This document shows, one piece after another, positions 1 through 64,000 of a stretch of DNA of 64,000 nucleotides (position 1 is its first letter; every line of letters starts with the position of its first letter). The stretch is from Stegostoma tigrinum. Lineage: Eukaryota. The DNA lies in the NCBI RefSeq assembly GCF_030684315.1, contig NC_081396.1, positions 3,720,001 to 3,784,000 of the forward strand, read 5' to 3'. The position numbers and the translations under genes were made by a program. The notes below the pieces were generated by a model. The model had not been told where the DNA came from. It worked only from the letters and a program-made list of their open reading frames with translations, and ran no database searches.

Positions 1-299
1 TTTTACCTTTTCTGTAGCAGTCTTGGTTGTGTTTGATAAATCTTCAACAAACTTGAAGATATGAATAATTAGTCACTATCTGAGAGAAAGGATGCAATCA
101 CGTCAAAGAGGGCCAGAGGAGATCTATGGATGATGGTCTGAAGGCTTGTCTCTTTTTTAACGAGGAGAAAAAATTGAAGCGCCTGTGTGGCCCTCAGAAA
201 ACATGCAATTGAGGAGGAATATCGGTGGGGACAATAATAATTCTGAAGTCAGTAATTTAAAGCAAACATCAATTGTAATGTGAAAACATTCAAATCAGA

Positions 300-2060
300 A
301 TTTGCTATTCTTCCAATGGAATTTGTTCTTCCAGTCAATGACATTATGGCGGATTTGATATCCCTCACCTCCACTTTTCAATCCTGTTCTCATAAGCATT
401 GATTCCATCACTAATTCAAAATATGCCCCTTTCACCTATGGAAATACTTAAGAACCAATCTCGAAAATCTTCCATGGTAACGAATTCCACAGATTCACTA
501 CATTCAATTTGAGGAAATTGACTTCTGCCTTAAATTCGTGCCTTTAATTCAGTGATGATTTCCTTATCTACTGAAATCTCACCAATGTGGAAACATTTGT
601 GCATTTCAACTGACAAGTTCCCGGAAGTTAAAACCTGCTTCAATATTTCACTACTAAATTTTCTATATTCCAATTACGACAGGCCAAAAACACACAATCT
701 CCACTCCCAAGACAGACCATCCATCCGCTGGATAAGTGAAGTGAACCTTGTATAGATTGCTTTGTATTTCCGTGTATCTTCCCTCCGAGACGAAGCCCAG
801 AACATCTCACAGTATTCCAGCCTTTGTGTGCCTAGTGCTTGCATAGTTCCACCAAACAGAAATGCCAATCTGGCCGAGCTCCATTTGGAAGCACTTGTCT
901 CATTCCTCCAAACTTTTCCCATTCGCATATCCGCATAGATGTGTTTTATATGTTGTAATTGTAAATGCCTCCACCACTTCCTCTACCAGCGCCACCACAT
1001 CCCCCGCCTCCCCCCCGCCCCGGCCATGACCCCTGCCATGGTGAAAGATTTACACTCTCAGGCCATTTTTAGACGTTTTCCCTGTCACCCGAATACTATA
1101 TCCTGTAGTTTTGGACACGGCCGTCAATGTATAATACTCTTGGTTCTTCACTCTATAAATAGTCCTTATGATGATGTAAATCTCAATAAAGTCACATCAG
1201 CCTCCGATGTGGTGGTGCAGGGTGGGGTGGGGGGGTGCGGTGATGGAATCCCAGCCTATTCAGCACCTGCCTGCAGCTACAAAACTCCAAGTCTGACATC
1301 ATCCTTGTAAATCTTTGCTTCACGTTCTTAAGTGAAACAAATCCTTCCAATCAAATGTCGAAAAGTATTGTGCACAGCATTCCAAAAATGACGTCACGAA
1401 TGTCCTATACAAAAGCAACATGACATCCAAACACCGATATTAAAAGTTATGTCCAAAGAAGTTTTGCGTGCCAAAAGCCTACTTCACCACCCTGCCTCCC
1501 TGCGACTCCAATTTCAAGGAACTATACATCTGCAACCTAGGCATCTTTGTTCAGCAACACTCATCAGGACCCTTCCATTAAGTGAGTAAGTCCTGACATG
1601 CTATGCCTTACCAAATGCAACACCTCACATTTTCTAAATTAATCCACAACTGACACTCACAGAATTGCATTGTCATACAACAAGCAAACAAACTCGACGA
1701 TATAAGCATCCATGCCGGCCATATTCCCAATTTTAATTAGTCCCACATGCCTGCACTTGGCCCTTGTCCCTACAAAAAATTCTTACTCACTTACTCCGAC
1801 AAGTGTTTCTAAATGCTCTAATTTTATCTGTATCAATCAGTGGCTCCACAAACGAACCAGTTTCCCTGCAAAATCAAAGTCATCCTGTCTTCATCCTCTC
1901 ACATTAAAAATATGCCACTCGTCATGCAACACCCACACAGCAGGGGGAAAAAAATACCTGCTATTCACCTGATCGAGATCTTTCATGATTTTACTAAACC
2001 TGTATAAGATCACCCCACAAAAGTCTACGTTTGAGATATAAAAGCTTCAGCATGTCCCAT
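300..2060 (-). mobile_element. Nested 3' fragments of CR1 LINEs
   Basis: Reverse-strand ORF2 C-terminal motifs (ORF 674..928 LEYCEMFW resembles LEYCVQFW) and repeated CR1 3' end text such as gaattccacagattcac and ttaaaaatatgcc. Confidence 0.75.
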
Positions 2061-2079
2061 TAATTCTCTACTCCCACAA

Positions 2080-3912
2080 CATGAGATAGCATTGGGAAAT
2101 GCGACTATGGAGAACGACCAAAAGAATAACAAGCTAGAGACCATAACACCTTAAAGATCACTGAGGCCACTGTGCATGGAACTGCAGGTGGTGGATGAGA
2201 TACTCAACGAGGATTTTGCATCAATGTCACTGTGGAGAAAGTTATACAAGCTGAGGATGTTGGGAAAATAAGGTGCAGTGGCATGAACAATATCCACACT
2301 ACAGAGGAGGATGTGTTGTACCTCTTGAAATAGAATTAACGTTGATAAACCTCCGGGACTCCGTCAGGTTTGGCCCAGAAAATTTTTGGAAAGCTTGGAA
2401 AGTGATTGTTGGGCATCTGGTTGAGATAGCGGCATCATCAATAACGATATCTGAGATGGCGGCATATGGAGTTGAGCCACCATGTTGACATTATGAAAGC
2501 AACGTGGTGAGGAAAAGTCATGGATCTGGAGACAGGATCTATGACTGACATCAATGGTGACCAAGGTGTTGGAGGGGATTCTGAGGGAAAAGCTTAACAT
2601 GCATTTGGAAAGGCAGAAATTGGTTAGAGTATAAAGGATGGCTGAGTCAACGGAGATTCGTTGCTCACGAAATTGATTGACATTCTTGAAGGCACGTGGA
2701 AGAGAATTGAAGAACACAAAGCATAGGATATGGACTCAAATAAGATTTTCGAAAAGGTTCTGCATGGTAGATAGGTTAACAGGTTTAAAGCTCACGGAAT
2801 TCAGGGGAAACTAATCTTTGGGAAACATAAGTTTCTGGAAGATAGGAGACAGTGGATGGTCGTGGACAGATGTTTTTCGGACTGGAGGACTATAACAAGC
2901 GGTGTGCAGCTAAGATTGGAGCTAGATATATTATTTTTTCATCATTTACATAAATGATTTGAAAGTGAATATAGTAGCAATTTTTAGTAAGTTTCCGGAA
3001 ATCACAAAAAATCATCATGAAATGGACAACCAAGAAGCTGAACTTCGGGTGCAATCAATATGTCATCGAATGGGACAATGGTCCACAAAGTTACAGATGG
3101 AACAAAGTTCGGTATATTTGTGTTGCTACATTTTGTTAGCACAAATCAGGTCATGACTCATATACTTAAAGTCCTTGGGAGTGTTGCCAAACAAACATAC
3201 CCTGGACTGCAGTTTTGCATTTGCTCAAAAGTGGAATAACATGTAAGGCAGGGCCGTGAGTCGGGCGTTTATTGTGCTTGCCTTTGCTGATAAGTGCACC
3301 GAGGATGGGAAATGGGACGTCATATTGTCGTTGCATAGCTGTACCAGACATTGTTTCAGCCACTTTTGGATTGTGCACTTATTGCTGACTCCCTGCCTCA
3401 GGAACGATGCAATTGAATTGAAAATTTTCAGAGAGGAGGTAGAAGTTTTTTTGCTAAGTTTGGAGAATTCTAGCGATAGGGAGAGACCGAATAGTCCGGT
3501 ATAACTTTACCTGAAGTGTCGAAAGCTGAGTTGTGATCTAATAGAAGTTTGTAAAATCATAAGGGTCACGGATAGGGTGACGAGCCAAGATATGATTTTT
3601 TTTTCAAGTGGAGACCAACACGAGTGGGCATTGGTTGAATTTGACAGCAGAAGGATTTTGAAAAGACATAATGGGCAAATGCTCCATGGGAAGGATGTTG
3701 AATGCATGGAATGAAGTGCCAGACGATGTGGGAGAGGCAGGTACAATTACAATACTGAAAATCACCTGGATGCAGGCATGAAGTTGAAGGGTTTTCACAG
3801 GGATATGGGCAAAATGATAGAAACTGAGGCTAGATTAATTTAGGACATCTCATTGGCATTGACAAATTTGATGGAAGAGTTTATTTCTATGGTTTACGTC
3901 GTTATGGCTCTA
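2080..3912 (+). mobile_element. CR1 LINE, 5'-truncated decayed ORF2 (RT region to 3' tail)
   Basis: Decayed RT segments with many stops; the element ends in the CR1-type tail gttatggctctat. Confidence 0.8.
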
Positions 3913-4259
3913 TCCAGCCTCTCCCTGTGAGGCTTACCTTCCATGCTAATGAATCATTCCTGAGCATGCTCCAACCGAATAGTATCCTTCTCATAACCGT
4001 TTCACATATATTTCAAGGTACAGCCTGATGATACAGTCATCAGTTAACTGCAACTTGCCCTCAGTATTGATGCTGTAACCGACAAGTTATACGGTTTTAG
4101 GTTAAACATGGACAAAGAAAGGAACTTCTGATTACAATGTGTCATCTTCCTTTGGCTGATGAATAAGTCCTCCTCCACGTTGAACAGCATTTGGGTTAAG
4201 CACCGAAGGTGTCAAGGAAGCAGAATGTATTTGGGGAAGGGGAATTCAATGCGCACTAC

Positions 4260-5030
4260 TAGGCATGGCCACACTCCTGTGCGAGTTGCTCCGGTCCTGA
4301 CTGACAGAGATGTTAGACTGGGCCTGACGCAGCTGGTGATGGAAGCAACAAGAGGGAAAATATATGTTTGAACTTACCCTTACTTCTATTTGGCTGCACA
4401 AAATATAATAAGAAAAATGATAACCAGACAACCGTTGTGGAGAGCAAGTCTCAAGTTCATATTGAGGAAACTCTCCATTGTGTTGTTCGGCACTCTCGGC
4501 GTTCTAAATGGCTTAGATAAAGTAACACAGCTCTTGGCAATAATGAGGTCATTGGGCCATCAAAATAATCAGAATTATTTTCCAGTGCAATGTGCAACCT
4601 CATAGTGCTGCATATTGCTCTCTCAGAAATTATCGCCAAGAGAGGGCATCAGTCCCGGTTTAATGGAAAGTACAGGATGCCATTCCTGGAACAGCAATAG
4701 AGAAGAGATTTTAACATGGTGAAGCTACCACAGAGGGACTATGATGATGTCAAACAGCATAAACAGCACTTGATGAACATGGCTGAGTGAACATGCAACT
4801 AACAGATCAGGTCTAAACTGTGTCATGACGCGACATCAAGTCATGATGTGAGATGGATAATTAAATAACACATTGGAGAAACAAGCTCCACAGATATTGC
4901 CATCTTCAACGATGGAAGAGCCAACACATCAATGCAAATGTTAAGGATGAAGAATTAACAGCAATCATCAGCCAGAAGTGTCAAGTTAACGATGCATCAT
5001 GACACCCTCTTGTGCTCGACACCTGTGCAA
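4260..5030 (+). mobile_element. Non-LTR retrotransposon fragment (second LINE family, region between EN and RT)
   Basis: The frame VLTDRDVRLGLTQLVMEATRGK resembles LINE endonuclease C-termini; catcttcaacgatggaagagcc...cagccagaagtgtcaagt resembles a common shark LINE. Confidence 0.55.
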
Positions 5031-5189
5031 GGGTCACTGGTCCAGAATCGCCAAAACTGCCTTTCCTTTTTCACAGATGCTGTCAGACCTATGGGCTTTT
5101 CCAAAAACTTTGTTTTTCTTCCTGATTTACAGCTTTCACAGTTCTTTCGGATTTTTTTAAAGTAGGAAGTCCACTGATCCGTGAAATTT

Positions 5190-5465
5190 GAATTAAAGGA
5201 AAGCCAGGAATGAAAAAGTGAAGTCTAATGGCAACAATATAACCAGAGTCAATCGAAAATAAAAGATTATCCTGTTTTACCATGTCAACTAACAAGTAAA
5301 TCTGTCAGCATTACTTGGTCTGGCCTTCATGTGACTCGAGATGCACAGTAATGTAATTGCCTGCCTTCTGGAGTGGCAGTGGCAAACTAATCAATGGGCG
5401 ATTTGGGATAAGAACACATTCTTGCCGGACCAGTAATGTCGACATTCCACAAATTAATAAAATAA
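5190..5465 (+). mobile_element. Deu-type (SacSINE1-like) SINE, 3' part
   Basis: ttacttggtctggccttcatgtgactc...gggcgatttgggataag followed by an A-rich tail. Confidence 0.7.
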
Positions 5466-7299
5466 AATATGAACGTCACTAAAACTCACTAAACAATATC
5501 AAATAATTTAAATTGCTGTGGCAGGTCCTATTGGCCTTTCAAGCATTTTTAATGAAAATTCTAACACCAGCTTTGAGCTATGTTGAGTTCTTGAATATGT
5601 TCTGGTCAAAACGGATTGAAGTGTAATGAAAAGAATGTTCAAAATAAATCCAGTTGCACAGAAGCGTTTCCTTGACTGTGGCTTCATTACATCTATGATT
5701 GAATTTCTAACCTAAATTAAACTTATAAAATTCATGCTTATCGTTTGGAAATAAATAACATCTACTGCATTTAATGTGCAAGAAATTTGTATTCATTTCT
5801 GCTAACTGTCAACTTTCTTAAAATAAACTTGTTTTGATTTGAAACTTTCTGATAAAAAGTTTCAATCATTTGCATTTGTCTCCATCAGCACTTGTTTGAA
5901 ACCATTGAACCGTTTATGTAAATATATACAGAAATAGAACTCTCAGAATAGATTATAGAGCAAGAAAAACACAATTTATCCTTTCCCACAATCACAGCAC
6001 ACTCGTCAAACACCAATTGACGTGAATGCTTTTTTATACATATTGTTTTATGAGTGGACAATCAAATGATACTAATATTCACGGTTAGCGAAAATATGCA
6101 TCTTGAATTGCAAGATAGATTGGCACAGCCAATGTTTCTGTCTCTGTCTATGTCTGTCTTTCTTTCGCTCTTCCTATCCGGTTTTCTCTCCTTCATTTTT
6201 TTGCCACTTGACGATGTGTTCTGCTGCTCCACCATGGAAAATGTTTTCCTCCATAACATGAAGTCAACACACAACTGACACATACTCTCAGTCCAACTAA
6301 TGCGTCAGCATTTGAGTCTCTTGAGGAAGGTTTTCTCAAAAATCTGTCTCTGTGAATCCAGCAATCTGGAATTGCTCAACGATAACGGATGGAGTGGTCT
6401 TTAAACAAGATCTAGTACATGATGTATCGAGATTGTGAGGCTTTACTGTGATAGTGTTGAAATGGCTTTTCGTTGTGTCTCACCAGTATTTCTCAGGGGT
6501 GAGGAATGTTAGAATGCAATACACGTTGAATCTATTATTAATCTTTATTGCACATCTCAAGGAATGTTGAAAAATAAAGTGAAGTGGGTATTTACTCCCC
6601 AACGGGAGTGTGGCATACATGCCCAAGGAGTGTTAGTGTTGAAAGGAATGTTGAATGGAGTTCGACACTGCGCCTAAATCAGACTATATTTGACTTGATA
6701 ATGTTAATTTGAATAAAATAGAGGAATATTTCTTCTGAACTTACTGAGTCTGTGCAATCACTGCCAACATCTGATGCAACAATACAAAGAATTCTTTAAC
6801 TCACAACATTGTTTTCCTGATTTCGCATTGTTTGATATCAGAGACAACAGGGACAAATTCCCGCATCAATCGTTTGCATTACAGATTTCTGTCTTATATT
6901 TGTAGAGCTAAATAATATATGATATGTGTAACATGTATACATCCAATTCCTCAAGGCCAATCGTGTGTGTCAGAGGGGAAGTTTATATCATTTGAATCTG
7001 CCTTGAAACTTATTTCTTTGTTTTGCTTTGTTCGACAAATATTCAACAACAGTAAAGATGTATAGGTTTAGTTGTTACGTTTGAGATAGGATACAATCAC
7101 ACAAAGTGGAGAGTGAAGATCTATGGACGATGTTATGGAGAGATTTTTTTTCACGAGGAAATGAGCGTGAAGTGCGTTGGCTGTTCTTGTAAAACATGAA
7201 TCTCAGGGTAAACATGAAAGAGGTGTATACTAATTCTCACTGACCAACTTAGAGCAAATGTCACTTGTAATGCCAGAAGAATTGCAACCAGAAGTAAGC

Positions 7300-10160
7300 A
7301 CTCTACCGATGGAGATTGTTCTTCCATTCAATGACATCATGTTTGAATATTCAATCCTCACCTCCATATTTCAGCCTTGTCCTCGCGTGCGTTGATTCCA
7401 TCACCAATTAAAAATCTGTTCTTTTCGCCTTTGAAAATACATTACAAACCAGACACAACATTCTTCCCTGATGAAGAATTCCACAGATTCAAGGCATTTT
7501 TGGAGAAGAAATTCTCGTCTGCCTTAAATTTGTGACCTCTAATTCAGAAACCATATCCTTTGCTCCTAAACTCTCTCAAAAAGGAAATAACATTTCTAAA
7601 ACGATACTGTTCCTTCAAAATAATACATCTTTCATTGCGTCACCATGCAGTATTCTACAGTGCGTTGAGAACCGGCCCTGAAATACTCAATCTTCACTCA
7701 CAAGACAGTCCCTACATCCTTGGGATCATTCGACTGAATCAAATGCCGATTATCTCGCATAATAACAAAGTGTGAAGCTGGATAACCACAGCAGGCCAAG
7801 CAGCATCTCAGGTGCACAAAAGCTGATGATTCGGTCCGAGACCCATCATCAGAGCTCGAGGCCCGAAACGTCAGCATTTGTGCTCCAAGAGATGCTGCTT
7901 GGCCTGCTGTGTTCACCCAGCTTCACACTTTGTTTTCTTGGATTCTCCAGCATTTGCAGTTCCCATTATCTCCGATTATCTCACATTCGACTGCATCTTC
8001 TCTTCGACACAAAGCTCAAAGCAAGTCCCAGCATTCCATCTGTTTTGTGATGGGTGCTTGCGTAGCTTTAATAAGGTGTATAATTTCATAGAATTGTACT
8101 GCCCGAGAAAACCTTTCAGTCCAACTTATTTGCACCGAGTAGAGATCCCAAGCTAACTTAGTATGGCTTGGAAGCATTTGGTCCACATTCCTCGAAATTC
8201 TTCGCATTCACAGACTCATCCAGGTTCATTGTAAATGTTGTTATTCTATGTATCTGCATCATTTCCTCTGACAGCCCGTTCCACAGATGCTGCACCCTCT
8301 GCGTGAGAAAAAAACCCTGTAGATCCTTTTTACACATTCCCCTCCCACCTTAATCAAATAATCTCGAGTTTCGGGCTCACGCACACCAAAAGGAGTCCTT
8401 GGAGATTCAACCAATCAAAGCCCCTTGAGATTTACAAATTTCAATAAGGTCATCTCTCAGCCTCCGATTCTGCAGGGAAAATGTCTATTCAGCCCCTGCC
8501 GACAGAAAAAATACTCCAGTTCCAGCACCATCCATGCGAATCATTGCTTCATTGTCTCAAATTCCTCTATTTTGACAAAACCCTCCCGATATAATTCCCA
8601 CTACAATTGTGTGAAGTATTCCAAAAGTGCCCACATGAATGTCCTATGTAGTTGCAACATGACATCACAACTCCTGCACTAAAGTTCTGACCAATGAAGC
8701 CAGATGTGCCAAATGTCTTCTTCTCCTTACAGCACAGAAACAAATTTGCCAGACCGATCATTCCTGAAGATCATAACTCCAGTGTAAAGACATGCAGACA
8801 CTTGGCCAATGTCCGTCCAAACCTTTCTTATTCACGTTCTCGTCCAAATGTTTCCAAATCTTTTAACTGTGCTTGTATCGACAACTTCCTCTGGAAGTTC
8901 TTTCCACAAATGAACCAATCTCTGTGTTAAAGAAAATGCCCTCGTGAGGTTTCTAAATCTTTATTCTCAAACCTTAAAAATATGCAAATTGGTCTTGAAA
9001 CACACCAAAAAAGGGAAAATATACCTATTGTTCACCTTATCTACACAGGTCATGATTTATATTTAAAAAAAACAACCTGTAAGATCACCCCTCAAACATC
9101 TACAGTCGAGAGATAAAAGCCACAATCTATTCAACTCCTCCTTATATCAAAATCTGCAGTTCCAGAAAATGAGATAGCTTTGGCAAAAAGTTTTTCAGGA
9201 GAATACAGGGTGATTTTACAAATACATTCAGGACACCAGATTAACTGATGAGACATTAGGACCTTAAAGTTCAGCAAGGCCATCTATGTGTAGAGCCGCA
9301 GATGAGGGTCAGAAGAAGGTTGCCAAATTTGCAGGGTTTCAACTACAAGGACAGTCTGAATAGGCTGGGAGTATCTTCTGTGGAACTGCAGAGGCTGAGG
9401 GGTGAACTTACAAATGTTTACGAAAGCATGACGCAGATGTGGATCATGAATAGCCAACGTCGTTTCCCCGCTGTAAGAGTGTGAAACAAAACAAACAAAT
9501 GATGTAAGTTAAGTTTCAGTTGGGAGCACACAGATTTGGAAGCCACTAAAGGAGCAACTCTTACCCGCAGAAGTGGTGCATGGACTGAATGAACTGCTGG
9601 AGGAAGTGATTGAAGCTGGTGTCATTGAAACAGATAAAATGTGTCAGAATTGAGAGATAATAAGACTGTTTCAAATGGATGTAGGCGAAATGCTGGCAAA
9701 GAGACTCGATTAATTTAGAATATTTGATCAGCACAGACGAACTGGACTGAAGTGTCTGCTTCTGTGTTGTCCATTTTTATCAATCTATGACTTTATACTG
9801 TCTCTCCCTATAATTCAAATCTTCAGTTCCCACAATATCCTGATAAATCTTTTCTGCATCCTCTCCAGCTTGATAACATACTTCCTATAATAGGGCGACT
9901 AGAGCTGGATACAGTCCGGCAGAAGGGTCCTCATCAATCTCCCACAGAAACTCAATATCGATTTGTGACTCTGATATTCAACAGTCTGCGAAATGAAGGT
10001 ATGCATGCTGAACGCCTTCTAAACCATTCCGACAACATGTGAAGCAAACTTCAAAGAATAAGTCTCTTGGTATTAAAATACTACATAAAGCACCAGCGAC
10101 ACTTAAAAAAATGCCATGACTCAGTTGTTTTACCAAAGCACAACACATCACATTGAAATA
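7300..10160 (-). mobile_element. Nested CR1 3' fragments, interrupted by a plus-strand CR1 at about 9310-9795
   Basis: CR1 C-terminal motifs; ORF 9302..9484 YKDSLNRLGVSSVELQRLRGELTNVY for the plus-strand copy. Confidence 0.75.
7761..7971. mobile_element. Penelope-derived fold-back element with 15-bp target-site duplication
   Basis: Inverted arms aacaaagtgtgaagctgg...ccagcttcacactttgtt; TSD CCGATTATCTC(G/A)CAT at 7746-7760 and 7972-7986; absent from the paralog near 61690. Confidence 0.85.
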
Positions 10161-10164
10161 AAAC

Positions 10165-13050
10165 GAACATGGAACATAGAACAGCACAGCACATTACAGG
10201 CTCTTCAGCCCGTGATGTGGTGGTGACCTGTTATACCACTAAGATCAATCTACTCTGCATACCCTCCATTTTATTCTCCTGTATGCACCTATCCAAGAGT
10301 GGCTCAGAAGTTTCCAGAGTGTCTGTCTCCACTACCACTGTTGGAAGCAAATTCTACATGCTCACCACTCTCCATGTGAGAAATTACCTCTGATGTCTTT
10401 CTTACCTCCCTCCAATCGCCTTCAAATTATGTCCCCTCATAATAATAATTTTCCCCATTTGAAAAATAAAATGTCTCTGACTATCCACTCTATCTGTGCA
10501 TCCCATCACCTTGTCTAGCTCTATTAAGTCACCTCTCGTACTGCCTCACTTCAATGGAAAAAAAGCCCCAGCACCTTCAAACTTTCATCATAAGATCTGG
10601 CCACCAGTCCTGGCAGCATCCTGGTAAACCTCCTCTGCACCCTCTCTGAAGCTTCCACTTCTCACCAGTGATGAGGTGGACCTGAAATGAACACAATACT
10701 CCAAATGTTGTCCAAACAGAATTTTACACAGTTGCAGCATAACCTAACAGTTCTTGAACACTAGCCCACTGTCAATGAACACGAATACATCAAAAACCTC
10801 TTTGTAACCCTATCAATTTAATAGCAACTTTGAGGGATCAATGGACGTTGGCCCCAATATCCCTCTGTTCCTCCACACTGCTGAGTATCCGGTCATTATG
10901 CTTGTTATCTGCATTTAAATCCTATCTTCCAAAATGAATTATTTCACACTTTACTGGTTTGAATTCCATCTACCATTTCCTTGCCCAGCTCTGCATTCTG
11001 TCAATGTCTCGTCCCAACGACAACAGCCCTCCATGCATTCCACAATCCACCAACCTTCGTATCATCGCCAAATTTATTAAGCCACCCTTCCACTTCCTCA
11101 TCCAAGCCATTTGTAATGATCATAAAGAGCAGATCTCCCACATCAGATCCCTGGGGAACACCACTGGTCACCGAGCTCCAGGCTGAATACTTTCCATCTC
11201 CGAAAATATTCTGACTATGTCTCATCAGTTTTGGCTATTCCGGATGCATGCAAATCCCATCCCACAGAATCCAACAACTCACCCATTACTGCCTTCAGGC
11301 TCACCAGTCTGTAGTTCCTTAGATTCTTCATCTTGTCTTTCCTATTTAAATAGCAGCACCACAGGAGCCACACTCCAGTCTTCCTGAACCTCACCTGTGG
11401 CTGTCGATGGTATGAGTATCTCAGTCAAGGGCCTCAAAATCTCTTCCCCAGATTCACATTAAGCTCTAGGGAGCACGTTATCATTTCCCTAGTTTCCCAG
11501 CTCCCGAGTTTCCAATCGTCTCTCCAGAGTAAATTCCGACGCAAAATATTCGTGTAGAACCTCACCCATCTCCCTTGGTTCCACGCATAGACGGCCACGT
11601 TGATCTTTAAGGGTCTCTATTTTTTCCCGAGTCACTGAATTGCCCGTAATGCAATCAAAGAAACACTGAGATTCTCGTTATCTCCATTTATCAGTCGGTC
11701 TAATGTCCACCTTTGCCCTACCAAGATGCCTCTCAGGTATACTATTTCTGCAATTACACTCTTCTCAATATACACTCGATCCAAGCTATCCATATCTCAT
11801 GATTGCCTTCCTTTAGCATGCTAGAGACACAAATTCTCTACTCATCCAGCATTCCCTACTCCAACAGCCTTACCCTTTGCAGAAATAGGTATGTCCTGGA
11901 GCTGAACTGCCGTTATCTCATCCTTAACGTTCTCCGACTTCCCAATCATTCCTTTAAATTTGAATATCTTCTCTCAATCAATTTCGCACAGCTCCTGCCT
12001 CAAGCTATCAAAATTGTCCTCACTCTAATTCAGAATATTATTTTTTGCGCAGTTCTCTCGTTTCCCCTAATTCTTTTAAAACCGATATAATTATAGTCAC
12101 TAGCCCCAAAGTTACCCTCCACATAGACAATAGTCAATTGCCCTGCATTACTTCGAAACAGAACGTCAAGGAAAAAAAAAATCTCCAGTTGGTACAACCA
12201 CGTATTGAATAAGAACGTTTTCTTGTGAACAGTGCCAATTTCCTCCACGTCCAAGCTCTCAACTGTGTGACAGTCTCATTCTGTGTTTGGAAAGTTAAAA
12301 CCCTCTCCCATTATGCTATTTTTCTTACAGATATCCGAGATCAGCTCGCATATTTGCTTCTGATTTTCCCACACACTGTTGGGAGGCCTCTAACACAAAC
12401 CAAATAAGATGACCATCCTTCTCTCATTTTAAAATTGACCCACATGACTTCACTAGCCGGTTTCACAGCAATACCTCCACTTTGTATAACTGTAACGTTC
12501 TCACAAAATAAAAGCGCCACTCCCCCTTCTGACTTGCTTCCCATTGTCTCCTTCCTATAGACGTACCCCTGGAATATCAACTGCCAGTCCTGTCCATTTC
12601 TGACGCAGTTTTTCTAATTGCAATCTTCCCGATCATACCTGAAGCCTATCTGTATTCTCTGTCAGTGCTGTTGCTTTCAAATAACAATGGTTTAATTAAT
12701 TCGTCTTACTTTGTCTTTGGCAATGTCTTGTCGTTATTGACTATTTAATTGCTCATATTATCTACTGTATTGGTTTCAGACTTAATCTTTTCTTCCTATT
12801 GCTTTGGTTCCCACCACTGCCATACCATTCCCCCAACTAACTTAAAGCCTCACAAACAGTGTAAACGCATACCCCCTCAAGGATATTGGTTGTCTTCCAT
12901 TTCGGCTGGAAACCTTCCCTCTTACACAGATCATTTGTACCACTGAAGAGATCCCAACGGTCCAAAAAATGCAAAACTTGTCCCCTGCATGACATCGTCA
13001 GCCACACAATCATATGCCCTATTCTTCTACTCCTACTCTCAAAGTTACAT
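10165..13050 (-). mobile_element. CR1 LINE, long, internally deleted
   Basis: ORF 11001..11225 WSSVTSGVPQGS...KFGDDTKVGG (RT core); ORF 12341..12580 GGVALL (endonuclease); (aacatag)n tail at 10165. Confidence 0.9.
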
Positions 13051-13229
13051 TAGATAGGAAATAAAGCCTAACACGAATTTCGCCTTCCTTATAAGTGATT
13101 GTTCAATTTTTAAAAAGTTAGATTTTCTTGTGATTTAAGAACGAGCACACGCAAATCTGTTGTGTTGATTTCTCAATTTATTTTTATTTAAATAATACTT
13201 AACCGTTATATTTTTGCTCTCAAACTGCA

Positions 13230-14810
13230 TAACCTCAACTTTTCCATTTATTCTCATTCTGTTAATCTCTTCTGCATTAATATGACAAGTTTTTTTTAAA
13301 CTTTGTGCTGACTGTCACGTCATGTCTATATCCCTCAGCTTTTTTTGCGCCATCTTCACCATTTACCTTTTCTGATTACTTTTGTTTTATTTGCAAACTT
13401 ACTGAAAACATACTGACTTTTCTCAACTCGGTCATTATTGTACCCTTCAAATATTTGTGCACCTCACACTGATTCCAGTGATGCTACATTAGTTAGACGT
13501 TGACATTCTATAAAATAAAATTCTTCATCTAAGTGTCTTTCTGCTTTGATTTTGGCAATCCTCTGTCCAAGCTACTGCACTACCTCCGAAGCCACTAGCT
13601 CTTATCTGGTTGTTATCATAAATGTGGGACCAGATCTAATGTCTTCGGAAAATCTCCACATATTGCAAGTGCTGAACCCTCCTTATTTTGTATTCTACGT
13701 TGTCACATCTTCTTATGTTACTTATTAGGTGAAATTTCACTTGCATGAAACTATTTTCTGTCCTCTTGATTATGCTATGTAATGTTTAAACGCACTTTTG
13801 TTACATTTTCCCCAGTAATGATATTCAACAAAGTGACTTTACTCACCCTTTCTGTTGTCTTTTTTTCAATAAAGGTGTTATCCAATCATCAGGGTCTTTT
13901 CCAAAATTAAATGATTGCTGTATAGTTAAATCCAGTATGTTGAACGCTTCTGCCCTATTTTATTCTTTTTAAAATCCTCAATCGGATCTCATTAGTTGCA
14001 ATGTAATTAGTTATATTTAGTCCTATTGATTTATCTGCTCTTTTTCCCAGTGAAAGTTACTGCGTTGTATTCCTCACCTTTTATTTTTGCCCTTTCGTAT
14101 TTAGCCATTTTGGAATGCTAGTGTGAAGGTAGATGCACGGGATTTTTTCAAATCGCCTGTCTCATTATGGTTTCTAAATATTCATCCCCAGCTCCATTCA
14201 AGAGGAGGCTCTGTTCATTTTGGCCTATCTTTTCCTTTCAATATATTTAAGGAAGTTTCTGCTGTCCGTTTCACTGTTACCTGTAATTTTTCTTTCAATG
14301 TTTAACTTCTCACGCATCATTAATTTTTTGCTTTCCCTTTGAGAGTTTTTTAAACTTCCATAATACTCTCTGTAGCAATAATATTTATGACATTTCATGT
14401 TATGTCTTTTTATTCTTTTTTTGCTGTCTTCAACTTCCCTCCTTAACCATAATAACTTGACTCCTTCCTATAATCCTCCCATCTCACTGGGATATATCTT
14501 TGCTCTGAGCCATGAAATATGAAAATCTTAATGCATGCTATTGCTCATCATAATTCTTCGCTGCTAAACTCGTTTGAAGTCCATTCCAGCAAGCTCTGCC
14601 CTCATTTCGTGATAAATATCCTGATGTACGCTTGTTTCCAACACAAATTTCTGTCTCTCCAACTGAATACTATATTTTGTTGTTCCCATCTAATCTTAGA
14701 TTCTGTCATTATTTACTAAAATTGCCTCATTCTGCATTACCAGATCCAACATGTCAAGTTGTCAGGTTGGATGCATAACATATTGTCGGAGGAATCTGTC
14801 CCGCAAACAT
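13230..14810 (-). mobile_element. Old CR1 LINE fragment, host of the next element
   Basis: Decayed reverse-strand ORF2 text that appears to resume after 18260. Confidence 0.55.
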
Positions 14811-14814
14811 CCGT

Positions 14815-17800
14815 AGTGGACAGGTGTCTGTCAGTGAGCCTGGACTTGCAACGCAGAGGGGAAGGGGGTAGAATAGGAGAGCAATTTTAGAGGTGAAATT
14901 CAATAGTAAGAGGCAGAGACAAGCCGCTTTGTGAATGCGAACGAGACAAACAGAATGTATGTTGCCTCTTGGGTGCCAGGGTCTGTGACGTCTTGGATCG
15001 TGTTTTCAAGATCGTTAAGGGGGACGGTGAACAACCAGCAGTCATGGTACACATCATTGCCAACGAACAAAGGTGGAAAAAAGGACTGACAATGTGAAAA
15101 ATGACTGTAGAGAGTTAGGTTATAAATTCATGTCAGCAATAAACAGAGTAGCTATCTGTGGATTATTAACAGTGCCATGTGATAACGATGTAAGGAATAT
15201 GGAGAGAATGGAACTTAACAAGATTACCGTAGGGTTCGTGTTGGAAGGAGGATTTCTATTATGTGGTTAATTGTACCACATTCTGGGGAAGGTGGGACTC
15301 GTACTTAAAGGATGGTCTGCACCTGAACAGGAAGGTCACAAATATCCTGGGAGGGAAGTTTGCTCAAGCTGTATGGGGTTGTTAACCTAGATTGTCAGGG
15401 GGTGGGAAACGGGATTTGTGAATCAGTGGATGTGGTATTCAGCCTTCCAACAGACACAACAGGGAGTGATCTTGTTAATAAAGATGTACGTTCGATGGAG
15501 CTTAAGTGTGGACAGAGGGATGGTTTGAAGCGTGTATACCTCAATGGTCAAAGTTTCAGAAATAAGGCGGAAGAACTTAGGGCATGGGTCACTTCTTGAT
15601 ACTACGATTTTGTGACCAATATGGAAACGTGGGCAACTCAGGGGCAGGACTAGTTTTTGGAAGCTCCAGGATTTAGATGCTATCAAAGAAATAGGGAGGC
15701 CGCTAAGAGAGGCAGGGAGTGGCGTTGTTAGTTTGGGCTGAGACAGCAGCTCCTGAAAGGCATTGGAGTATGATACGTCGACAGAATCAGTTTGGGTTGA
15801 GGACCAGAACAAGAAGGGATCAGTTAGTTTTTTAAAATTTATTTACAGACCGCTTAATAGTTGCAACGAAGTGGTGGAGAGAATTGGGAGGCAGATATTG
15901 GAAAGAGGCAGACGTCACAGGATTGGAGTTATTGTTGACTTCAACTTTCCAACTGTTGATTTGAAACTTTTTAGTTGTAATAATTTAGATGGAACAGATT
16001 ATGCCCAGTGCATTCAGGGAGGATTCTTGACACAGTGTGGATGCAGGAAAAACAGAAGGAGAGACCACTTTGGATTTTGTGCTTGGCAATCAACCGGGCC
16101 AAGTGTTAGACCCGTTGGGAGGAAAGCATTTTTGGGGAAATTATCATAAATCTAAAACATAAAATAGGAACAGACGATGCCATGGAAGAACACTTTTGAC
16201 ATGTGGAGATTGTTTCAGGAATGCACACTGCGTGTGCGTGATATGTTTGTCCGTAGATGGCAGGGAGGATACGGTTGAGAAAGGGAACTTTGGTTCTCAA
16301 GAGAGGTCGAATGACTGATTCAGTGGAAGAAGGATGCTTACATAATATTTGGGAAAAAAAGTGAGGAAAAGGCTCTCAACGGATACAAGTTAGCCAGGAA
16401 GGAACTGAAGAAAGGTCAGAGGAAAGCAATAAGGGGTCATGAGAAGGCCTTGGCGGTTCGGTTCAAGAAAAACTTGAACGCTTTTTACATGGATGGAAGC
16501 AGTAAGGGAATGACCAGAGAAACAGTAGGGCCGATCAACAATTGTAAAAATAATTAGTGCACGGAGCCTAAAGAGATAGGAGAGTTCCTTACTAAATAGT
16601 TTTCTTCAGTTTTCACCATTGAGAGGGAGCTCGTTGTCGGGAAGAACAGTGTGAAACACATTGGTCGGCGTCAGGAGATGGATGTTAGTAAGGAAGATTT
16701 CCTGGGAATTTTGAGGAACTTGAAATTGACAAGTCCCCTGGTCCTGATGGAATTTATCCAAGGAATCTATGGGACGCGAGGGAAGACAGCAGAGGGCCTT
16801 TGGCGATGCTCTTTTCGGTCTCACTGTCTCTAGGTGATGTGCTGGAAGATTGGAGAGAGGCAAACATCATTCCCTTGTTCCATAAAGGAAATAGGGATAA
16901 CCCCAGAAATTACAGATGAGTTGGCCTTCCTTCAGTGGTGGGCAAATTATTGGAAAGGGCTCTGAGACCTAGTATTAATGATCACTTCGGTAGTCACTGT
17001 TTGATGTGTGACAGTCAGCATGGATTTGTGAGGGGTAGGTCATTCCTTAGAACCCTTATTGAATTCTTTCAAGAGGTGACCAAACACGTGAATGAAGGTA
17101 GAGCAGTTGCTGTGGGATGCATGGATATAAGGTTCCCGATGGTAGGCTCATGCAGAAAGTGAAAAGGCATTGGGCAGGTCAGATGTGGCAGATTGGATTC
17201 AGAATTGGCTGAACCTTAGAGCACAAAGGTGGTAGTGAATAGAAAATTGTCCACATAATGATCAGTTTCGAGTGGTGTACCACAAGGATCTGTTCTGCGT
17301 CCTCTTCAATTTTTGAATTTGAAAATGATTTGGATGCAGTAGTGGAAGGGTGGATTACTAAGTTCACGGACGATATGAACGTGTGTCATGTTGTGAATAG
17401 TGCGGGGGGCTGTAAGAGGTTACAAAGGGACAGAAATAAGATGCAGAGCTGGACTGAGAAGTGGCAGATGAAGTTTAACCCAGAAAAGCGTGAGGTGATT
17501 AATTTTGGAAGGACAAACATGAAACCAGATAACAGGGTTAACAGACAGTTTCTTGGCCGTGTGGAGGAGTTTGAGGGATCTTGGGGTTCATAATCACAGT
17601 TCTCTGAATGATGCCATCCAGGTGGATAGTTTTGTTAAGAAGGCTCATGGTGTCTTAGCTTTCGTTACTCGTGGGATTGAGTTCAAGAGCCGTGATGTTC
17701 TGCTCCAGCTGAGCAAAACCCTGGATTGGACAAGTCTGGAATATTGTGTCCAGTTCTGGTTGCCTCATTACAGGAATGATGTGGAAGTGCTGGAAAGGTG

Positions 17801-18260
17801 CATAGGAGGTTTACCAGGATGTTGCCTGGAGTGGTGGGAAGGCCTTTGAAGAAAATGTTGAGAAGAGGTCGGGTTTTTCTCTTTGGAACGCTGAAGGTGA
17901 GAGCTGTACAAGATGATCAGCGGTATAGATAAAGTGGACAGCAAGACACTTTTTCCTGGGGTGGAGGTAGATATTTCGAGGGGGCATAGTTTAAGAGTGA
18001 GTGGATGTAGATATAGGGGAGACGTCAGAGATAAATGCTGAACTCAGAGAATGGCAGGGGCGCTGAATGCTTTGCTGGAGAGGGTAGTGGTTTGGCATTG
18101 TTCGGGGCATTTAAGCAGCAATTAGATTAAGTTATGGGTGATAGTCTGAGATAATGGTAGAGGTTAGATTGACCTTACATTTGGGTGAAAATTTTGGCAC
18201 AACATCATGGGCAGCAGGCCCTTTGCTGTGCTATTCTGACTTAAGGTCTATGTTCTATGA
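14815..18260 (+). mobile_element. CR1 LINE: ORF1 esterase/SGNH end plus ORF2 (EN and RT), decayed
   Basis: VCCLLGARVCDV...PAVMVHI (ORF1); YLNGQSFRNKAEEL, IYRPLNS, SQHGFVRGRS, KFTDD, LEYCVQFWLPHY (ORF2); tail ctatgttctatg. Confidence 0.95.
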
Positions 18261-19169
18261 TGTGCAGTCCATGAATTCTTTTTCATGTCTAGCTTTGCTC
18301 ATCTGACTTTTTTTTTCAATTCATGTGAAGATTCAATTTGCCGATGATTAATGTAATGCCTTTTTAAATCTGCGTTGTTGTCTTCAGAATAGTCTCTGTC
18401 TTTCTTTAAATATATTTCCATCACCCTATAAATTTCTTCCATCAGTGCCTTCTTTCCCTTTTTATTGCTTTCTTCCACAAATACGATTTCCACATTTTAT
18501 GATAGTGAAGTCCATATGGAATTAATAGTTGAGGAATTGCCGACTTAATGTCATGTTTTACATCAATGTCTATGCTGTTATGTTTCAAAGGTCGTGACCG
18601 TTGTCCTTATGAAAACGTGGAATCTACCTAAACTTTTCCAGTGGAGTGTCTTCACAGGTCTGATTATGTTGAACGAATTATCCACTATCAGCCTTCACTT
18701 CCATCTACTGGAGAACCACAGCCATTGCATCTCCCTTCAAAATACCAACAACAGATATTTGATGTTGATCGACAGAGAACACAATTTTGCTGTTGCTCCA
18801 GTTCATCGCCATGAACTGGTGTTCCCAGATTTGACTTCGCAAATTACCGAAAATAGAAAAGGTTAGTTAATACCATAACAAAGGCACCATTGAGCAAAAT
18901 ATATCAACGGCTTGACACGTATTTTTGTTCATCTCATTTGAGAGGAAATTGCTCAGAGAAAAGTGTGCCGATAATTAGTGGTTTCTTCTTTCACTCAAAA
19001 TATAATTCATCCCCCTCTTGAAAGATAGTGTAGAGACACCATCTCTCAAATTTCAATGACAAAAAACCTCCAGAAAGACATTCACCGTCCAAGGCTGATC
19101 GTGAGCAACACCTTTGACTGTCCAACTGCCCTTTCTCTCTTTGGTTTTTATGCTCTCGTTTACTCCCTA

Positions 19170-19320
19170 ACCGACCAACGTCTCTATTTCTTGCATTTAA
19201 ACACCCGTTTTCCAACAGTTCTGAGGAAGGGTCACCGGACCCGAAGTGTTGACTCCTTTTATCCCTTACCAGATGCTGCTCGTCCTGCAAAGCTTCTCTA
19301 GCAAATTTGATTCTGCTCCA
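19170..19320 (+). mobile_element. Penelope pseudo-LTR remnant with degenerate hammerhead motif
   Basis: ctgaggaagggtcaccggacccgaag...gatgctgctcgtcctgc. Confidence 0.65.
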
Positions 19321-22300
19321 GGGAGTCAAGATTTGTTGTTTGAAGAGTGTTTTTTCTCCTTCATTCTTAACACAAGATGTCGTTTCGTTCCATGTTTGTT
19401 TGTGCATGTGTGATTGTTATTCAGTGTGTAGATATGTCTGTCTGTCTCTGTCTTTGTCTGTGGTCATTTGAAGAGCATAATTCTTTCTGCAAGCTAATTT
19501 CGTTGTCTGAGGCGAGAAGCATGCTCAGGTCGATTTAAAGTGCTCAAGTGCTCAGATTGCTCGACTTCATGCAATGGAACTTATACGCTTCCTGAAGTCA
19601 TCGATTCTTAAGAGGCAGTTTCTCCCACCAATAACTCCTTTAATGCTGCAGAATGCCAGTTATGAGTTATTTACCTCTGTTTTGGCATCGAAACCTGCTG
19701 TCTGGTCATTGTCACGGTTCATGTTAAAGCAACAGAAACGTACCATTTGTCTCCATCTCTAAGGACCTCTCCTATGTACAGTCAATATGCAGGCTGTTTC
19801 TATCATTCTTAAGCATTCTTTCAATGATGCTTTTGGCGCATCACTCGTTGTCTGGCTTTAGGAATCTTACCATGAAGAAAGTCAATTTGCCGCGAACATG
19901 CTTCCATTCTTTTGATGTATGTTAGACACATGAGTTTGAAACAGGAACACTCCATTTTATAGTGTGGCTGAATTTTCGTGCTATTTAATGCAATTTTCAA
20001 ATAAGAGCGTTCCACCTGGAATAGCTTGATACACATTTCCATTAAAACCAATAGCCTCGCGTGTCTCCATGCAAAATTACAAAATGAAGCATATGCCTTT
20101 TCACCCATTCTCAAGAACGACAACAATGCCTTGCAGTTGCTTCCAAACAACTTAGGTTTTCCCGATCTGTCTGGCATGGAATGAAGACACTGATTGTTGT
20201 TGTGATCTTCAGATGTGTCCCTGACATCAGTAGGAGAGGTGGACAAAGTGGTAATGATGACGTAAGAGACTCTTTCTTTCAGCTTTTTTTGTTTTGTGTG
20301 TGCATGCGGAATTGTGATTATAATAATCTTGTGAACATAAAATGTTGAGGTTTGGTGTTTATGTCAGTTAGGAGACGTGAGTAGCATCAATGGAACAATA
20401 AAATATCATTAAATGGAAGAGATAGAATACGGTTTGATTTGGCTCACTCACACCTGCTTCTGTGTGATTGTCGAGGTTGTCCATGGATACAGATACTTCG
20501 GGGGAGAATGACTGGACATACTGTGCAGGAATGGAAGTTAATATCAGAAGTGACAAGTGATATTATAATCCCAAAAATCTATTTGATAAATGTTTTAATG
20601 AGATCAGTGCTATGATTCATCTGACAATGTCAATCATCACTGTGGAGAATAATATTGAGCTCCAAGCCTGAGGCGAATAATGCCCATTTGTGCTTCACGT
20701 TACATTGAGTGAAGATGACAAGCAGAAGGACATCTTGATCAGTGATGGTTCTTCGTCATCTACAGGACTTGAACACGAGCAGACAGATACAGAGCCTGTG
20801 CAGCATTTCTTCATCTCTGAAAAGAAACAAAAAAAAATCCTGAGGGCAAGTGTCAAACAATTTATCGCATAAAAGCTCCCAGTGATAATCCACTGAAGTT
20901 GTTGCGAGCTTGAGCAATATAAAGAGCTTCAGATCCAGTTAAATACCACAGGCACTCTGGAATAGCTGACATTCTCAGTTACGTCCACTCAGAAGACGGT
21001 GGGAAAACGTGGTAATGTAAAGTTTAAGAAAGCTGACATGTATCTGGACTTATCAGCAGTGCTGGAGATGCGGTATGGAGCGGCATATGACCTTCAAACA
21101 CAGCTTATTTCACAACGTGAGAAGAATAGAGTCCAGCATGTGTCAAAGTAAAGCATAGGTGGAGACGGGGTGGGTGTCGGGGAGGATTGTGAATGTGAGT
21201 TCTTTACAGAAAATTGCACATTTCACGAAAATTTAATTGAATCTGAACTAGTGTGTGCTCAAGACAATACAATAGCTCTTTAAAATATAATTGAGCCCAT
21301 TTGATGTGGAAGTCCGCAAAATTGAATAGAACCGGACATTGTACATTAAATCATACAATCATCAGTACACAAGAAGCCCTTCTGCCCAATGAGCCTGCAC
21401 AATGAAACCGGCACGAATTCTACATTGGGCCTGTTTTCAAGGACTAATGATTCATCTCCTTCAAGATAATGATATTTCATGTGGCCATTCTGTAATTTCC
21501 AATGGTTGTGAGCTTCACTGTCTGGTCTAACAATCGTTCTGTGCAGCTCCAAAATAACTTGCTTGTCCTTTCCATATATGCCTCCACTGAGTAATGAGAG
21601 TGCCCTTATACCCTTTAAATATTCGAGTGATCTACCCTGCCACTTAGGGCAGATGTGAAGTGCTGGGAGTGGGCCTCATCCTGATAACTCTGTCATTCTC
21701 GAAGAGTGTGTCTGTATGTCTCCCTCTGTGAGAGAAATGAGGATCACTTTCCTAAGGGGAAGCTAACACAGATTGACCACCTGAAGTTCCAGTCGCATTC
21801 ATTATGTCATTCCAGATGAAAGCGTCGCAGTGAAAATATCATTGAGGAGAACATTTGAAACATTAGAACATACATGGCCATGGGACAAGTGCTGAAAACT
21901 GCGACTAGAACAGTTGGATGTTTGATGACCGGCAGTAACACGATGATCTGAAGCCTCTTTTCCAATGTGAGAAAAACGTGTTGAAATGGAGATATGCATA
22001 TGGGGCAGAAAATGATCCATGTAGGTTAATTTGTCAGGATTCTGCTAATTTAACAGAAATATACAATTTATGAATGATTTCAGAAACGGGAAACAAGCTG
22101 TGGAGAAGTCAAAAGAATATCTGTCATCCCAAACTTTATACAGGTTAATACAAAATAAAGAACTGTGGATGCTGCAAATCTGAAGCAAAAACTGAATTTG
22201 CTCGTGAAACTCAGCACGATGGCAGCATCTGTGGACAGAAAACAGAGCTAATATTTCATATCCAGTGCCCCTTCTTCAGTATAATGTTAGTTGTGCAACT

Positions 22301-23791
22301 CCACATTAAAATTCTGCAGTGGCAAAAATAAATCAAGTTTATCTATAGATTCAGCAATTTTCTTTTCATCAAACACTCTCTCATCTCTCTCATCAGATTA
22401 CGACTTTCAATTTTACCAACGTAAGAGAGGCTCTAATACTCCTGCATTTCACCTAAGGTCGTGAATGTCTCTTGCTTCAATGATTTCTTTCTGTCACTGA
22501 ACAGGCGTGTCGAATTGAGAATCAGTCTCTCCAGCACCTATCGCAATTCATGACTCTCATTGTGCCTCGTGATATCAGTGAATCCACCTCACCCTCCTTT
22601 ATTCTCTTTGTCTCACTGTCCTTCTCTGTGACATTCCATTTTTGTTCTTTCAAAAGTCTGAAACGTGAAATTCATCTGTGAGTGGAGCTGGTCAGACGTT
22701 TTTACCCCCTGCCTGGAGTGGGTGAGAATTGGTTTCACTTTCTACAGATAACATGCCTATTAATTCAGACTGATGTGAGGAGGCATTACTTCCTTAATGG
22801 ATTGTGAATTTTGTCAATTTTAAATGGAATTTATCACCATCAGGAAAATAATCCACAACAATTGCAAAATTTATGGAAAAATCTTTACTGTTTGTGCAAA
22901 ATAATGAAGGATGATGGCAGAGAAAGGGAATGACAAGTTTATATTGTCTGCCATTACTCTTGCATTACTCAGTCACTCTGCATTATATCCTGCCTCATCT
23001 CGTATTTGTATCAAACTGGCAATGAAGAAGTGACAATATGAGCATAAGATTTGTGAAACAGAGGTTAAAAAAAACAATCAATTGTTATTGTTCAGGAAGT
23101 AACAAGGAGCATTTGATGGGGGACATTTCTGGGCAACAAGAATGAGAATAATAACAGGCTTATTTCAATCACAGTAAGCACATTTTGTCAATAGATGCTT
23201 TGTTCAACGTCACAAAATCTGCTGAACAGGGCATTTGAGAGAAGCTTGTGCAAATTTTCTTTAATTAATGGTATGGATACTGTTTTGTGCTTGAACCCAG
23301 GGTTTCCTGTTTCTGCAGCAAAGGCCTTAATCAGCTACGACAGAATGCCATTGGTCTGGGTCGAGCCATTTGCCCTTTTCCTTCACCACTCGTTCACAGT
23401 ATCGACATGTATTTTTTGTTTTGCGTCCATCTTACTCAGCAAGATTTTCAAAACTCTTGCTTTTGTGGACAGCTCACAAATGATTTTTGCCCACTGAAAA
23501 TGCATAGAAGAAAACAATTAATTTTGGAATTGGGATAAAACGGACATTTTCATCTCAACCCAACGGCTTGAAGGGGACTTCTTCATTCTGTTGAGGACCA
23601 TTTAATTGTGCTCCTAAGCAAAATACGACCTCACCACAAAAACGAGGTCATTGCGTTGAATTGACCTATAAGTGACACATGAGCCAGTATCTCGAGTGTG
23701 CAGCAAATTCAGACCAGCCAGCACCAACATTGAGCCTTGCTACGCCACACCCATGCGCACTTCCTGCTCCATACCTCCCAGTCATCATTGC

Positions 23792-23815
23792 GTTTCACTT
23801 TTATTTCACTTCCTC
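23792..23815. promoter_or_regulatory. Adjacent ISRE-like and ETS-IRF composite (EICE) motifs
   Basis: GTTTCACTTTT, then TTTCACTTCCTC (reverse complement GAGGAAGTGAAA); an ETS core acttcctg near 23759; an ATG exon with a gtgagt donor at about 23891-23953 follows. Confidence 0.45.
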
Positions 23816-24039
23816 ACTTTGACTCTCAACTTCGTGCAACGACAAGTCTCTGATTGGAAACTGCAACTTCTGAAAATTAATTCCTGCGTTATGGAAGCTA
23901 CTCATTGGGATTCGATATATTGCTTTTCCCGAATTACCCTAGATATGGAGATGGTGAGTGACTCTCTTGAAAATTGAAATCCTTGGCCCGTAGGTTTGAT
24001 GTTGATACTCCTAAGGTCGGAGTTTCAGGATTTTGACTC

Positions 24040-24350
24040 ATTGGCACTTAAGGAACAGTCATGTATTCAAACTCGAAATGACGACTGGCTTCAAGGGGTT
24101 TGGTGGATGATGCTTTCCTGTAAATCCACTGTCGTTGTCCTTCGCGATGGAAGTAATCTCTCATTTGACTGAATCCTACAGATACAGGATGGCTGTTCTG
24201 TTTGTAATGAAAAATCCATTTCTGCCTCGATAATTCGCAGACAATTTTCATTTCTTGACTTGGGGTTGTGTCCAGACATGTGTGATGTAAATTCAGAATC
24301 TTAATCAGTAACAGCAACAATACCGAAACTGACCCTTGCAAACTTACTTT
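24040..24350 (-). mobile_element. SINE (Deu-type relative), decayed
   Basis: aggatggctgttctg...taatgaaaaatcca and acaattttcatttcttgacttgggg, similar to the 33720-34060 copy. Confidence 0.5.
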
Positions 24351-24933
24351 GACACACTCTTGTGCATATTCATCCTGTCAAACCCAACATCACCAGTGAA
24401 GCTTCTCTTTCTAAACTTTGAAATGGTTCGTATCATCACCCTGTGTTTCAGTGTGAAGAATGAGGAGCTGTGATAATCTGATGTTCAGCAAATGTACTGT
24501 TGGAATGTGCAAAACAAGCCGATGTTAAAAGTACTGAGCTACAGTGAAGGGTGTCTCCAATAAAGGCATCATTCAACTCGTCTGATTCCAGACTCCAGTC
24601 GAGAAAGGACAAAACGTTTGTCGTTGAATTTGTTTGGGGCCTTGACTCGAAAAAAACCATAACTCAGGCTGTGAAAAAAGATTCACTGAAACAGCTTATA
24701 AAATCGCTAAGTGACTTTAAATAAAATGATGGGAAGCTCCAGTAGACAGAGATGACACTGAAGTTGCCAACTGAGGTCAAACGTGTTTCATTTGCAAATG
24801 AAATTCAACACTTCACAAAACGGGGATCATTGAAATGGAGCAGTGACGAGTATTATGTTTACTGCTTTATGACCTTGTGAATGTTCTATTTCCCGTTCAC
24901 ACCTCAAATCTGCAGCACATATAAGCTTGAGGT

Positions 24934-25010
24934 GCACCAGGTACTAATGCAATCAATGATGCCGCTGACTGCAAGCCAGCAGATTGTAGGTTCAAATCCC
25001 ACATGGTTCA
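24934..25010 (+). pseudogene. tRNA-Arg-like pseudogene
   Basis: gcaat..at.a.gc..ctgact.c...cag.agattgtaGGTTCAAATCC aligns to vertebrate tRNA-Arg(ACG); B-box intact, stems and anticodon mutated. Confidence 0.55.
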
Positions 25011-25689
25011 AGTTTTCTCCACTTTTGAGCGAAGTTTTCTGATTCCCATGAAGCTGGATATTCCTGACGTCTCAGTGCAGTCAATGCCCCTTAGACTATG
25101 ATCATCAACGTCTCAGAATCCTCAGAGATGTGAAGTTGAAATAATCAAGCAAACAGCTTATAGTCAGCTCTCAGGTTCCCAAACCCAATGTGCAAATCAC
25201 TCCAGATCCAGGAAGTGGAAAGATTCAGTGACCAGCTTTGTGAACCTCATTTAGAGTTGGAATCAGTCGAGAACAAAGAGTGAACGTGCCCGCCGGAGCA
25301 GTGACAGTCAGGACAACTTCCCTCATTTCCGGGGCTCAGTCCTTTCCTCTGATACACTCGGGGATATTAACAGATCAGAAGAATTGAGAAGATTGTTGGT
25401 ACAGCTTTACGGATTTTTCTGTTGTCATTGTGAGGAACAGTAAATCTTGATCCCCAACTGTCCATCAAATCAGGCCATACGGGTGATTGCGCCAAAAGTA
25501 AATGACGAGACTCCCGGGGCGAATGGAAAGCACACTTGCATCTTCCTTATTGACGGAGAATTCTTTTATTTTTATTGAACCGGAGTTAAGATTGTCCTCC
25601 AGAATGGTCGACACAGCGAGTTTGTAAAAGCACAGAAAGAGGTCTTTCAGACCACCGTGTCAACTTCAGTCTTCAAACATCTATCTGCT

Positions 25690-26046
25690 GGGGATGCAAT
25701 GGGCCAGTGGTATTATCTCTGGACTGTCAATCCGGAGGCCCAGATGATTCTCTGGGGACCTGGATCACAATCATACCACAGCAGATGGCAGAATTTTAAT
25801 TCAATAAATATCTGGAATATGAGACTCGTGATGACCGTGAATCCAGTGCGGATTATTGGGGGGAAATCAGTCTGGCCTCCGTCATGTCATTTCGAGAAGG
25901 AAATTACCACCCTTGCCTGGTCCGGCCTCCATGGGCCCCGAGATAAACAGCAATGCAGTTAACTCATAACTGCCGTCTGGGTAAATAAGGATGGGCAATA
26001 AATGCTGTCCAAGCCAGCGTCACCCTCATTACATGAATGAATAAAA
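25690..26046 (+). mobile_element. Deu-type (SacSINE1-like) SINE, near full length
   Basis: tRNA-like head, central gaaggaaattaccacccttgcctggtccggcct, tail ggatgggcaataaatgctg...atgaatgaataaaa. Confidence 0.85.
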
Positions 26047-27539
26047 GATCTATTGCAATGCCGTGCTTCAGAGCTTTGACCCCAGCCTGACATCTCAAGG
26101 GATTATCTCGATGACATGCTCCCTGCGGAGTTGTAATCATAAACGACTCAACAAATGGAGGTGAAGTTTAAACTGCTAAGAGTTTTCACGCCCCTTCACG
26201 GAACAGAACCTCATTTTCACTCAAAAAGGGAATTGCACAGACATCCCCAAGAGTGACAGACGTCAGCACAAAATAACTGCCAGACTGCAAGGACTTTAGT
26301 TCTCTTTTTTTCACATGAAACCAGAGACTGTTTAAAGTAAAGGAAGGAAGAATTCAGTTGGTTCCATTTTCCCGTTACACACACATTGATTCCCATCATT
26401 CATCGGGAAAAACTGCTTCACCTCGTTCTCCCTGTCGAACCAGAACATTTCTCTGATGAGCTGAATCCTATCCTCATATTTGTGGCAGGGGAAGCCCGAT
26501 GTAGAATTTCAGACTCAAACAAATCAGCCATAGCCTGTGGAGAAAATGACATGATGCTGTTCTTGCTGTTTCAACAAATGCAATTTCAAACAACGTTGAA
26601 AATGTACTTTTTAAAGTCTGCTGCAGTAAGTGTACGAAAATTCGTCGAAAACCCAGTAAGAATTAAAATTGAGATCAGTGTTTCACAAGACGCTGAGTAA
26701 AGAATCAATCTGTCCCCGGGACACAAAACCTGACAACACGAGGCTTCCTCTCAGCAATTGGAACAAGGTAACCGCCAACTTATTTGTCGCAGGGTGGCAG
26801 CAGAGCACATGTGCATGAGCCTCGTGCCAGGGGAAACATCTTGTGAATCTCGTTTTTTGGACTTAAAGGGACCGAGATTGTAAATTGCTTTTACAGGGGT
26901 GACGAAGGGAACCTTCAGACACAGTTTGAATAAGACAAATGTTTATCTCTTCCGAATTTTTATCCTGAACTAACGAATTTATTTATTAGGATATTTCAAG
27001 AGGATTTGCTTTTTGGAAATTCAAACCAAACAATACATCAAGATCTGACAGTATCACAAATCATAATTCAATCAACATTGGCTATTGTTGGCCTTTTGAA
27101 GTAAGTTTTGAAGAAAAGAAAAAGCAACACATGGTTCCTTCTTTATATCCCCCTTTCGCCCAATAGCTTGAATCTATGTCTATTGAATATCAGCTCATGT
27201 TAACAGCTTCTGTTTATCTACCTAATCTAATCTGGGAGTTGCCAGTATTCACATCCACCTGCTACACTTTTCCTTCTTTTTAGTGGAGAATGAAAGTTTG
27301 GAAGATTCTGAAAAGGTTCTGGTGAACTTTTAGGTGTCTAGAATCTCTCTTGTTTAGTCCCTGCCTTCGGCTCTCTGTCTTCACATGGAAGCCAGAGTCT
27401 TGTAATTAATTCTCCCTCCCACTCTTTTTCTTTTATTCTTCTCTTTTGTTTGACTTTGATTTCACAGAATATTAGAAGGGGAAGATTTACAAACTAACCG
27501 TGATACATTAACCTGATGGAGTCACACAATTTATGACAA

Positions 27540-27721
27540 ACAAGATGTCATTAGATCTTGAACATGGAAGGAAAATACCAGAATCACAGTGAGAGAAAGT
27601 ACATGTGTTGTGTTCGGAGAAGGCCTTACAGCGTAACTGCGTCATTGAATTCCGAGCTGAGACAGGGAAATGAACTCCTTTCCACAATCCCCACGCCTCC
27701 ATAGTTTCTGTCCAGTTAGAC
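27540..27721 (-). pseudogene. C2H2 zinc-finger fragment (inverted copy)
   Basis: Minus strand reads TGQKLWRRGDCGKEFISLSQLGIQ*. Confidence 0.7.
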
Positions 27722-27735
27722 CCCGTTTGTGGACA

Positions 27736-28510
27736 GTCAAACTGGACAGAAAACGCAGAAATATGTGGATTGTGGAGAGGAATTCATTTCCCTGTCTCAG
27801 CTGGGAGTTAATTCACACTGAATTACCAGGAACAGTTCAATAAGCTACTCAGTGTGTCGGCAAGGATTCCTTCAGTTATCTGCATTCCTGAAACACCATT
27901 TCAAAGTTTGGACTGCGGGAAATGTCGTAAAAAGTCAATGGGACAGCACTGCTATCAAGGCTTTTCAAATGTTCAGGCTTGACAAACCTTCAACTCGCTC
28001 ACATTAATGGGAGACATTTTAAATGTCCAGAATGTGGAAATGTCATAAAACGTCTGGGGTCCTGACGAACAGTCAACATACATACATGGAGGAGAGACCG
28101 TTCAAATGCCCAAACTGTGATGGAAGCGATTTATATCATAGGGGCTTGATGTCCCATCAACATGCTCACATTGATGAGTGACAATTTAAATGTCCAAACT
28201 GTGAAAACTGCTGCAAAAAACAGCACGAACCTGAGGTCCCACCATTTTTTTTTCACAATGAGGAGAGATCTTTCTGATTGTCTCTCTGTGGAACTAATTA
28301 CAGGGGATTATCTCAACTCTCAGTACACCTGTGAGTTACACTGGGTAGAAACCATTAATCTAATCTGTGCGAGTTCGCCCATTCAACCACTGTATTGACA
28401 CGGAAGTGAGACCACACGGAGGGCAGATGTTTAACTGCTCTGTATGAGGTAAGTGCTTCACTAACTGAACTACCCAGCTGAGAGAGAACATAGCTCACAT
28501 TATCTCAAAA
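27736..28510 (+). pseudogene. C2H2 zinc-finger gene pseudogene
   Basis: QTGQKTQKYVDCGEEFISLSQL, HINGRHFKCPECG, EERPFKCPNC and HQHAHIDE*QFKCPNC, with stops and frameshifts. Confidence 0.85.
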
Positions 28511-28732
28511 ACGATTAGACTTTGGTGCGAATCACACATCGGTCTGAAAGCAGCGATTGAATAATCTGCATAAAATCAAACGAATCAGCTGGGCGTTACA
28601 GTTACTTCGGCAGGTCATTTTAATGTTACACATACAATGCGTTCTTTTCAAAATGCTCTCCCTCTCCGTGGAAGAGAAATCTTTATAGACCCAGATAAAT
28701 GCAGAGCTACCCTCACATTAGAGAGAGTTTGA

Positions 28733-28740
28733 GAGGGAGG

Positions 28741-28774
<34 letters not shown>
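28733..28774. repeat. (GA)n microsatellite
   Basis: Seen directly. Confidence 0.95.
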
Positions 28775-28782
<8 letters not shown>

Positions 28783-29039
28783 TTTTACTGGTGGCAACTT
28801 CAACTTCAGAGAGATAACTTCCATGATACACATCTCTAGTCCCTCGACACAAATGCCGCTAAACTGCTGAGGATACCCCGTGTTTCTTTTATCGCTAAAA
28901 GTTCCATCGCTTCTCGTTCTGTCCATGCCTCCAATAAATCCATCATCAACGCTCCTCAAAAATAATGACCCCTTTTGTGATCATTTTACAAACCACTCCG
29001 CGAGTGCCTTCATCCATTGAAGTCTCATTTCATCAGGCC

Positions 29040-29530
29040 AAACGCTCGGGAGATAAAAATCTAAAGGTTACCAGATACTGTCAGCAGTACCTATACCCCT
29101 CCCGTAATGTCCGCCCACACCCCAACCACCAGCCTCTGATGAAGCAGCTCTCCTCCATGTTGAATAGCATTTCCAGGAGCCAATCAGGATGACAAGGGTT
29201 TAGATTATATTCTGGGTGCAGAAGTTCAATGCCCACTGCAGCGCGTGGCCGACTGGCAGCACTTAAACCCAAGCATGGCAAGTCATCAAGAACATTGCTG
29301 CTAGACTGGATCTGCAACTTTTTAGAGGAAATCAACACATGATCGGAACAGGATGTTGTACATGTTCAAGAGTAGTCCCCTTGTGTGACCAAAATGCCTT
29401 TGAGGCAAGTCGCGGCAACCTTAGAGGTGTTGCTCTCATCTGCAGAGCAGTCCCAAAACATTTTGAATCTGGGAACGTTTTCATGAAGGCCGCAAGCCTC
29501 CTGAACATTGTTGAGGACATGTGTTCCTTG
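29040..29530 (-). mobile_element. LINE RT 3' fragment
   Basis: Reverse-strand LINE C-terminal text (gttcaatgcccactgcagc, ctaaaggttaccagatac). Confidence 0.5.
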
Positions 29531-29544
29531 AGGAAAAAAAAACC

Positions 29545-30385
29545 CAAATGAACTGCGTACTCTAAATCAGGAATAAAAAAAAAACAAAGTTGCTGGAACG
29601 GCTCAGCAGGTCTGGCCGCATTCAAGGAGGACAAAAAAAGTTAACATTTCGGGTCCGGTGACCCTTCATTAGAGATGATGGTAGCTGGGAAAACACCAGT
29701 TTACATGAAGTAAATAGGGAGATGGGTCGGGTAAAAAAACAGAGAATAGGATAGAAACAAAANNNNNNNNNNNNNNNNNNNNNNNNNNNNNNNNNNNNNN
29801 NNNNNNNNNNNNNNNNNNNNNNNNNNNNNNNNNNNNNNNNNNNNNNNNNNNNNNNNNNNNNNNNNNNNNNNNNNNNNNNNNNNNNNNNNNNNNNNAAGGA
29901 GTTTGTCACGATCAGGCTGGGAGAGTGAATAGTTGTTCATGTGTACTGTTCGTTACTCACAACAGCGGGTATGTCGTGGCAGGCGATGTGGTAACGAGTC
30001 CTGGTGTGTGGGGTGGTGTGTGGCTTGGATACAGGAGAATACATGACCTAAAATTATTGAACTCAACATTTTTGAGGCCGGAGGGCTGTATGGTCCCCAA
30101 GAGGACAATGAGGTGTGGTTCCTCCAGCTTGAGCTGGGATTCACTGGTACACTGTAGCAAGCCAGAGACAGAAAAGTTGGGAGCAAGGTGGTGCATTGAG
30201 GTGGCAGGCAACAGCTAGTTCAGGGTCTGTTTTGCAAGCAGAATGTAGATGTTCTGTGAAGTGGTCGTCAAGTCTCTGCTTGATTTCCCCAACGTAGAGG
30301 AGACCACATTGTGAACAAACGAATACAGTAGGCTAGATTCTTGGAACTGCAGGTAAAGTGTTGCATCACCTAGAAGTTATGTTTC
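29545..30385 (-). mobile_element. Penelope-like element, GIY-YIG end and pseudo-LTR
   Basis: ORF 29957..30211 LKLEEPHLIVLLGTIQPSGLKNVEFNNF resembles the PLE C-terminus; degenerate hammerhead near 29645-29672; spans the assembly gap. Confidence 0.85.
29763..29895. other. Assembly gap (133 N)
   Basis: Seen directly. Confidence 1.
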
Positions 30386-30389
30386 ATCC

Positions 30390-30990
30390 TTCGCTGGCTT
30401 TCACAATCCACCGTGATGTGGCCATCTCGTACCAGAAGCTGGATACCAGATATTGCGCCACGAAAAATGCATTGCTGGTCTTAGCATTGGCCAGTGCTCT
30501 GAGCTGTGTCAAGAACGCCCTTTGCTATTTCATTTATCAGTCAATATACAGCCTATTCGGGTACCCTAGCTCTGAAATATCATGCCCACTTTCCACAAAT
30601 CACCTGCCTTGTGTTCAATGCTGTGAGTATCAGATACATCTATTTGGCTAGGAGGCTGTGGGGAACTGAAAATGGTGAAGATCCTGAATTTATGAACCGC
30701 GAGAAGTCCGTAGCCCTGACGTTCGTTATCTAACTCAGCTTCCTCCTCCAGTGGACAACCTATTTTCGTCATTTGCTTTATCGATTGATTTCACGTAAGG
30801 GTTACATCAGCAGCCTGAACTTCAAAGACCCGCAGTACATCCCTCAAGAAATATCCAACAACCACCATATAATCCTTAACAATATCATTAACTATACTGT
30901 TGCCCTGAACAAGGAAGAAGAGGATCTGAAAAAAATGCTGATGTGTCCTTTCACTGCTCCAACTGAATGATTGAAATGGCAAAATAAGAC
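30390..30990 (+). pseudogene. GPR139/GPR142-like class A GPCR pseudogene (TM3 to C-terminus)
   Basis: AFTIHRDVAISYQKLDTRYCATKNALLVL resembles FTFDRFVAICCQKLKTKYC; FNAVSIRYI...DPEFMNREKSVAL resembles LNALTVRHI...DPEMESRRKSVIL; 5' end lost at the Penelope junction. Confidence 0.8.
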
Positions 30991-31117
30991 ACACCAAAAC
31001 ACCGTTCTGTTGGCTTTTGATATCAATGTGGCTGAGAATCTAACACACTAATTTTGAATTTTTTTTAAGTAGTAAACTTAAACTGTGAAGAAAAAAAAAA
31101 CTGAAAAACTGAAGGGT

Positions 31118-31345
31118 ATCACGGTGTGAAGCTGGATGAACCCAGCAGGCCGAGCAGCATCAGAGGAGCAGGAAAGATTGCCGTTGCGGGTCGGTACACT
31201 TCTTCAGAAAACCTTCTGCGAAGGGTCCCGATCTGAAACGTGGAGTTTTCTTGCTCTACTGATGCTGCTTGGCCTGCAGTGTTCATCCAGCTTCACACCG
31301 TGTTATCTCAGATTTTCCAGAATCAGCAGTTCCTACTATCTCGAA
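31118..31345. mobile_element. Penelope-derived fold-back element
   Basis: Inverted arms acggtgtgaagctggatgaa...ttcatccagcttcacaccgt. Confidence 0.85.
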
Positions 31346-31739
31346 AAAAACTGAGGAAAGTTTATTCCCTTCACAAAGTGCTAAAAAGAATTACGCATGC
31401 TCAGAGTTTATGCCTCACTTGGTAGAATTGTTACGGACCCTCTTAATGGAAAATGAAATACACCCCGTCGTCATTTGATGAAATAAAAAGCAAGACAGTT
31501 ATCTCCACAGTCCTGAGCCAATATTTATCTTTGTTTGGTAAGCGGGAATAGGGTACTAAGCATGATAATCATTCATTATTGTAACGAATGGCGGAGCTGA
31601 CTGGAATACACATATGCTGTTCTTTCTCTTCTTGTGTGTATGTTTCGATGTTAACAGAGAACAGTGAAGTCTGTTTTCTGCTTGTTTTTGTGATCACCGT
31701 TCGGGAGTAGTGAAATATTCCTCTGTACACAGTTGGTGA

Positions 31740-32270
31740 CTTGTTCCTTGTATTACAATAATAAAGTGTATAATTTCGTTCTTTCGTTCGTTCTTTCTTT
31801 CTTTCTTTCTTGCTTTCTTTCTTTTTTACCTTCTTCCTTTCCCCCTTTCCTAACTTCTTTATTTCGTATCTCCTTTCTTTCCTTCTTTTCATTACAATTG
31901 CGAGATGATTAAATTGCTGAATTTTACCGATGTTGTGAGCTCACCAGAGAAACAGATATTCGAAGATTCACCTTTTTGCTCACCATCGTTCAAGTATTTA
32001 AATAATACAACATCGGGCTGTGAGTTTTGTTGTTGGTACCATAGGAAGTAGCAGCTGCTCCATGTCATGTCGCACGTACAGTATAAAGATAACATTAATG
32101 CTGCATTAAAATCTGAAGAAAGCAGCTGATTTGGAAACATACAGTAATGTAAATATCAGATGGATTTGTGTTCAAAACTTAAATGAATACATTGCTCAGG
32201 TTGATATGTGAAATCTTTATAATTACCTGTGAGAAAAGCTGAATACTGATGAATTTCATCCTCCATCTCC
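31740..32270 (-). pseudogene. T-cell receptor alpha/delta V pseudogene
   Basis: Leader ending FLT-G|gtaatt (32227), 114-bp intron, exon from 32112: LSLYCTCDMTWSSCYFLWYQQQNSQPDVVLFKY...FSGELTTSVKFSNLIISQL*; then a microsatellite; then YTLYYC at 31755-31772. FR1 partly deleted; no clear RSS. Confidence 0.8.
31776..31889. repeat. Degenerate (TTTC)n microsatellite
   Basis: Seen directly. Confidence 0.9.
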
Positions 32271-32649
32271 GATTTGTGAAAGGTGGAGATGGAAATGATA
32301 CAAAGGTCATTCCGTTCCTCAACCTGAAAAACCTGCTGTTGCGGGTCAGCTTGCTTACACTCCTTGTTTGCACAGTGGCACTGTGAGGCCAGTAGGCGTT
32401 CAGCAGACTGTTACTGAATGGAAACATCTTGAAACAGATGAGAGACAGTGTTCCCATAGCGGAAAGGATACTGGAAATGAAGCATTAACCCCGACTTCCC
32501 TTCACAAATGTTATAAGATCTGCTGAGATTTTTCAACAAAATCTGCTTTTGTTCCTTCCAGACAGAATGTTTCCACTCTTGGAAATATCGGGAATGATCC
32601 TGAAGCCGTTATTATTTTATGTCTCGAAACGTAAGCTGATCAACAGGTA

Positions 32650-32845
32650 GTAGGAACTGCGATGCTGTAGAATCTGAGATAACAAGGTGTAGAGCTGCAT
32701 GAACAAAGCAGGCCAAGCAACATCAGAGGACCAGGAACGCTGAAGTTTCTGGCTTAGAGTTTATGCCGGAGCCGTCAGCATTTCTGCTCCTATGATGCTA
32801 CTTGGCCTGCTGTGTTCATTCATCTCTACACTTTGTTATCTCAGC
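32650..32845. mobile_element. Penelope-derived fold-back element
   Basis: ctgagataacaaggtgtagag...ctctacactttgttatctcag. Confidence 0.8.
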
Positions 32846-33719
32846 TGATCAATAGGGCTTGTTTATTCTAACAGTAATAATAACTTGCAATTACTTGTAT
32901 TTTCTCGCTTCTCCTATTTATTTTGTCTTTGTGACTGCAGTCTGCATTATCAAAGCATAGAAACTCAGAGGTTTTCTGTCACCACTTCAGCTTCATTGAG
33001 TTAACCACTATTCCCCATTGGTGTGAACAACTTTAGCAGATGCATTATAATCATAGCACCTCAATAACAATGTTAAAATAGAGAACATTGTTTCAAAATT
33101 CGAGAATAGATTCGGTTTATTTAAATGAAGATTTGTATCTACATCAGAAACAAAAGACACATTTCCTGGAGAAGGTTAGCATGTCTCGCAGCATTTGTAA
33201 ATGAGAAAACAGAGTTAACGTTTTGGGTCCAGTGTCGTTTCCTCAGAACTGATGCTGCCAGATGTTCTGAACCTCTCCGGCAACGTTGCTTTACTTCCTG
33301 AGTTACGGCATCTTCAGTTCCTTCGGTTTTTACTTATATCTACATTATCTGCTTGGGTCAGCAGTTAACAGTTAACATCCCACTGCAGCTTTGTGTCTTC
33401 ATACTGTTAAAACTTTGCTCCATGCAAATTGTTCAACTTATCTCTTGATTTAAATACCTCACTGCATTGAAATGAACTGAATGAGTGGCAACAAGCCCAA
33501 ATGGATGTGAAAAAATTATGCATTAATATCTTGCATTCATTCCAGGATTCAGCGATATTTTAGCTAATGGGCATAGACATTGAAACGCCAACAGATAAGC
33601 TCTCTCAACTTTCTGTATACAGACTGCACGTTGCACGTTTAAGATAACCCCATGATTACTGTGCGGTTCTAGTCATTCAGGAAGATTAGTGCATCCCAGA
33701 AATCGCCCTAAATCCTTTA

Positions 33720-34060
33720 TTAGTTAACAAAATGAGGACCTCGCTGGCTAGGCAGAATTTATTGCCTATGCCTAATTGCCCAAAAATCAGTCCAGAATGC
33801 TATGGGTCTCGAAGACACATGTAGGGCAGACCAGGAAAGAATGGCAGTTTCCTTGCCGAAAATCCACTAATGAACCAGATTGTTTACTTTTTCCAGATAA
33901 TCAACTGTGAAATCATGGTCATCATTGGACTCTCCATTCCAGATATTTTATTGAATTCAAATTCTACCATCTGCCGTAGTGGAATTTGAAACCATAACAT
34001 TATCTTGTCTCCAATTTTACAGTCGAATGATAATAACATTCGGCCGTCACTTCACCCTGA
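33720..34060 (-). mobile_element. Deu-type SINE
   Basis: gctggctaggcagaatttattgcc...ttccagatattttattgaattcaaattctaccatctgcc is the reverse complement of the 25690 family. Confidence 0.75.
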
Positions 34061-34654
34061 TGTTCTTCCATACTAAGTTATTTTCTTTCTCTTCAAGCAG
34101 CCCTTACTTTAAGTGTAGAGTTGCTAATCTCACGAAATCGTTTCTACTTCCAATTCCTTTTCCGTTGTCTATTCATTTCTTAGATTTCGTTTCATATTCT
34201 GTTCTATCTGCAAACAGTTGCTTTCGCTATTTCCATCTGTTAATCTCCTTTATTATGTACTGATCTGTCAAAATTTTGGTCACTATCTCTAAATCATTTC
34301 AATCACTGTTTTTTCACTGTTGATACCTCAATATCTTGCTCGAAACATGCATCAATTTCTCTCAATGTCTTTCTCTCTCATTCACTCAATGTTTCTTCTT
34401 TCTTCATTTACTTCTCCCAATTTCTTAGTTTTGCTTGTTTTTGTACTGTTGGTCATGGCACAGACCAATCACATTCAACAGATTTCGCACCTTTGTGTCA
34501 CTGCAAATTACCAGCACATTTCAGAGCATGAGACATCAGTAATTGTGCAGACCTGAATTTGACCATCAGTGCAATATCATGCTGACTCGTGATCATCATG
34601 GCTTATTCCTTTATCCTCATTGAAAACATTCAAAAATCTTGAAGTTTTTTTTTG

Positions 34655-35140
34655 TTTTAAAATGTAGTTGTGAATTGGCTTGTGCAAAGGGGAGAGAATG
34701 CAGGCGAAGTAGGAAGAGATGTGATCATTGTGGCAGTAGCTCGGAGAGACAATGAGTCGGCAGGGGTCGTTGTGCTTATGGATTTTGTGGAACAAGTTGA
34801 ATCGGACAGTGTTGGTCTGGGGTGTCTATCAGGTTGGAATTTGGTGGGGGGTTGAGGATGGTTATCAGCAGAGGACACCAGAAGCAATAAGGTAAGGGAC
34901 AGTTTCGGAGACAGTGGCTTGATGAGGGGCGTGGTATCAATTTAAGACATGATGTCAGAGAGTTGAATTTTGGCCTTTGTGGCACAGAGCTGCTTCCTGC
35001 ACAAACACCGTCCCTGCCTTTGTCACCGGGCTTGACAGTGAAATTAGTAATGGTGTGGAGAGATTGGAGCACTGCACATTCGGAGGGAGAGACGTTAGAA
35101 TTGGTGAGAGTTGTCGTAAAATTCAGGCGTTCGTTGATTT
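34655..35140 (-). mobile_element. Penelope-like element RT fragment
   Basis: NVSPSECAVLQSL...TVKPGDKG and KIHKHNDPCRLIVS...ISSYFACILSPL. Confidence 0.85.
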
Positions 35141-38100
35141 GGGAATTCATGCTTCAATAACTGAAGAAAGAGTTTCTCTTTTAACCCATGCCTGTGTCAA
35201 TAGTTTGATGTGCGAGACTGCTTTCATGTGTAACCGTGTCAGTGATTATCAGAGGTAGTTGGAGTTGTCGAGTTTAGCTGACAGTCAGATTAGCTCTCAT
35301 CTGACTGACTAGCGGACCAGGCGAGTGTGACTGAATGAGTCATAGTCAAACCCAATTCACTTGATAGTATCTGATGTTACAAATAATTCAAGAGGATCTT
35401 GGAGCAGTAGCAAGGGTGTGGGCACACGGTATGGCGAGTGATCCAGATCCAATTCTGCTTGAAATCATCAGACCACAGGTGCTGGAGATCAGAAATAAAA
35501 ACTGGAAGGGTGTGGAATTCTCAGAAAATCAAATGCACCTATGGAGAGAAAAGATGAAGCTAAAAAAAAATCAGAACTAAACTTTCCAGTTCAATGTCAT
35601 TCTCCTTTGGAACCGAAGAGATTTGGTGAATTATTAGTTTCAACATAGTGAAACGGGGGAGGAGGGGCGTGGTTTGGGAAGATGAAAACAAACAGAAGTT
35701 CTACGAAAATAAAAGTGGTGAGTGACTTTGGAAACCATATTGCATAAACTAAGCTCAGAAACAGTCTTGATAACTGCAAAGAAGACAAACCATCGATCAA
35801 GTGCAACTGTTGACAACAGAAAGAAAACCCTGAATGAAAACAATGTCTTCAAAACGAAGACACAGATTGAGTAGTAATTTTCATATCAAAATGAAAAACC
35901 CAGTTCGTAACCTGAACTTATTCAACTCTAAAACGCAAAAAATGGAGAATGTTGAAGTAACGTGTCGATTGACCATATACTCCAACTATCCTTGCACATT
36001 CTCTTTTGCACTTTTGCATTCTCTTTTGTACCTGCAATATAAATAATCCAAGAATATACAGGACAGCCATTCTCCTTGCAGATTTCGTCATCATATGATT
36101 TCTGTTTTCTTGGGCAAACTCATTTTCATTTTCTGTTGCATTTTATTTTATTTGAGGAAATATTCTTTGTCGATGTAAATCTTGCATTTCTTGCATTTAT
36201 TCTCACCTTCTCTTACGGTCACTCGTGAAATATTATTGGTAATTGTTGGTGACGCTGGATCTGCTTTAACAATATGCCTGTGGAAGCTATCGCTTTGAAC
36301 CATCACTAGATTCATTAAAGAAAAATAGCCTGCTATCTCACTAATACTAAGAGATTCTATCATTGGTGTAATGCATTTTTTCTGCCTGTCCATCTCCTGT
36401 GAGTCTTCTATAGCTCATTCCAAACACTGGGCATAATATACTGTCCGGATATAATGATTCAGAAACAACGTAATGCAATGGCCCATTTCCAGAACAATCG
36501 ATAAGGAAGAGTCAATGCAGTTTGACAGTAATTTCAACAAATCAAATCTATCAGCCTTTTGATGGCAGGAACTTAATGCAAATAGAATAGACTATGTCAT
36601 GACTAGCAGAGGATACGGGAAGAATGCAATCGAATGATGAGAGATTGTGCTTGAAATAAATGAAGGGAAATGTTACTTCATATCCAGAAGGCAAATGGTG
36701 TGGGATTTCACAGTTCACAGCTGCGTAATCCAAACTCTCCCAGTGACTGTAATGAGCGAGATGTCTGAAAGACTTGTGCTGAAAAGCATTCACTTTACTT
36801 TCCAAAGATCGAGCGTTCCGTTACTCACAACAATGCATTTGACTGTTAGTTTTATGAATGAAGCTTAACAACTCCATTGCCTACAATTGGCGATTGTTGG
36901 AATTGTATTGCATAGAATGTCTTGCACAGGAACTGTAGCTGGTCCGTGCCAATGTTTATTTTCGACACAACTCTTCCCCCGGAATGCAACATCTGAAACT
37001 AATCATGTCTTTTCTGATTTTCTTTCTTCTTCCTTCTTTTAGCTCTTTTTAACATTATCCGCGATAATTAACTCAGTAAATCCATTTGAGTGCATGTGTG
37101 CGTGGACTGCAGTAAAATGCAGGAAGCTGTTATGAGGTTAAACAACAAGGTAGCTATTTCCTGATTACAATCAACATTGATGATCGTTGTAATTTTTAAA
37201 TGTAATTCAGGTCCATTCATCAACACAATCTACATTTCCCCTCTTTTGTAGCGTTATTATATCTCATGATTCTGGAATATTCATTTCAGCATCTGCAACA
37301 CAAGACCATTATTGCATGCTTTATGTGGTCCTTGGCAGTTTGTGTATCACTTATGTGATTGTCAGGCTGTTGCTGTTATTGATTCACTTTTTCGAAACGT
37401 ATCTTTGAATGGTGGTCATTTCTGAATATTGAACTGAACGACTGGGCCTTTGGTACAAAGGAGTTATTGGACTTTAGGAAGTACTGTACTATAGGCTAAG
37501 AGTCAGGCAAAAATCAAGCAGACTATGTGGAAATCCTGTAACATCATATAGCAAAATGGCATAAAGGAACTAACGAAAAAAACCCTTACATTCTATTTTC
37601 CAAATACAAGTCATCCAGTTATAATATTCGAGTTGGAATGTATTCTTGTTCATCATTTGCTTCACGATTGTTTAAAATCAAATTTGATAACACAGGAAAC
37701 AGCAATTGCAGGACATTGCAGATTTCAAGGTTTCTCCATTTAGATTACGCCATGGTTACTGTATATGAATGTCAATTTCGTGCACTTGTCCCATGTCTTT
37801 CTTTCTTTTGATGTAAGAGCGTCTGTTGATTGCTATTTTGAATTGATTTGGCCGCTGACTACCAATAATTGTCTTTGAAATAATCCACAGGTTTACAACC
37901 GCTTCGTGCAAAACTTCACCTTAGCTCTGCCCAAAATGTCAGAAAATTTCTGATACCGTAGCCTGGTATGAGAGACTTTGCTGCATCGTGAATGAAAGCA
38001 GCAAGACCAATTTTTGCATCCTTTAATAATTCTATTATATTTCATTTCCACAGGGGAGGAATTTCAAAAGTCACCCCTGAAATGCTAATTAATCAGTTAA

Positions 38101-38729
38101 AGATAATATACCAAAATTCCTTCGATTTTGGAAAGAACCCAGGAATTTGGATCTGAACAAATATGACTTTTCAAATCAAGAATACAGGAAGGCAACAACA
38201 TAAAATGATCTGTCAGTTGGCTGAATATCTGTTATTGACGGTGTTGTAATTGATCGTGAAAGAGATTATATCTTTCCAGAAACTGCTGGAGATATTTGAC
38301 ACATTTGGCAGAATTTGTCCGGAGAAAGCTGAATTAGCAGTTCAAATCCAGTGACTGTTCAGAAAACCGAGCTCTGAGAAACAATCACCGGGCTTGGGCC
38401 ATTGACACTGCTTTCTCACCACAAATTCTGCCCTTCATGCTCGGTTTCTCCTTTAATCGATGATTGTGTTTCAGATGTGCAGCAGTTGCATTTATTTAAT
38501 TTAGCATAACTGTGCCCTGAGACAATACTCAGAGTACTTGTGAAGATACAAGGTGGTTTCTTCAATCGGAGATTCTGTTCAAACAATTTGTTGGAATTCA
38601 GAAAGGAGCAACATGAGTTGTGATGAAAAGGAAAATTTGCAGGCCGACTGCAGTGAGATTTTGAAAGGCTTAAGTCAACGTTTTCGTGGCAAATCAAAGC
38701 TTTTGCTGTTTGAAATAGAATACAAGAAT

Positions 38730-38970
38730 CCCCTCCCTCCTCCCCACCTCTACTCTCCTCTCCACCTATCTTCTTTTCTCTCCATTCTTGTCCGCCTCCC
38801 CCTCTCTCCCTATTTATAGCAGAACCCTCTCTCCACCCCACTCTCTGATGAAGGGTGCAGGACCGAAACGTCAGCTTTTGTGCTCCTGAGATGCTGCTTT
38901 GCCTGCTGTGTTCATCCAGCTTCACACTTTGTACGTTGGATTCTCCAGCACCTGTAGTTCCCATTATCAG
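38730..38970 (+). mobile_element. Penelope pseudo-LTR
   Basis: CT-rich tract followed by ctgatgaagggtgcaggaccgaaacgtcagc...gttcccattatc. Confidence 0.85.
38843..38874 (+). ncRNA. Minimal type I hammerhead ribozyme motif, core intact
   Basis: CTGATGA (38845-51), short stem II, GAAAC (38865-69), GTC cleavage triplet (38870-72). Confidence 0.6.
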
Positions 38971-40478
38971 TGATAAAAAGATAGGTTGGTGGGGAAAAAA
39001 TAGAGAAAATCGTAAGCAGGAATTCTTTTCTAATTGGAAGGATGAGACAAACTGAATCGGTCTATGTTGGACTCTCATGTATTGGCAATTTAAATAAATG
39101 ACGTTGATGAGAGGTGCGAAGGTACTGTCAACAATAACAAAATGTGCAGCAATGTAAGATATGAACATACCCAGAAGTCGAAAAATGAAGAACAACTGAA
39201 GAATGCAAAGTTTCAGAAGAATTTAACTGTTTCACGTGCACACATCATAAACAGTCAGTATTCAGTCACAGATCATTATCAGGAAGGCAAATGAGATGTG
39301 ACCCTTTGTGGCCAAATGAGTTGAATATAAAGGTAACAATGACGTGATATATTTCGACATGGCATTAATGATATTATGACACCATACCTAAGTGGAGCTT
39401 TCTTCTCAGTTTTCATGAAGGATGTAAGTATAATTGGTCACGGGAGATGTTGACTGAACAAAGTGGAGTGTCGTGTCTGAATAGCTTCGAGTGAAGCTGA
39501 TCACCAGTGAGTGATGACTTGATTTAAGTTTGCACTTTCCAGAATGATCTTGGCAAGGGTTGCACACATATTGCCTTCTTTACCAGTGCACAAATATGAA
39601 CGACTATTTTCAAATTGGCATCTGAAGCGATAGCTGAGAGACAAGGTCGTTGTTCACTTTTGAAACTTTGATTCAGAAGACTGTGGAAGCAGGAACATGA
39701 AATGCTTCAAGAAGTAAATAGATTCTTGATGAGATAGAGATTCATAGATTCGTACAATCATGAAGTATGGGAACAGACACTCTTTTCCAAACAGTTCGTG
39801 TCATAAATAATTCCAAACTGAAGTAAACCCATCTTCCTGCACCTGGATAATATAACTCCGAAACTTTCCTACTCATTTAAACTCATTCACCACTTCACCA
39901 GGAAGTTCATTCCACACGAGAACCACAATCTTTATAAAAAATAACCTCATGTCTTTTTTAAAATCTTTCTCTTCTCACATTTAAAATGTGGCCCATAGTC
40001 TCTAATTTCGCTTCCTTTGGGAGAAGCGAACTACCAATGATTCTACCTGTGCCTTTTGTTATTTTATGAACTTCGACCACGACACCTTTCAACCTCCTGC
40101 GCTTCAATGAAATAAAGGTCGCAGCCTATCCAGTCTTTCCTAGTAGCTCAAGCCTTCCATCCCCGGCAACCTCCTGGCTAATCTCTTCTGAACCCTCTCA
40201 AGGTCAAGAACATCCTCCTACAGCTGGCTGACCAGTACTGGAGAACCTATGCCAGAAGAGGTTTCATCGATCTCCTGTCCAACATCACAAACGCGCCAAA
40301 CCTTATGCTCAAAGGACGAAGCAATGAAGACAAGCTTGCAAAACACCATTTCAATCATTCTGTGTTCATATGAGGCTCACTTTCAAGAATTACGTGCCGA
40401 GTAGCGAGTTTTGAAAGATTTGTGGCTCAGTTTGAGTTTCTGGATGTGAGCTTGCTCGCTGAGCTGGAAGATTAGTTT

Positions 40479-40518
40479 TTAGACGTTTCATCACCATTCT
40501 TGGTAGCATCATTAGTGA
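40479..40518 (-). ncRNA. Minimal hammerhead ribozyme, mutated core (CUAAUGA)
   Basis: Reverse complement tca-CTAATGA-t-gctacc-aagaat-ggtgat-GAAAC-GTC-taa. Confidence 0.7.
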
Positions 40519-40839
40519 GGCTCTGATGAAGCGCTGGTGTTATGTCCCGCTTTCTATTTTTCTGATTAGGTTGCCTTGGGTTGGTGATGTCATTTCCTGC
40601 GTTGGTGATGTCATTTCCTGTTCTTTTTCTCAAACAGAGACACACACGAGAATTCCTGCAAGCATGGCATTCCAACCGGAACTCCATCAACAAACAAATT
40701 GATTTGGAGCCAATCTACCATCATCTGAGAAAATGAACAAGAAATGACATCACCAACGCAGGAAATGACATCACCAACCCAAGGAAACCTAAACAGACCA
40801 ACAGAAAGCGGGACAGAACACGAGCGCTTCATCGGAGGC

Positions 40840-40879
40840 TCACTGATGATGTTAACTAGAATAGTGACGACACGTCTGA
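40840..40879 (+). ncRNA. Minimal hammerhead ribozyme, mutated core (GACAC)
   Basis: tca-CTGATGA-t-gttaac-tagaat-agtgac-GACAC-GTC-tga; stem I is tca/tga. Confidence 0.7.
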
Positions 40880-41899
40880 AAACTAATCTTCCAGCTCAGC
40901 GAGCAGTCTCACATCCAATTACGTGCCTCGTCCCCAAGATTGCTCCCCTAGACTGCTTTGCCATTAATTGGTGTCTGCTCTATCCTTCTTATTTGGAACA
41001 AACTGCCATGCCTCACATTAATCCAAACTGAACTCGTGGTTCCATTTTCACCCAATTAACCATTTGATCAAGACCCCTTTGTAATATTAGAAAACCTTCT
41101 TCACTGTCTACAAAACGGACAAATATGATGTCGTCCACCAACTTAATAACTATACTTGTTATCTTTCTCAGTAAAAAAAATCACACAAATGACAACCAAA
41201 AGAGGACCCAGAAGCAATCGCTGTGGAAAACCGCTGGTCGCAGTCTCCGTTCAGAAATGCAACGTCTCCCATTTTTTCTATCTCTGTTTAACCGTTCCCT
41301 GATGGTATCGCGAACTCAATAGCTGTGAAACACGACTAGGGTACAAAGAAGAATAAAGAACCAGTTAATTGAATGTAGACATAAATGCAAGGGTTAGATA
41401 ATAGAAGAACAGTGAGATAAATTGCACTGATCAACTGTGATCCCTCATGCCAGTAACATGCTCGGTATGAGCCTTGTGTTGCACACTACTTTTGTTCCAA
41501 ATTTTAAATGTCTCTCTTGCAGTTGGTCTATTGTTTAAGGTACGGCAGGGGAGGTGCTGTGACGTGTTGGTCATTTCCATGCTTGTTAGTAATTGCTGTC
41601 CATGAATTTATCTGGTCAATCAATAATTGATTCTACTAATGATGACGGCCATATTGTGTAGAAATAGACAAATAACATTCAGTGACAGCTCGTACCATTA
41701 GTTGATGTAGAAAATAAAATGTCATTCACTCTTCAAAGTAGGCATTGTCGAGGTGGCACTGTCAGCGCTCATGCAAATTTAAACACTCGTATTAAGGATT
41801 TAACTCTTATCCACATTTTCAATTAATTATCGTCGACTGGCAATGACGGTATTCCATTTCACGGTGTCTCAAATACAGCACAGCACTGACTGGTCTCGC

Positions 41900-42321
41900 A
41901 GCTGCGCTGAGAAGATTGCGCATGGATCATTTCTGACGGGTAATTGGCAACCTAATTCGTTTCTTTCTTTAATTTAAAAAAGATATCTGCCTTGTTAAAA
42001 TGAACAAGTCTATTCTGTTAAAACATATTCCTCAGTTCTGAGGTTTGAAGATTCTGTCACTCCACTCCTGTCCTCAAAATAAAATCTAAGAGTAAAAACA
42101 ATTACTTCATATTTTATCCATTACAACACACGGAACGTCAATTGTTTATGTTGGTAACCGTGAGATTGCATTGACAAATATATCAGTGGTAATGAAGATA
42201 AACCAAATTGTGCAAAGGCCATTTCTTCTGCAGAGTTTGAAATCACAGCTAAAATCCTCACTTCATCGATGTCGTATTGGTAGCTCGCTGATACTACAGT
42301 TTGTTACTGCGCCATGAGAAG
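41900..42321 (+). pseudogene. T-cell receptor alpha/delta V pseudogene
   Basis: Decayed leader AW..FLT-G|gt (41939), 96-bp intron, exon from 42036: FEDSVTPLLSS...CLCW*...SSAEFEITAKILTSSMSYW*LADTTVCYCAMR. Confidence 0.85.
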
Positions 42322-42360
42322 AACAGTGATGGAAGTCAGTCAACCTTTAAAGCAGAAACT
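42322..42360 (+). promoter_or_regulatory. 23-bp-spacer recombination signal sequence (heptamer mutated)
   Basis: AACAGTG + 23 nt + GCAGAAACT immediately after the CAMR codons. Confidence 0.85.
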
Positions 42361-42749
42361 TGCATCGATCTGAATGCTTTAGAAACACTTGTTTGAACAA
42401 GATACAGCAGGTGTAAAATTGATGATGAAACGCAGCGTGCCTGGCCTGTCAAACATAATGGGATAGCCCCAGGAAGCAGCACATTGTATGAAGCTATCAA
42501 TGTAGTCAGGTAATTACGCAAATTTATCATTTCAACCTCTGAAAGGCATGGTTGACACGTGAATGAAAACGCCCAGATAATTTCAGAGCCACCACTGGGA
42601 TTGAGTTGGCCAATGGACATCTGCAATCATCACAATTTAATATTGAGGTCCATAATTGGACAGCCTGATGATCTCATGTTATGTTCTTTACTCCCGACCA
42701 AAACCATGGCCCTGACATGACACGAGGTGCATTCATCACAGCCAACCAA

Positions 42750-42757
42750 TTTGCATT
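42750..42757 (+). promoter_or_regulatory. Octamer ATTTGCAT overlapping a CCAAT box
   Basis: gccaaccaATTTGCATtcacaaa, 6 nt before the ERV 5' LTR. Confidence 0.45.
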
Positions 42758-42763
42758 CACAAA

Positions 42764-43028
42764 TGAGATGTCGTTGGGATAACAACGCATTGATTTCTAT
42801 ATTCTTGAGAAATCAATTGTTTTTATCTACTGACACAGGGATACACGGACATTGCCTTAAAACTTCCTTCTCGACTAGATTTAAGTGTGAAACTTTGTAA
42901 ATCCTTATTTTCCAACACATAATTAGAAAGACACTGCCTCGAGATTCCTGCCTGAATAGAATTAGGTATAAGCTTTGTTCGTCTTTATCTTTCCGCACTT
43001 CGGTATGTGGAAACTGTCTCAAGTAAGA
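42764..43028 (+). repeat. ERV 5' LTR, truncated (U3 start only)
   Basis: Matches 50376-50640; the rest of the LTR and the PBS are missing; splice donor cagGTAAGT near 43115. Confidence 0.9.
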
Positions 43029-43412
43029 CTAAGTTGGGCAGCGTTTCCTCAGGTAACTGGATTATCCGGGAGGTTAGAGTCCTTCAGTTGCCGGGGTTAG
43101 TGTGCCGAGGTCAGGTAAGTGGAAAGTCTGGGAGGTGAGATTCCCCCGGTGGATGGGGTCAGAGTCCTTAGGCCAGGAAGTAAAACTGCCTTCGTAAGTC
43201 TTGGGGTGTTCGATTCAGATTGGAAAAGTAGGATAAGTCTTCAGACGTAGGTTTCGGATAGTTACAGTACCTGTCTGTCTCAACCACCCTGCCTTAGATC
43301 GGTTGTTCAGAGGGGAAATGCCCGACGCGAATGTTGGGTACCCGAAGTGGGTGCGGAGACTAAGGAGACTGGTGTTGTATACAGAAATAAGTAAAAAGTA
43401 AAGGCACTAAAA

Positions 43413-45534
43413 ATGGGACAAATGTTAGATTAGTCGGGTGTCGGAACCCCTTTTCATCGGTTTTACCAGGATGACCTCGAAGAGGATATACAGTACCGAA
43501 GTCTGTTGGAATGCCAAAACAAAAAAAAAGGAAAATGAGAATCGCCATTAGGTGGAACGTGGGATATTGATCTATGTGCTAAAGTACTCGAGGCAATATC
43601 GACACGTAATGCGGGAAGTAAATGGAAACGGTTGATATCATCCCGGAAAAAAAAGAGAGCTGAAGAGCTGAATGAAACATCAAAAATGGCTAGTTGGGTG
43701 GAAAATGCACGGAGGAAAGGGATTAGTGCATGTGATAGTCAGGGAAAACCTAAACCTTGGGAGATTTTAACGCCGCAGTGTGAGGGTCATGAAATGAATG
43801 AACATGGAAGAGTGAAACAAGAAAGGCTGGAAAGGGAACGTTGGGTCAAAAAACGGGGATGAGAACTGCTGACAGAAGATAAAAAAATCGGAGGTAACTC
43901 CTGACATACCTGGCATGCCAATGTTTCTCAAAAAATAATGACACAGGTAAGCAAGATGAGGAGAACTGGGGAAGGCACCCCTTGTCCCATCGGGACTACG
44001 AACCCCTCCACAACTCGAACCATCCTTGATCAACCTACATCTGCAGGCGCCCCAATACTGCCATCAGTCTCAGGAATCGCCCGGAGCCCTATTACTGCTA
44101 TTGCACGCTGACCACAAGAAACCTCCTACTACAGAATTCCCAAGTACTTCAGAAATCAGTCCACGTGAACCTTCTGACAAACCCATGGCTTGGACAGGCT
44201 CTATTTCCTGTCATTGTACATATGAGCCTAAACAGACAATCAGGAAACAAAATACGGAACAGACCACAAGTGGACAAAAGGAGCGGGGTGCATCACTCTT
44301 TTAAAACCCACAGGGGATGCCTGAAAAAAATGTCAGCCCCGCATGCAGTTTCCTCAGCCCACGAGTTCCTGTCTTGTGTCACCTCGCGATGCTGCGAGTG
44401 GTGATAAGTATGTTAGTTCCGATTCAAGGGCTGATGATCATGAACCTGAGGACAGTGCTTGGGAGAGACCCTCGGACACCCCTCCCCGAAAGAAAGACCC
44501 CCATAAAAGAAATCCACAATCTCTGAATCGTACGATCCCTCACCTGAGCCCAACACAGGGGGATCAAAATACTATGCAGACCGACACTCCTTGGAAGCTG
44601 CAGGAGATGTGTTTAATTATGCTAAGAGCCACTAATAGAAAGACTAATCCTGACGACTTCACAGGCTATGTCCTGAGCAGTATTCATATGCACCAAGGCA
44701 CCCCGCAAGCCCTCTTTAGACTGCGCTGTATGGCTCTTACCCTCAGTGAATTTTCTCTGTGGAAAATCCCCCTGGGAGACCCAGCTCCCCAAGACTGGAA
44801 TGCTTTTATAGGTCTTGTAGCTAAAGGTCTTAAGCTACTAACCATTAAAGATCCCCTCAAGCGAGCATTGCAGCAACCAGTAGATATTCCCAGAGTGTCA
44901 GAGTGCAAATCCAAACGCGGGGAATGAGTTCTGGGAATGTTTCTTTTCCACATATGCCACCTACTCTGGTAATACTGCCTACTTTGCAGGGAATCCCTCA
45001 CCACAGTTCAATGCTCTTTTGCTGCAGTGTATATCTGAGGCTGTGGCGGTGGCTATTCGTACCAATAACATGGATTGGCCAGATAATAACCGTCCTCAAG
45101 TGGGAAGGGCCTTAACTTAATACCGGAAGGAATCCTTACTGACAAGAGTCACATATGACATGGTGTAGCATCACCTGTGCCAAGCCAGGTCCAGAAAACC
45201 AGCTCATCCAGCATTGGGCTTCCAATTAGTGAGGGCATTTCACACAGAATCCCAATACTAATTTCCTGGCTGCATCGACAATCATGGCAACGGTTTTGTC
45301 ACTCACCCACACGGTCCTAATGCTCTTCACTATGGAGCACCATATGCACCCGCTCCACCATTCCGGAGACCCAGTGCCGCTTTGCCGCGAGGCGCAACAC
45401 CACACTCTACTGACGGATGTTTTAACTGTGGCAGTTGGGATCAGTGGATGAGGACTTGTGCTCAGAATCAAGGTCAAGGGAGAACACAAGGAAGAAGGCA
45501 ACCCTTTTCCACGAATAATCCTTTTTCAGCCTGA
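43413..45534 (+). pseudogene. gag: ERV gag
   Basis: MGQ start, LGGTWDIDLC matrix motif, capsid remnants (ORF 44343..44927), single knuckle CFNCGSWDQWMRTC at 45418-45459, NPFSA-TGA end. Confidence 0.85.
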
Positions 45535-45537
45535 TGA

Positions 45538-48500
45538 TCTTCACCCCATAATCTGCACATTTTAAAGAGAGATCCGGAGGATCAACCTATTGTTAATCTA
45601 ACTGCACAAAGGGTAGCAAGTTCTTTTGTGATTGTTCCTGGGGCCAAGACCCATGCTATGTTGGATGCATCATGTGTACAGCAATATGGGTTTACACTCT
45701 CACCCGTCTCAGTAAGCCTTAATGGACAGACTGGACAGGCAAATGCATACTCTTTAACAGAACCATTGGCAGTTCAATTTGGCCCTGAAAACTGTATTAC
45801 TTATTTTGCCCAGACCATCACTTTGGGAGTTAATTTAGCTGGGACAGATTTGTTGTGCCTTCTTCAAACTGAAATTCTGTGTCTCAACAAGGGCGTTAGT
45901 GTCAAAAGTGACCCGATTATGCGACATTTTTGGGTCCATCGATCGCCACAATGATGGAGAATTGACCTCTCTCTAAGAGATATCACCCTTTTCCTCCAAA
46001 TCCCTCGTCCTCAAGTTGACTTGTGTTATGGCCCTACAGGGACTTCCTGTTAATTGGCTGGTATTTACCCCCTATCTCGGATCAAGTTTATCTGTCACTA
46101 TTGTCGGGTATATGGAGGGTAAGGAAGAATCAGCGTTTCTGGCGGAGTGCCACCCCATCTATGCCATGAATCGTTCCTGGTATTCCCTTACTTCACACTG
46201 GCTGTGAGCACCGGCTACAATGTCAAGTCCTTGGGATTTCTAGTGCACCTCTTGATCCCACAATCATACGTGGAAGTGAAGGGTTATTCAGCGCAGGTGG
46301 CTGATGGTCTCATTACATATTATAGTGATCATTTTCTTGTCTTTGGGCCATTACGTCGCCACCATGCTCATCATAGTGCCTCTAAGGAGTCTTCTCCAGA
46401 CCTGTGGTCTACTTCCACACCTGAGGTAGGATACACTCCGGTCACCATCGTAGGAGTGCGCTTACCCTCAATACCTCAGTACCCCGTCAAACCTGAGACA
46501 GCGGAAGGAATAACCTCCCTGATCAAGTCGTCCCTCCAACCAGGTATATTGTTCCCTTGTCAATTGCCTTGCAATACTCCTATTCTGCCCCTCCCTAAAC
46601 CCGGTCGCCAGGAATGGCGACTGGTCCAGGACCTCAGACAAATAAATAAGATAGTGCGACCCTGACATCCGATTGCCCCTAATCCTGCCACTATGCTTAG
46701 CAACATCCCCTCAGATGCGTGTGTCATCACCGTTTTGGACTTGCAACATGCATTTTTCATGATTCCCTTGCATCAGGGGTCTTAATATCGGTTTGTCTTT
46801 TACTTTAAAGGACAGCAGGAGACCTGGACTTGTCTCCCCCAAAAGTTCATTCACTCGCCTGCCCTAGTTTCCCAGGTCTGGCATCGCCAGCTCTAAGATC
46901 TCCGACTCTTGGATGGCTCCACTGTTATCCAATATGTTCACGATTTGCTCTCAGCAAGCCCATCATAATCCAATAATGTTTTGGATACAAACAGCCTTTT
47001 GAACGCTCTTCAAACTTGGGCATGTCTTATGACCACTGTGAAGGTTACGTGTAATCAACAGCAGGGGCCGTTCCCAGGAATTCTGCTCAGCGCCTGGGAA
47101 CAAACGCTCACCCCTCAGCGCATTGCTCTTATTCAGATGAACCACGCCCATAACCCCAAAACAAGTAAGGGCCTTTTTCGGCTTGGTAAATTATTGTTGA
47201 CAGTGGTTCCCTACTGTCCCTTTGCTTTAAAATAAAACTACCGACCCCTTTAGCTTCTTGTAAAAACCCAAAAAACCTTCACTCTCTCTGACAAACAACA
47301 GTCAGCCTTTGCAGACTTAAAAGCAGACCTTGCGGCTGCCCCGGCTTTGAGAAGACCTTTACATGACAGACCTTTCCGGCTATATGTTAATGTTGTGTAT
47401 GGGTGCACCACTGGGCTCTTGACACAGACTCGGGGCATGGGCAAACAACCGGCCAACGACGATTGTACCTGCCTGGACTCTGTCGCACATGGGCGTACAC
47501 CTTTGTTCCAAGATTCTTCTTGCAATTTATTCTTCAGCCACTGCAGCCTCTAAAGTTACTCTCCACCAGCCACTTACTGCCGAAAACTCACATGCCATTG
47601 ACGTCATCCTCTCCTCCCACCAGACTCAACATCTTACCCAGGCACATTTTAGCTGCTACGAAGTCGCACTCCTTAACAATCCGCTCGTAACATTCTCTTT
47701 CTGCTTCACAAATAACCCAGCCACGTTTTTGAGCACCAAACTCCGATGAGTATTTAGCACACCTGCATGACTGCTTACGAAGGAACCAATTTCTAACATT
47801 TCTGCGCCTGTACCTGATTGATGTCACGGATCCTTCTCCGGATGTTATCCTGTTTGTTGATGGCAGTTCCTCCAAGTTCCCCTTGGGTAACACTCTGAAT
47901 ATCTCATTGTCGATGTTGCCTCAGATTAGAATCAATGGTGTTTGAGCCCCCAGTGTCCGCTCAGAAAGCAGAACGTTTTGTCCTTACTCTGCTTGCATCC
48001 TAGCAACAGGGAAGTCAGCGAATATTTACACAAACTCTCCGTATGCCTTCAGAGTCACCCACAACTTTGGCCAGTTATGGTGTCAGGATGGGTTTTTAAC
48101 ATCTTCAGGTTCACCCTTCCAACATTCCTCGTTTGTTAAAAACCCTCTCCAGACAATCCTCTTCCCTAACCAAGTGGTTTTTATCAAATGCGTTGCCCAT
48201 GCCTCCGACGAATCCGGAGTTACTCAGGGCAACAGTCGGGGTGATCAGGCGGCCAAACAGGCAACTGCAGATCAAACTTTTATTGTGCCATGTACGAACA
48301 AGCAGGTGGGAAATCCAATGCCTCATTCGGACTAGATGGGCATACCAGAAATAGTCACTGTTCAGCACCTACAGGGCGATGTCCCTGCTTCTGAAAAGGA
48401 CATTCGGACGGTGCATGGATGTTCGTATTCTGCATCGTCAGGCCTTTGGATTACCCTCGTCGGCCAAATGTGTATACCTGTTGCTTTGTTACCAATGCTT

Positions 48501-49505
48501 GTTGACTGTCTGCATTCTGACACCTACTTTGGCAAAGAGGCAATGAGTGGTATTATGCTCCGTACCTTGTGGCACACCCGACTGGCTGAGGCACCCGCCC
48601 CCTGGCCCAGTCTCAAAGACCATCATTTCTCACATGCAAGCAAAACAATTTTGGTCTGGGGGAGACGTGCTCACCAGGAAAAAAAATCAAGTGGACCGTT
48701 TGAATGCATTTAACTGGATTTGATTGAATTACCTCGTGTAATTAGTTGTCAGTATTGTCTTGTCATTGCACATTCATTCAGTAGGTGGAGAGAAGCTTTC
48801 ACACTGACACAAAACAAAGCCTCAACAGTAGTGAAGTTATTATTAATTGAAATAATGCCAAGGTTAGGAGTGACTCGACAATTTAGTTCTGTCAATGGCA
48901 TCACTTTGTAGGAAAGATTAATAAGGAACTGTGTGATACGTTATGCATCCAGCAGCAATTGCAACGTTCATACCAACCCTCAGTGTCAGGGATAGTGGAA
49001 AAAGAGAATGGAACGCTCAAAGCGAAATTGACCAAGTTGATATCAGAGACTGGCCTTAGCTAGTTAAAGGTTTTGCCGCCAGCTTTGTACCACACGCGAA
49101 GAACACCCTATTCTAAGACTGGACTCACAGCAACAGAAATCGCCTATGGCTGACCCAGCAAAACACCCTGGGATGCCAATACCAGCCCACCCACCCAAAT
49201 TGACTTGAATGTTGTGGGAGAGGAAATGCAAAGTTATTTTCTGCAGCCAACATCGTCTCCAAAGTTTCTCCATTCACTGGTGAAGCTGGTGAAGTGTACC
49301 ATTGGAACACCGTTGCAGGCACTAGACCAAGACCTGAAGACTAGAATCGCTCTTCATGATGACAGATTGGAGATTTCGTACTTGTCCGAGATTGGGATCA
49401 CCCAAATCTTGGGTGGAGGTGGAACGGGCCATTCTTAAAACTCCAACAGCTCTATAAGTTAAAAGACAGAATCACTGGATCCACCTCAGTAACTGCAAAC
49501 GACAG
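45538..49505 (+). pseudogene. pol: ERV pro-pol (PR, 2H-like insert, RT, RNase H, integrase)
   Basis: IVPGA (decayed DTGA); QYP, CNTPILP, WRLVQDLR, LDLQHAFF, QYVHDLL (YVHD at 46933-44); LFVDGSS; FSRWREAF, EIMPRLG; WIHLSNCK. Confidence 0.95.
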
Positions 49506-49533
49506 ATTCCCTCTTCCCCTTGCAATTCACCAT

Positions 49534-50340
49534 TTGAATGAGGATTATTCTGACAGTGCATGTCCAGCAAACAATCTGTTGCACAGAACACACGTCCAAC
49601 TGCACGGGAATCAGACAACATGTTACCTGCTACCAGGCAAGAAGGGATTCGTTTTCCTTCTTAATGAGACCTTCACGATTGCCACTAAAATTTTGCTGGT
49701 GCTGTTTGCTGTTGGGGCCATTGGTCGCCTCATGGTCTCTTGTCCCCAATGAGCGTGGATTCAATGGCGAATTGCCACACGCTTCCTGAGCCTGTAGTTT
49801 TGCGATGCATGGCAGGATCCAATTGCCTTGGGCTCTTCCTTGTGTTATGGCTTCCTTGGAACTGTTAGCTTGGGAGGATCCCCGCGGTGGAGTCCGTAAG
49901 TAAACCGAAATTACCTGAGATGTAGACTCACCACCCTGGGAAACAGCACAATGAAAGCATTGGAGGCAGTCAACCGAGAATTTGCCAAACTTCATCTCTG
50001 TGCTCATTCAACCCGGTATGCAATGGACCATCAACTGGCTCAGCAAGGTGGAGAATGTATTATCATGGAGGACAAGTACATGACCAAGTTACAGATGAGT
50101 CCTATAGTATTACCCAGGATATGCAAGCCATACAATGGCACTTGGAACAGTAGAGAGAGGGGCCCTGACCGGGGCAGGGTGGCTCTTTAGCATGGTTTAT
50201 GGGCGGGTCTTGGGTCTCATACCTGCTACATGAGCTAGTTATTCTACAAGTTGTCATAGCGTTTGCTGTGTGTTTATTGTGTGCCTGAAATCTTGATTCA
50301 GGCATGCGTTTGCCAGATCAGCAGCTCCCTTCTTGTCCCT
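49534..50340 (+). pseudogene. env: ERV env, internally deleted
   Basis: TRYAMDHQLAQQGGECII resembles the immunosuppressive domain; hydrophobic anchor LVILQVVIAFAVCLL. Confidence 0.8.
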
Positions 50341-50375
50341 GACATATGTTAACATGAAATAATAAACGGAGGGAA

Positions 50376-51167
50376 TGAGATGTTGTTGGGACAACATCCC
50401 ATTGATTTCCACATTCTAGAGAAGTAAATGCTCTTTACCTGCTTACCCAGAAGTATGTGGACAATGCCTTCAAACTTCCTGCCCGACTAGAATTAGGTGT
50501 AAAACTTTGTAAATTCCAATCTTCCTACACATAGGTGGAAAGACACTACCTTAAGCTTCCTGCCTCAATAGAATTATGTACTAACTTTGCCAGACTTTAT
50601 CTTCCTGCGCAGGGGTATGTGGAAACTGTCTCAAATAAGTTGAGGTGTGTAGTGTTTGTAAACGCGTGAGACTTCTGAAATCCTGTAAAGAATGTAACTT
50701 CTGTTTCTGCTAAATGGGCCAGGGCACTGAATATTTTTTTTTTCAAGCCAGACACTTTGGCGTCTTGAAGTTACATTCTTTCACTTCAGCTACTTGAAAT
50801 CGTCTCCTGCTCCTAGCAGTCACTTCACGAATGATCGATACTGCATCCTGCTGTCTGCATGTTTTTCATGTTGTAATTGTTTGTGTATCATGTCATTGCC
50901 CGATGTAGAGATTGTTTCATGCAACATGCCATTGTGAGATGTAAAATTGCTTTGTCTGGTATGCACTCGATAAGGTATAAAAATTGGGGACTGCCCACTG
51001 CTCGGAGACAATCGCTTCTGAGACTCTGCACTCTGTGCTAGGTTGAGTACAGTGATCCTCCACAGATTGTACTTGCTTCCTAATACTGGGTTTGTGTTTT
51101 TTTCTGAACAGGTCAGTGTCTTGTTATTGCATCAAGTACGTCAAGGTCTCCAAAAACAAACATATCA
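50376..51167 (+). repeat. ERV 3' LTR (about 790 bp)
   Basis: tgagatgtt...aacatatca terminal inverted repeat; TATAAAAA at 50976. Confidence 0.9.
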
Positions 51168-51219
51168 ATAAATGGTCCCTATTATCAGTTTTTCTTGCTC
51201 CCCAGCTCACCATTACGCA

Positions 51220-52290
51220 CAATGTTTGTCTGCCCAGCTACTGTTCTCTTTGAGTTCACAGAACATAGAACATCGAACACAGAACAATACGACACAGAAC
51301 AGGCCCTTCGGCCCTCGATGTTGCGCTGACCGGCAAAGTAATCTAAGCACATCCTACTGACACTATCCCATCATCATCCATTTGCTTATCCAAGGACTGT
51401 TTAAATGCCCCTAATGTGGCTGAGTTAACTACAATTGCAGGCCGGACGTTCCAAGCCCTTACCATGCTCAGAGTAAAGAATCTGCCTCTGACATCTGTCT
51501 GATATCTATATCCCCTGAATTTGTAGCTATGCCCCCTCGTACAAGCTGACGTCATCATCGTCGAAAAAAGACTCTCACTGTGCACCCGATCTGATCCTCT
51601 GTTCATCTTATATGTCTCAATTAAATCCCCTCTTAGACTTCTTCTCTCCAATGAGAACTGACCCAAATCCCTCAGTCTTTCTTCATAGGTCCCTCACTCC
51701 AGACCAGGCAACATCCTGGTAAATCTCCTCTGCACCTTTTCCAATGCTTCCACATCCTTCCTGTAATGGGGCGACCAGAACTGTGTGCAATATTCCAAAT
51801 GAGGCCGCACTAGCGTTTATATAGATCCATCTCAATCTGTCTCCATCTTACTAAATGCAACCATCCATGGCTGCCCGACTTTCCCGTTTCCTTTGCATAC
51901 AGATCTCTGTTTCCAGGTGCATTTGGCTCTGAAGAAGAATCACTGTACCGGAAATATTGAGGCTGTTGAATTTCCAAAGATGCTGTCAGGCCCCCTTAGA
52001 TCCGAATCAATTTCTATTTCAGCCTTTTTCTGAATTTTGTTGGAATGATAACACTGCCGTCTATGTGCTTATTTCTAACAGCCAGTACTCCAATTCGTTG
52101 TCAATTCTTTCACGATGTTACCGCATTTCAGGACCAGATGTTGAAATACTTGCTTCATCCCCACAGGCATTCATCTTTTTAAGGTCATCAATAGAAAGAT
52201 CCAATTTTCTCCGAGACTGTCAGGCAAATTCGGTTTCCAAATGAAGGGGAATTTCAATCAATGAGGGATACATGGGCTCATGCACCCCAA
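51220..52290 (+). pseudogene. Possible heavily decayed antigen-receptor V gene (leader plus V exon)
   Basis: Leader-like M..AQLLFSL; acceptor ttctaacag at 52081; frameshifted HDVTAFQDQ..VEI.C, HQ*KDP..SPRL and FQSMRDT. Confidence 0.35.
51260..51822 (-). mobile_element. CR1 LINE 3' end (relatively young)
   Basis: ORF 51343..51666 FSLERRSLRGDLIETYK...TRGHSYK...FFTLSMVRAWN; (agaacat)n tail. Confidence 0.95.
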
Positions 52291-52655
52291 TAGTTGGATA
52301 AACAGCCTCTGGCTCTCAGCACTCATCCCACTCAGGTCTTTCTCTTGGCATGGGGATGATATCAATCACCCAAGGTCCACACTGACGAGGAGCATGCGCA
52401 GCAGAATGGTAGTAAAGCCTCCAAATGTGAGGGAGGATTGAGGCTATCAGTTGAATGAGAAGTTTCAGTAACACCTCGGGGAGGTTGCCAGGCCTGATTG
52501 TCAATATGCTACTACTTCCTGGGGTCGAGTTTGTCAAAGAGAGCAGGGCCGGAATTTCCTGGGCGAGGTCTGAGGCCTCGAATAAGAGAGTCTCACGTTG
52601 CGACTGTACCCCGCCGGCCTTACTGGCGGCTATCGTAGTGAGAACACCATCAAAT
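52290..52655 (-). mobile_element. LINE fragment
   Basis: tcccactcaggtctttctcttggcatgggg...cagttgaatgagaagtttcag resembles shark LINE RT 3' regions. Confidence 0.45.
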
Positions 52656-53399
52656 GCCATTTCTGTGACAGAATTCCTATTTTGTGTCAGTCTTTTGCGT
52701 CATTGAGAGTTTGCTAAATTCACTCTGAGACAGCTGACTCTGAGTTTAGACTATGATCCGTAAAAACATGAAAAGGGAGTGAGAGTGGCATCCAGGATTA
52801 AAAAAAACAAAACCAATCATCGTATATAAATTAACCCAAACGAATCTGTCAATTGTTTGGGATGGAGATGAAGCATTCAAGATGTCAGTCACCTGGTGTG
52901 AAAATCCTTTGCTCATTGGTTTACTTTTTAGTTTGTCGACAAGCTGGAGAAATGAACCCAAACATGGAATAGGATTGGAGAACAGTGAGATTTGAGGAAG
53001 GAAATAATGGGAATGGATTTGTATCTCAACCCATAGAATCTAGCATTGTCTCATTAGTCGTCTTTTTTGATCCTGTCGTTATATTGACGTCTTTTGTAAA
53101 CTCCTTTCATCGAGTGGTGCAAGCTTTAGATGGAAACGCAAACCAAAGAATGCATCAAACTTTGACCGTCTCCTTAGTTATCTGGGTCTGAATGTCATTG
53201 CTCTTTATATATGATACAACTAATATTTGTTCGTTCTGTCTGTGCGAAAACTGTTCAAAAATCAGCAAATTCTGTGACGTACACACACAATTCAATGTGA
53301 GGTTTCGACATCACTGTATGTGGAAACAGTTTTAATTGGCAATATTTAAAAAAAAACTTGTGCTGTTCACATTCACAAGAAACTAAGTGTTCTGATGGT

Positions 53400-53870
53400 A
53401 AATGAGGCTTCATCTGATCATCCAAACTGCAGGGACACCTGGAAACCAGCAAAATGAAGAAACTGTGGTAATGTAATGATTATGGGAGAGTATTTAATTA
53501 TCCATCCAGGTTACTAAAGGTTGACCACAGACATAAGGAGATCAGCACCACACCATATCCAACGATCTGTGGGCACAGTCAAGAATTCGATTGTCATTCC
53601 TTCCTGGGATATTCACACAGTGAAATGAAGATGAAGTCATTTACTTGCTCTGTGTGTGGGAAGGAATTTATTAAGTCCAGCATCCTGCTGTCATATGTTT
53701 GTTCTCACATTCAAGATTAGCCATTCTGCTGCACTGTCTGTGGAAGGAGGTCCAGGCGTTCATGTGAATTCATTACTGAGCAGCGAATTGGCACTGGAGA
53801 GTGGCCATTCACCTGCTCAGTATGTGAAAGAGATTCGCTCAGTCATCCAATCTGCTGAGGGTCCTCCCTG
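53400..53870 (+). pseudogene. C2H2 zinc-finger pseudogene
   Basis: KSFTCSVCGKEFIKSS.LL...SH.QD*PFCCTVCGRR...TGEWPFTCSVCE. Confidence 0.85.
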
Positions 53871-55219
53871 AGTATGCTCACAAATCAGACAATGTACCAT
53901 GGCATGTAAACAACACAAAATGTGATTTTTTAAAATTACTGCTGGAGGCAACACATACACCGAAATATGTTAAAATGAAATTTAGAATGAAGTCTCTGAT
54001 CTCACCTGGAAAACCGCGTCCACTTTCAGACCTTTTTTTTTGAAAGAAAGGAAAGTCATGAAACAGAGGCAATACAAAATCACCGTGCTAAAGCGCTCTT
54101 TCCGGGATGATGAGCTTTGCGAAGGCTGGCCGATCCTCCACTGTTTAACAACAATTTTCAATTTGGTTGACTTCCATAAAATGCCACTGCGTTTTAGTAG
54201 AGTTGTACAGGGAGAAGCTGCTTCTATTGAAGAAGGATTGTAAACATTCAGACGATTGTCAAATATAACTGGCAATTAGAACAACTCAAAATTAGATAAA
54301 GTGAAGCTTATTTTAATGCAGTGACTGTTTCAGAGAGTTAAACCTGCTGCAAACTCCGCTGTGAACTCGGGATTATGCGCGGCACTCAAAGGTATTGTAG
54401 CCTGGCGAGATGGTTTGAAACAAAATTTGTGATTTATCAGCAACGATGTAGGTGTCTGTGAAAAGAAGTAACCAAACGAATCTGTTCGATCATCTCCCAC
54501 ATTTAGCAGCACAGCTTCTATTGTCAGTTTCTACTTCATGCTTTGTTTCCGATCAATGCCTTTGTCGTTTCGGTTTCCACACTGTAAACCTGCTTGTGTA
54601 CATCTTTTCTACACTTTGCACGTTTAAAAATTCCAGCGGTGGTGAAAGTATGTGACTTTTGCTCCAATAGTTTGGAAGAGTCTCTCTGTGTACCCAATTT
54701 AATTCAAAGGGCAATTTCTCTTTTTTGAATTTGCATGTGTGTAATGGTTGTATGTAGTAAAGTTGATCATTAATCTCTTGTCATGATATAAGGTTCAATT
54801 TTAAGGATTAAATGGTAATTTGAGAAAATTACGAAAATGCCGGAAATAATTATCTAGCTTTTAGTGCTCCAGCCAGACCATGACATCAGATCTAGCAGAA
54901 GAAAATCTTCATTGTTTGGTGTTTTGAAACAGCCGGTTTCATAAGAAATTTGTATTACATGCGTAGCTCCCGCGTAAGTAAAATATAACGAGTGTAGAAA
55001 GATTCAGTGCATATAGAACAGGCAGTTTCCAGAATCTGAGAACGCTTCCTTTTTTTGACGCTGAATTATATCTTGTGCCCCATATGTCTCAATGTATCTG
55101 TATTCTTGAGTGAATGTGATACTTGTGGCTGATTAACATTTAATTGGACATGTTTGGTCGAAATTTATTCATTGGGAACTCATGGTCTACCGACGTTGGA
55201 TGCATTGTGGTTTTAGACA

Positions 55220-55543
55220 GAATCGAGCGAACTTGTAACTCCATTGTGTGTCTTTAGCAGCTTTCTTGTCAAACAATGGTCGTGATGTTTTTATAAAGGC
55301 TGTGACCTTTTGTGTATCAGAGGAAACATTGATGGCCTCCTTGCACTTTCATTCTGCCTGCAGATTATCCTATCAGACATATCGAGTGAAAGATTAGTTT
55401 ACATTAATCGGCCACAAGTTAGAGAAGCATTAACTGAAATGAATTCATGAAACGAAATCTGACGTACGTGTGTAACATTTGGCTGGATTCGGATCTAGGC
55501 GGACAAACTTGGGAAAATATATCATTACTGTTGGCCCTTGAAG
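55220..55543 (+). pseudogene. Possible NCR3/NKp30-like germline VJ-type V-set exon remnant
   Basis: ELVTPLCVF...CFYK, REALTEMN, TYVCNIWLDSDLGGQTWENISLLLALE followed by a gtaag donor. Confidence 0.4.
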
Positions 55544-56001
55544 TAAGAATTAAACAATTTCAAGTTTCATACATATTCATTCCACATTTCTTTACCGTTT
55601 CAGAGAGCATTTTTATCGAAACATTTCTGTTAAAATTACCAAAAAATAACATAATTACCCGATGCCACATTGAGATGATAATGCATGAGCACTGAGCTCT
55701 GAATTTTATGCTCATCGGTAGCAGTAACCAGAAGAAGAAAATACGGGGTCAACATAGAGGACAGACATCAATTCGGAACAAGAATAACAAGAAAAAAAAG
55801 CACAAGTTGACTTCAAACAACTGGAAACCTACAAATTATTGAAAAAAATAGCTATTTCGACAATATGAAACAAGGTAAATTGGAAAACCCATAGAATATT
55901 TTCTCAGTTACTCACATAAGCTATTTTTTTCCTCTCACTGCTAGTGTCGACAGCAGGAGCGATTGTACATTTGGAATTCAGTGGCCTCGATAAACATAAA
56001 A

Positions 56002-56046
56002 TTTATTCAAGGAATTTCCTTGGGGTCACAAATTCATTCACTTGAC
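56002..56046 (-). pseudogene. IGHM: IgM heavy chain TM2 exon (VK-stop) and polyA signal
   Basis: ttttttcag|GTC AAG TGA (56046-56038); AATAAA at 56007-56002. Confidence 0.9.
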
Positions 56047-56185
56047 CTGAAAAAAGAATGTTTAGGTAATGATTTAGATGTTTATGATCAGAACATACAG
56101 GTTTTAATTTTAATTCAATGACACACATCAAGATTTCACGAGCCACAATGACCTGGTGATGTGTGAATGATTTCATTCTTCTCAC

Positions 56186-56302
56186 CTTCACCAGCGTGAC
56201 AGCAGCACTATAGAAAATGGCCAGGAAGAAAAAGGTGATGAATGTAGAAGCAGAAGATGTTATCATCCTCAAAGTCTTCAATCCAATTATGATCTTTCAA
56301 AT
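56186..56302 (-). pseudogene. IGHM: IgM heavy chain TM1 exon, frameshifted
   Basis: tcatag|(D)LKDHNWIEDFEDDNI-[frameshift]-ASTFITFFFLAIFYSAAVTLVK|gtgaga; CART motif present. Confidence 0.92.
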
Positions 56303-59055
56303 CTATGAATATAAAGCCAAGATAACGGATTTAGAATGTTCATTTATCCAATCCGATGTATCTTTATCTAAATAATGTAATCAGGGACCACAACACATTC
56401 TTCAAACCGTCAGGTTGTTCTCAAATGTGCTACTTGATCTCTATCTATTATTGTGTTAGTTACTCTCAGCAATAACTTGCTAACACTAATTGCACACGTT
56501 CTTCCTTTGTTTTCCATGTCTCAACATTTTGACACATTTCTTCATTTAAACTGTTCTGGGAGAACATAATTATTGTTATCATTCCGGACATACTGATTGG
56601 GAAAGATGATATGAATTCTCTCAATATATTTTCAATACAGGCTTTTACAGCTGTTACGTTGAAAATTGTGGACATCACTGAAGATGATTTCAAATGTGAT
56701 TATTCATCTTCTTTATTTATATGCGTTCAATTGCTTGAAAAATCAGAAGCAAAACTTAGATCCAGAGCAAGATATTTTTTCACTGTGAACTTTCCCTTAT
56801 TTTATTTCAGTCTATCACTTACTGTGCATTTTTTTTTCTTTATTGTTTGGTTATATGGTTATCAGGTTCTTTTCCTTCGCACTTGTCCACATTGAAGCTT
56901 ATGCATGACTGAACATATTCCTGTTGCCTTGTTGCTGGTATGATCATTCACATTTTTGTGCTTGTGGAGGTAAATTGTGTTCATTTCACAATGTGCCAAA
57001 ATCATTTTTTTTGACACGTCACTTCATTTGGTGATACCTATCTTTATTTTTTCATGACTTTGTGTTTTTTTCTTTTACGTCGTGCTCCGGAAAATGTGTG
57101 TTAATGTATCGATTTCAGATTCTACCAGACTGAAATTATTTTCACGTTTGCACTCCATCAATGTGTTAGTTTTTTATGTACCTTCATGTTTTGCTTGATG
57201 AGTATATTTAAGTGATGATATGGTTTCCTTGGGAATGCATCCTAAACCATCTTCTGATAGGATTTCTTGTGCTGTTGCATCTGAATGTTTACTGATGTTG
57301 AGCCATTCCCCTTTTGTTGCAAATACCCGACTGTGTGTTGAAATATGCACTTCTGTGTCTGCATGTGAGACTCATGAATTGTGTTTAAAAGTGTCCGTGT
57401 TTATGCGCTGATCATTTATGGTTTAAAAGATGCCACTAAGCTGCCTCTTTGTTCATATGACTATATTTCTTCAAGTGAGGTAATAATGAGATTAAATTTA
57501 TCTCTGTGATCTTATATATGTGCGTGTGAGTGAACCTGTGGGAGGATATGGTTCCGATATTTATATCTGTTTATAATTGCATGTCTGTACGTATGAATAT
57601 ATGAAAGGATATGGATTCATGAACATTTGTGTGCTGAAATGTGTCTATGATTTCAAGTTCATGTGGAGTTACCATTTTTTGTTTGGGTGTGTTTCTTTCC
57701 ATGCACTGGATGTTTTTGTGAGAGTCTGTGTGACAGCTCATAGATCATATGCAAATATTCCTCTCTGCATGTATGCATATGTGACAGTTTATCTGTATGT
57801 GCATTTATATTTGCACATATGTATGTCCCTTTAGGCGAAAGCTTGTGGATGAGTGTCTTTAGAGCAGTTGTGACTGTCTCTATCTGTGTTTCTTTCTGCC
57901 CTAACACAGGCTGTGTTTTATTTTTCATTATTTTGCATTTTTAATTGATTTGCAATGACTATTTCTGATCCTGATGGTATAGGGAACATTTCTCGTCTGA
58001 ATTAAAGATAAGCACTTTGTGATTGACGCTTGATGCAAAGGCCGAATTTCTGTCTCTGTGATGAAAGACCTGAGATCAAATTTCCACGACTCCAGAGATG
58101 TAAAGCAACATTTCTGTGTATGTTGGATATAAAATATGTCCAAGGTAAGTGAAAGAAGATGTCATCGGTGTTTGTACAGCAGAACTGATTCCACGGGTTC
58201 AAGGAATTTTAGTCAAGTCTGTGGAAAATAGCTACACTAATGCTAATTTGGTTTTGTATGATGCGGAATCAATGTTAACAGATGATTAATGGAACAAGTA
58301 TGTCCAACATACTTCAAAGGAAGTATGTGGCATGGAAAAATTAACTCATTGTTCAGTCAGGAAGAAACTGACTGTTCCTGTTCGGTACAAAATCACATAA
58401 CAGAGGGTGTACAACGTGAAAACTTGGAGAGTGGAGTAAGCTGAGATCTCGTTAATTGTACTCATTTCTCCGTCTGCTTGACAAGAACAAAATTTCTTTT
58501 TGTTATCTTTGGTGTGGAATTGAAGATACATTCTGTCAAGTGGTGCACTGCTGCAAGATCACTGGACGCCCCCAGATAAAACAGAAAAATTCAAGTCATT
58601 CTGAACCCTATAAAATAAGTGTCCAAGTCAATGCTAACTTGTCAGTGTGTTCCAATAAAAAATAATGTTAAAAGTCTCTGAAGTTTATATTGCCAGTTCA
58701 GGCAGTGTGCCAGTTTAACGCTGGCATGAAATTTACAGATATGTCTCATTGAGGACTCATCAAAACAAAGATCATAATTGGTGCTGTTCGTTTGTGATGA
58801 AATGGGCATTGCAAAATTTCGTCGCAGTGTGATTTAAATTGCAGAAGGTAATTTCTAGAATCCTGCAATGAACGAGCATCAGTCTGTCACTGAAAAGGAC
58901 AAATCTAGGCAGGGAGCATTAACTGCGCAGGCTAAAGTACCTGAACTGTTAATTGTCGACAATAGCGAGAAGGACAGAATATTATAAAACGTGGGAAATC
59001 AATCAATCAATTAAACGGTTGTCTATTTAGAGAACAATTGGAGGAAAGAAAACAG

Positions 59056-59445
59056 TTTATTATTTTTATTGAATTCTTATGTGTATCCTTGAGACTTTCA
59101 TTGGCATGAACTTATGGTGTCCATCAGTGCAAGCGAAATATTCACAAAACTCGGTTTCCCGCTTGATTTATCAACTGTTCTGTTGATGATCTTCAATGGG
59201 ATCACTTCGTGTCCCACCATACAGGAGTAAGAAGCACCGCTGGCACACACCTCTGCAGCAATGGATAATAGGATGTAAAAGAAGAAGGAGGTGTTATCGC
59301 TGTCTGTCGTCACCTCGGTGTTCATATTGTTCGTCGGATTAACTGGCTTGTCATTGGTTGTCCACTTGACGAAGCTCTCTCGGGGACTGAAACCTCTCAC
59401 TAAACAGTTGAGTGAAACAAACTTCTGTGCGGACACTTCTTCTGT
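59056..59445 (-). pseudogene. IGHM: IgM heavy chain CH4 plus secretory tail, 5'-truncated, with polyA signals
   Basis: [23 protein letters not shown]...[43 protein letters not shown] (stop at 59098); AATAAA at 59070-65 and 59061-56; exon start replaced by a CR1 tail. Confidence 0.95.
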
Positions 59446-59539
59446 TCAAATGGCCTCTTCTGTGCTGTATTGTTCCATGTTCTGTGTCAGCAACCAGTTC
59501 TCAGTTCTGCACAAGGGCCACCCGTCTGAAAATGTTAAG

Positions 59540-62121
59540 TCTGCTTTTCTTTTATCACAGATGCTGCCAGACCAGTGGGCTTTTCCAACTGATTTGTTGC
59601 TTTCACAGCTCTTTCGGGATTATTTTTCGGAGTACAAGTACAATTATCTGTGAAACGTGAATGAAAGGAAAGCCTGAAATGAGAAAAAAAGTTAAGTCTA
59701 ATGGCAACAATGTAACCAGAGTCATTCGAAAATACAAAAATAGCCTCTTTGACCATGTCCATTCCCAAGGAAATCTGTAGGCATTATTTGTTCTGGCCTT
59801 CATGTCATTCCAGACGCACAGTAAAGTAATTGCCTGCTTTCTGGAGGGGCAGTGGCAAACTCCTGAATGGGTGACTTGGGATAATGACGCATTGTTGCCG
59901 AGACAGCAATGTCGACATTCCATAATTTAATAAAATAAAATATGAAGGTGACTAAAACTCTATAAAACAATCAATTAATTTAAATTGCCGTGGCAGGTCC
60001 TAATGCCCTTTCAAGCATTTTTAATGGGAACTCTGACACGAACTTTGAGCTATGTTGAGCTCTTGGATATGTTTTGGTCAAAACGGATTAAAGTGTCATG
60101 AACTGAATGTTCAAAGTAAATCCAATTGCACAGAAGCGTTTACTTAAGTGTGGCTTCAAAATAGTCATGACTGAATTCCTAACTTAAATTAAACTGATAA
60201 AATTAGAGCCTACTGTATGGAAATAAATGGCATTTGTTGCATTTAATTGTCAAGAAATTTGCATTCATTTCTGCTCACTGTCAACATTCTTAAAATGAAC
60301 TTGTTTCGATTTGAAACTGGCCGATAAATAACTTCGATCAACTGCATTTGTCTCCATCAGCACTTCTTTGTAACTGCTGAAGCGTTTATGAAAATAAATG
60401 CAGAAATAGAACTCTCAGAATAGATTACAGAGCAACAAAAACACAATTTATCCTTTCCCACAAACACAGCACACTCTTTGATTATGAATTGACGTGAATG
60501 TGTTTTAGCACACATTGTTTTATGAGGATACAATCAAAGTCTTCTCAATTTTCACCGTTAACCAAATCATGCATCTCGAATTGCAAGATACATTGGCACA
60601 GCCAATGCTTCTATCTCTGCCTTTGTCTCTCGCTCTTTCACACTTCCCATCCGATTTTATCGCCTCCATTCTTTGTTGTGCAACGACGTGTTTTGCTGAT
60701 CCAGCGTCGGAAAATGTTTTCCTCCATAACATGAAGTTGATGTACAACTAACATATCATCTCAGTCCAAGTAATGCGTCGACATTCGAGTCTCTTGAGGA
60801 AGGTTTTCTCGAAAATCTGTCTTTGAGTATCCAGCAATCTTGAATTGCTTAACAGGAACGGATGGAGTGGCCTTTAAACAGGATCTAATCTGTCATGTGT
60901 TGCGAAGGTGAGGCTTTACTGTGATAGTGTTGAAATGGATTTTCATTGTGTCTCATCGGTATTTCTAATAGCTGTAGAATGTTTGATGGCTCAGTGCAAT
61001 GCACGGTTAGTCTATTATTAATCTTTCCTGCATATCTCATGGAATGTTGAAGACCAATGGATGATGTTAGGAGGAGTTTATTTTTCAAGAGGAAGTGAAC
61101 GTGAAGAGCCTCGTTTGTTCTTGTAAAACATGAAACTCAGGGTAAATATGAAACAGAATTATCATAATTCTCACTGGCCAACTTAGAGCAAATGTTATTT
61201 TTAATGCCAGAAGAATTGGAACCAGGAGTAAGTATTCTTCCGATGGAGATTTTTCTTCCTTTCAATGACATCATGGTTGAACATTTAATCCTCACCTGCA
61301 CATTTCAGCCTTGACCTCACGTGCATTGATTCCATTACCGATTCAAAATCTGTCCCTTTTGCCCTTGAAAATACATAACAAACCAACCACAAATTTCTTC
61401 TACGATAAAGAATTCCGCAGATTCACGATATTTTGGGAGAAGAAATTCTCAACTGCCTTAAATTTGTGACCTCTAATTCAGAAACCATACCCTTTGCTCC
61501 TAAACTCTTTCACAAAAGGAAATAGCATTTCTCAAATAATAAAGCTCCTAAACACAAAGAAATACATCTTTCAGTATGTCAACATTCAATATTCAACATT
61601 CTGTTGAGAACAGGCCCTGAAATACTCAACCTTCACTCACAAGACACTCCCCACATCCTCGGAGTCATTCTACTGAATCACATGTCGAGGATCTCGCTTT
61701 CGACTGGACCTTCTCTTTGATCCAAGGCCCAAAGCAGGTCCCAACATTCCATCTGTTGTGTGACGACTGCTTGTATAGTTTTAACAAGGTGTATAGTTTC
61801 ACAGAAACGTATTATGAGAAGAAAACCTTTCAGGATAACTTATTGCACCGATGAGAGATCCCAATCTAATTGAATACCACTGATAAGCATTTGGTCCAGA
61901 TTCCGCTAAATTATTCGCTTTCATTTTGCCATCCAGGTTCGTTGTAAATGTTGTAATTCTATACATCTACATTACTTCCTCTGGCAGCCCCTTCCACAGA
62001 CGCAGCACACTTGGCGTGTAAATAAAATTAACCAGTCGATCCTTTATAAACATTTCCCCTCTCACCTTTTGAGAAAGATCTCGATCTTCGTACTCACACA
62101 CGCCAAAATTATATATATATA

Positions 62122-62173
<52 letters not shown>

Positions 62174-64000
62174 AACTATCAGCTCACCCGTCAAACATCT
62201 ACAGTCGAGAGATAAAAGCCACAGTCTAATCAGCCCCTCCCTGTGTTAAAGTCTCCAGTTCCAGAACATGGGATAACTTTGGGAAACATTTTTCAGGAGA
62301 ACACAGAGTAATTTTATAAATGCACTTCGGACAACAGATTAGCTGGTGAGATATTCGGACCCCCAGAAGATTAGCAAGGTGATAGGTCAGAAGAAGGTTG
62401 TCAAATTTGGAGGGTTTCAACTACAGGGAGAGTCTGATCGGCTGAGACTATCTTCCATGGAACATCAGAGGCTGAGAGGTGAACTGACAAAAGTTTATTA
62501 AATCATGAGGGGCATGGATATAGTGAACAGACAAAGTCGTTTTCCCGCTATAGGAGTGTCACAAAACCAAATGACGTAATTTTAAATTGGGAGCACAAAG
62601 ATTTGGAAGAGACCGAAACAGCAACTCTTACCCTCAGAAGTGGTGCACGGACGGAATGATCTGCCGAAGGAAGTGATTGAAGCTGGTGTCATTGAAACAT
62701 TTAAAATGCATCTGGATGGGGAGATAATGAGAAGATTTTGTACAGATGTGCGCGAAATGCTGGCAAAGAAACCCGATTAATTTAGAATATTTGATCAGCA
62801 CAGACAAACTGGAGCGAAGTGTCTGCTTCTGTGTTGATCATTTCTATCAATCTATGACTTCATACAGTCTCTCCTTATAATTCAGAACTTCCATTCCCAC
62901 AATATCCTGGTAAATCATTTCACCAATTTCTCCAGCCTGATAACATATCCCCTATAATCGGGCGACTAGAACAGGATACTGTCCAGCAGCAGAGGACTCA
63001 TCCGCCTCCCGTAGAAAGTCAATATCGATTTGCGCCTCCAATATTCTAAAGTCTGAGAAATGAAGGCATGCATGCTTAACGCCTTCTTAACCATTCTGAC
63101 ATCATGTGAAATAAACATCAAAGAATATGTCTTTCTGCACTAAAATACCACATAAAGCACCAGTTTCACGGTAAAACAAAATGGCCTAGTTGTTTTACCA
63201 AAACACGATACCTTGAATTGAAATTAAAAGAACACAGAACATAGAACGGGACAGCACAGTACAGACCCTTCAGCCAATGATTTTGTGGCGACCCGTTTTA
63301 CCATTGAGATCAATCTACTCTGCATAGTCTACATTTTACTCTCCTGTATGTGCACCTATCCAAGGGTCGCTCATAGATTTCCAGATTGTCTGACTCGACC
63401 ACCACTGTTGGAGGCATATTTTACGTGCTCACTACTCTCTATGTGAGAAATTACCTCTGATGTCTTCCCTATCTTCCTCCAATCACCTTACAATTATGCG
63501 CACTCATAATAATCATTTCCACGTTGGGAAAAAAAAATGTCTCTGACTATCCACTCTATCTATGCATCCCATCATCTCGCACACCTGTAATTTTTAACCT
63601 CTCAAATTTCTTTGCTTCACTGGAAAAAGCCCTAGCTCCTCAAGCTTTCATCGTAAGATATGCCCGTCAGTACTGGCAGAATCCTGGTAAACCTCCTTTG
63701 TACACTCTCTGAAGATTCCACATCTTTCCTGTGATGAGGTTAACCAGAACTGAACACAATACTCCAATTGTGGTCCCAACGGTGTTTTAAAGTGCTGCGG
63801 CATAATTGAACGTTTCTTAAACTCTAGGCCCCTGCAAAATGAAAGCCAACACATCACACGTCTTCTTTACTACCGTATCAAATTTATAACAACTTTTAGG
63901 GAACCATGGACATGGACCCTAAGATCCCTCTGTTCCTCCACACTGTTGAGAATCCTGTCATTATGCCTGCATTCTGCTTTTAAATTCTACCTTACAAAAT
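59540..64000. repeat. Segmental duplication copy B (includes SINE about 59670-59940 and CR1 fragments)
   Basis: Collinear with 5060-10934; lacks copy A segments at about 6550-7150, 7761-7971 and 8390-9080. Confidence 0.95.
62109..62171. repeat. (TA)n/(TG)n microsatellite
   Basis: Seen directly; lies where copy B lacks the copy A segment. Confidence 0.95.

What the first reader, a model, noticed from the sequence alone, without database searches (positions are those of the whole stretch)
31740..59445. TCR alpha/delta V pseudogenes and an IgM constant-region remnant within 28 kb
Seen: two TCR Valpha/delta pseudogenes pointing away from each other (one with a 23-RSS), and IgM CH4-sec, TM1 and TM2 exons 14-17 kb further on. 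Established: shark IgH genes are normally separate miniclusters, and the shark TCR alpha/delta locus is known to use Ig-like V segments and to harbour defective IgH clusters. Inference: this is either part of that mixed locus or a decayed paralog of it, recording how Ig and TCR parts became physically linked.
Basis: partly seen in the sequence, partly recalled or inferred. Interest (0 to 1): 0.8.

Follow-up and report, generated by a model that had tools for sequence, protein, structure and literature searches.

The report
Shark IgM–TCR tandem duplication scar
Two dead T-cell-receptor gene segments and the broken tail of an antibody (IgM) gene sit in a 117-kb block repeated five to six times inside a shark's known mixed antibody/T-cell-receptor region, likely as passengers copied along with a working IgM gene, so the finding is ordinary apart from its readable duplication history.

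Summary
Window 31.7–32.3 kb (−) and 41.9–42.4 kb (+) are dead TCR Vα/δ segments; 56.0–59.4 kb (−) is a dead IgM CH4-secretory/TM1/TM2 tail. They are not a decayed paralogous locus and not a misjoin. The window is about half of a 116–119-kb tandem unit. The 28-kb interval aligns at 96–98% to four other copies, and each unit carries a complete IgM minicluster; the nearest ends about 12 kb beyond the remnant, outside the window. The remnant is a duplication-junction scar: it breaks inside CH4, is sister to another IgM lineage (82%) rather than to its neighbour, and has lost its splice acceptor, TM donor and TM1 frame in 5 of 5 copies. The same contig holds the only TCRα and TCRδ constant regions found, D/J segments 2.8 Mb away, and intact Vα/δ blocks on both sides of the IgM block. 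This layout, including TCR V pseudogenes beside IgM pseudogenes, is published for other sharks (PMC12227049). The region records later amplification, not how Ig and TCR became linked. Interest is low.

The parts
32227..32266 (-). V1 leader-exon remnant (GT donor kept, about 13 nt shorter than intact leaders)
31755..32165 (-). V1: TCR Vα/δ pseudogene exon; damaged acceptor; stop and (GAAA)n insertion at about 31775-31893 in FR3; second Cys codon at 31755-31757
31683..31727 (-). RSS-like trace after V1 (TACAGAG, 29-nt spacer, ACAAAAACA); not a valid 23-RSS, may be chance
41890..41939 (+). V2 leader-exon remnant (donor GT at 41940; start approximate, no ATG at the aligned place)
42036..42321 (+). 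V2: TCR Vα/δ pseudogene exon; stops, FR2 deletion, first Cys lost
42322..42360 (+). Dead 23-RSS of V2: AACAGTG, 23 nt, GCAGAAACT
42764..51840 (+). Insertion absent from older IgM clusters: decayed endogenous retrovirus (LTR starts about 42764 and 50376, 79% alike; RNase H remnant; right end about 51.2 kb, approximate) followed by a retroposon fragment
56038..56046 (-). IgM TM2 exon (VK-stop), intact in sequence
56186..56302 (-). IgM TM1 exon, 11-nt deletion (117 vs 128 nt), frameshifted in 5 of 5 remnant copies
59098..59445 (-). IgM CH4-secretory exon lacking its splice acceptor and first 15 codons; internal donor to TM changed GT to GG
59445..59452 (.). Duplication junction: IgM CH4 joined to a high-copy repeat tail; sequence to the right matches C55:3311820 onward at 92-95%
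59449..64000 (.). Downstream flank of the complete IgM gene A5, whose TM1-to-leader span lies outside the window at C55:3791235-3812931

Best explanation
The finding is three dead gene fragments (two TCR Vα/δ segments and the 3' tail of an IgM gene) that form part of a 116-119-kb tandem unit also holding a complete IgM minicluster, and they were likely copied as passengers when that IgM gene was amplified inside the shark IgH/TCRα/δ region. Shown: unit structure, copy number, lesions, position 2.8 Mb from the only Dδ/Jδ/Cδ/Jα/Cα found, intact Vα/δ blocks on both sides. Inferred order: (1) an old IgM cluster with flanking TCR V segments was duplicated as a module (non-coding identity now 70-82%); (2) a retrovirus inserted between V2 and IgM in the lineage leading to clusters R and B; (3) a non-homologous break inside CH4 of cluster R joined its 3' tail to DNA 12 kb downstream of IgM gene A; (4) the resulting unit was amplified, likely by unequal crossing-over, to six A genes and five R tails (92-99%). 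The fragments likely have no function; the IgM A genes are the working parts.
For: Tandem offsets 116-118.6 kb. Map of 884 kb: A-type IgM x6, remnant x5, V1 x6, V2 x6 in fixed order. Window 31.6-59.6 kb aligns at 96.5-97.8% over its whole length to 4 of 4 other full units. Junction at the same place in 5 of 5 remnants, continuing into sequence that matches the array's left end. Tree of 16 CH4-to-TM regions, 3207 columns: the five remnants form one clade (97-99%) sister to cluster B (UFBoot 100, 82%), not to A genes (79-80%). V2-type pseudogene about 9 kb downstream of 7 of 7 plus-strand IgM clusters at 4.26-4.87 Mb; empty provirus site in clusters C, P4264 and P4867. LTR pair 79% alike and R-versus-B provirus 78% alike give matching ages. 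A1 and A3-A6 have open L-V and C frames, 23-RSS and two D; A2 has one stop in C. Contigs from 3 runs with this species label join CH1-CH2-CH3-CH4 at GT-AG sites; two show poly(A) ends and one a TM1 splice matching A3. One Cδ-type and one Cα-type exon in the genome search, both on C55; 1 D, 10 J, C, 63 J on the minus strand, 0 J on the plus strand.
Against: The complete parent gene R is not in the stretches held: B is only 82% alike, so a further deletion (near the doubled provirus at C55:4.006 Mb) or old divergence with homogenisation must be assumed. 3 IgM clusters (2.79, 3.06, 3.26 Mb) show no V companion in about 30 kb downstream, so the module is not universal. Contiguity between 0.98 and 2.8 Mb of C55 was not inspected. 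No listed contig piece spanned the CH4 junction (list cut). The V tree is a quick one with long branches; support for the clade holding V1 and V2 is SH-aLRT 90. The kind of runs X8-X10 is not on record, and their contigs are not assigned to A5 itself.
Confidence: 0.86

Rival explanations
1. The window is a decayed paralog of the TCRα/δ-IgH locus, separate from the working one.
For: All three parts in the window are broken.
Against: Only one Cδ-type and one Cα-type exon were found, on the same contig; open-frame Vα/δ with canonical 23-RSS lie on both sides; complete IgM genes flank the window.
Confidence: 0.02
2. The V-IgM adjacency or the repeat array is an assembly artefact (misjoin, or haplotypes stacked in tandem).
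For: Some units are near-identical in places (A4 and A6 share CH1 and CH4 at 100%); no long-read check was possible.
Against: Five copies at 96.5-97.8% share the order; VH differ by 3-10% among A1-A6; 70-80% diverged clusters on the other strand keep the same V2-IgM spacing; no N in 884 kb other than the masked 133 nt. Nurse shark IgM genes G2A and G5 are 120 kb apart (PMC2435157, passages).
Confidence: 0.04
3. The remnant serves as an alternative 3' end (extra CH4 or second membrane anchor) for the complete IgM gene 12 kb upstream on the same strand.
For: Same strand and close; TM1 acceptor, TM1 donor, TM2 and a poly(A) signal are kept; four other copies have a 170-codon open frame through CH4 (one with a stop).
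Against: CH4 acceptor and 15 codons gone, the Trp of the AEEW motif changed to Cys, CH4-to-TM donor destroyed, TM1 frameshifted in 5 of 5 copies; each A gene has its own intact TM exons.
Confidence: 0.03
4. V1 and V2 derive from non-rearranging IgSF V genes rather than TCR V segments.
For: They are very degraded; Pfam is weak or silent.
Against: Best 13 DNA hits for V1 and best 11 for V2 are the Cδ-proximal TCR V family; 20 non-TCRα/δ V domains score at or near shuffle level; V2 ends in a 23-RSS remnant rather than a joined J strand.
Confidence: 0.02

Closest known systems
Elasmobranch antigen receptor complex (AgRC), Flajnik et al. 2025, PMC12227049
   Same: [quoted passage not shown] Table S1 lists, in great white shark, an 'IgM pseudo?' followed by a minus/plus pair of 'TCRadV pseudo'.
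   Different: That table lists gene models only. Here the unit, its junction and the ancestry of the remnant are resolved to the base. PSMB5 and UrIg2 were not tested here.
Nurse shark IgM miniclusters (Malecek et al. 2008, PMC2435157)
   Same: VH-D-D-JH within 2 kb, about 10 kb here to CH1, clusters about 120 kb apart; CH4 84-85% identical.
   Different: The window holds only a 3' tail without VH-D-J-CH1-3; the complete clusters are the neighbours.
IgHV-TCRδ trans-rearrangement donors and TAILV (cited through PMC12227049 and PMC5931798; primary papers not held)
   Same: Same chromosome region; the A-gene VH carry 23-RSS and face the same way as Dδ, so they would be possible donors.
   Different: The remnant has no VH and V1/V2 are TCR-type, not Ig-type; nothing in the window can donate.
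Birth-and-death evolution with orphan V pseudogenes and partial C-gene duplicates in antigen receptor loci (recalled)
   Same: Segmental duplication carries dead neighbours and leaves truncated genes at breakpoints.
   Different: Here the passengers belong to a different receptor family than the amplified gene.

Membership tests
IgM heavy chain gene, shark minicluster (remnant in window) | CH4 with secretory tail and TM1/TM2 of IgM type | tested here: met
   84-85% to named nurse shark IgM; exon alignment
IgM heavy chain gene, shark minicluster (remnant in window) | Own VH-D-D-JH and CH1-CH3 | tested here: not met
   Only CH4 hits the window; junction inside CH4
IgM heavy chain gene, shark minicluster (remnant in window) | Usable splice sites and reading frame | tested here: not met
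   Acceptor lost, donor GT to GG, TM1 11-nt deletion in 5 of 5
IgM heavy chain gene, shark minicluster (neighbours A1-A6) | L-VH-23RSS, two D, JH, CH1-CH4, TM with open frames | tested here: met
   5 of 6 open; A2 has one stop in C
TCR Vα/δ segment | Sequence affinity to TCR Vα/δ over VH, VL, Vβ, Vγ and non-rearranging V | tested here: met
TCR Vα/δ segment | Split leader and V exon with open frame and both Cys | tested here: not met
   Stops, deletions, microsatellite insertion
TCR Vα/δ segment | Functional 23-RSS | tested here: not met
   V2 heptamer AACAGTG; V1 spacer 29 nt in five copies, 26 nt in one
TCR Vα/δ segment | In cis with Dδ/Jδ/Cδ/Jα/Cα | tested here: met
   Same contig, 2.8 Mb away; intervening DNA not fully inspected
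Elasmobranch AgRC | IgM clusters linked to TCRα/δ with TCR V between clusters | tested here: met
Elasmobranch AgRC | IgW and IgNAR on the same chromosome | tested here: inconclusive
   Multi-C Ig genes at 0.24-0.56, 2.94 and 8.07 Mb; isotypes not named by any tool
Elasmobranch AgRC | PSMB5 and UrIg2 linked | not tested
   No search made
Defective IgH cluster or TAILV used in TCRδ trans-rearrangement | Ig-type VH with working 23-RSS | tested here: not met
   None in the window
Non-rearranging VJ gene (UrIg-like or other IgSF) | Joined VJ exon without RSS, followed by own C exons | tested here: not met
   V2 ends at a 23-RSS remnant; no linked C exons

The most novel reading that the evidence does not exclude
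The IgM block was founded by one cluster landing inside the TCR Vα/δ array, and TCR V segments caught beside IgM genes were then selected to die, because a live 23-RSS V next to IgM D segments would be cut by RAG in B cells. In one search, 0 of 11 non-VH V hits inside the IgM block (2.79-4.90 Mb) lack a stop, against 46 of 64 on the proximal side and 25 of 27 on the distal side; the 11 descend from only a few founders. The distal intact Vα/δ block would have to recombine across 4.2-4.9 Mb, deleting or inverting all these IgM genes in T cells.
Probability: 0.1. Interest if true: 0.6.

Novelty: new member of a known kind. Interest (0 to 1): 0.25.

Why it matters
As biology it confirms a published layout. 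Its value is as a base-resolved example of how shark IgM clusters multiply: whole clusters of about 117 kb copied with their neighbours, which explains the 120-kb spacing known from nurse shark and likely some 'IgM pseudo', 'C only' and 'TCRadV pseudo' entries in published tables. The pseudogene companions and the provirus give markers to order cluster duplications across species. It does not date or explain the original Ig-TCR linkage.

Tried and rejected
RSS scan of the window at 3 or fewer mismatches found no V-linked RSS; the four hits lie away from any V. Pfam gave nothing for V2. First idea, that the remnant is a copy of the neighbouring A gene, was rejected (79-80%); second idea, that it is a direct copy of gene B, was rejected as too simple (82%). 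No RNA holder listed for window 55500-60000; X8 and X9 contigs gave no cover of the remnant outside CH4, where cross-mapping from other IgM genes is expected: a blank, not evidence. Contig depth was not used as copy number. A search with the A5 VH for named IgHV-TCRδ chimeras returned 10 VH-like proteins, none named TCR: no evidence either way. The careful V tree did not finish; the quick tree was used. Three primary papers (PMC7039070, PMC7909615, PMC3222143) are not held. Earlier-findings look-ups returned nothing. Paper searches showed no paper describing this tandem unit; the library lacks most subscription journals, and the PDF supplement of PMC12227049 was not read.
Full report
Observation. 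All three parts exist at the stated places. V1 lies on the minus strand (leader remnant 32227-32266, exon about 32165-31755) with a stop and a (GAAA)n insertion in FR3; V2 lies on the plus strand (exon 42036-42321) with stops and an FR2 deletion. Pfam is weak for V1 (E=0.005) and silent for V2, but a DNA profile of this genome's intact TCR V family finds them at E=2.5e-18 and 3.8e-12, and finds no other V remnant in the window. V2's 23-RSS reads AACAGTG-23-GCAGAAACT in 5 of 5 array copies aligned; loss of the first C kills RAG cleavage (established knowledge). The IgM tail comprises CH4-sec 59098-59445, TM1 56186-56302 and TM2 56038-56046; CH4 is 84-85% identical to named nurse shark IgM chains.

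What the V segments are. Their best in-genome relatives are intact V genes at C55:0.97-1.15 Mb. [quoted passage not shown] Against 57 V exons from this genome, the best 13 DNA hits for V1 and best 11 for V2 are that family, while 20 VH, IgL, Vβ-like, Vγ-like and non-rearranging V domains score 53-106, near the shuffle maxima of 89 and 98 (those class labels are my reading of the sequences, not tool names). A quick protein tree of 66 rows places both in that clade (SH-aLRT 90; long branches; careful search unfinished).

Where the window lies. It is G000:C55:3720001-3784000 on a 16.4-Mb contig. Constant-region searches found one exon at 947 kb and one at 844 kb, both minus strand. Between 860 and 980 kb a pattern scan found 1 D (12/23 RSS), 10 J, then the 947-kb C, then 63 J, with 0 J on the plus strand: the nested TCRδ/α layout. 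V hits without stops lie at 0.97-2.31 Mb (46 of 64) and 5.15-5.81 Mb (25 of 27), many with canonical 23-RSS. IgM CH4 exons occupy 2.79-4.87 Mb. The IgM block therefore sits inside the TCR Vα/δ array, and the window is in its middle.

The repeat unit. Self-comparison shows a tandem unit of 116-118.6 kb. Over 884 kb (3.24-4.12 Mb) the order is fixed: complete IgM gene A, remnant tail, V2, V1, spacer: six A genes, five remnants, six V1, six V2. Window 31.6-59.6 kb aligns over its full length at 96.5-97.8% to 4 of 4 other full units, which rules out a one-off misjoin between 42.4 and 56 kb. A1 and A3-A6 have open leader-V and constant frames, a 23-RSS and two D segments; A2 has one stop in C (the odd CH2 acceptors are 6-nt longer exon starts). 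Contigs of runs X8, X9 and X10 (kind not on record, same species label) join CH1 to CH4 at GT-AG sites; X8 and X10 show poly(A) ends and X8 a TM1 splice matching A3. These show that A-type genes are transcribed, not which copy.

The remnant. In 5 of 5 copies it begins 15 codons into CH4, joined to a high-copy repeat tail (depth spike; the SINE/LINE label is recalled); the CH4-to-TM donor is GG and TM1 lacks 11 nt. DNA right of the junction matches the array's left end (C55:3311820 onward) at 92-95%. A tree of 16 CH4-to-TM regions makes the remnants one clade sister to cluster B at 4.02 Mb (UFBoot 100; 82%), not to the A genes (79-80%). So it is the 3' tail of a lost IgM gene R, cut at a duplication breakpoint. 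Against this, no complete R was found; the right end of the array switches from 92% to 78% identity inside a doubled provirus, which suggests a later deletion but does not prove it.

Older history. A V2-type pseudogene lies about 9 kb downstream of 7 of 7 plus-strand IgM clusters at 4.26-4.87 Mb, and cluster C keeps V1 and part of V2. The 9-kb insertion at window 42765-51840, mostly a decayed provirus with LTRs 79% alike, is absent from C, P4264 and P4867 and partly present in B at 78%. Three other clusters (2.79, 3.06, 3.26 Mb) show no V companion in about 30 kb downstream. The IgM-plus-V module is thus old but not universal.

Mechanism. Shown: anatomy, lesions, copy number, linkage. Inferred: module duplication, proviral insertion, non-homologous break in CH4, then recent amplification, likely by unequal crossing-over; the dead parts are likely passengers of selected IgM gene gain.

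Comparison with what is known. PMC12227049 (read: parts 1-2 of 8 of the text, passages, and Table S1 whole; PDF supplement not read) reports IgH clusters linked to TCRα/δ in four elasmobranchs, with TCRα/δ-type V exons between IgH clusters; its great white shark sheet lists IgM pseudogenes interleaved with TCR V, including an opposite-strand pair of V pseudogenes. PMC2435157 (passages) gives 120 kb between two nurse shark IgM genes. PMC5931798 (passages) mentions IgM/IgW V use in TCRδ. Searches showed no description of this particular unit; three primary papers were not held.

Verdict. Real, correctly identified, part of a known locus type. New only as a resolved duplication history. Interest 0.25. 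The boldest reading left open is that TCR V segments beside IgM genes are selectively inactivated (0 of 11 hits free of stops inside the IgM block, but from few founders); probability 0.1.

Noticed in passing
G000:C55:5.15-5.81 Mb: A second block of open-frame TCR Vα/δ with 23-RSS (25 of 27 hits without stops) lies beyond the whole IgM block, 4.2-4.9 Mb from the only D/J/C found; mixed orientations.
   Followed up: partly
G000:C55:1048787, 1093035, 1124221, 1194514 (L184, L185, L187, L196): Ig-VH-like V segments with good 23-RSS among the TCR V genes, grouping with VH in the tree and with no C1-set hit nearby among the 150 scored; they resemble TAILV (label recalled).
   Followed up: partly
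window 42764-51840: Decayed endogenous retrovirus with RNase H remnant and LTRs 79% alike, copied in every full unit; doubled and chimeric at C55:3.998-4.013 Mb.
   Followed up: partly
window 59101-59445 versus four other remnants: The window's remnant lacks a 9-nt CH4 deletion shared by the other four and branches first among them.
   Followed up: partly
window 5112-15790: An older internal duplication (80-84%) of the segment right of the junction (window 59589 onward), 54 kb apart within each unit; no genes found in it.
   Followed up: no
G000:C55:3452997-3453374 region (gene A2) and 4094645-4114923 (gene C): A2 has one stop in its constant frame (exon not located); C has stops in V and C and has lost its V RSS; the gene at 3276 kb lacks the usual leader ATG.
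   Followed up: partly
G000:C11:96.07-97.36 Mb (L161-L163): Large cluster of single-exon V genes with a joined J-like end and no RSS, on another contig.
   Followed up: no
window 59015-59546 and 60073-60278: Contigs of runs X1 and X3 show joints skipping 530 and 204 bases (short sides of 20-30 letters); may be variant copies or repeat artefacts.
   Followed up: no
P0006: [quoted passage not shown]
   Followed up: yes
P0029: A database protein labelled Aeromonas veronii is 78% identical to shark IgM CH4, likely host contamination of that record.
   Followed up: no

Follow-up and report, generated by a model that had tools for sequence, protein, structure and literature searches.

A predicted CNPase-type 2H phosphoesterase domain between protease and reverse transcriptase in endogenous retroviruses of the shark Stegostoma tigrinum

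The provirus and the insert in its pol region

The window, by which we mean the whole stretch of 64,000 nucleotides analysed here (Stegostoma tigrinum, contig NC_081396.1, positions 3,720,001 to 3,784,000), carries an old and broken endogenous retrovirus (ERV). It is flanked by long terminal repeats (LTRs) and is class I-like as judged from its layout, the order LTR-gag-stop-pro-pol-env with an in-frame stop of the readthrough type being present. In a DNA search, the matching of other genomic copies starts at about 42764. The parts of the provirus are as follows:

42764..43027, + strand: remnant of the 5' LTR, 79% over 266 nt against the 3' LTR
45418..45534, + strand: end of gag, with a CCHC zinc knuckle and a single in-frame stop at 45532, in a register common to protease and insert
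45538..45930, + strand: aspartic protease (PR), catalytic triad position at 45634-45642, Asp absent in the window copy
45955..46380, + strand: insert between PR and reverse transcriptase (RT), a compact CNPase-type 2H phosphoesterase domain (predicted), broken
46009..46023, + strand: site of the first H-x-T motif, window copy without His and without Thr
46186..46200, + strand: site of the second H-x-T motif, window copy without His, followed by a predicted helix
46400..47250, + strand: RT, broken (RVT_1, E 7.8e-5 in the window frame with stops read as X)
47254..48335, + strand: RT connection and RNase H (RT_RNaseH_2, E 9e-6; RNase_H, E 7.7e-8)
48336..50190, + strand: integrase and env remnants (weak MLVIN_C, E 0.046; Ebola-like_HR1-HR2, E 0.072)
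50364..50639, + strand: polypurine tract and start of the 3' LTR (50376), from the sequence and the repeat with the 5' LTR

The RT motif of the window copy reads Y-V-H-D. An L-D-A-S sequence near 45664 was considered as an odd protease site and rejected; the real triad, at 45634, is ordinary. The start of the LTR (42764-42900) gave 594 first-look candidates in the genome, 40 of them scored, which indicates that the family left far more LTRs than internal regions. Elsewhere in the window, an inverted repeat at 40441-40917, with 192-nt arms that are 89% complementary and 93 nt apart, is probably a small DNA element. A short and decayed stretch resembling a C2H2 zinc finger, noted by eye, lies downstream of the provirus at 53472-53720.

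A preliminary description of this DNA, made from the letters alone, had reported about 140 extra codons between PR and RT and two peptides about 59 codons apart. The insert indeed spans 143 codon columns, and the peptides at 46009 and 46186 lie in one frame, 177 nt (59 codons) apart. The zinc knuckle, the protease triad and the insert share one register, broken only by the stop at 45532. This stop is present in 22 of 23 copies, and from protease through RT there is no column in which a stop is the commonest codon. A single in-frame stop between gag and pol is how class I retroviruses are laid out for readthrough. Since the insert is in frame with Gag and PR behind a single gag stop, it belonged to Gag-Pol, as had been proposed. 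Given the class I layout, the domain would have been made in Gag-Pol and packaged, although both readthrough at the gag stop and packaging are inferred by analogy with gamma- and epsilon-type retroviruses. The gag stop is TGA in 19 of 23 copies, unlike the amber that serves as gag stop codon of gamma- and epsilonretroviruses.

In the window copy, the insert contains stops at 45952 and 46051. Two frameshifts, one near 46068 and the other near 46146, offset each other, and of the motif residues both His and the first Thr are missing. The copy had been described as dead because both His codons are mutated. Both His are indeed absent, but the copy is more broken than this, with the stops, the frameshifts and the loss of the first Thr and of the protease Asp in addition. 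Together with five others (L002-L006), the window copy lies in a tandem segmental duplication of about 116 kb at 3.41-4.01 Mb of the same contig (G000:C55). The duplicated unit includes host flank that is common to all six at 91-100%, which rules out six independent insertions; the six copies are one insertion, duplicated with its flank. All six lack both motif His, and the protease Asp, present in 22 of 24 dispersed copies, is found in none of them.

In the tree of copies, this group forms a long branch. The branch length of the six copies and of the nearby L017 is about twice that of the dispersed copies, which suggests either a fast-mutating region or an older insertion. Relative to the main-subfamily column yardstick, 136 of 527 codon columns differ in the group of the window copy, and the loss of three of the four motif residues then has a P of about 0.055. 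In addition, PR, insert and RT of the group have similar pN/pS values (0.57, 0.65 and 0.65). On these values, and with the protease Asp lost as well, we reject a targeted inactivation of the domain in the window lineage. On such a long branch, and with the protease Asp lost too, the loss of the His residues is nothing special, and the window copy is an ordinary fossil, generally decayed.

Conservation of the insert among copies and families

The DNA search of the shark's own genome gave 40 scored matches, the best 30 of which were fetched; without the six duplicates, 24 dispersed copies remain. A protein search of the same genome gave 128 matches, from which 30 loci were fetched and 16 more regions taken. 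Among the dispersed copies, the His and the Thr of motif 1 are each present in 23 of 24 and those of motif 2 each in 22 of 24. The ancestral paired H-x-T motifs, which had been proposed by undoing small changes in the window copy, are both present in 19 of the 24. The spacing between the two His is 60 codons in 14 of the 18 rows that have both. When one natural copy was shuffled, 1252 of 20000 shuffles (6%) yielded such a motif pair; the pair alone is thus weak evidence, and the case rests on conservation and fold.

The tree of copies contains a star-like main subfamily and two further subfamilies (B and C) besides the long-branched duplication group. His is kept at both motifs in all subfamilies (22/23 at each motif in the main one, 12/14 and 13/14 in B, 6/6 in C), the outcome of the family check that the preliminary description had called for. 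We estimated dN/dS by column-by-column counts between the commonest codons of the subfamilies, after removal of 14 repeated loci and three near-identical duplicates, of four long-branch copies and of the six loci of a second ERV family. When the main subfamily is compared with B (23 and 14 copies), the insert has a dN/dS of 0.13 (S 26/97, N 13/302, Fisher p 3.5e-9), with values of 0.16 for PR and 0.05 for RT. In the comparison with subfamily C, synonymous sites have reached saturation, and the dN of the insert is 0.19. Individual copies decay alike across PR, insert and RT (pN/pS 0.58, 0.68 and 0.59). The purifying selection observed between subfamilies indicates that the insert was functional while the virus replicated.

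The second ERV family (L061-L066, on C34, C19, C14, C22, C10 and C2) is about 34% identical to the first in the insert and keeps both motifs. Its order PR-2H-RT is that of the first family, the loop ahead of motif 1 being shorter, and one natural copy holds PR, insert and RT in a single frame of 421 aa. In a protein collection, the insert alone as query gave no match, a profile query gave one, and a query spanning PR, insert and RT gave six, of which two cover the insert motifs well, two cover them partly and one begins in RT. Both motifs are found in a Heptranchias protein; a Mobula protein includes the first of them and a Mustelus protein the C-terminal end of the insert. Of the five protein relatives with a name, four are elasmobranch. 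In one ERV copy, a long open LINE-type RT frame (L067:1786-3999) is inserted just past the insert.

Predicted fold and relation to known 2H proteins

Two structures were modelled from natural sequences left unchanged: a stretch of L010, folded together with 25 natural rows (model 1, mean pLDDT 53), and a copy of the second family (model 2, mean pLDDT 41). Around motif 2, pLDDT is below 50 in both. In a Foldseek search of the PDB with model 1, CNPase came first (best E 5.3e-4, TMq about 0.58) and CNPase chains held ranks 1-48 among the matches listed, 10 of the 392 matches having E <= 0.001. Re-alignment with VIA, which re-scored only these 392 chains from a PDB crowded with CNPase entries, gave Z 10.7 for CNPase (rmsd 3.8, 144 aligned), 10.2 for goldfish RICH, 8.6 for the fungal RNA kinase or tRNA-ligase CPD, 6.2 for rotavirus VP3 (rmsd 4.2, 111 aligned), 4.9 for an Acb1-like phage phosphodiesterase (PDE) and 4.5 for LigT. 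AKAP7 and ns2 were absent among the 50 VIA rows listed. With model 2, CNPase was again first, at E 0.028, and nothing reached E <= 0.001. In the ESM Atlas, both families led to tRNA_lig_CPD clusters (0.95-0.96), the recognition value of the family-1 query being 2100, below the tool's mark of 2300.

Sequence searches were largely silent. Pfam gave no significant family for the insert, either in the window ORFs or in natural copies; PF05881 matched none of 25 members, and Acb1 matched one of the 25 weakly (E 0.32). No PDB chain was matched in sequence searches with the insert. A search of the genome with PF05881 found the host gene only, and the insert profile had no significant match to the host CNPase exon (E 0.18). 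A recent capture of the host CNP gene was ruled out, as there is no sequence-level match to host CNPase. Two finer features were compared with CNPase. In both models, a helix follows motif 2 at about the offset of CNPase helix alpha7 (residues 102-115 in model 1, with pLDDT below 50), and a Gly at His+15 after motif 2 is found in 21 of 23 rows, at the same spacing as in the host CNPase exon.

The fold is therefore predicted to be 2H, as the preliminary description had anticipated (Foldseek E 5.3e-4 and, over 144 residues, VIA Z 10.7; model confidence low), and, on the chains re-scored, to be nearest to CNPase rather than to the ns2/VP3 type. Vertebrate CNPase/RICH (PF05881) and the fungal tRNA-ligase CPD (PF08302), the top structural matches, share with the insert two H-x-T motifs and, as modelled with low confidence, a helix after motif 2 at about the same offset; they differ in showing 10-13% identity to it and no sequence-level match. 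The insert is also compact, with about 145 aa and 60 residues between the His, as compared with about 210 aa and 79 residues in mouse CNPase (H230, H309). Viral 2',5'-PDEs (rotavirus VP3, coronavirus ns2/NS4b) and Acb1/LigT-like cGAMP PDEs belong to the same superfamily and resemble the insert in compact size and viral context, but have much lower structural scores (Z 6.2 and below; ORF4b E 0.62).

Among viral folds, model 1 best matched WEHV-1 Q9WHI8 (E 9.8e-7), a further protein, Q2VF30 (E 3.0e-5), and WDSV A4GTG3 (E 1.9e-4), the first and the last being proteins of walleye retroviruses, with TMq of about 0.62 and 14-19% identity for the walleye entries, and weak Acb1 rows (E 0.05) and ORF4b (E 0.62) followed. 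Q9WHI8 and A4GTG3 are labelled Envelope polyprotein, whereas the shark domain lies between PR and RT in Gag-Pol, in an elasmobranch host. The precedent in fish retroviruses that the preliminary description had mentioned does exist: the available text of PMC9503650, citing Mazumder 2002, places a 2H domain in WDSV and 'the fish retrovirus', and that of PMC4977317, citing Basta 2009, mentions CNPase-like ORFs in epsilon-like teleost ERVs. Hence 2H/CNPase domains in fish retroviruses are already published, and they are here extended to elasmobranch Pol. Our literature searches, largely of the main texts of freely accessible papers, brought up neither an assay of a retroviral 2H domain nor a report of one in cartilaginous fish. 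A term look-up in the accessible text of Han 2015 (shark ERVs), PMC8672886, PMC2684134 and an Anura preprint returned no mention of phosphodiesterase, and in that of PMC11410667 no mention of retroviruses.

Possible activities of the domain

Knowing the fold of a 2H enzyme does not tell its substrate, and several activities are weighed here. In CNPase, according to the accessible part of PMC4643303, one His activates water and the other protonates the 3'-O, which leaves a 2'-phosphate; the same text describes helix alpha7 after motif 2 as unique to CNPase, suggests that it limits substrate size, and contrasts CNPase-type enzymes with plant CPDases acting on cyclic ADPr. This mechanism, the helix modelled with low confidence at about the alpha7 offset and the kept Gly at His+15 lead us to favour a 2',3'-cyclic-phosphate hydrolase. 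Our best explanation, to which we would give about half of our belief, is that the insert is a decayed CNPase-type 2H phosphodiesterase of a readthrough Gag-Pol, likely packaged, that opened 2',3'-cyclic phosphates.

The least probable of the alternatives, which we would set aside almost entirely, is that the insert is no 2H domain but a linker, or has an unrelated fold in which the H-x-T motifs arose by chance. The frequency of motif pairs in shuffles (6%), the low pLDDT and the blank Pfam and PDB sequence searches fit such a reading, but three fold or feature methods and two ERV families converge on 2H proteins, fish retroviral proteins were matched at E 9.8e-7 and 1.9e-4, and the insert was under purifying selection. 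A 2H-fold domain with another role, namely hydrolysis of ADP-ribose-1'',2''-cyclic phosphate or mainly RNA or nucleotide binding as an accessory of RT, seems distinctly unlikely. The available portions of PMC9503650 and PMC4977317 do report that 2H enzymes resolve cyclic ADPr and that macro domains also occur in fish ERVs. Nevertheless, the contrast drawn in PMC4643303, as far as accessible, sets cyclic-ADPr-acting enzymes apart from the CNPase type, and the conservation of four catalytic-type residues between families that share only 34% identity speaks for catalysis rather than binding.

The two remaining readings concern immune signalling and are plausible in so far as the host carries OAS genes and STING. 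The preliminary description preferred an enzyme like ns2 or VP3 that degrades 2-5A or another second messenger, and the structural ranking does not uphold this as the best reading (CNPase 10.7 and CPD 8.6 against 6.2 for VP3): a fold of CNPase rather than ns2/VP3 type weakens the 2-5A case. A 2-5A phosphodiesterase acting against OAS-RNase L is now quite unlikely in our judgement. It would suit the modelled 2H fold, the VP3 PDE as a structural match, and a host OAS cluster with at least four OAS1_C repeats on C34 (15.62-15.73 Mb) and one locus on C3 (87.25 Mb; L077-L080), and the accessible part of PMC6307210 lists elephant shark OAS. Against it, VP3 ranks well below CNPase, and when the genome was searched for the nuclease domain of RNase L and IRE1, RNase L was not found; of 11 candidates two matched, and both look IRE1-like by their motif. 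Moreover, the nearest viral folds come from teleost viruses, and teleosts are not known to have OAS-RNase L. A nuclease of cGAMP, a cyclic dinucleotide, that would blunt cGAS-STING sensing of reverse-transcribed DNA is also unlikely, if less so. The retroviral product seen by such a sensor is DNA. The host genome contains STING, Acb1 was matched weakly among viral folds (E 0.05) and in Pfam (one of 25 members), and viral LigT-like PDEs and Acb1 cleave cGAMP according to the available text of PMC11410667. However, Acb1-like proteins (Z 4.9) and LigT (Z 4.5) score far below CNPase, helix alpha7 is suggested in the accessible part of PMC4643303 to limit substrate size, and Pol is a minor virion protein.

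If the insert was a 2',3'-cyclic-phosphate hydrolase, the active retrovirus would have made the domain within its readthrough Gag-Pol polyprotein and would likely have packaged it. The packaged domain would act on RNA ends or nucleotides that carry a 2',3'-cyclic phosphate and open it, presumably by His-His acid-base hydrolysis of the CNPase kind, which leaves a 2'-phosphate and a free 3'-OH. Its purpose, the most speculative step, might be the healing of RNA ends cut by metal-independent nucleases of the host. This could take place in or near the virion or the reverse-transcription complex, for example at the primer tRNA or at genome ends, and at such a complex a few Pol molecules would suffice.

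Extra enzymes are rare in retroviral Pol. The insert described here was under selection in one family, at least two ERV families of a single genome keep its motifs, and it is seen in shark and ray proteins, all of which indicates that the domain was useful for a long time. Its placement in the CNPase/CPD rather than the ns2/VP3 branch changes which experiment comes first. It is tempting to go further, to an idea that we hold to be improbable as a whole: aquatic class I retroviruses may have carried an old CNPase-type end-healing enzyme in the virion since before the shark-ray split, moved between Pol (at the PR-RT junction) and Env, which would repair cyclic-phosphate RNA ends cut by host nucleases so that reverse transcription can be primed. 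If true, this would be a retroviral counter-defence by RNA repair, similar to that of phages, against some antiviral nuclease of fish. In any case, the substrate of the domain would point to the antiviral pathway met by fish retroviruses.
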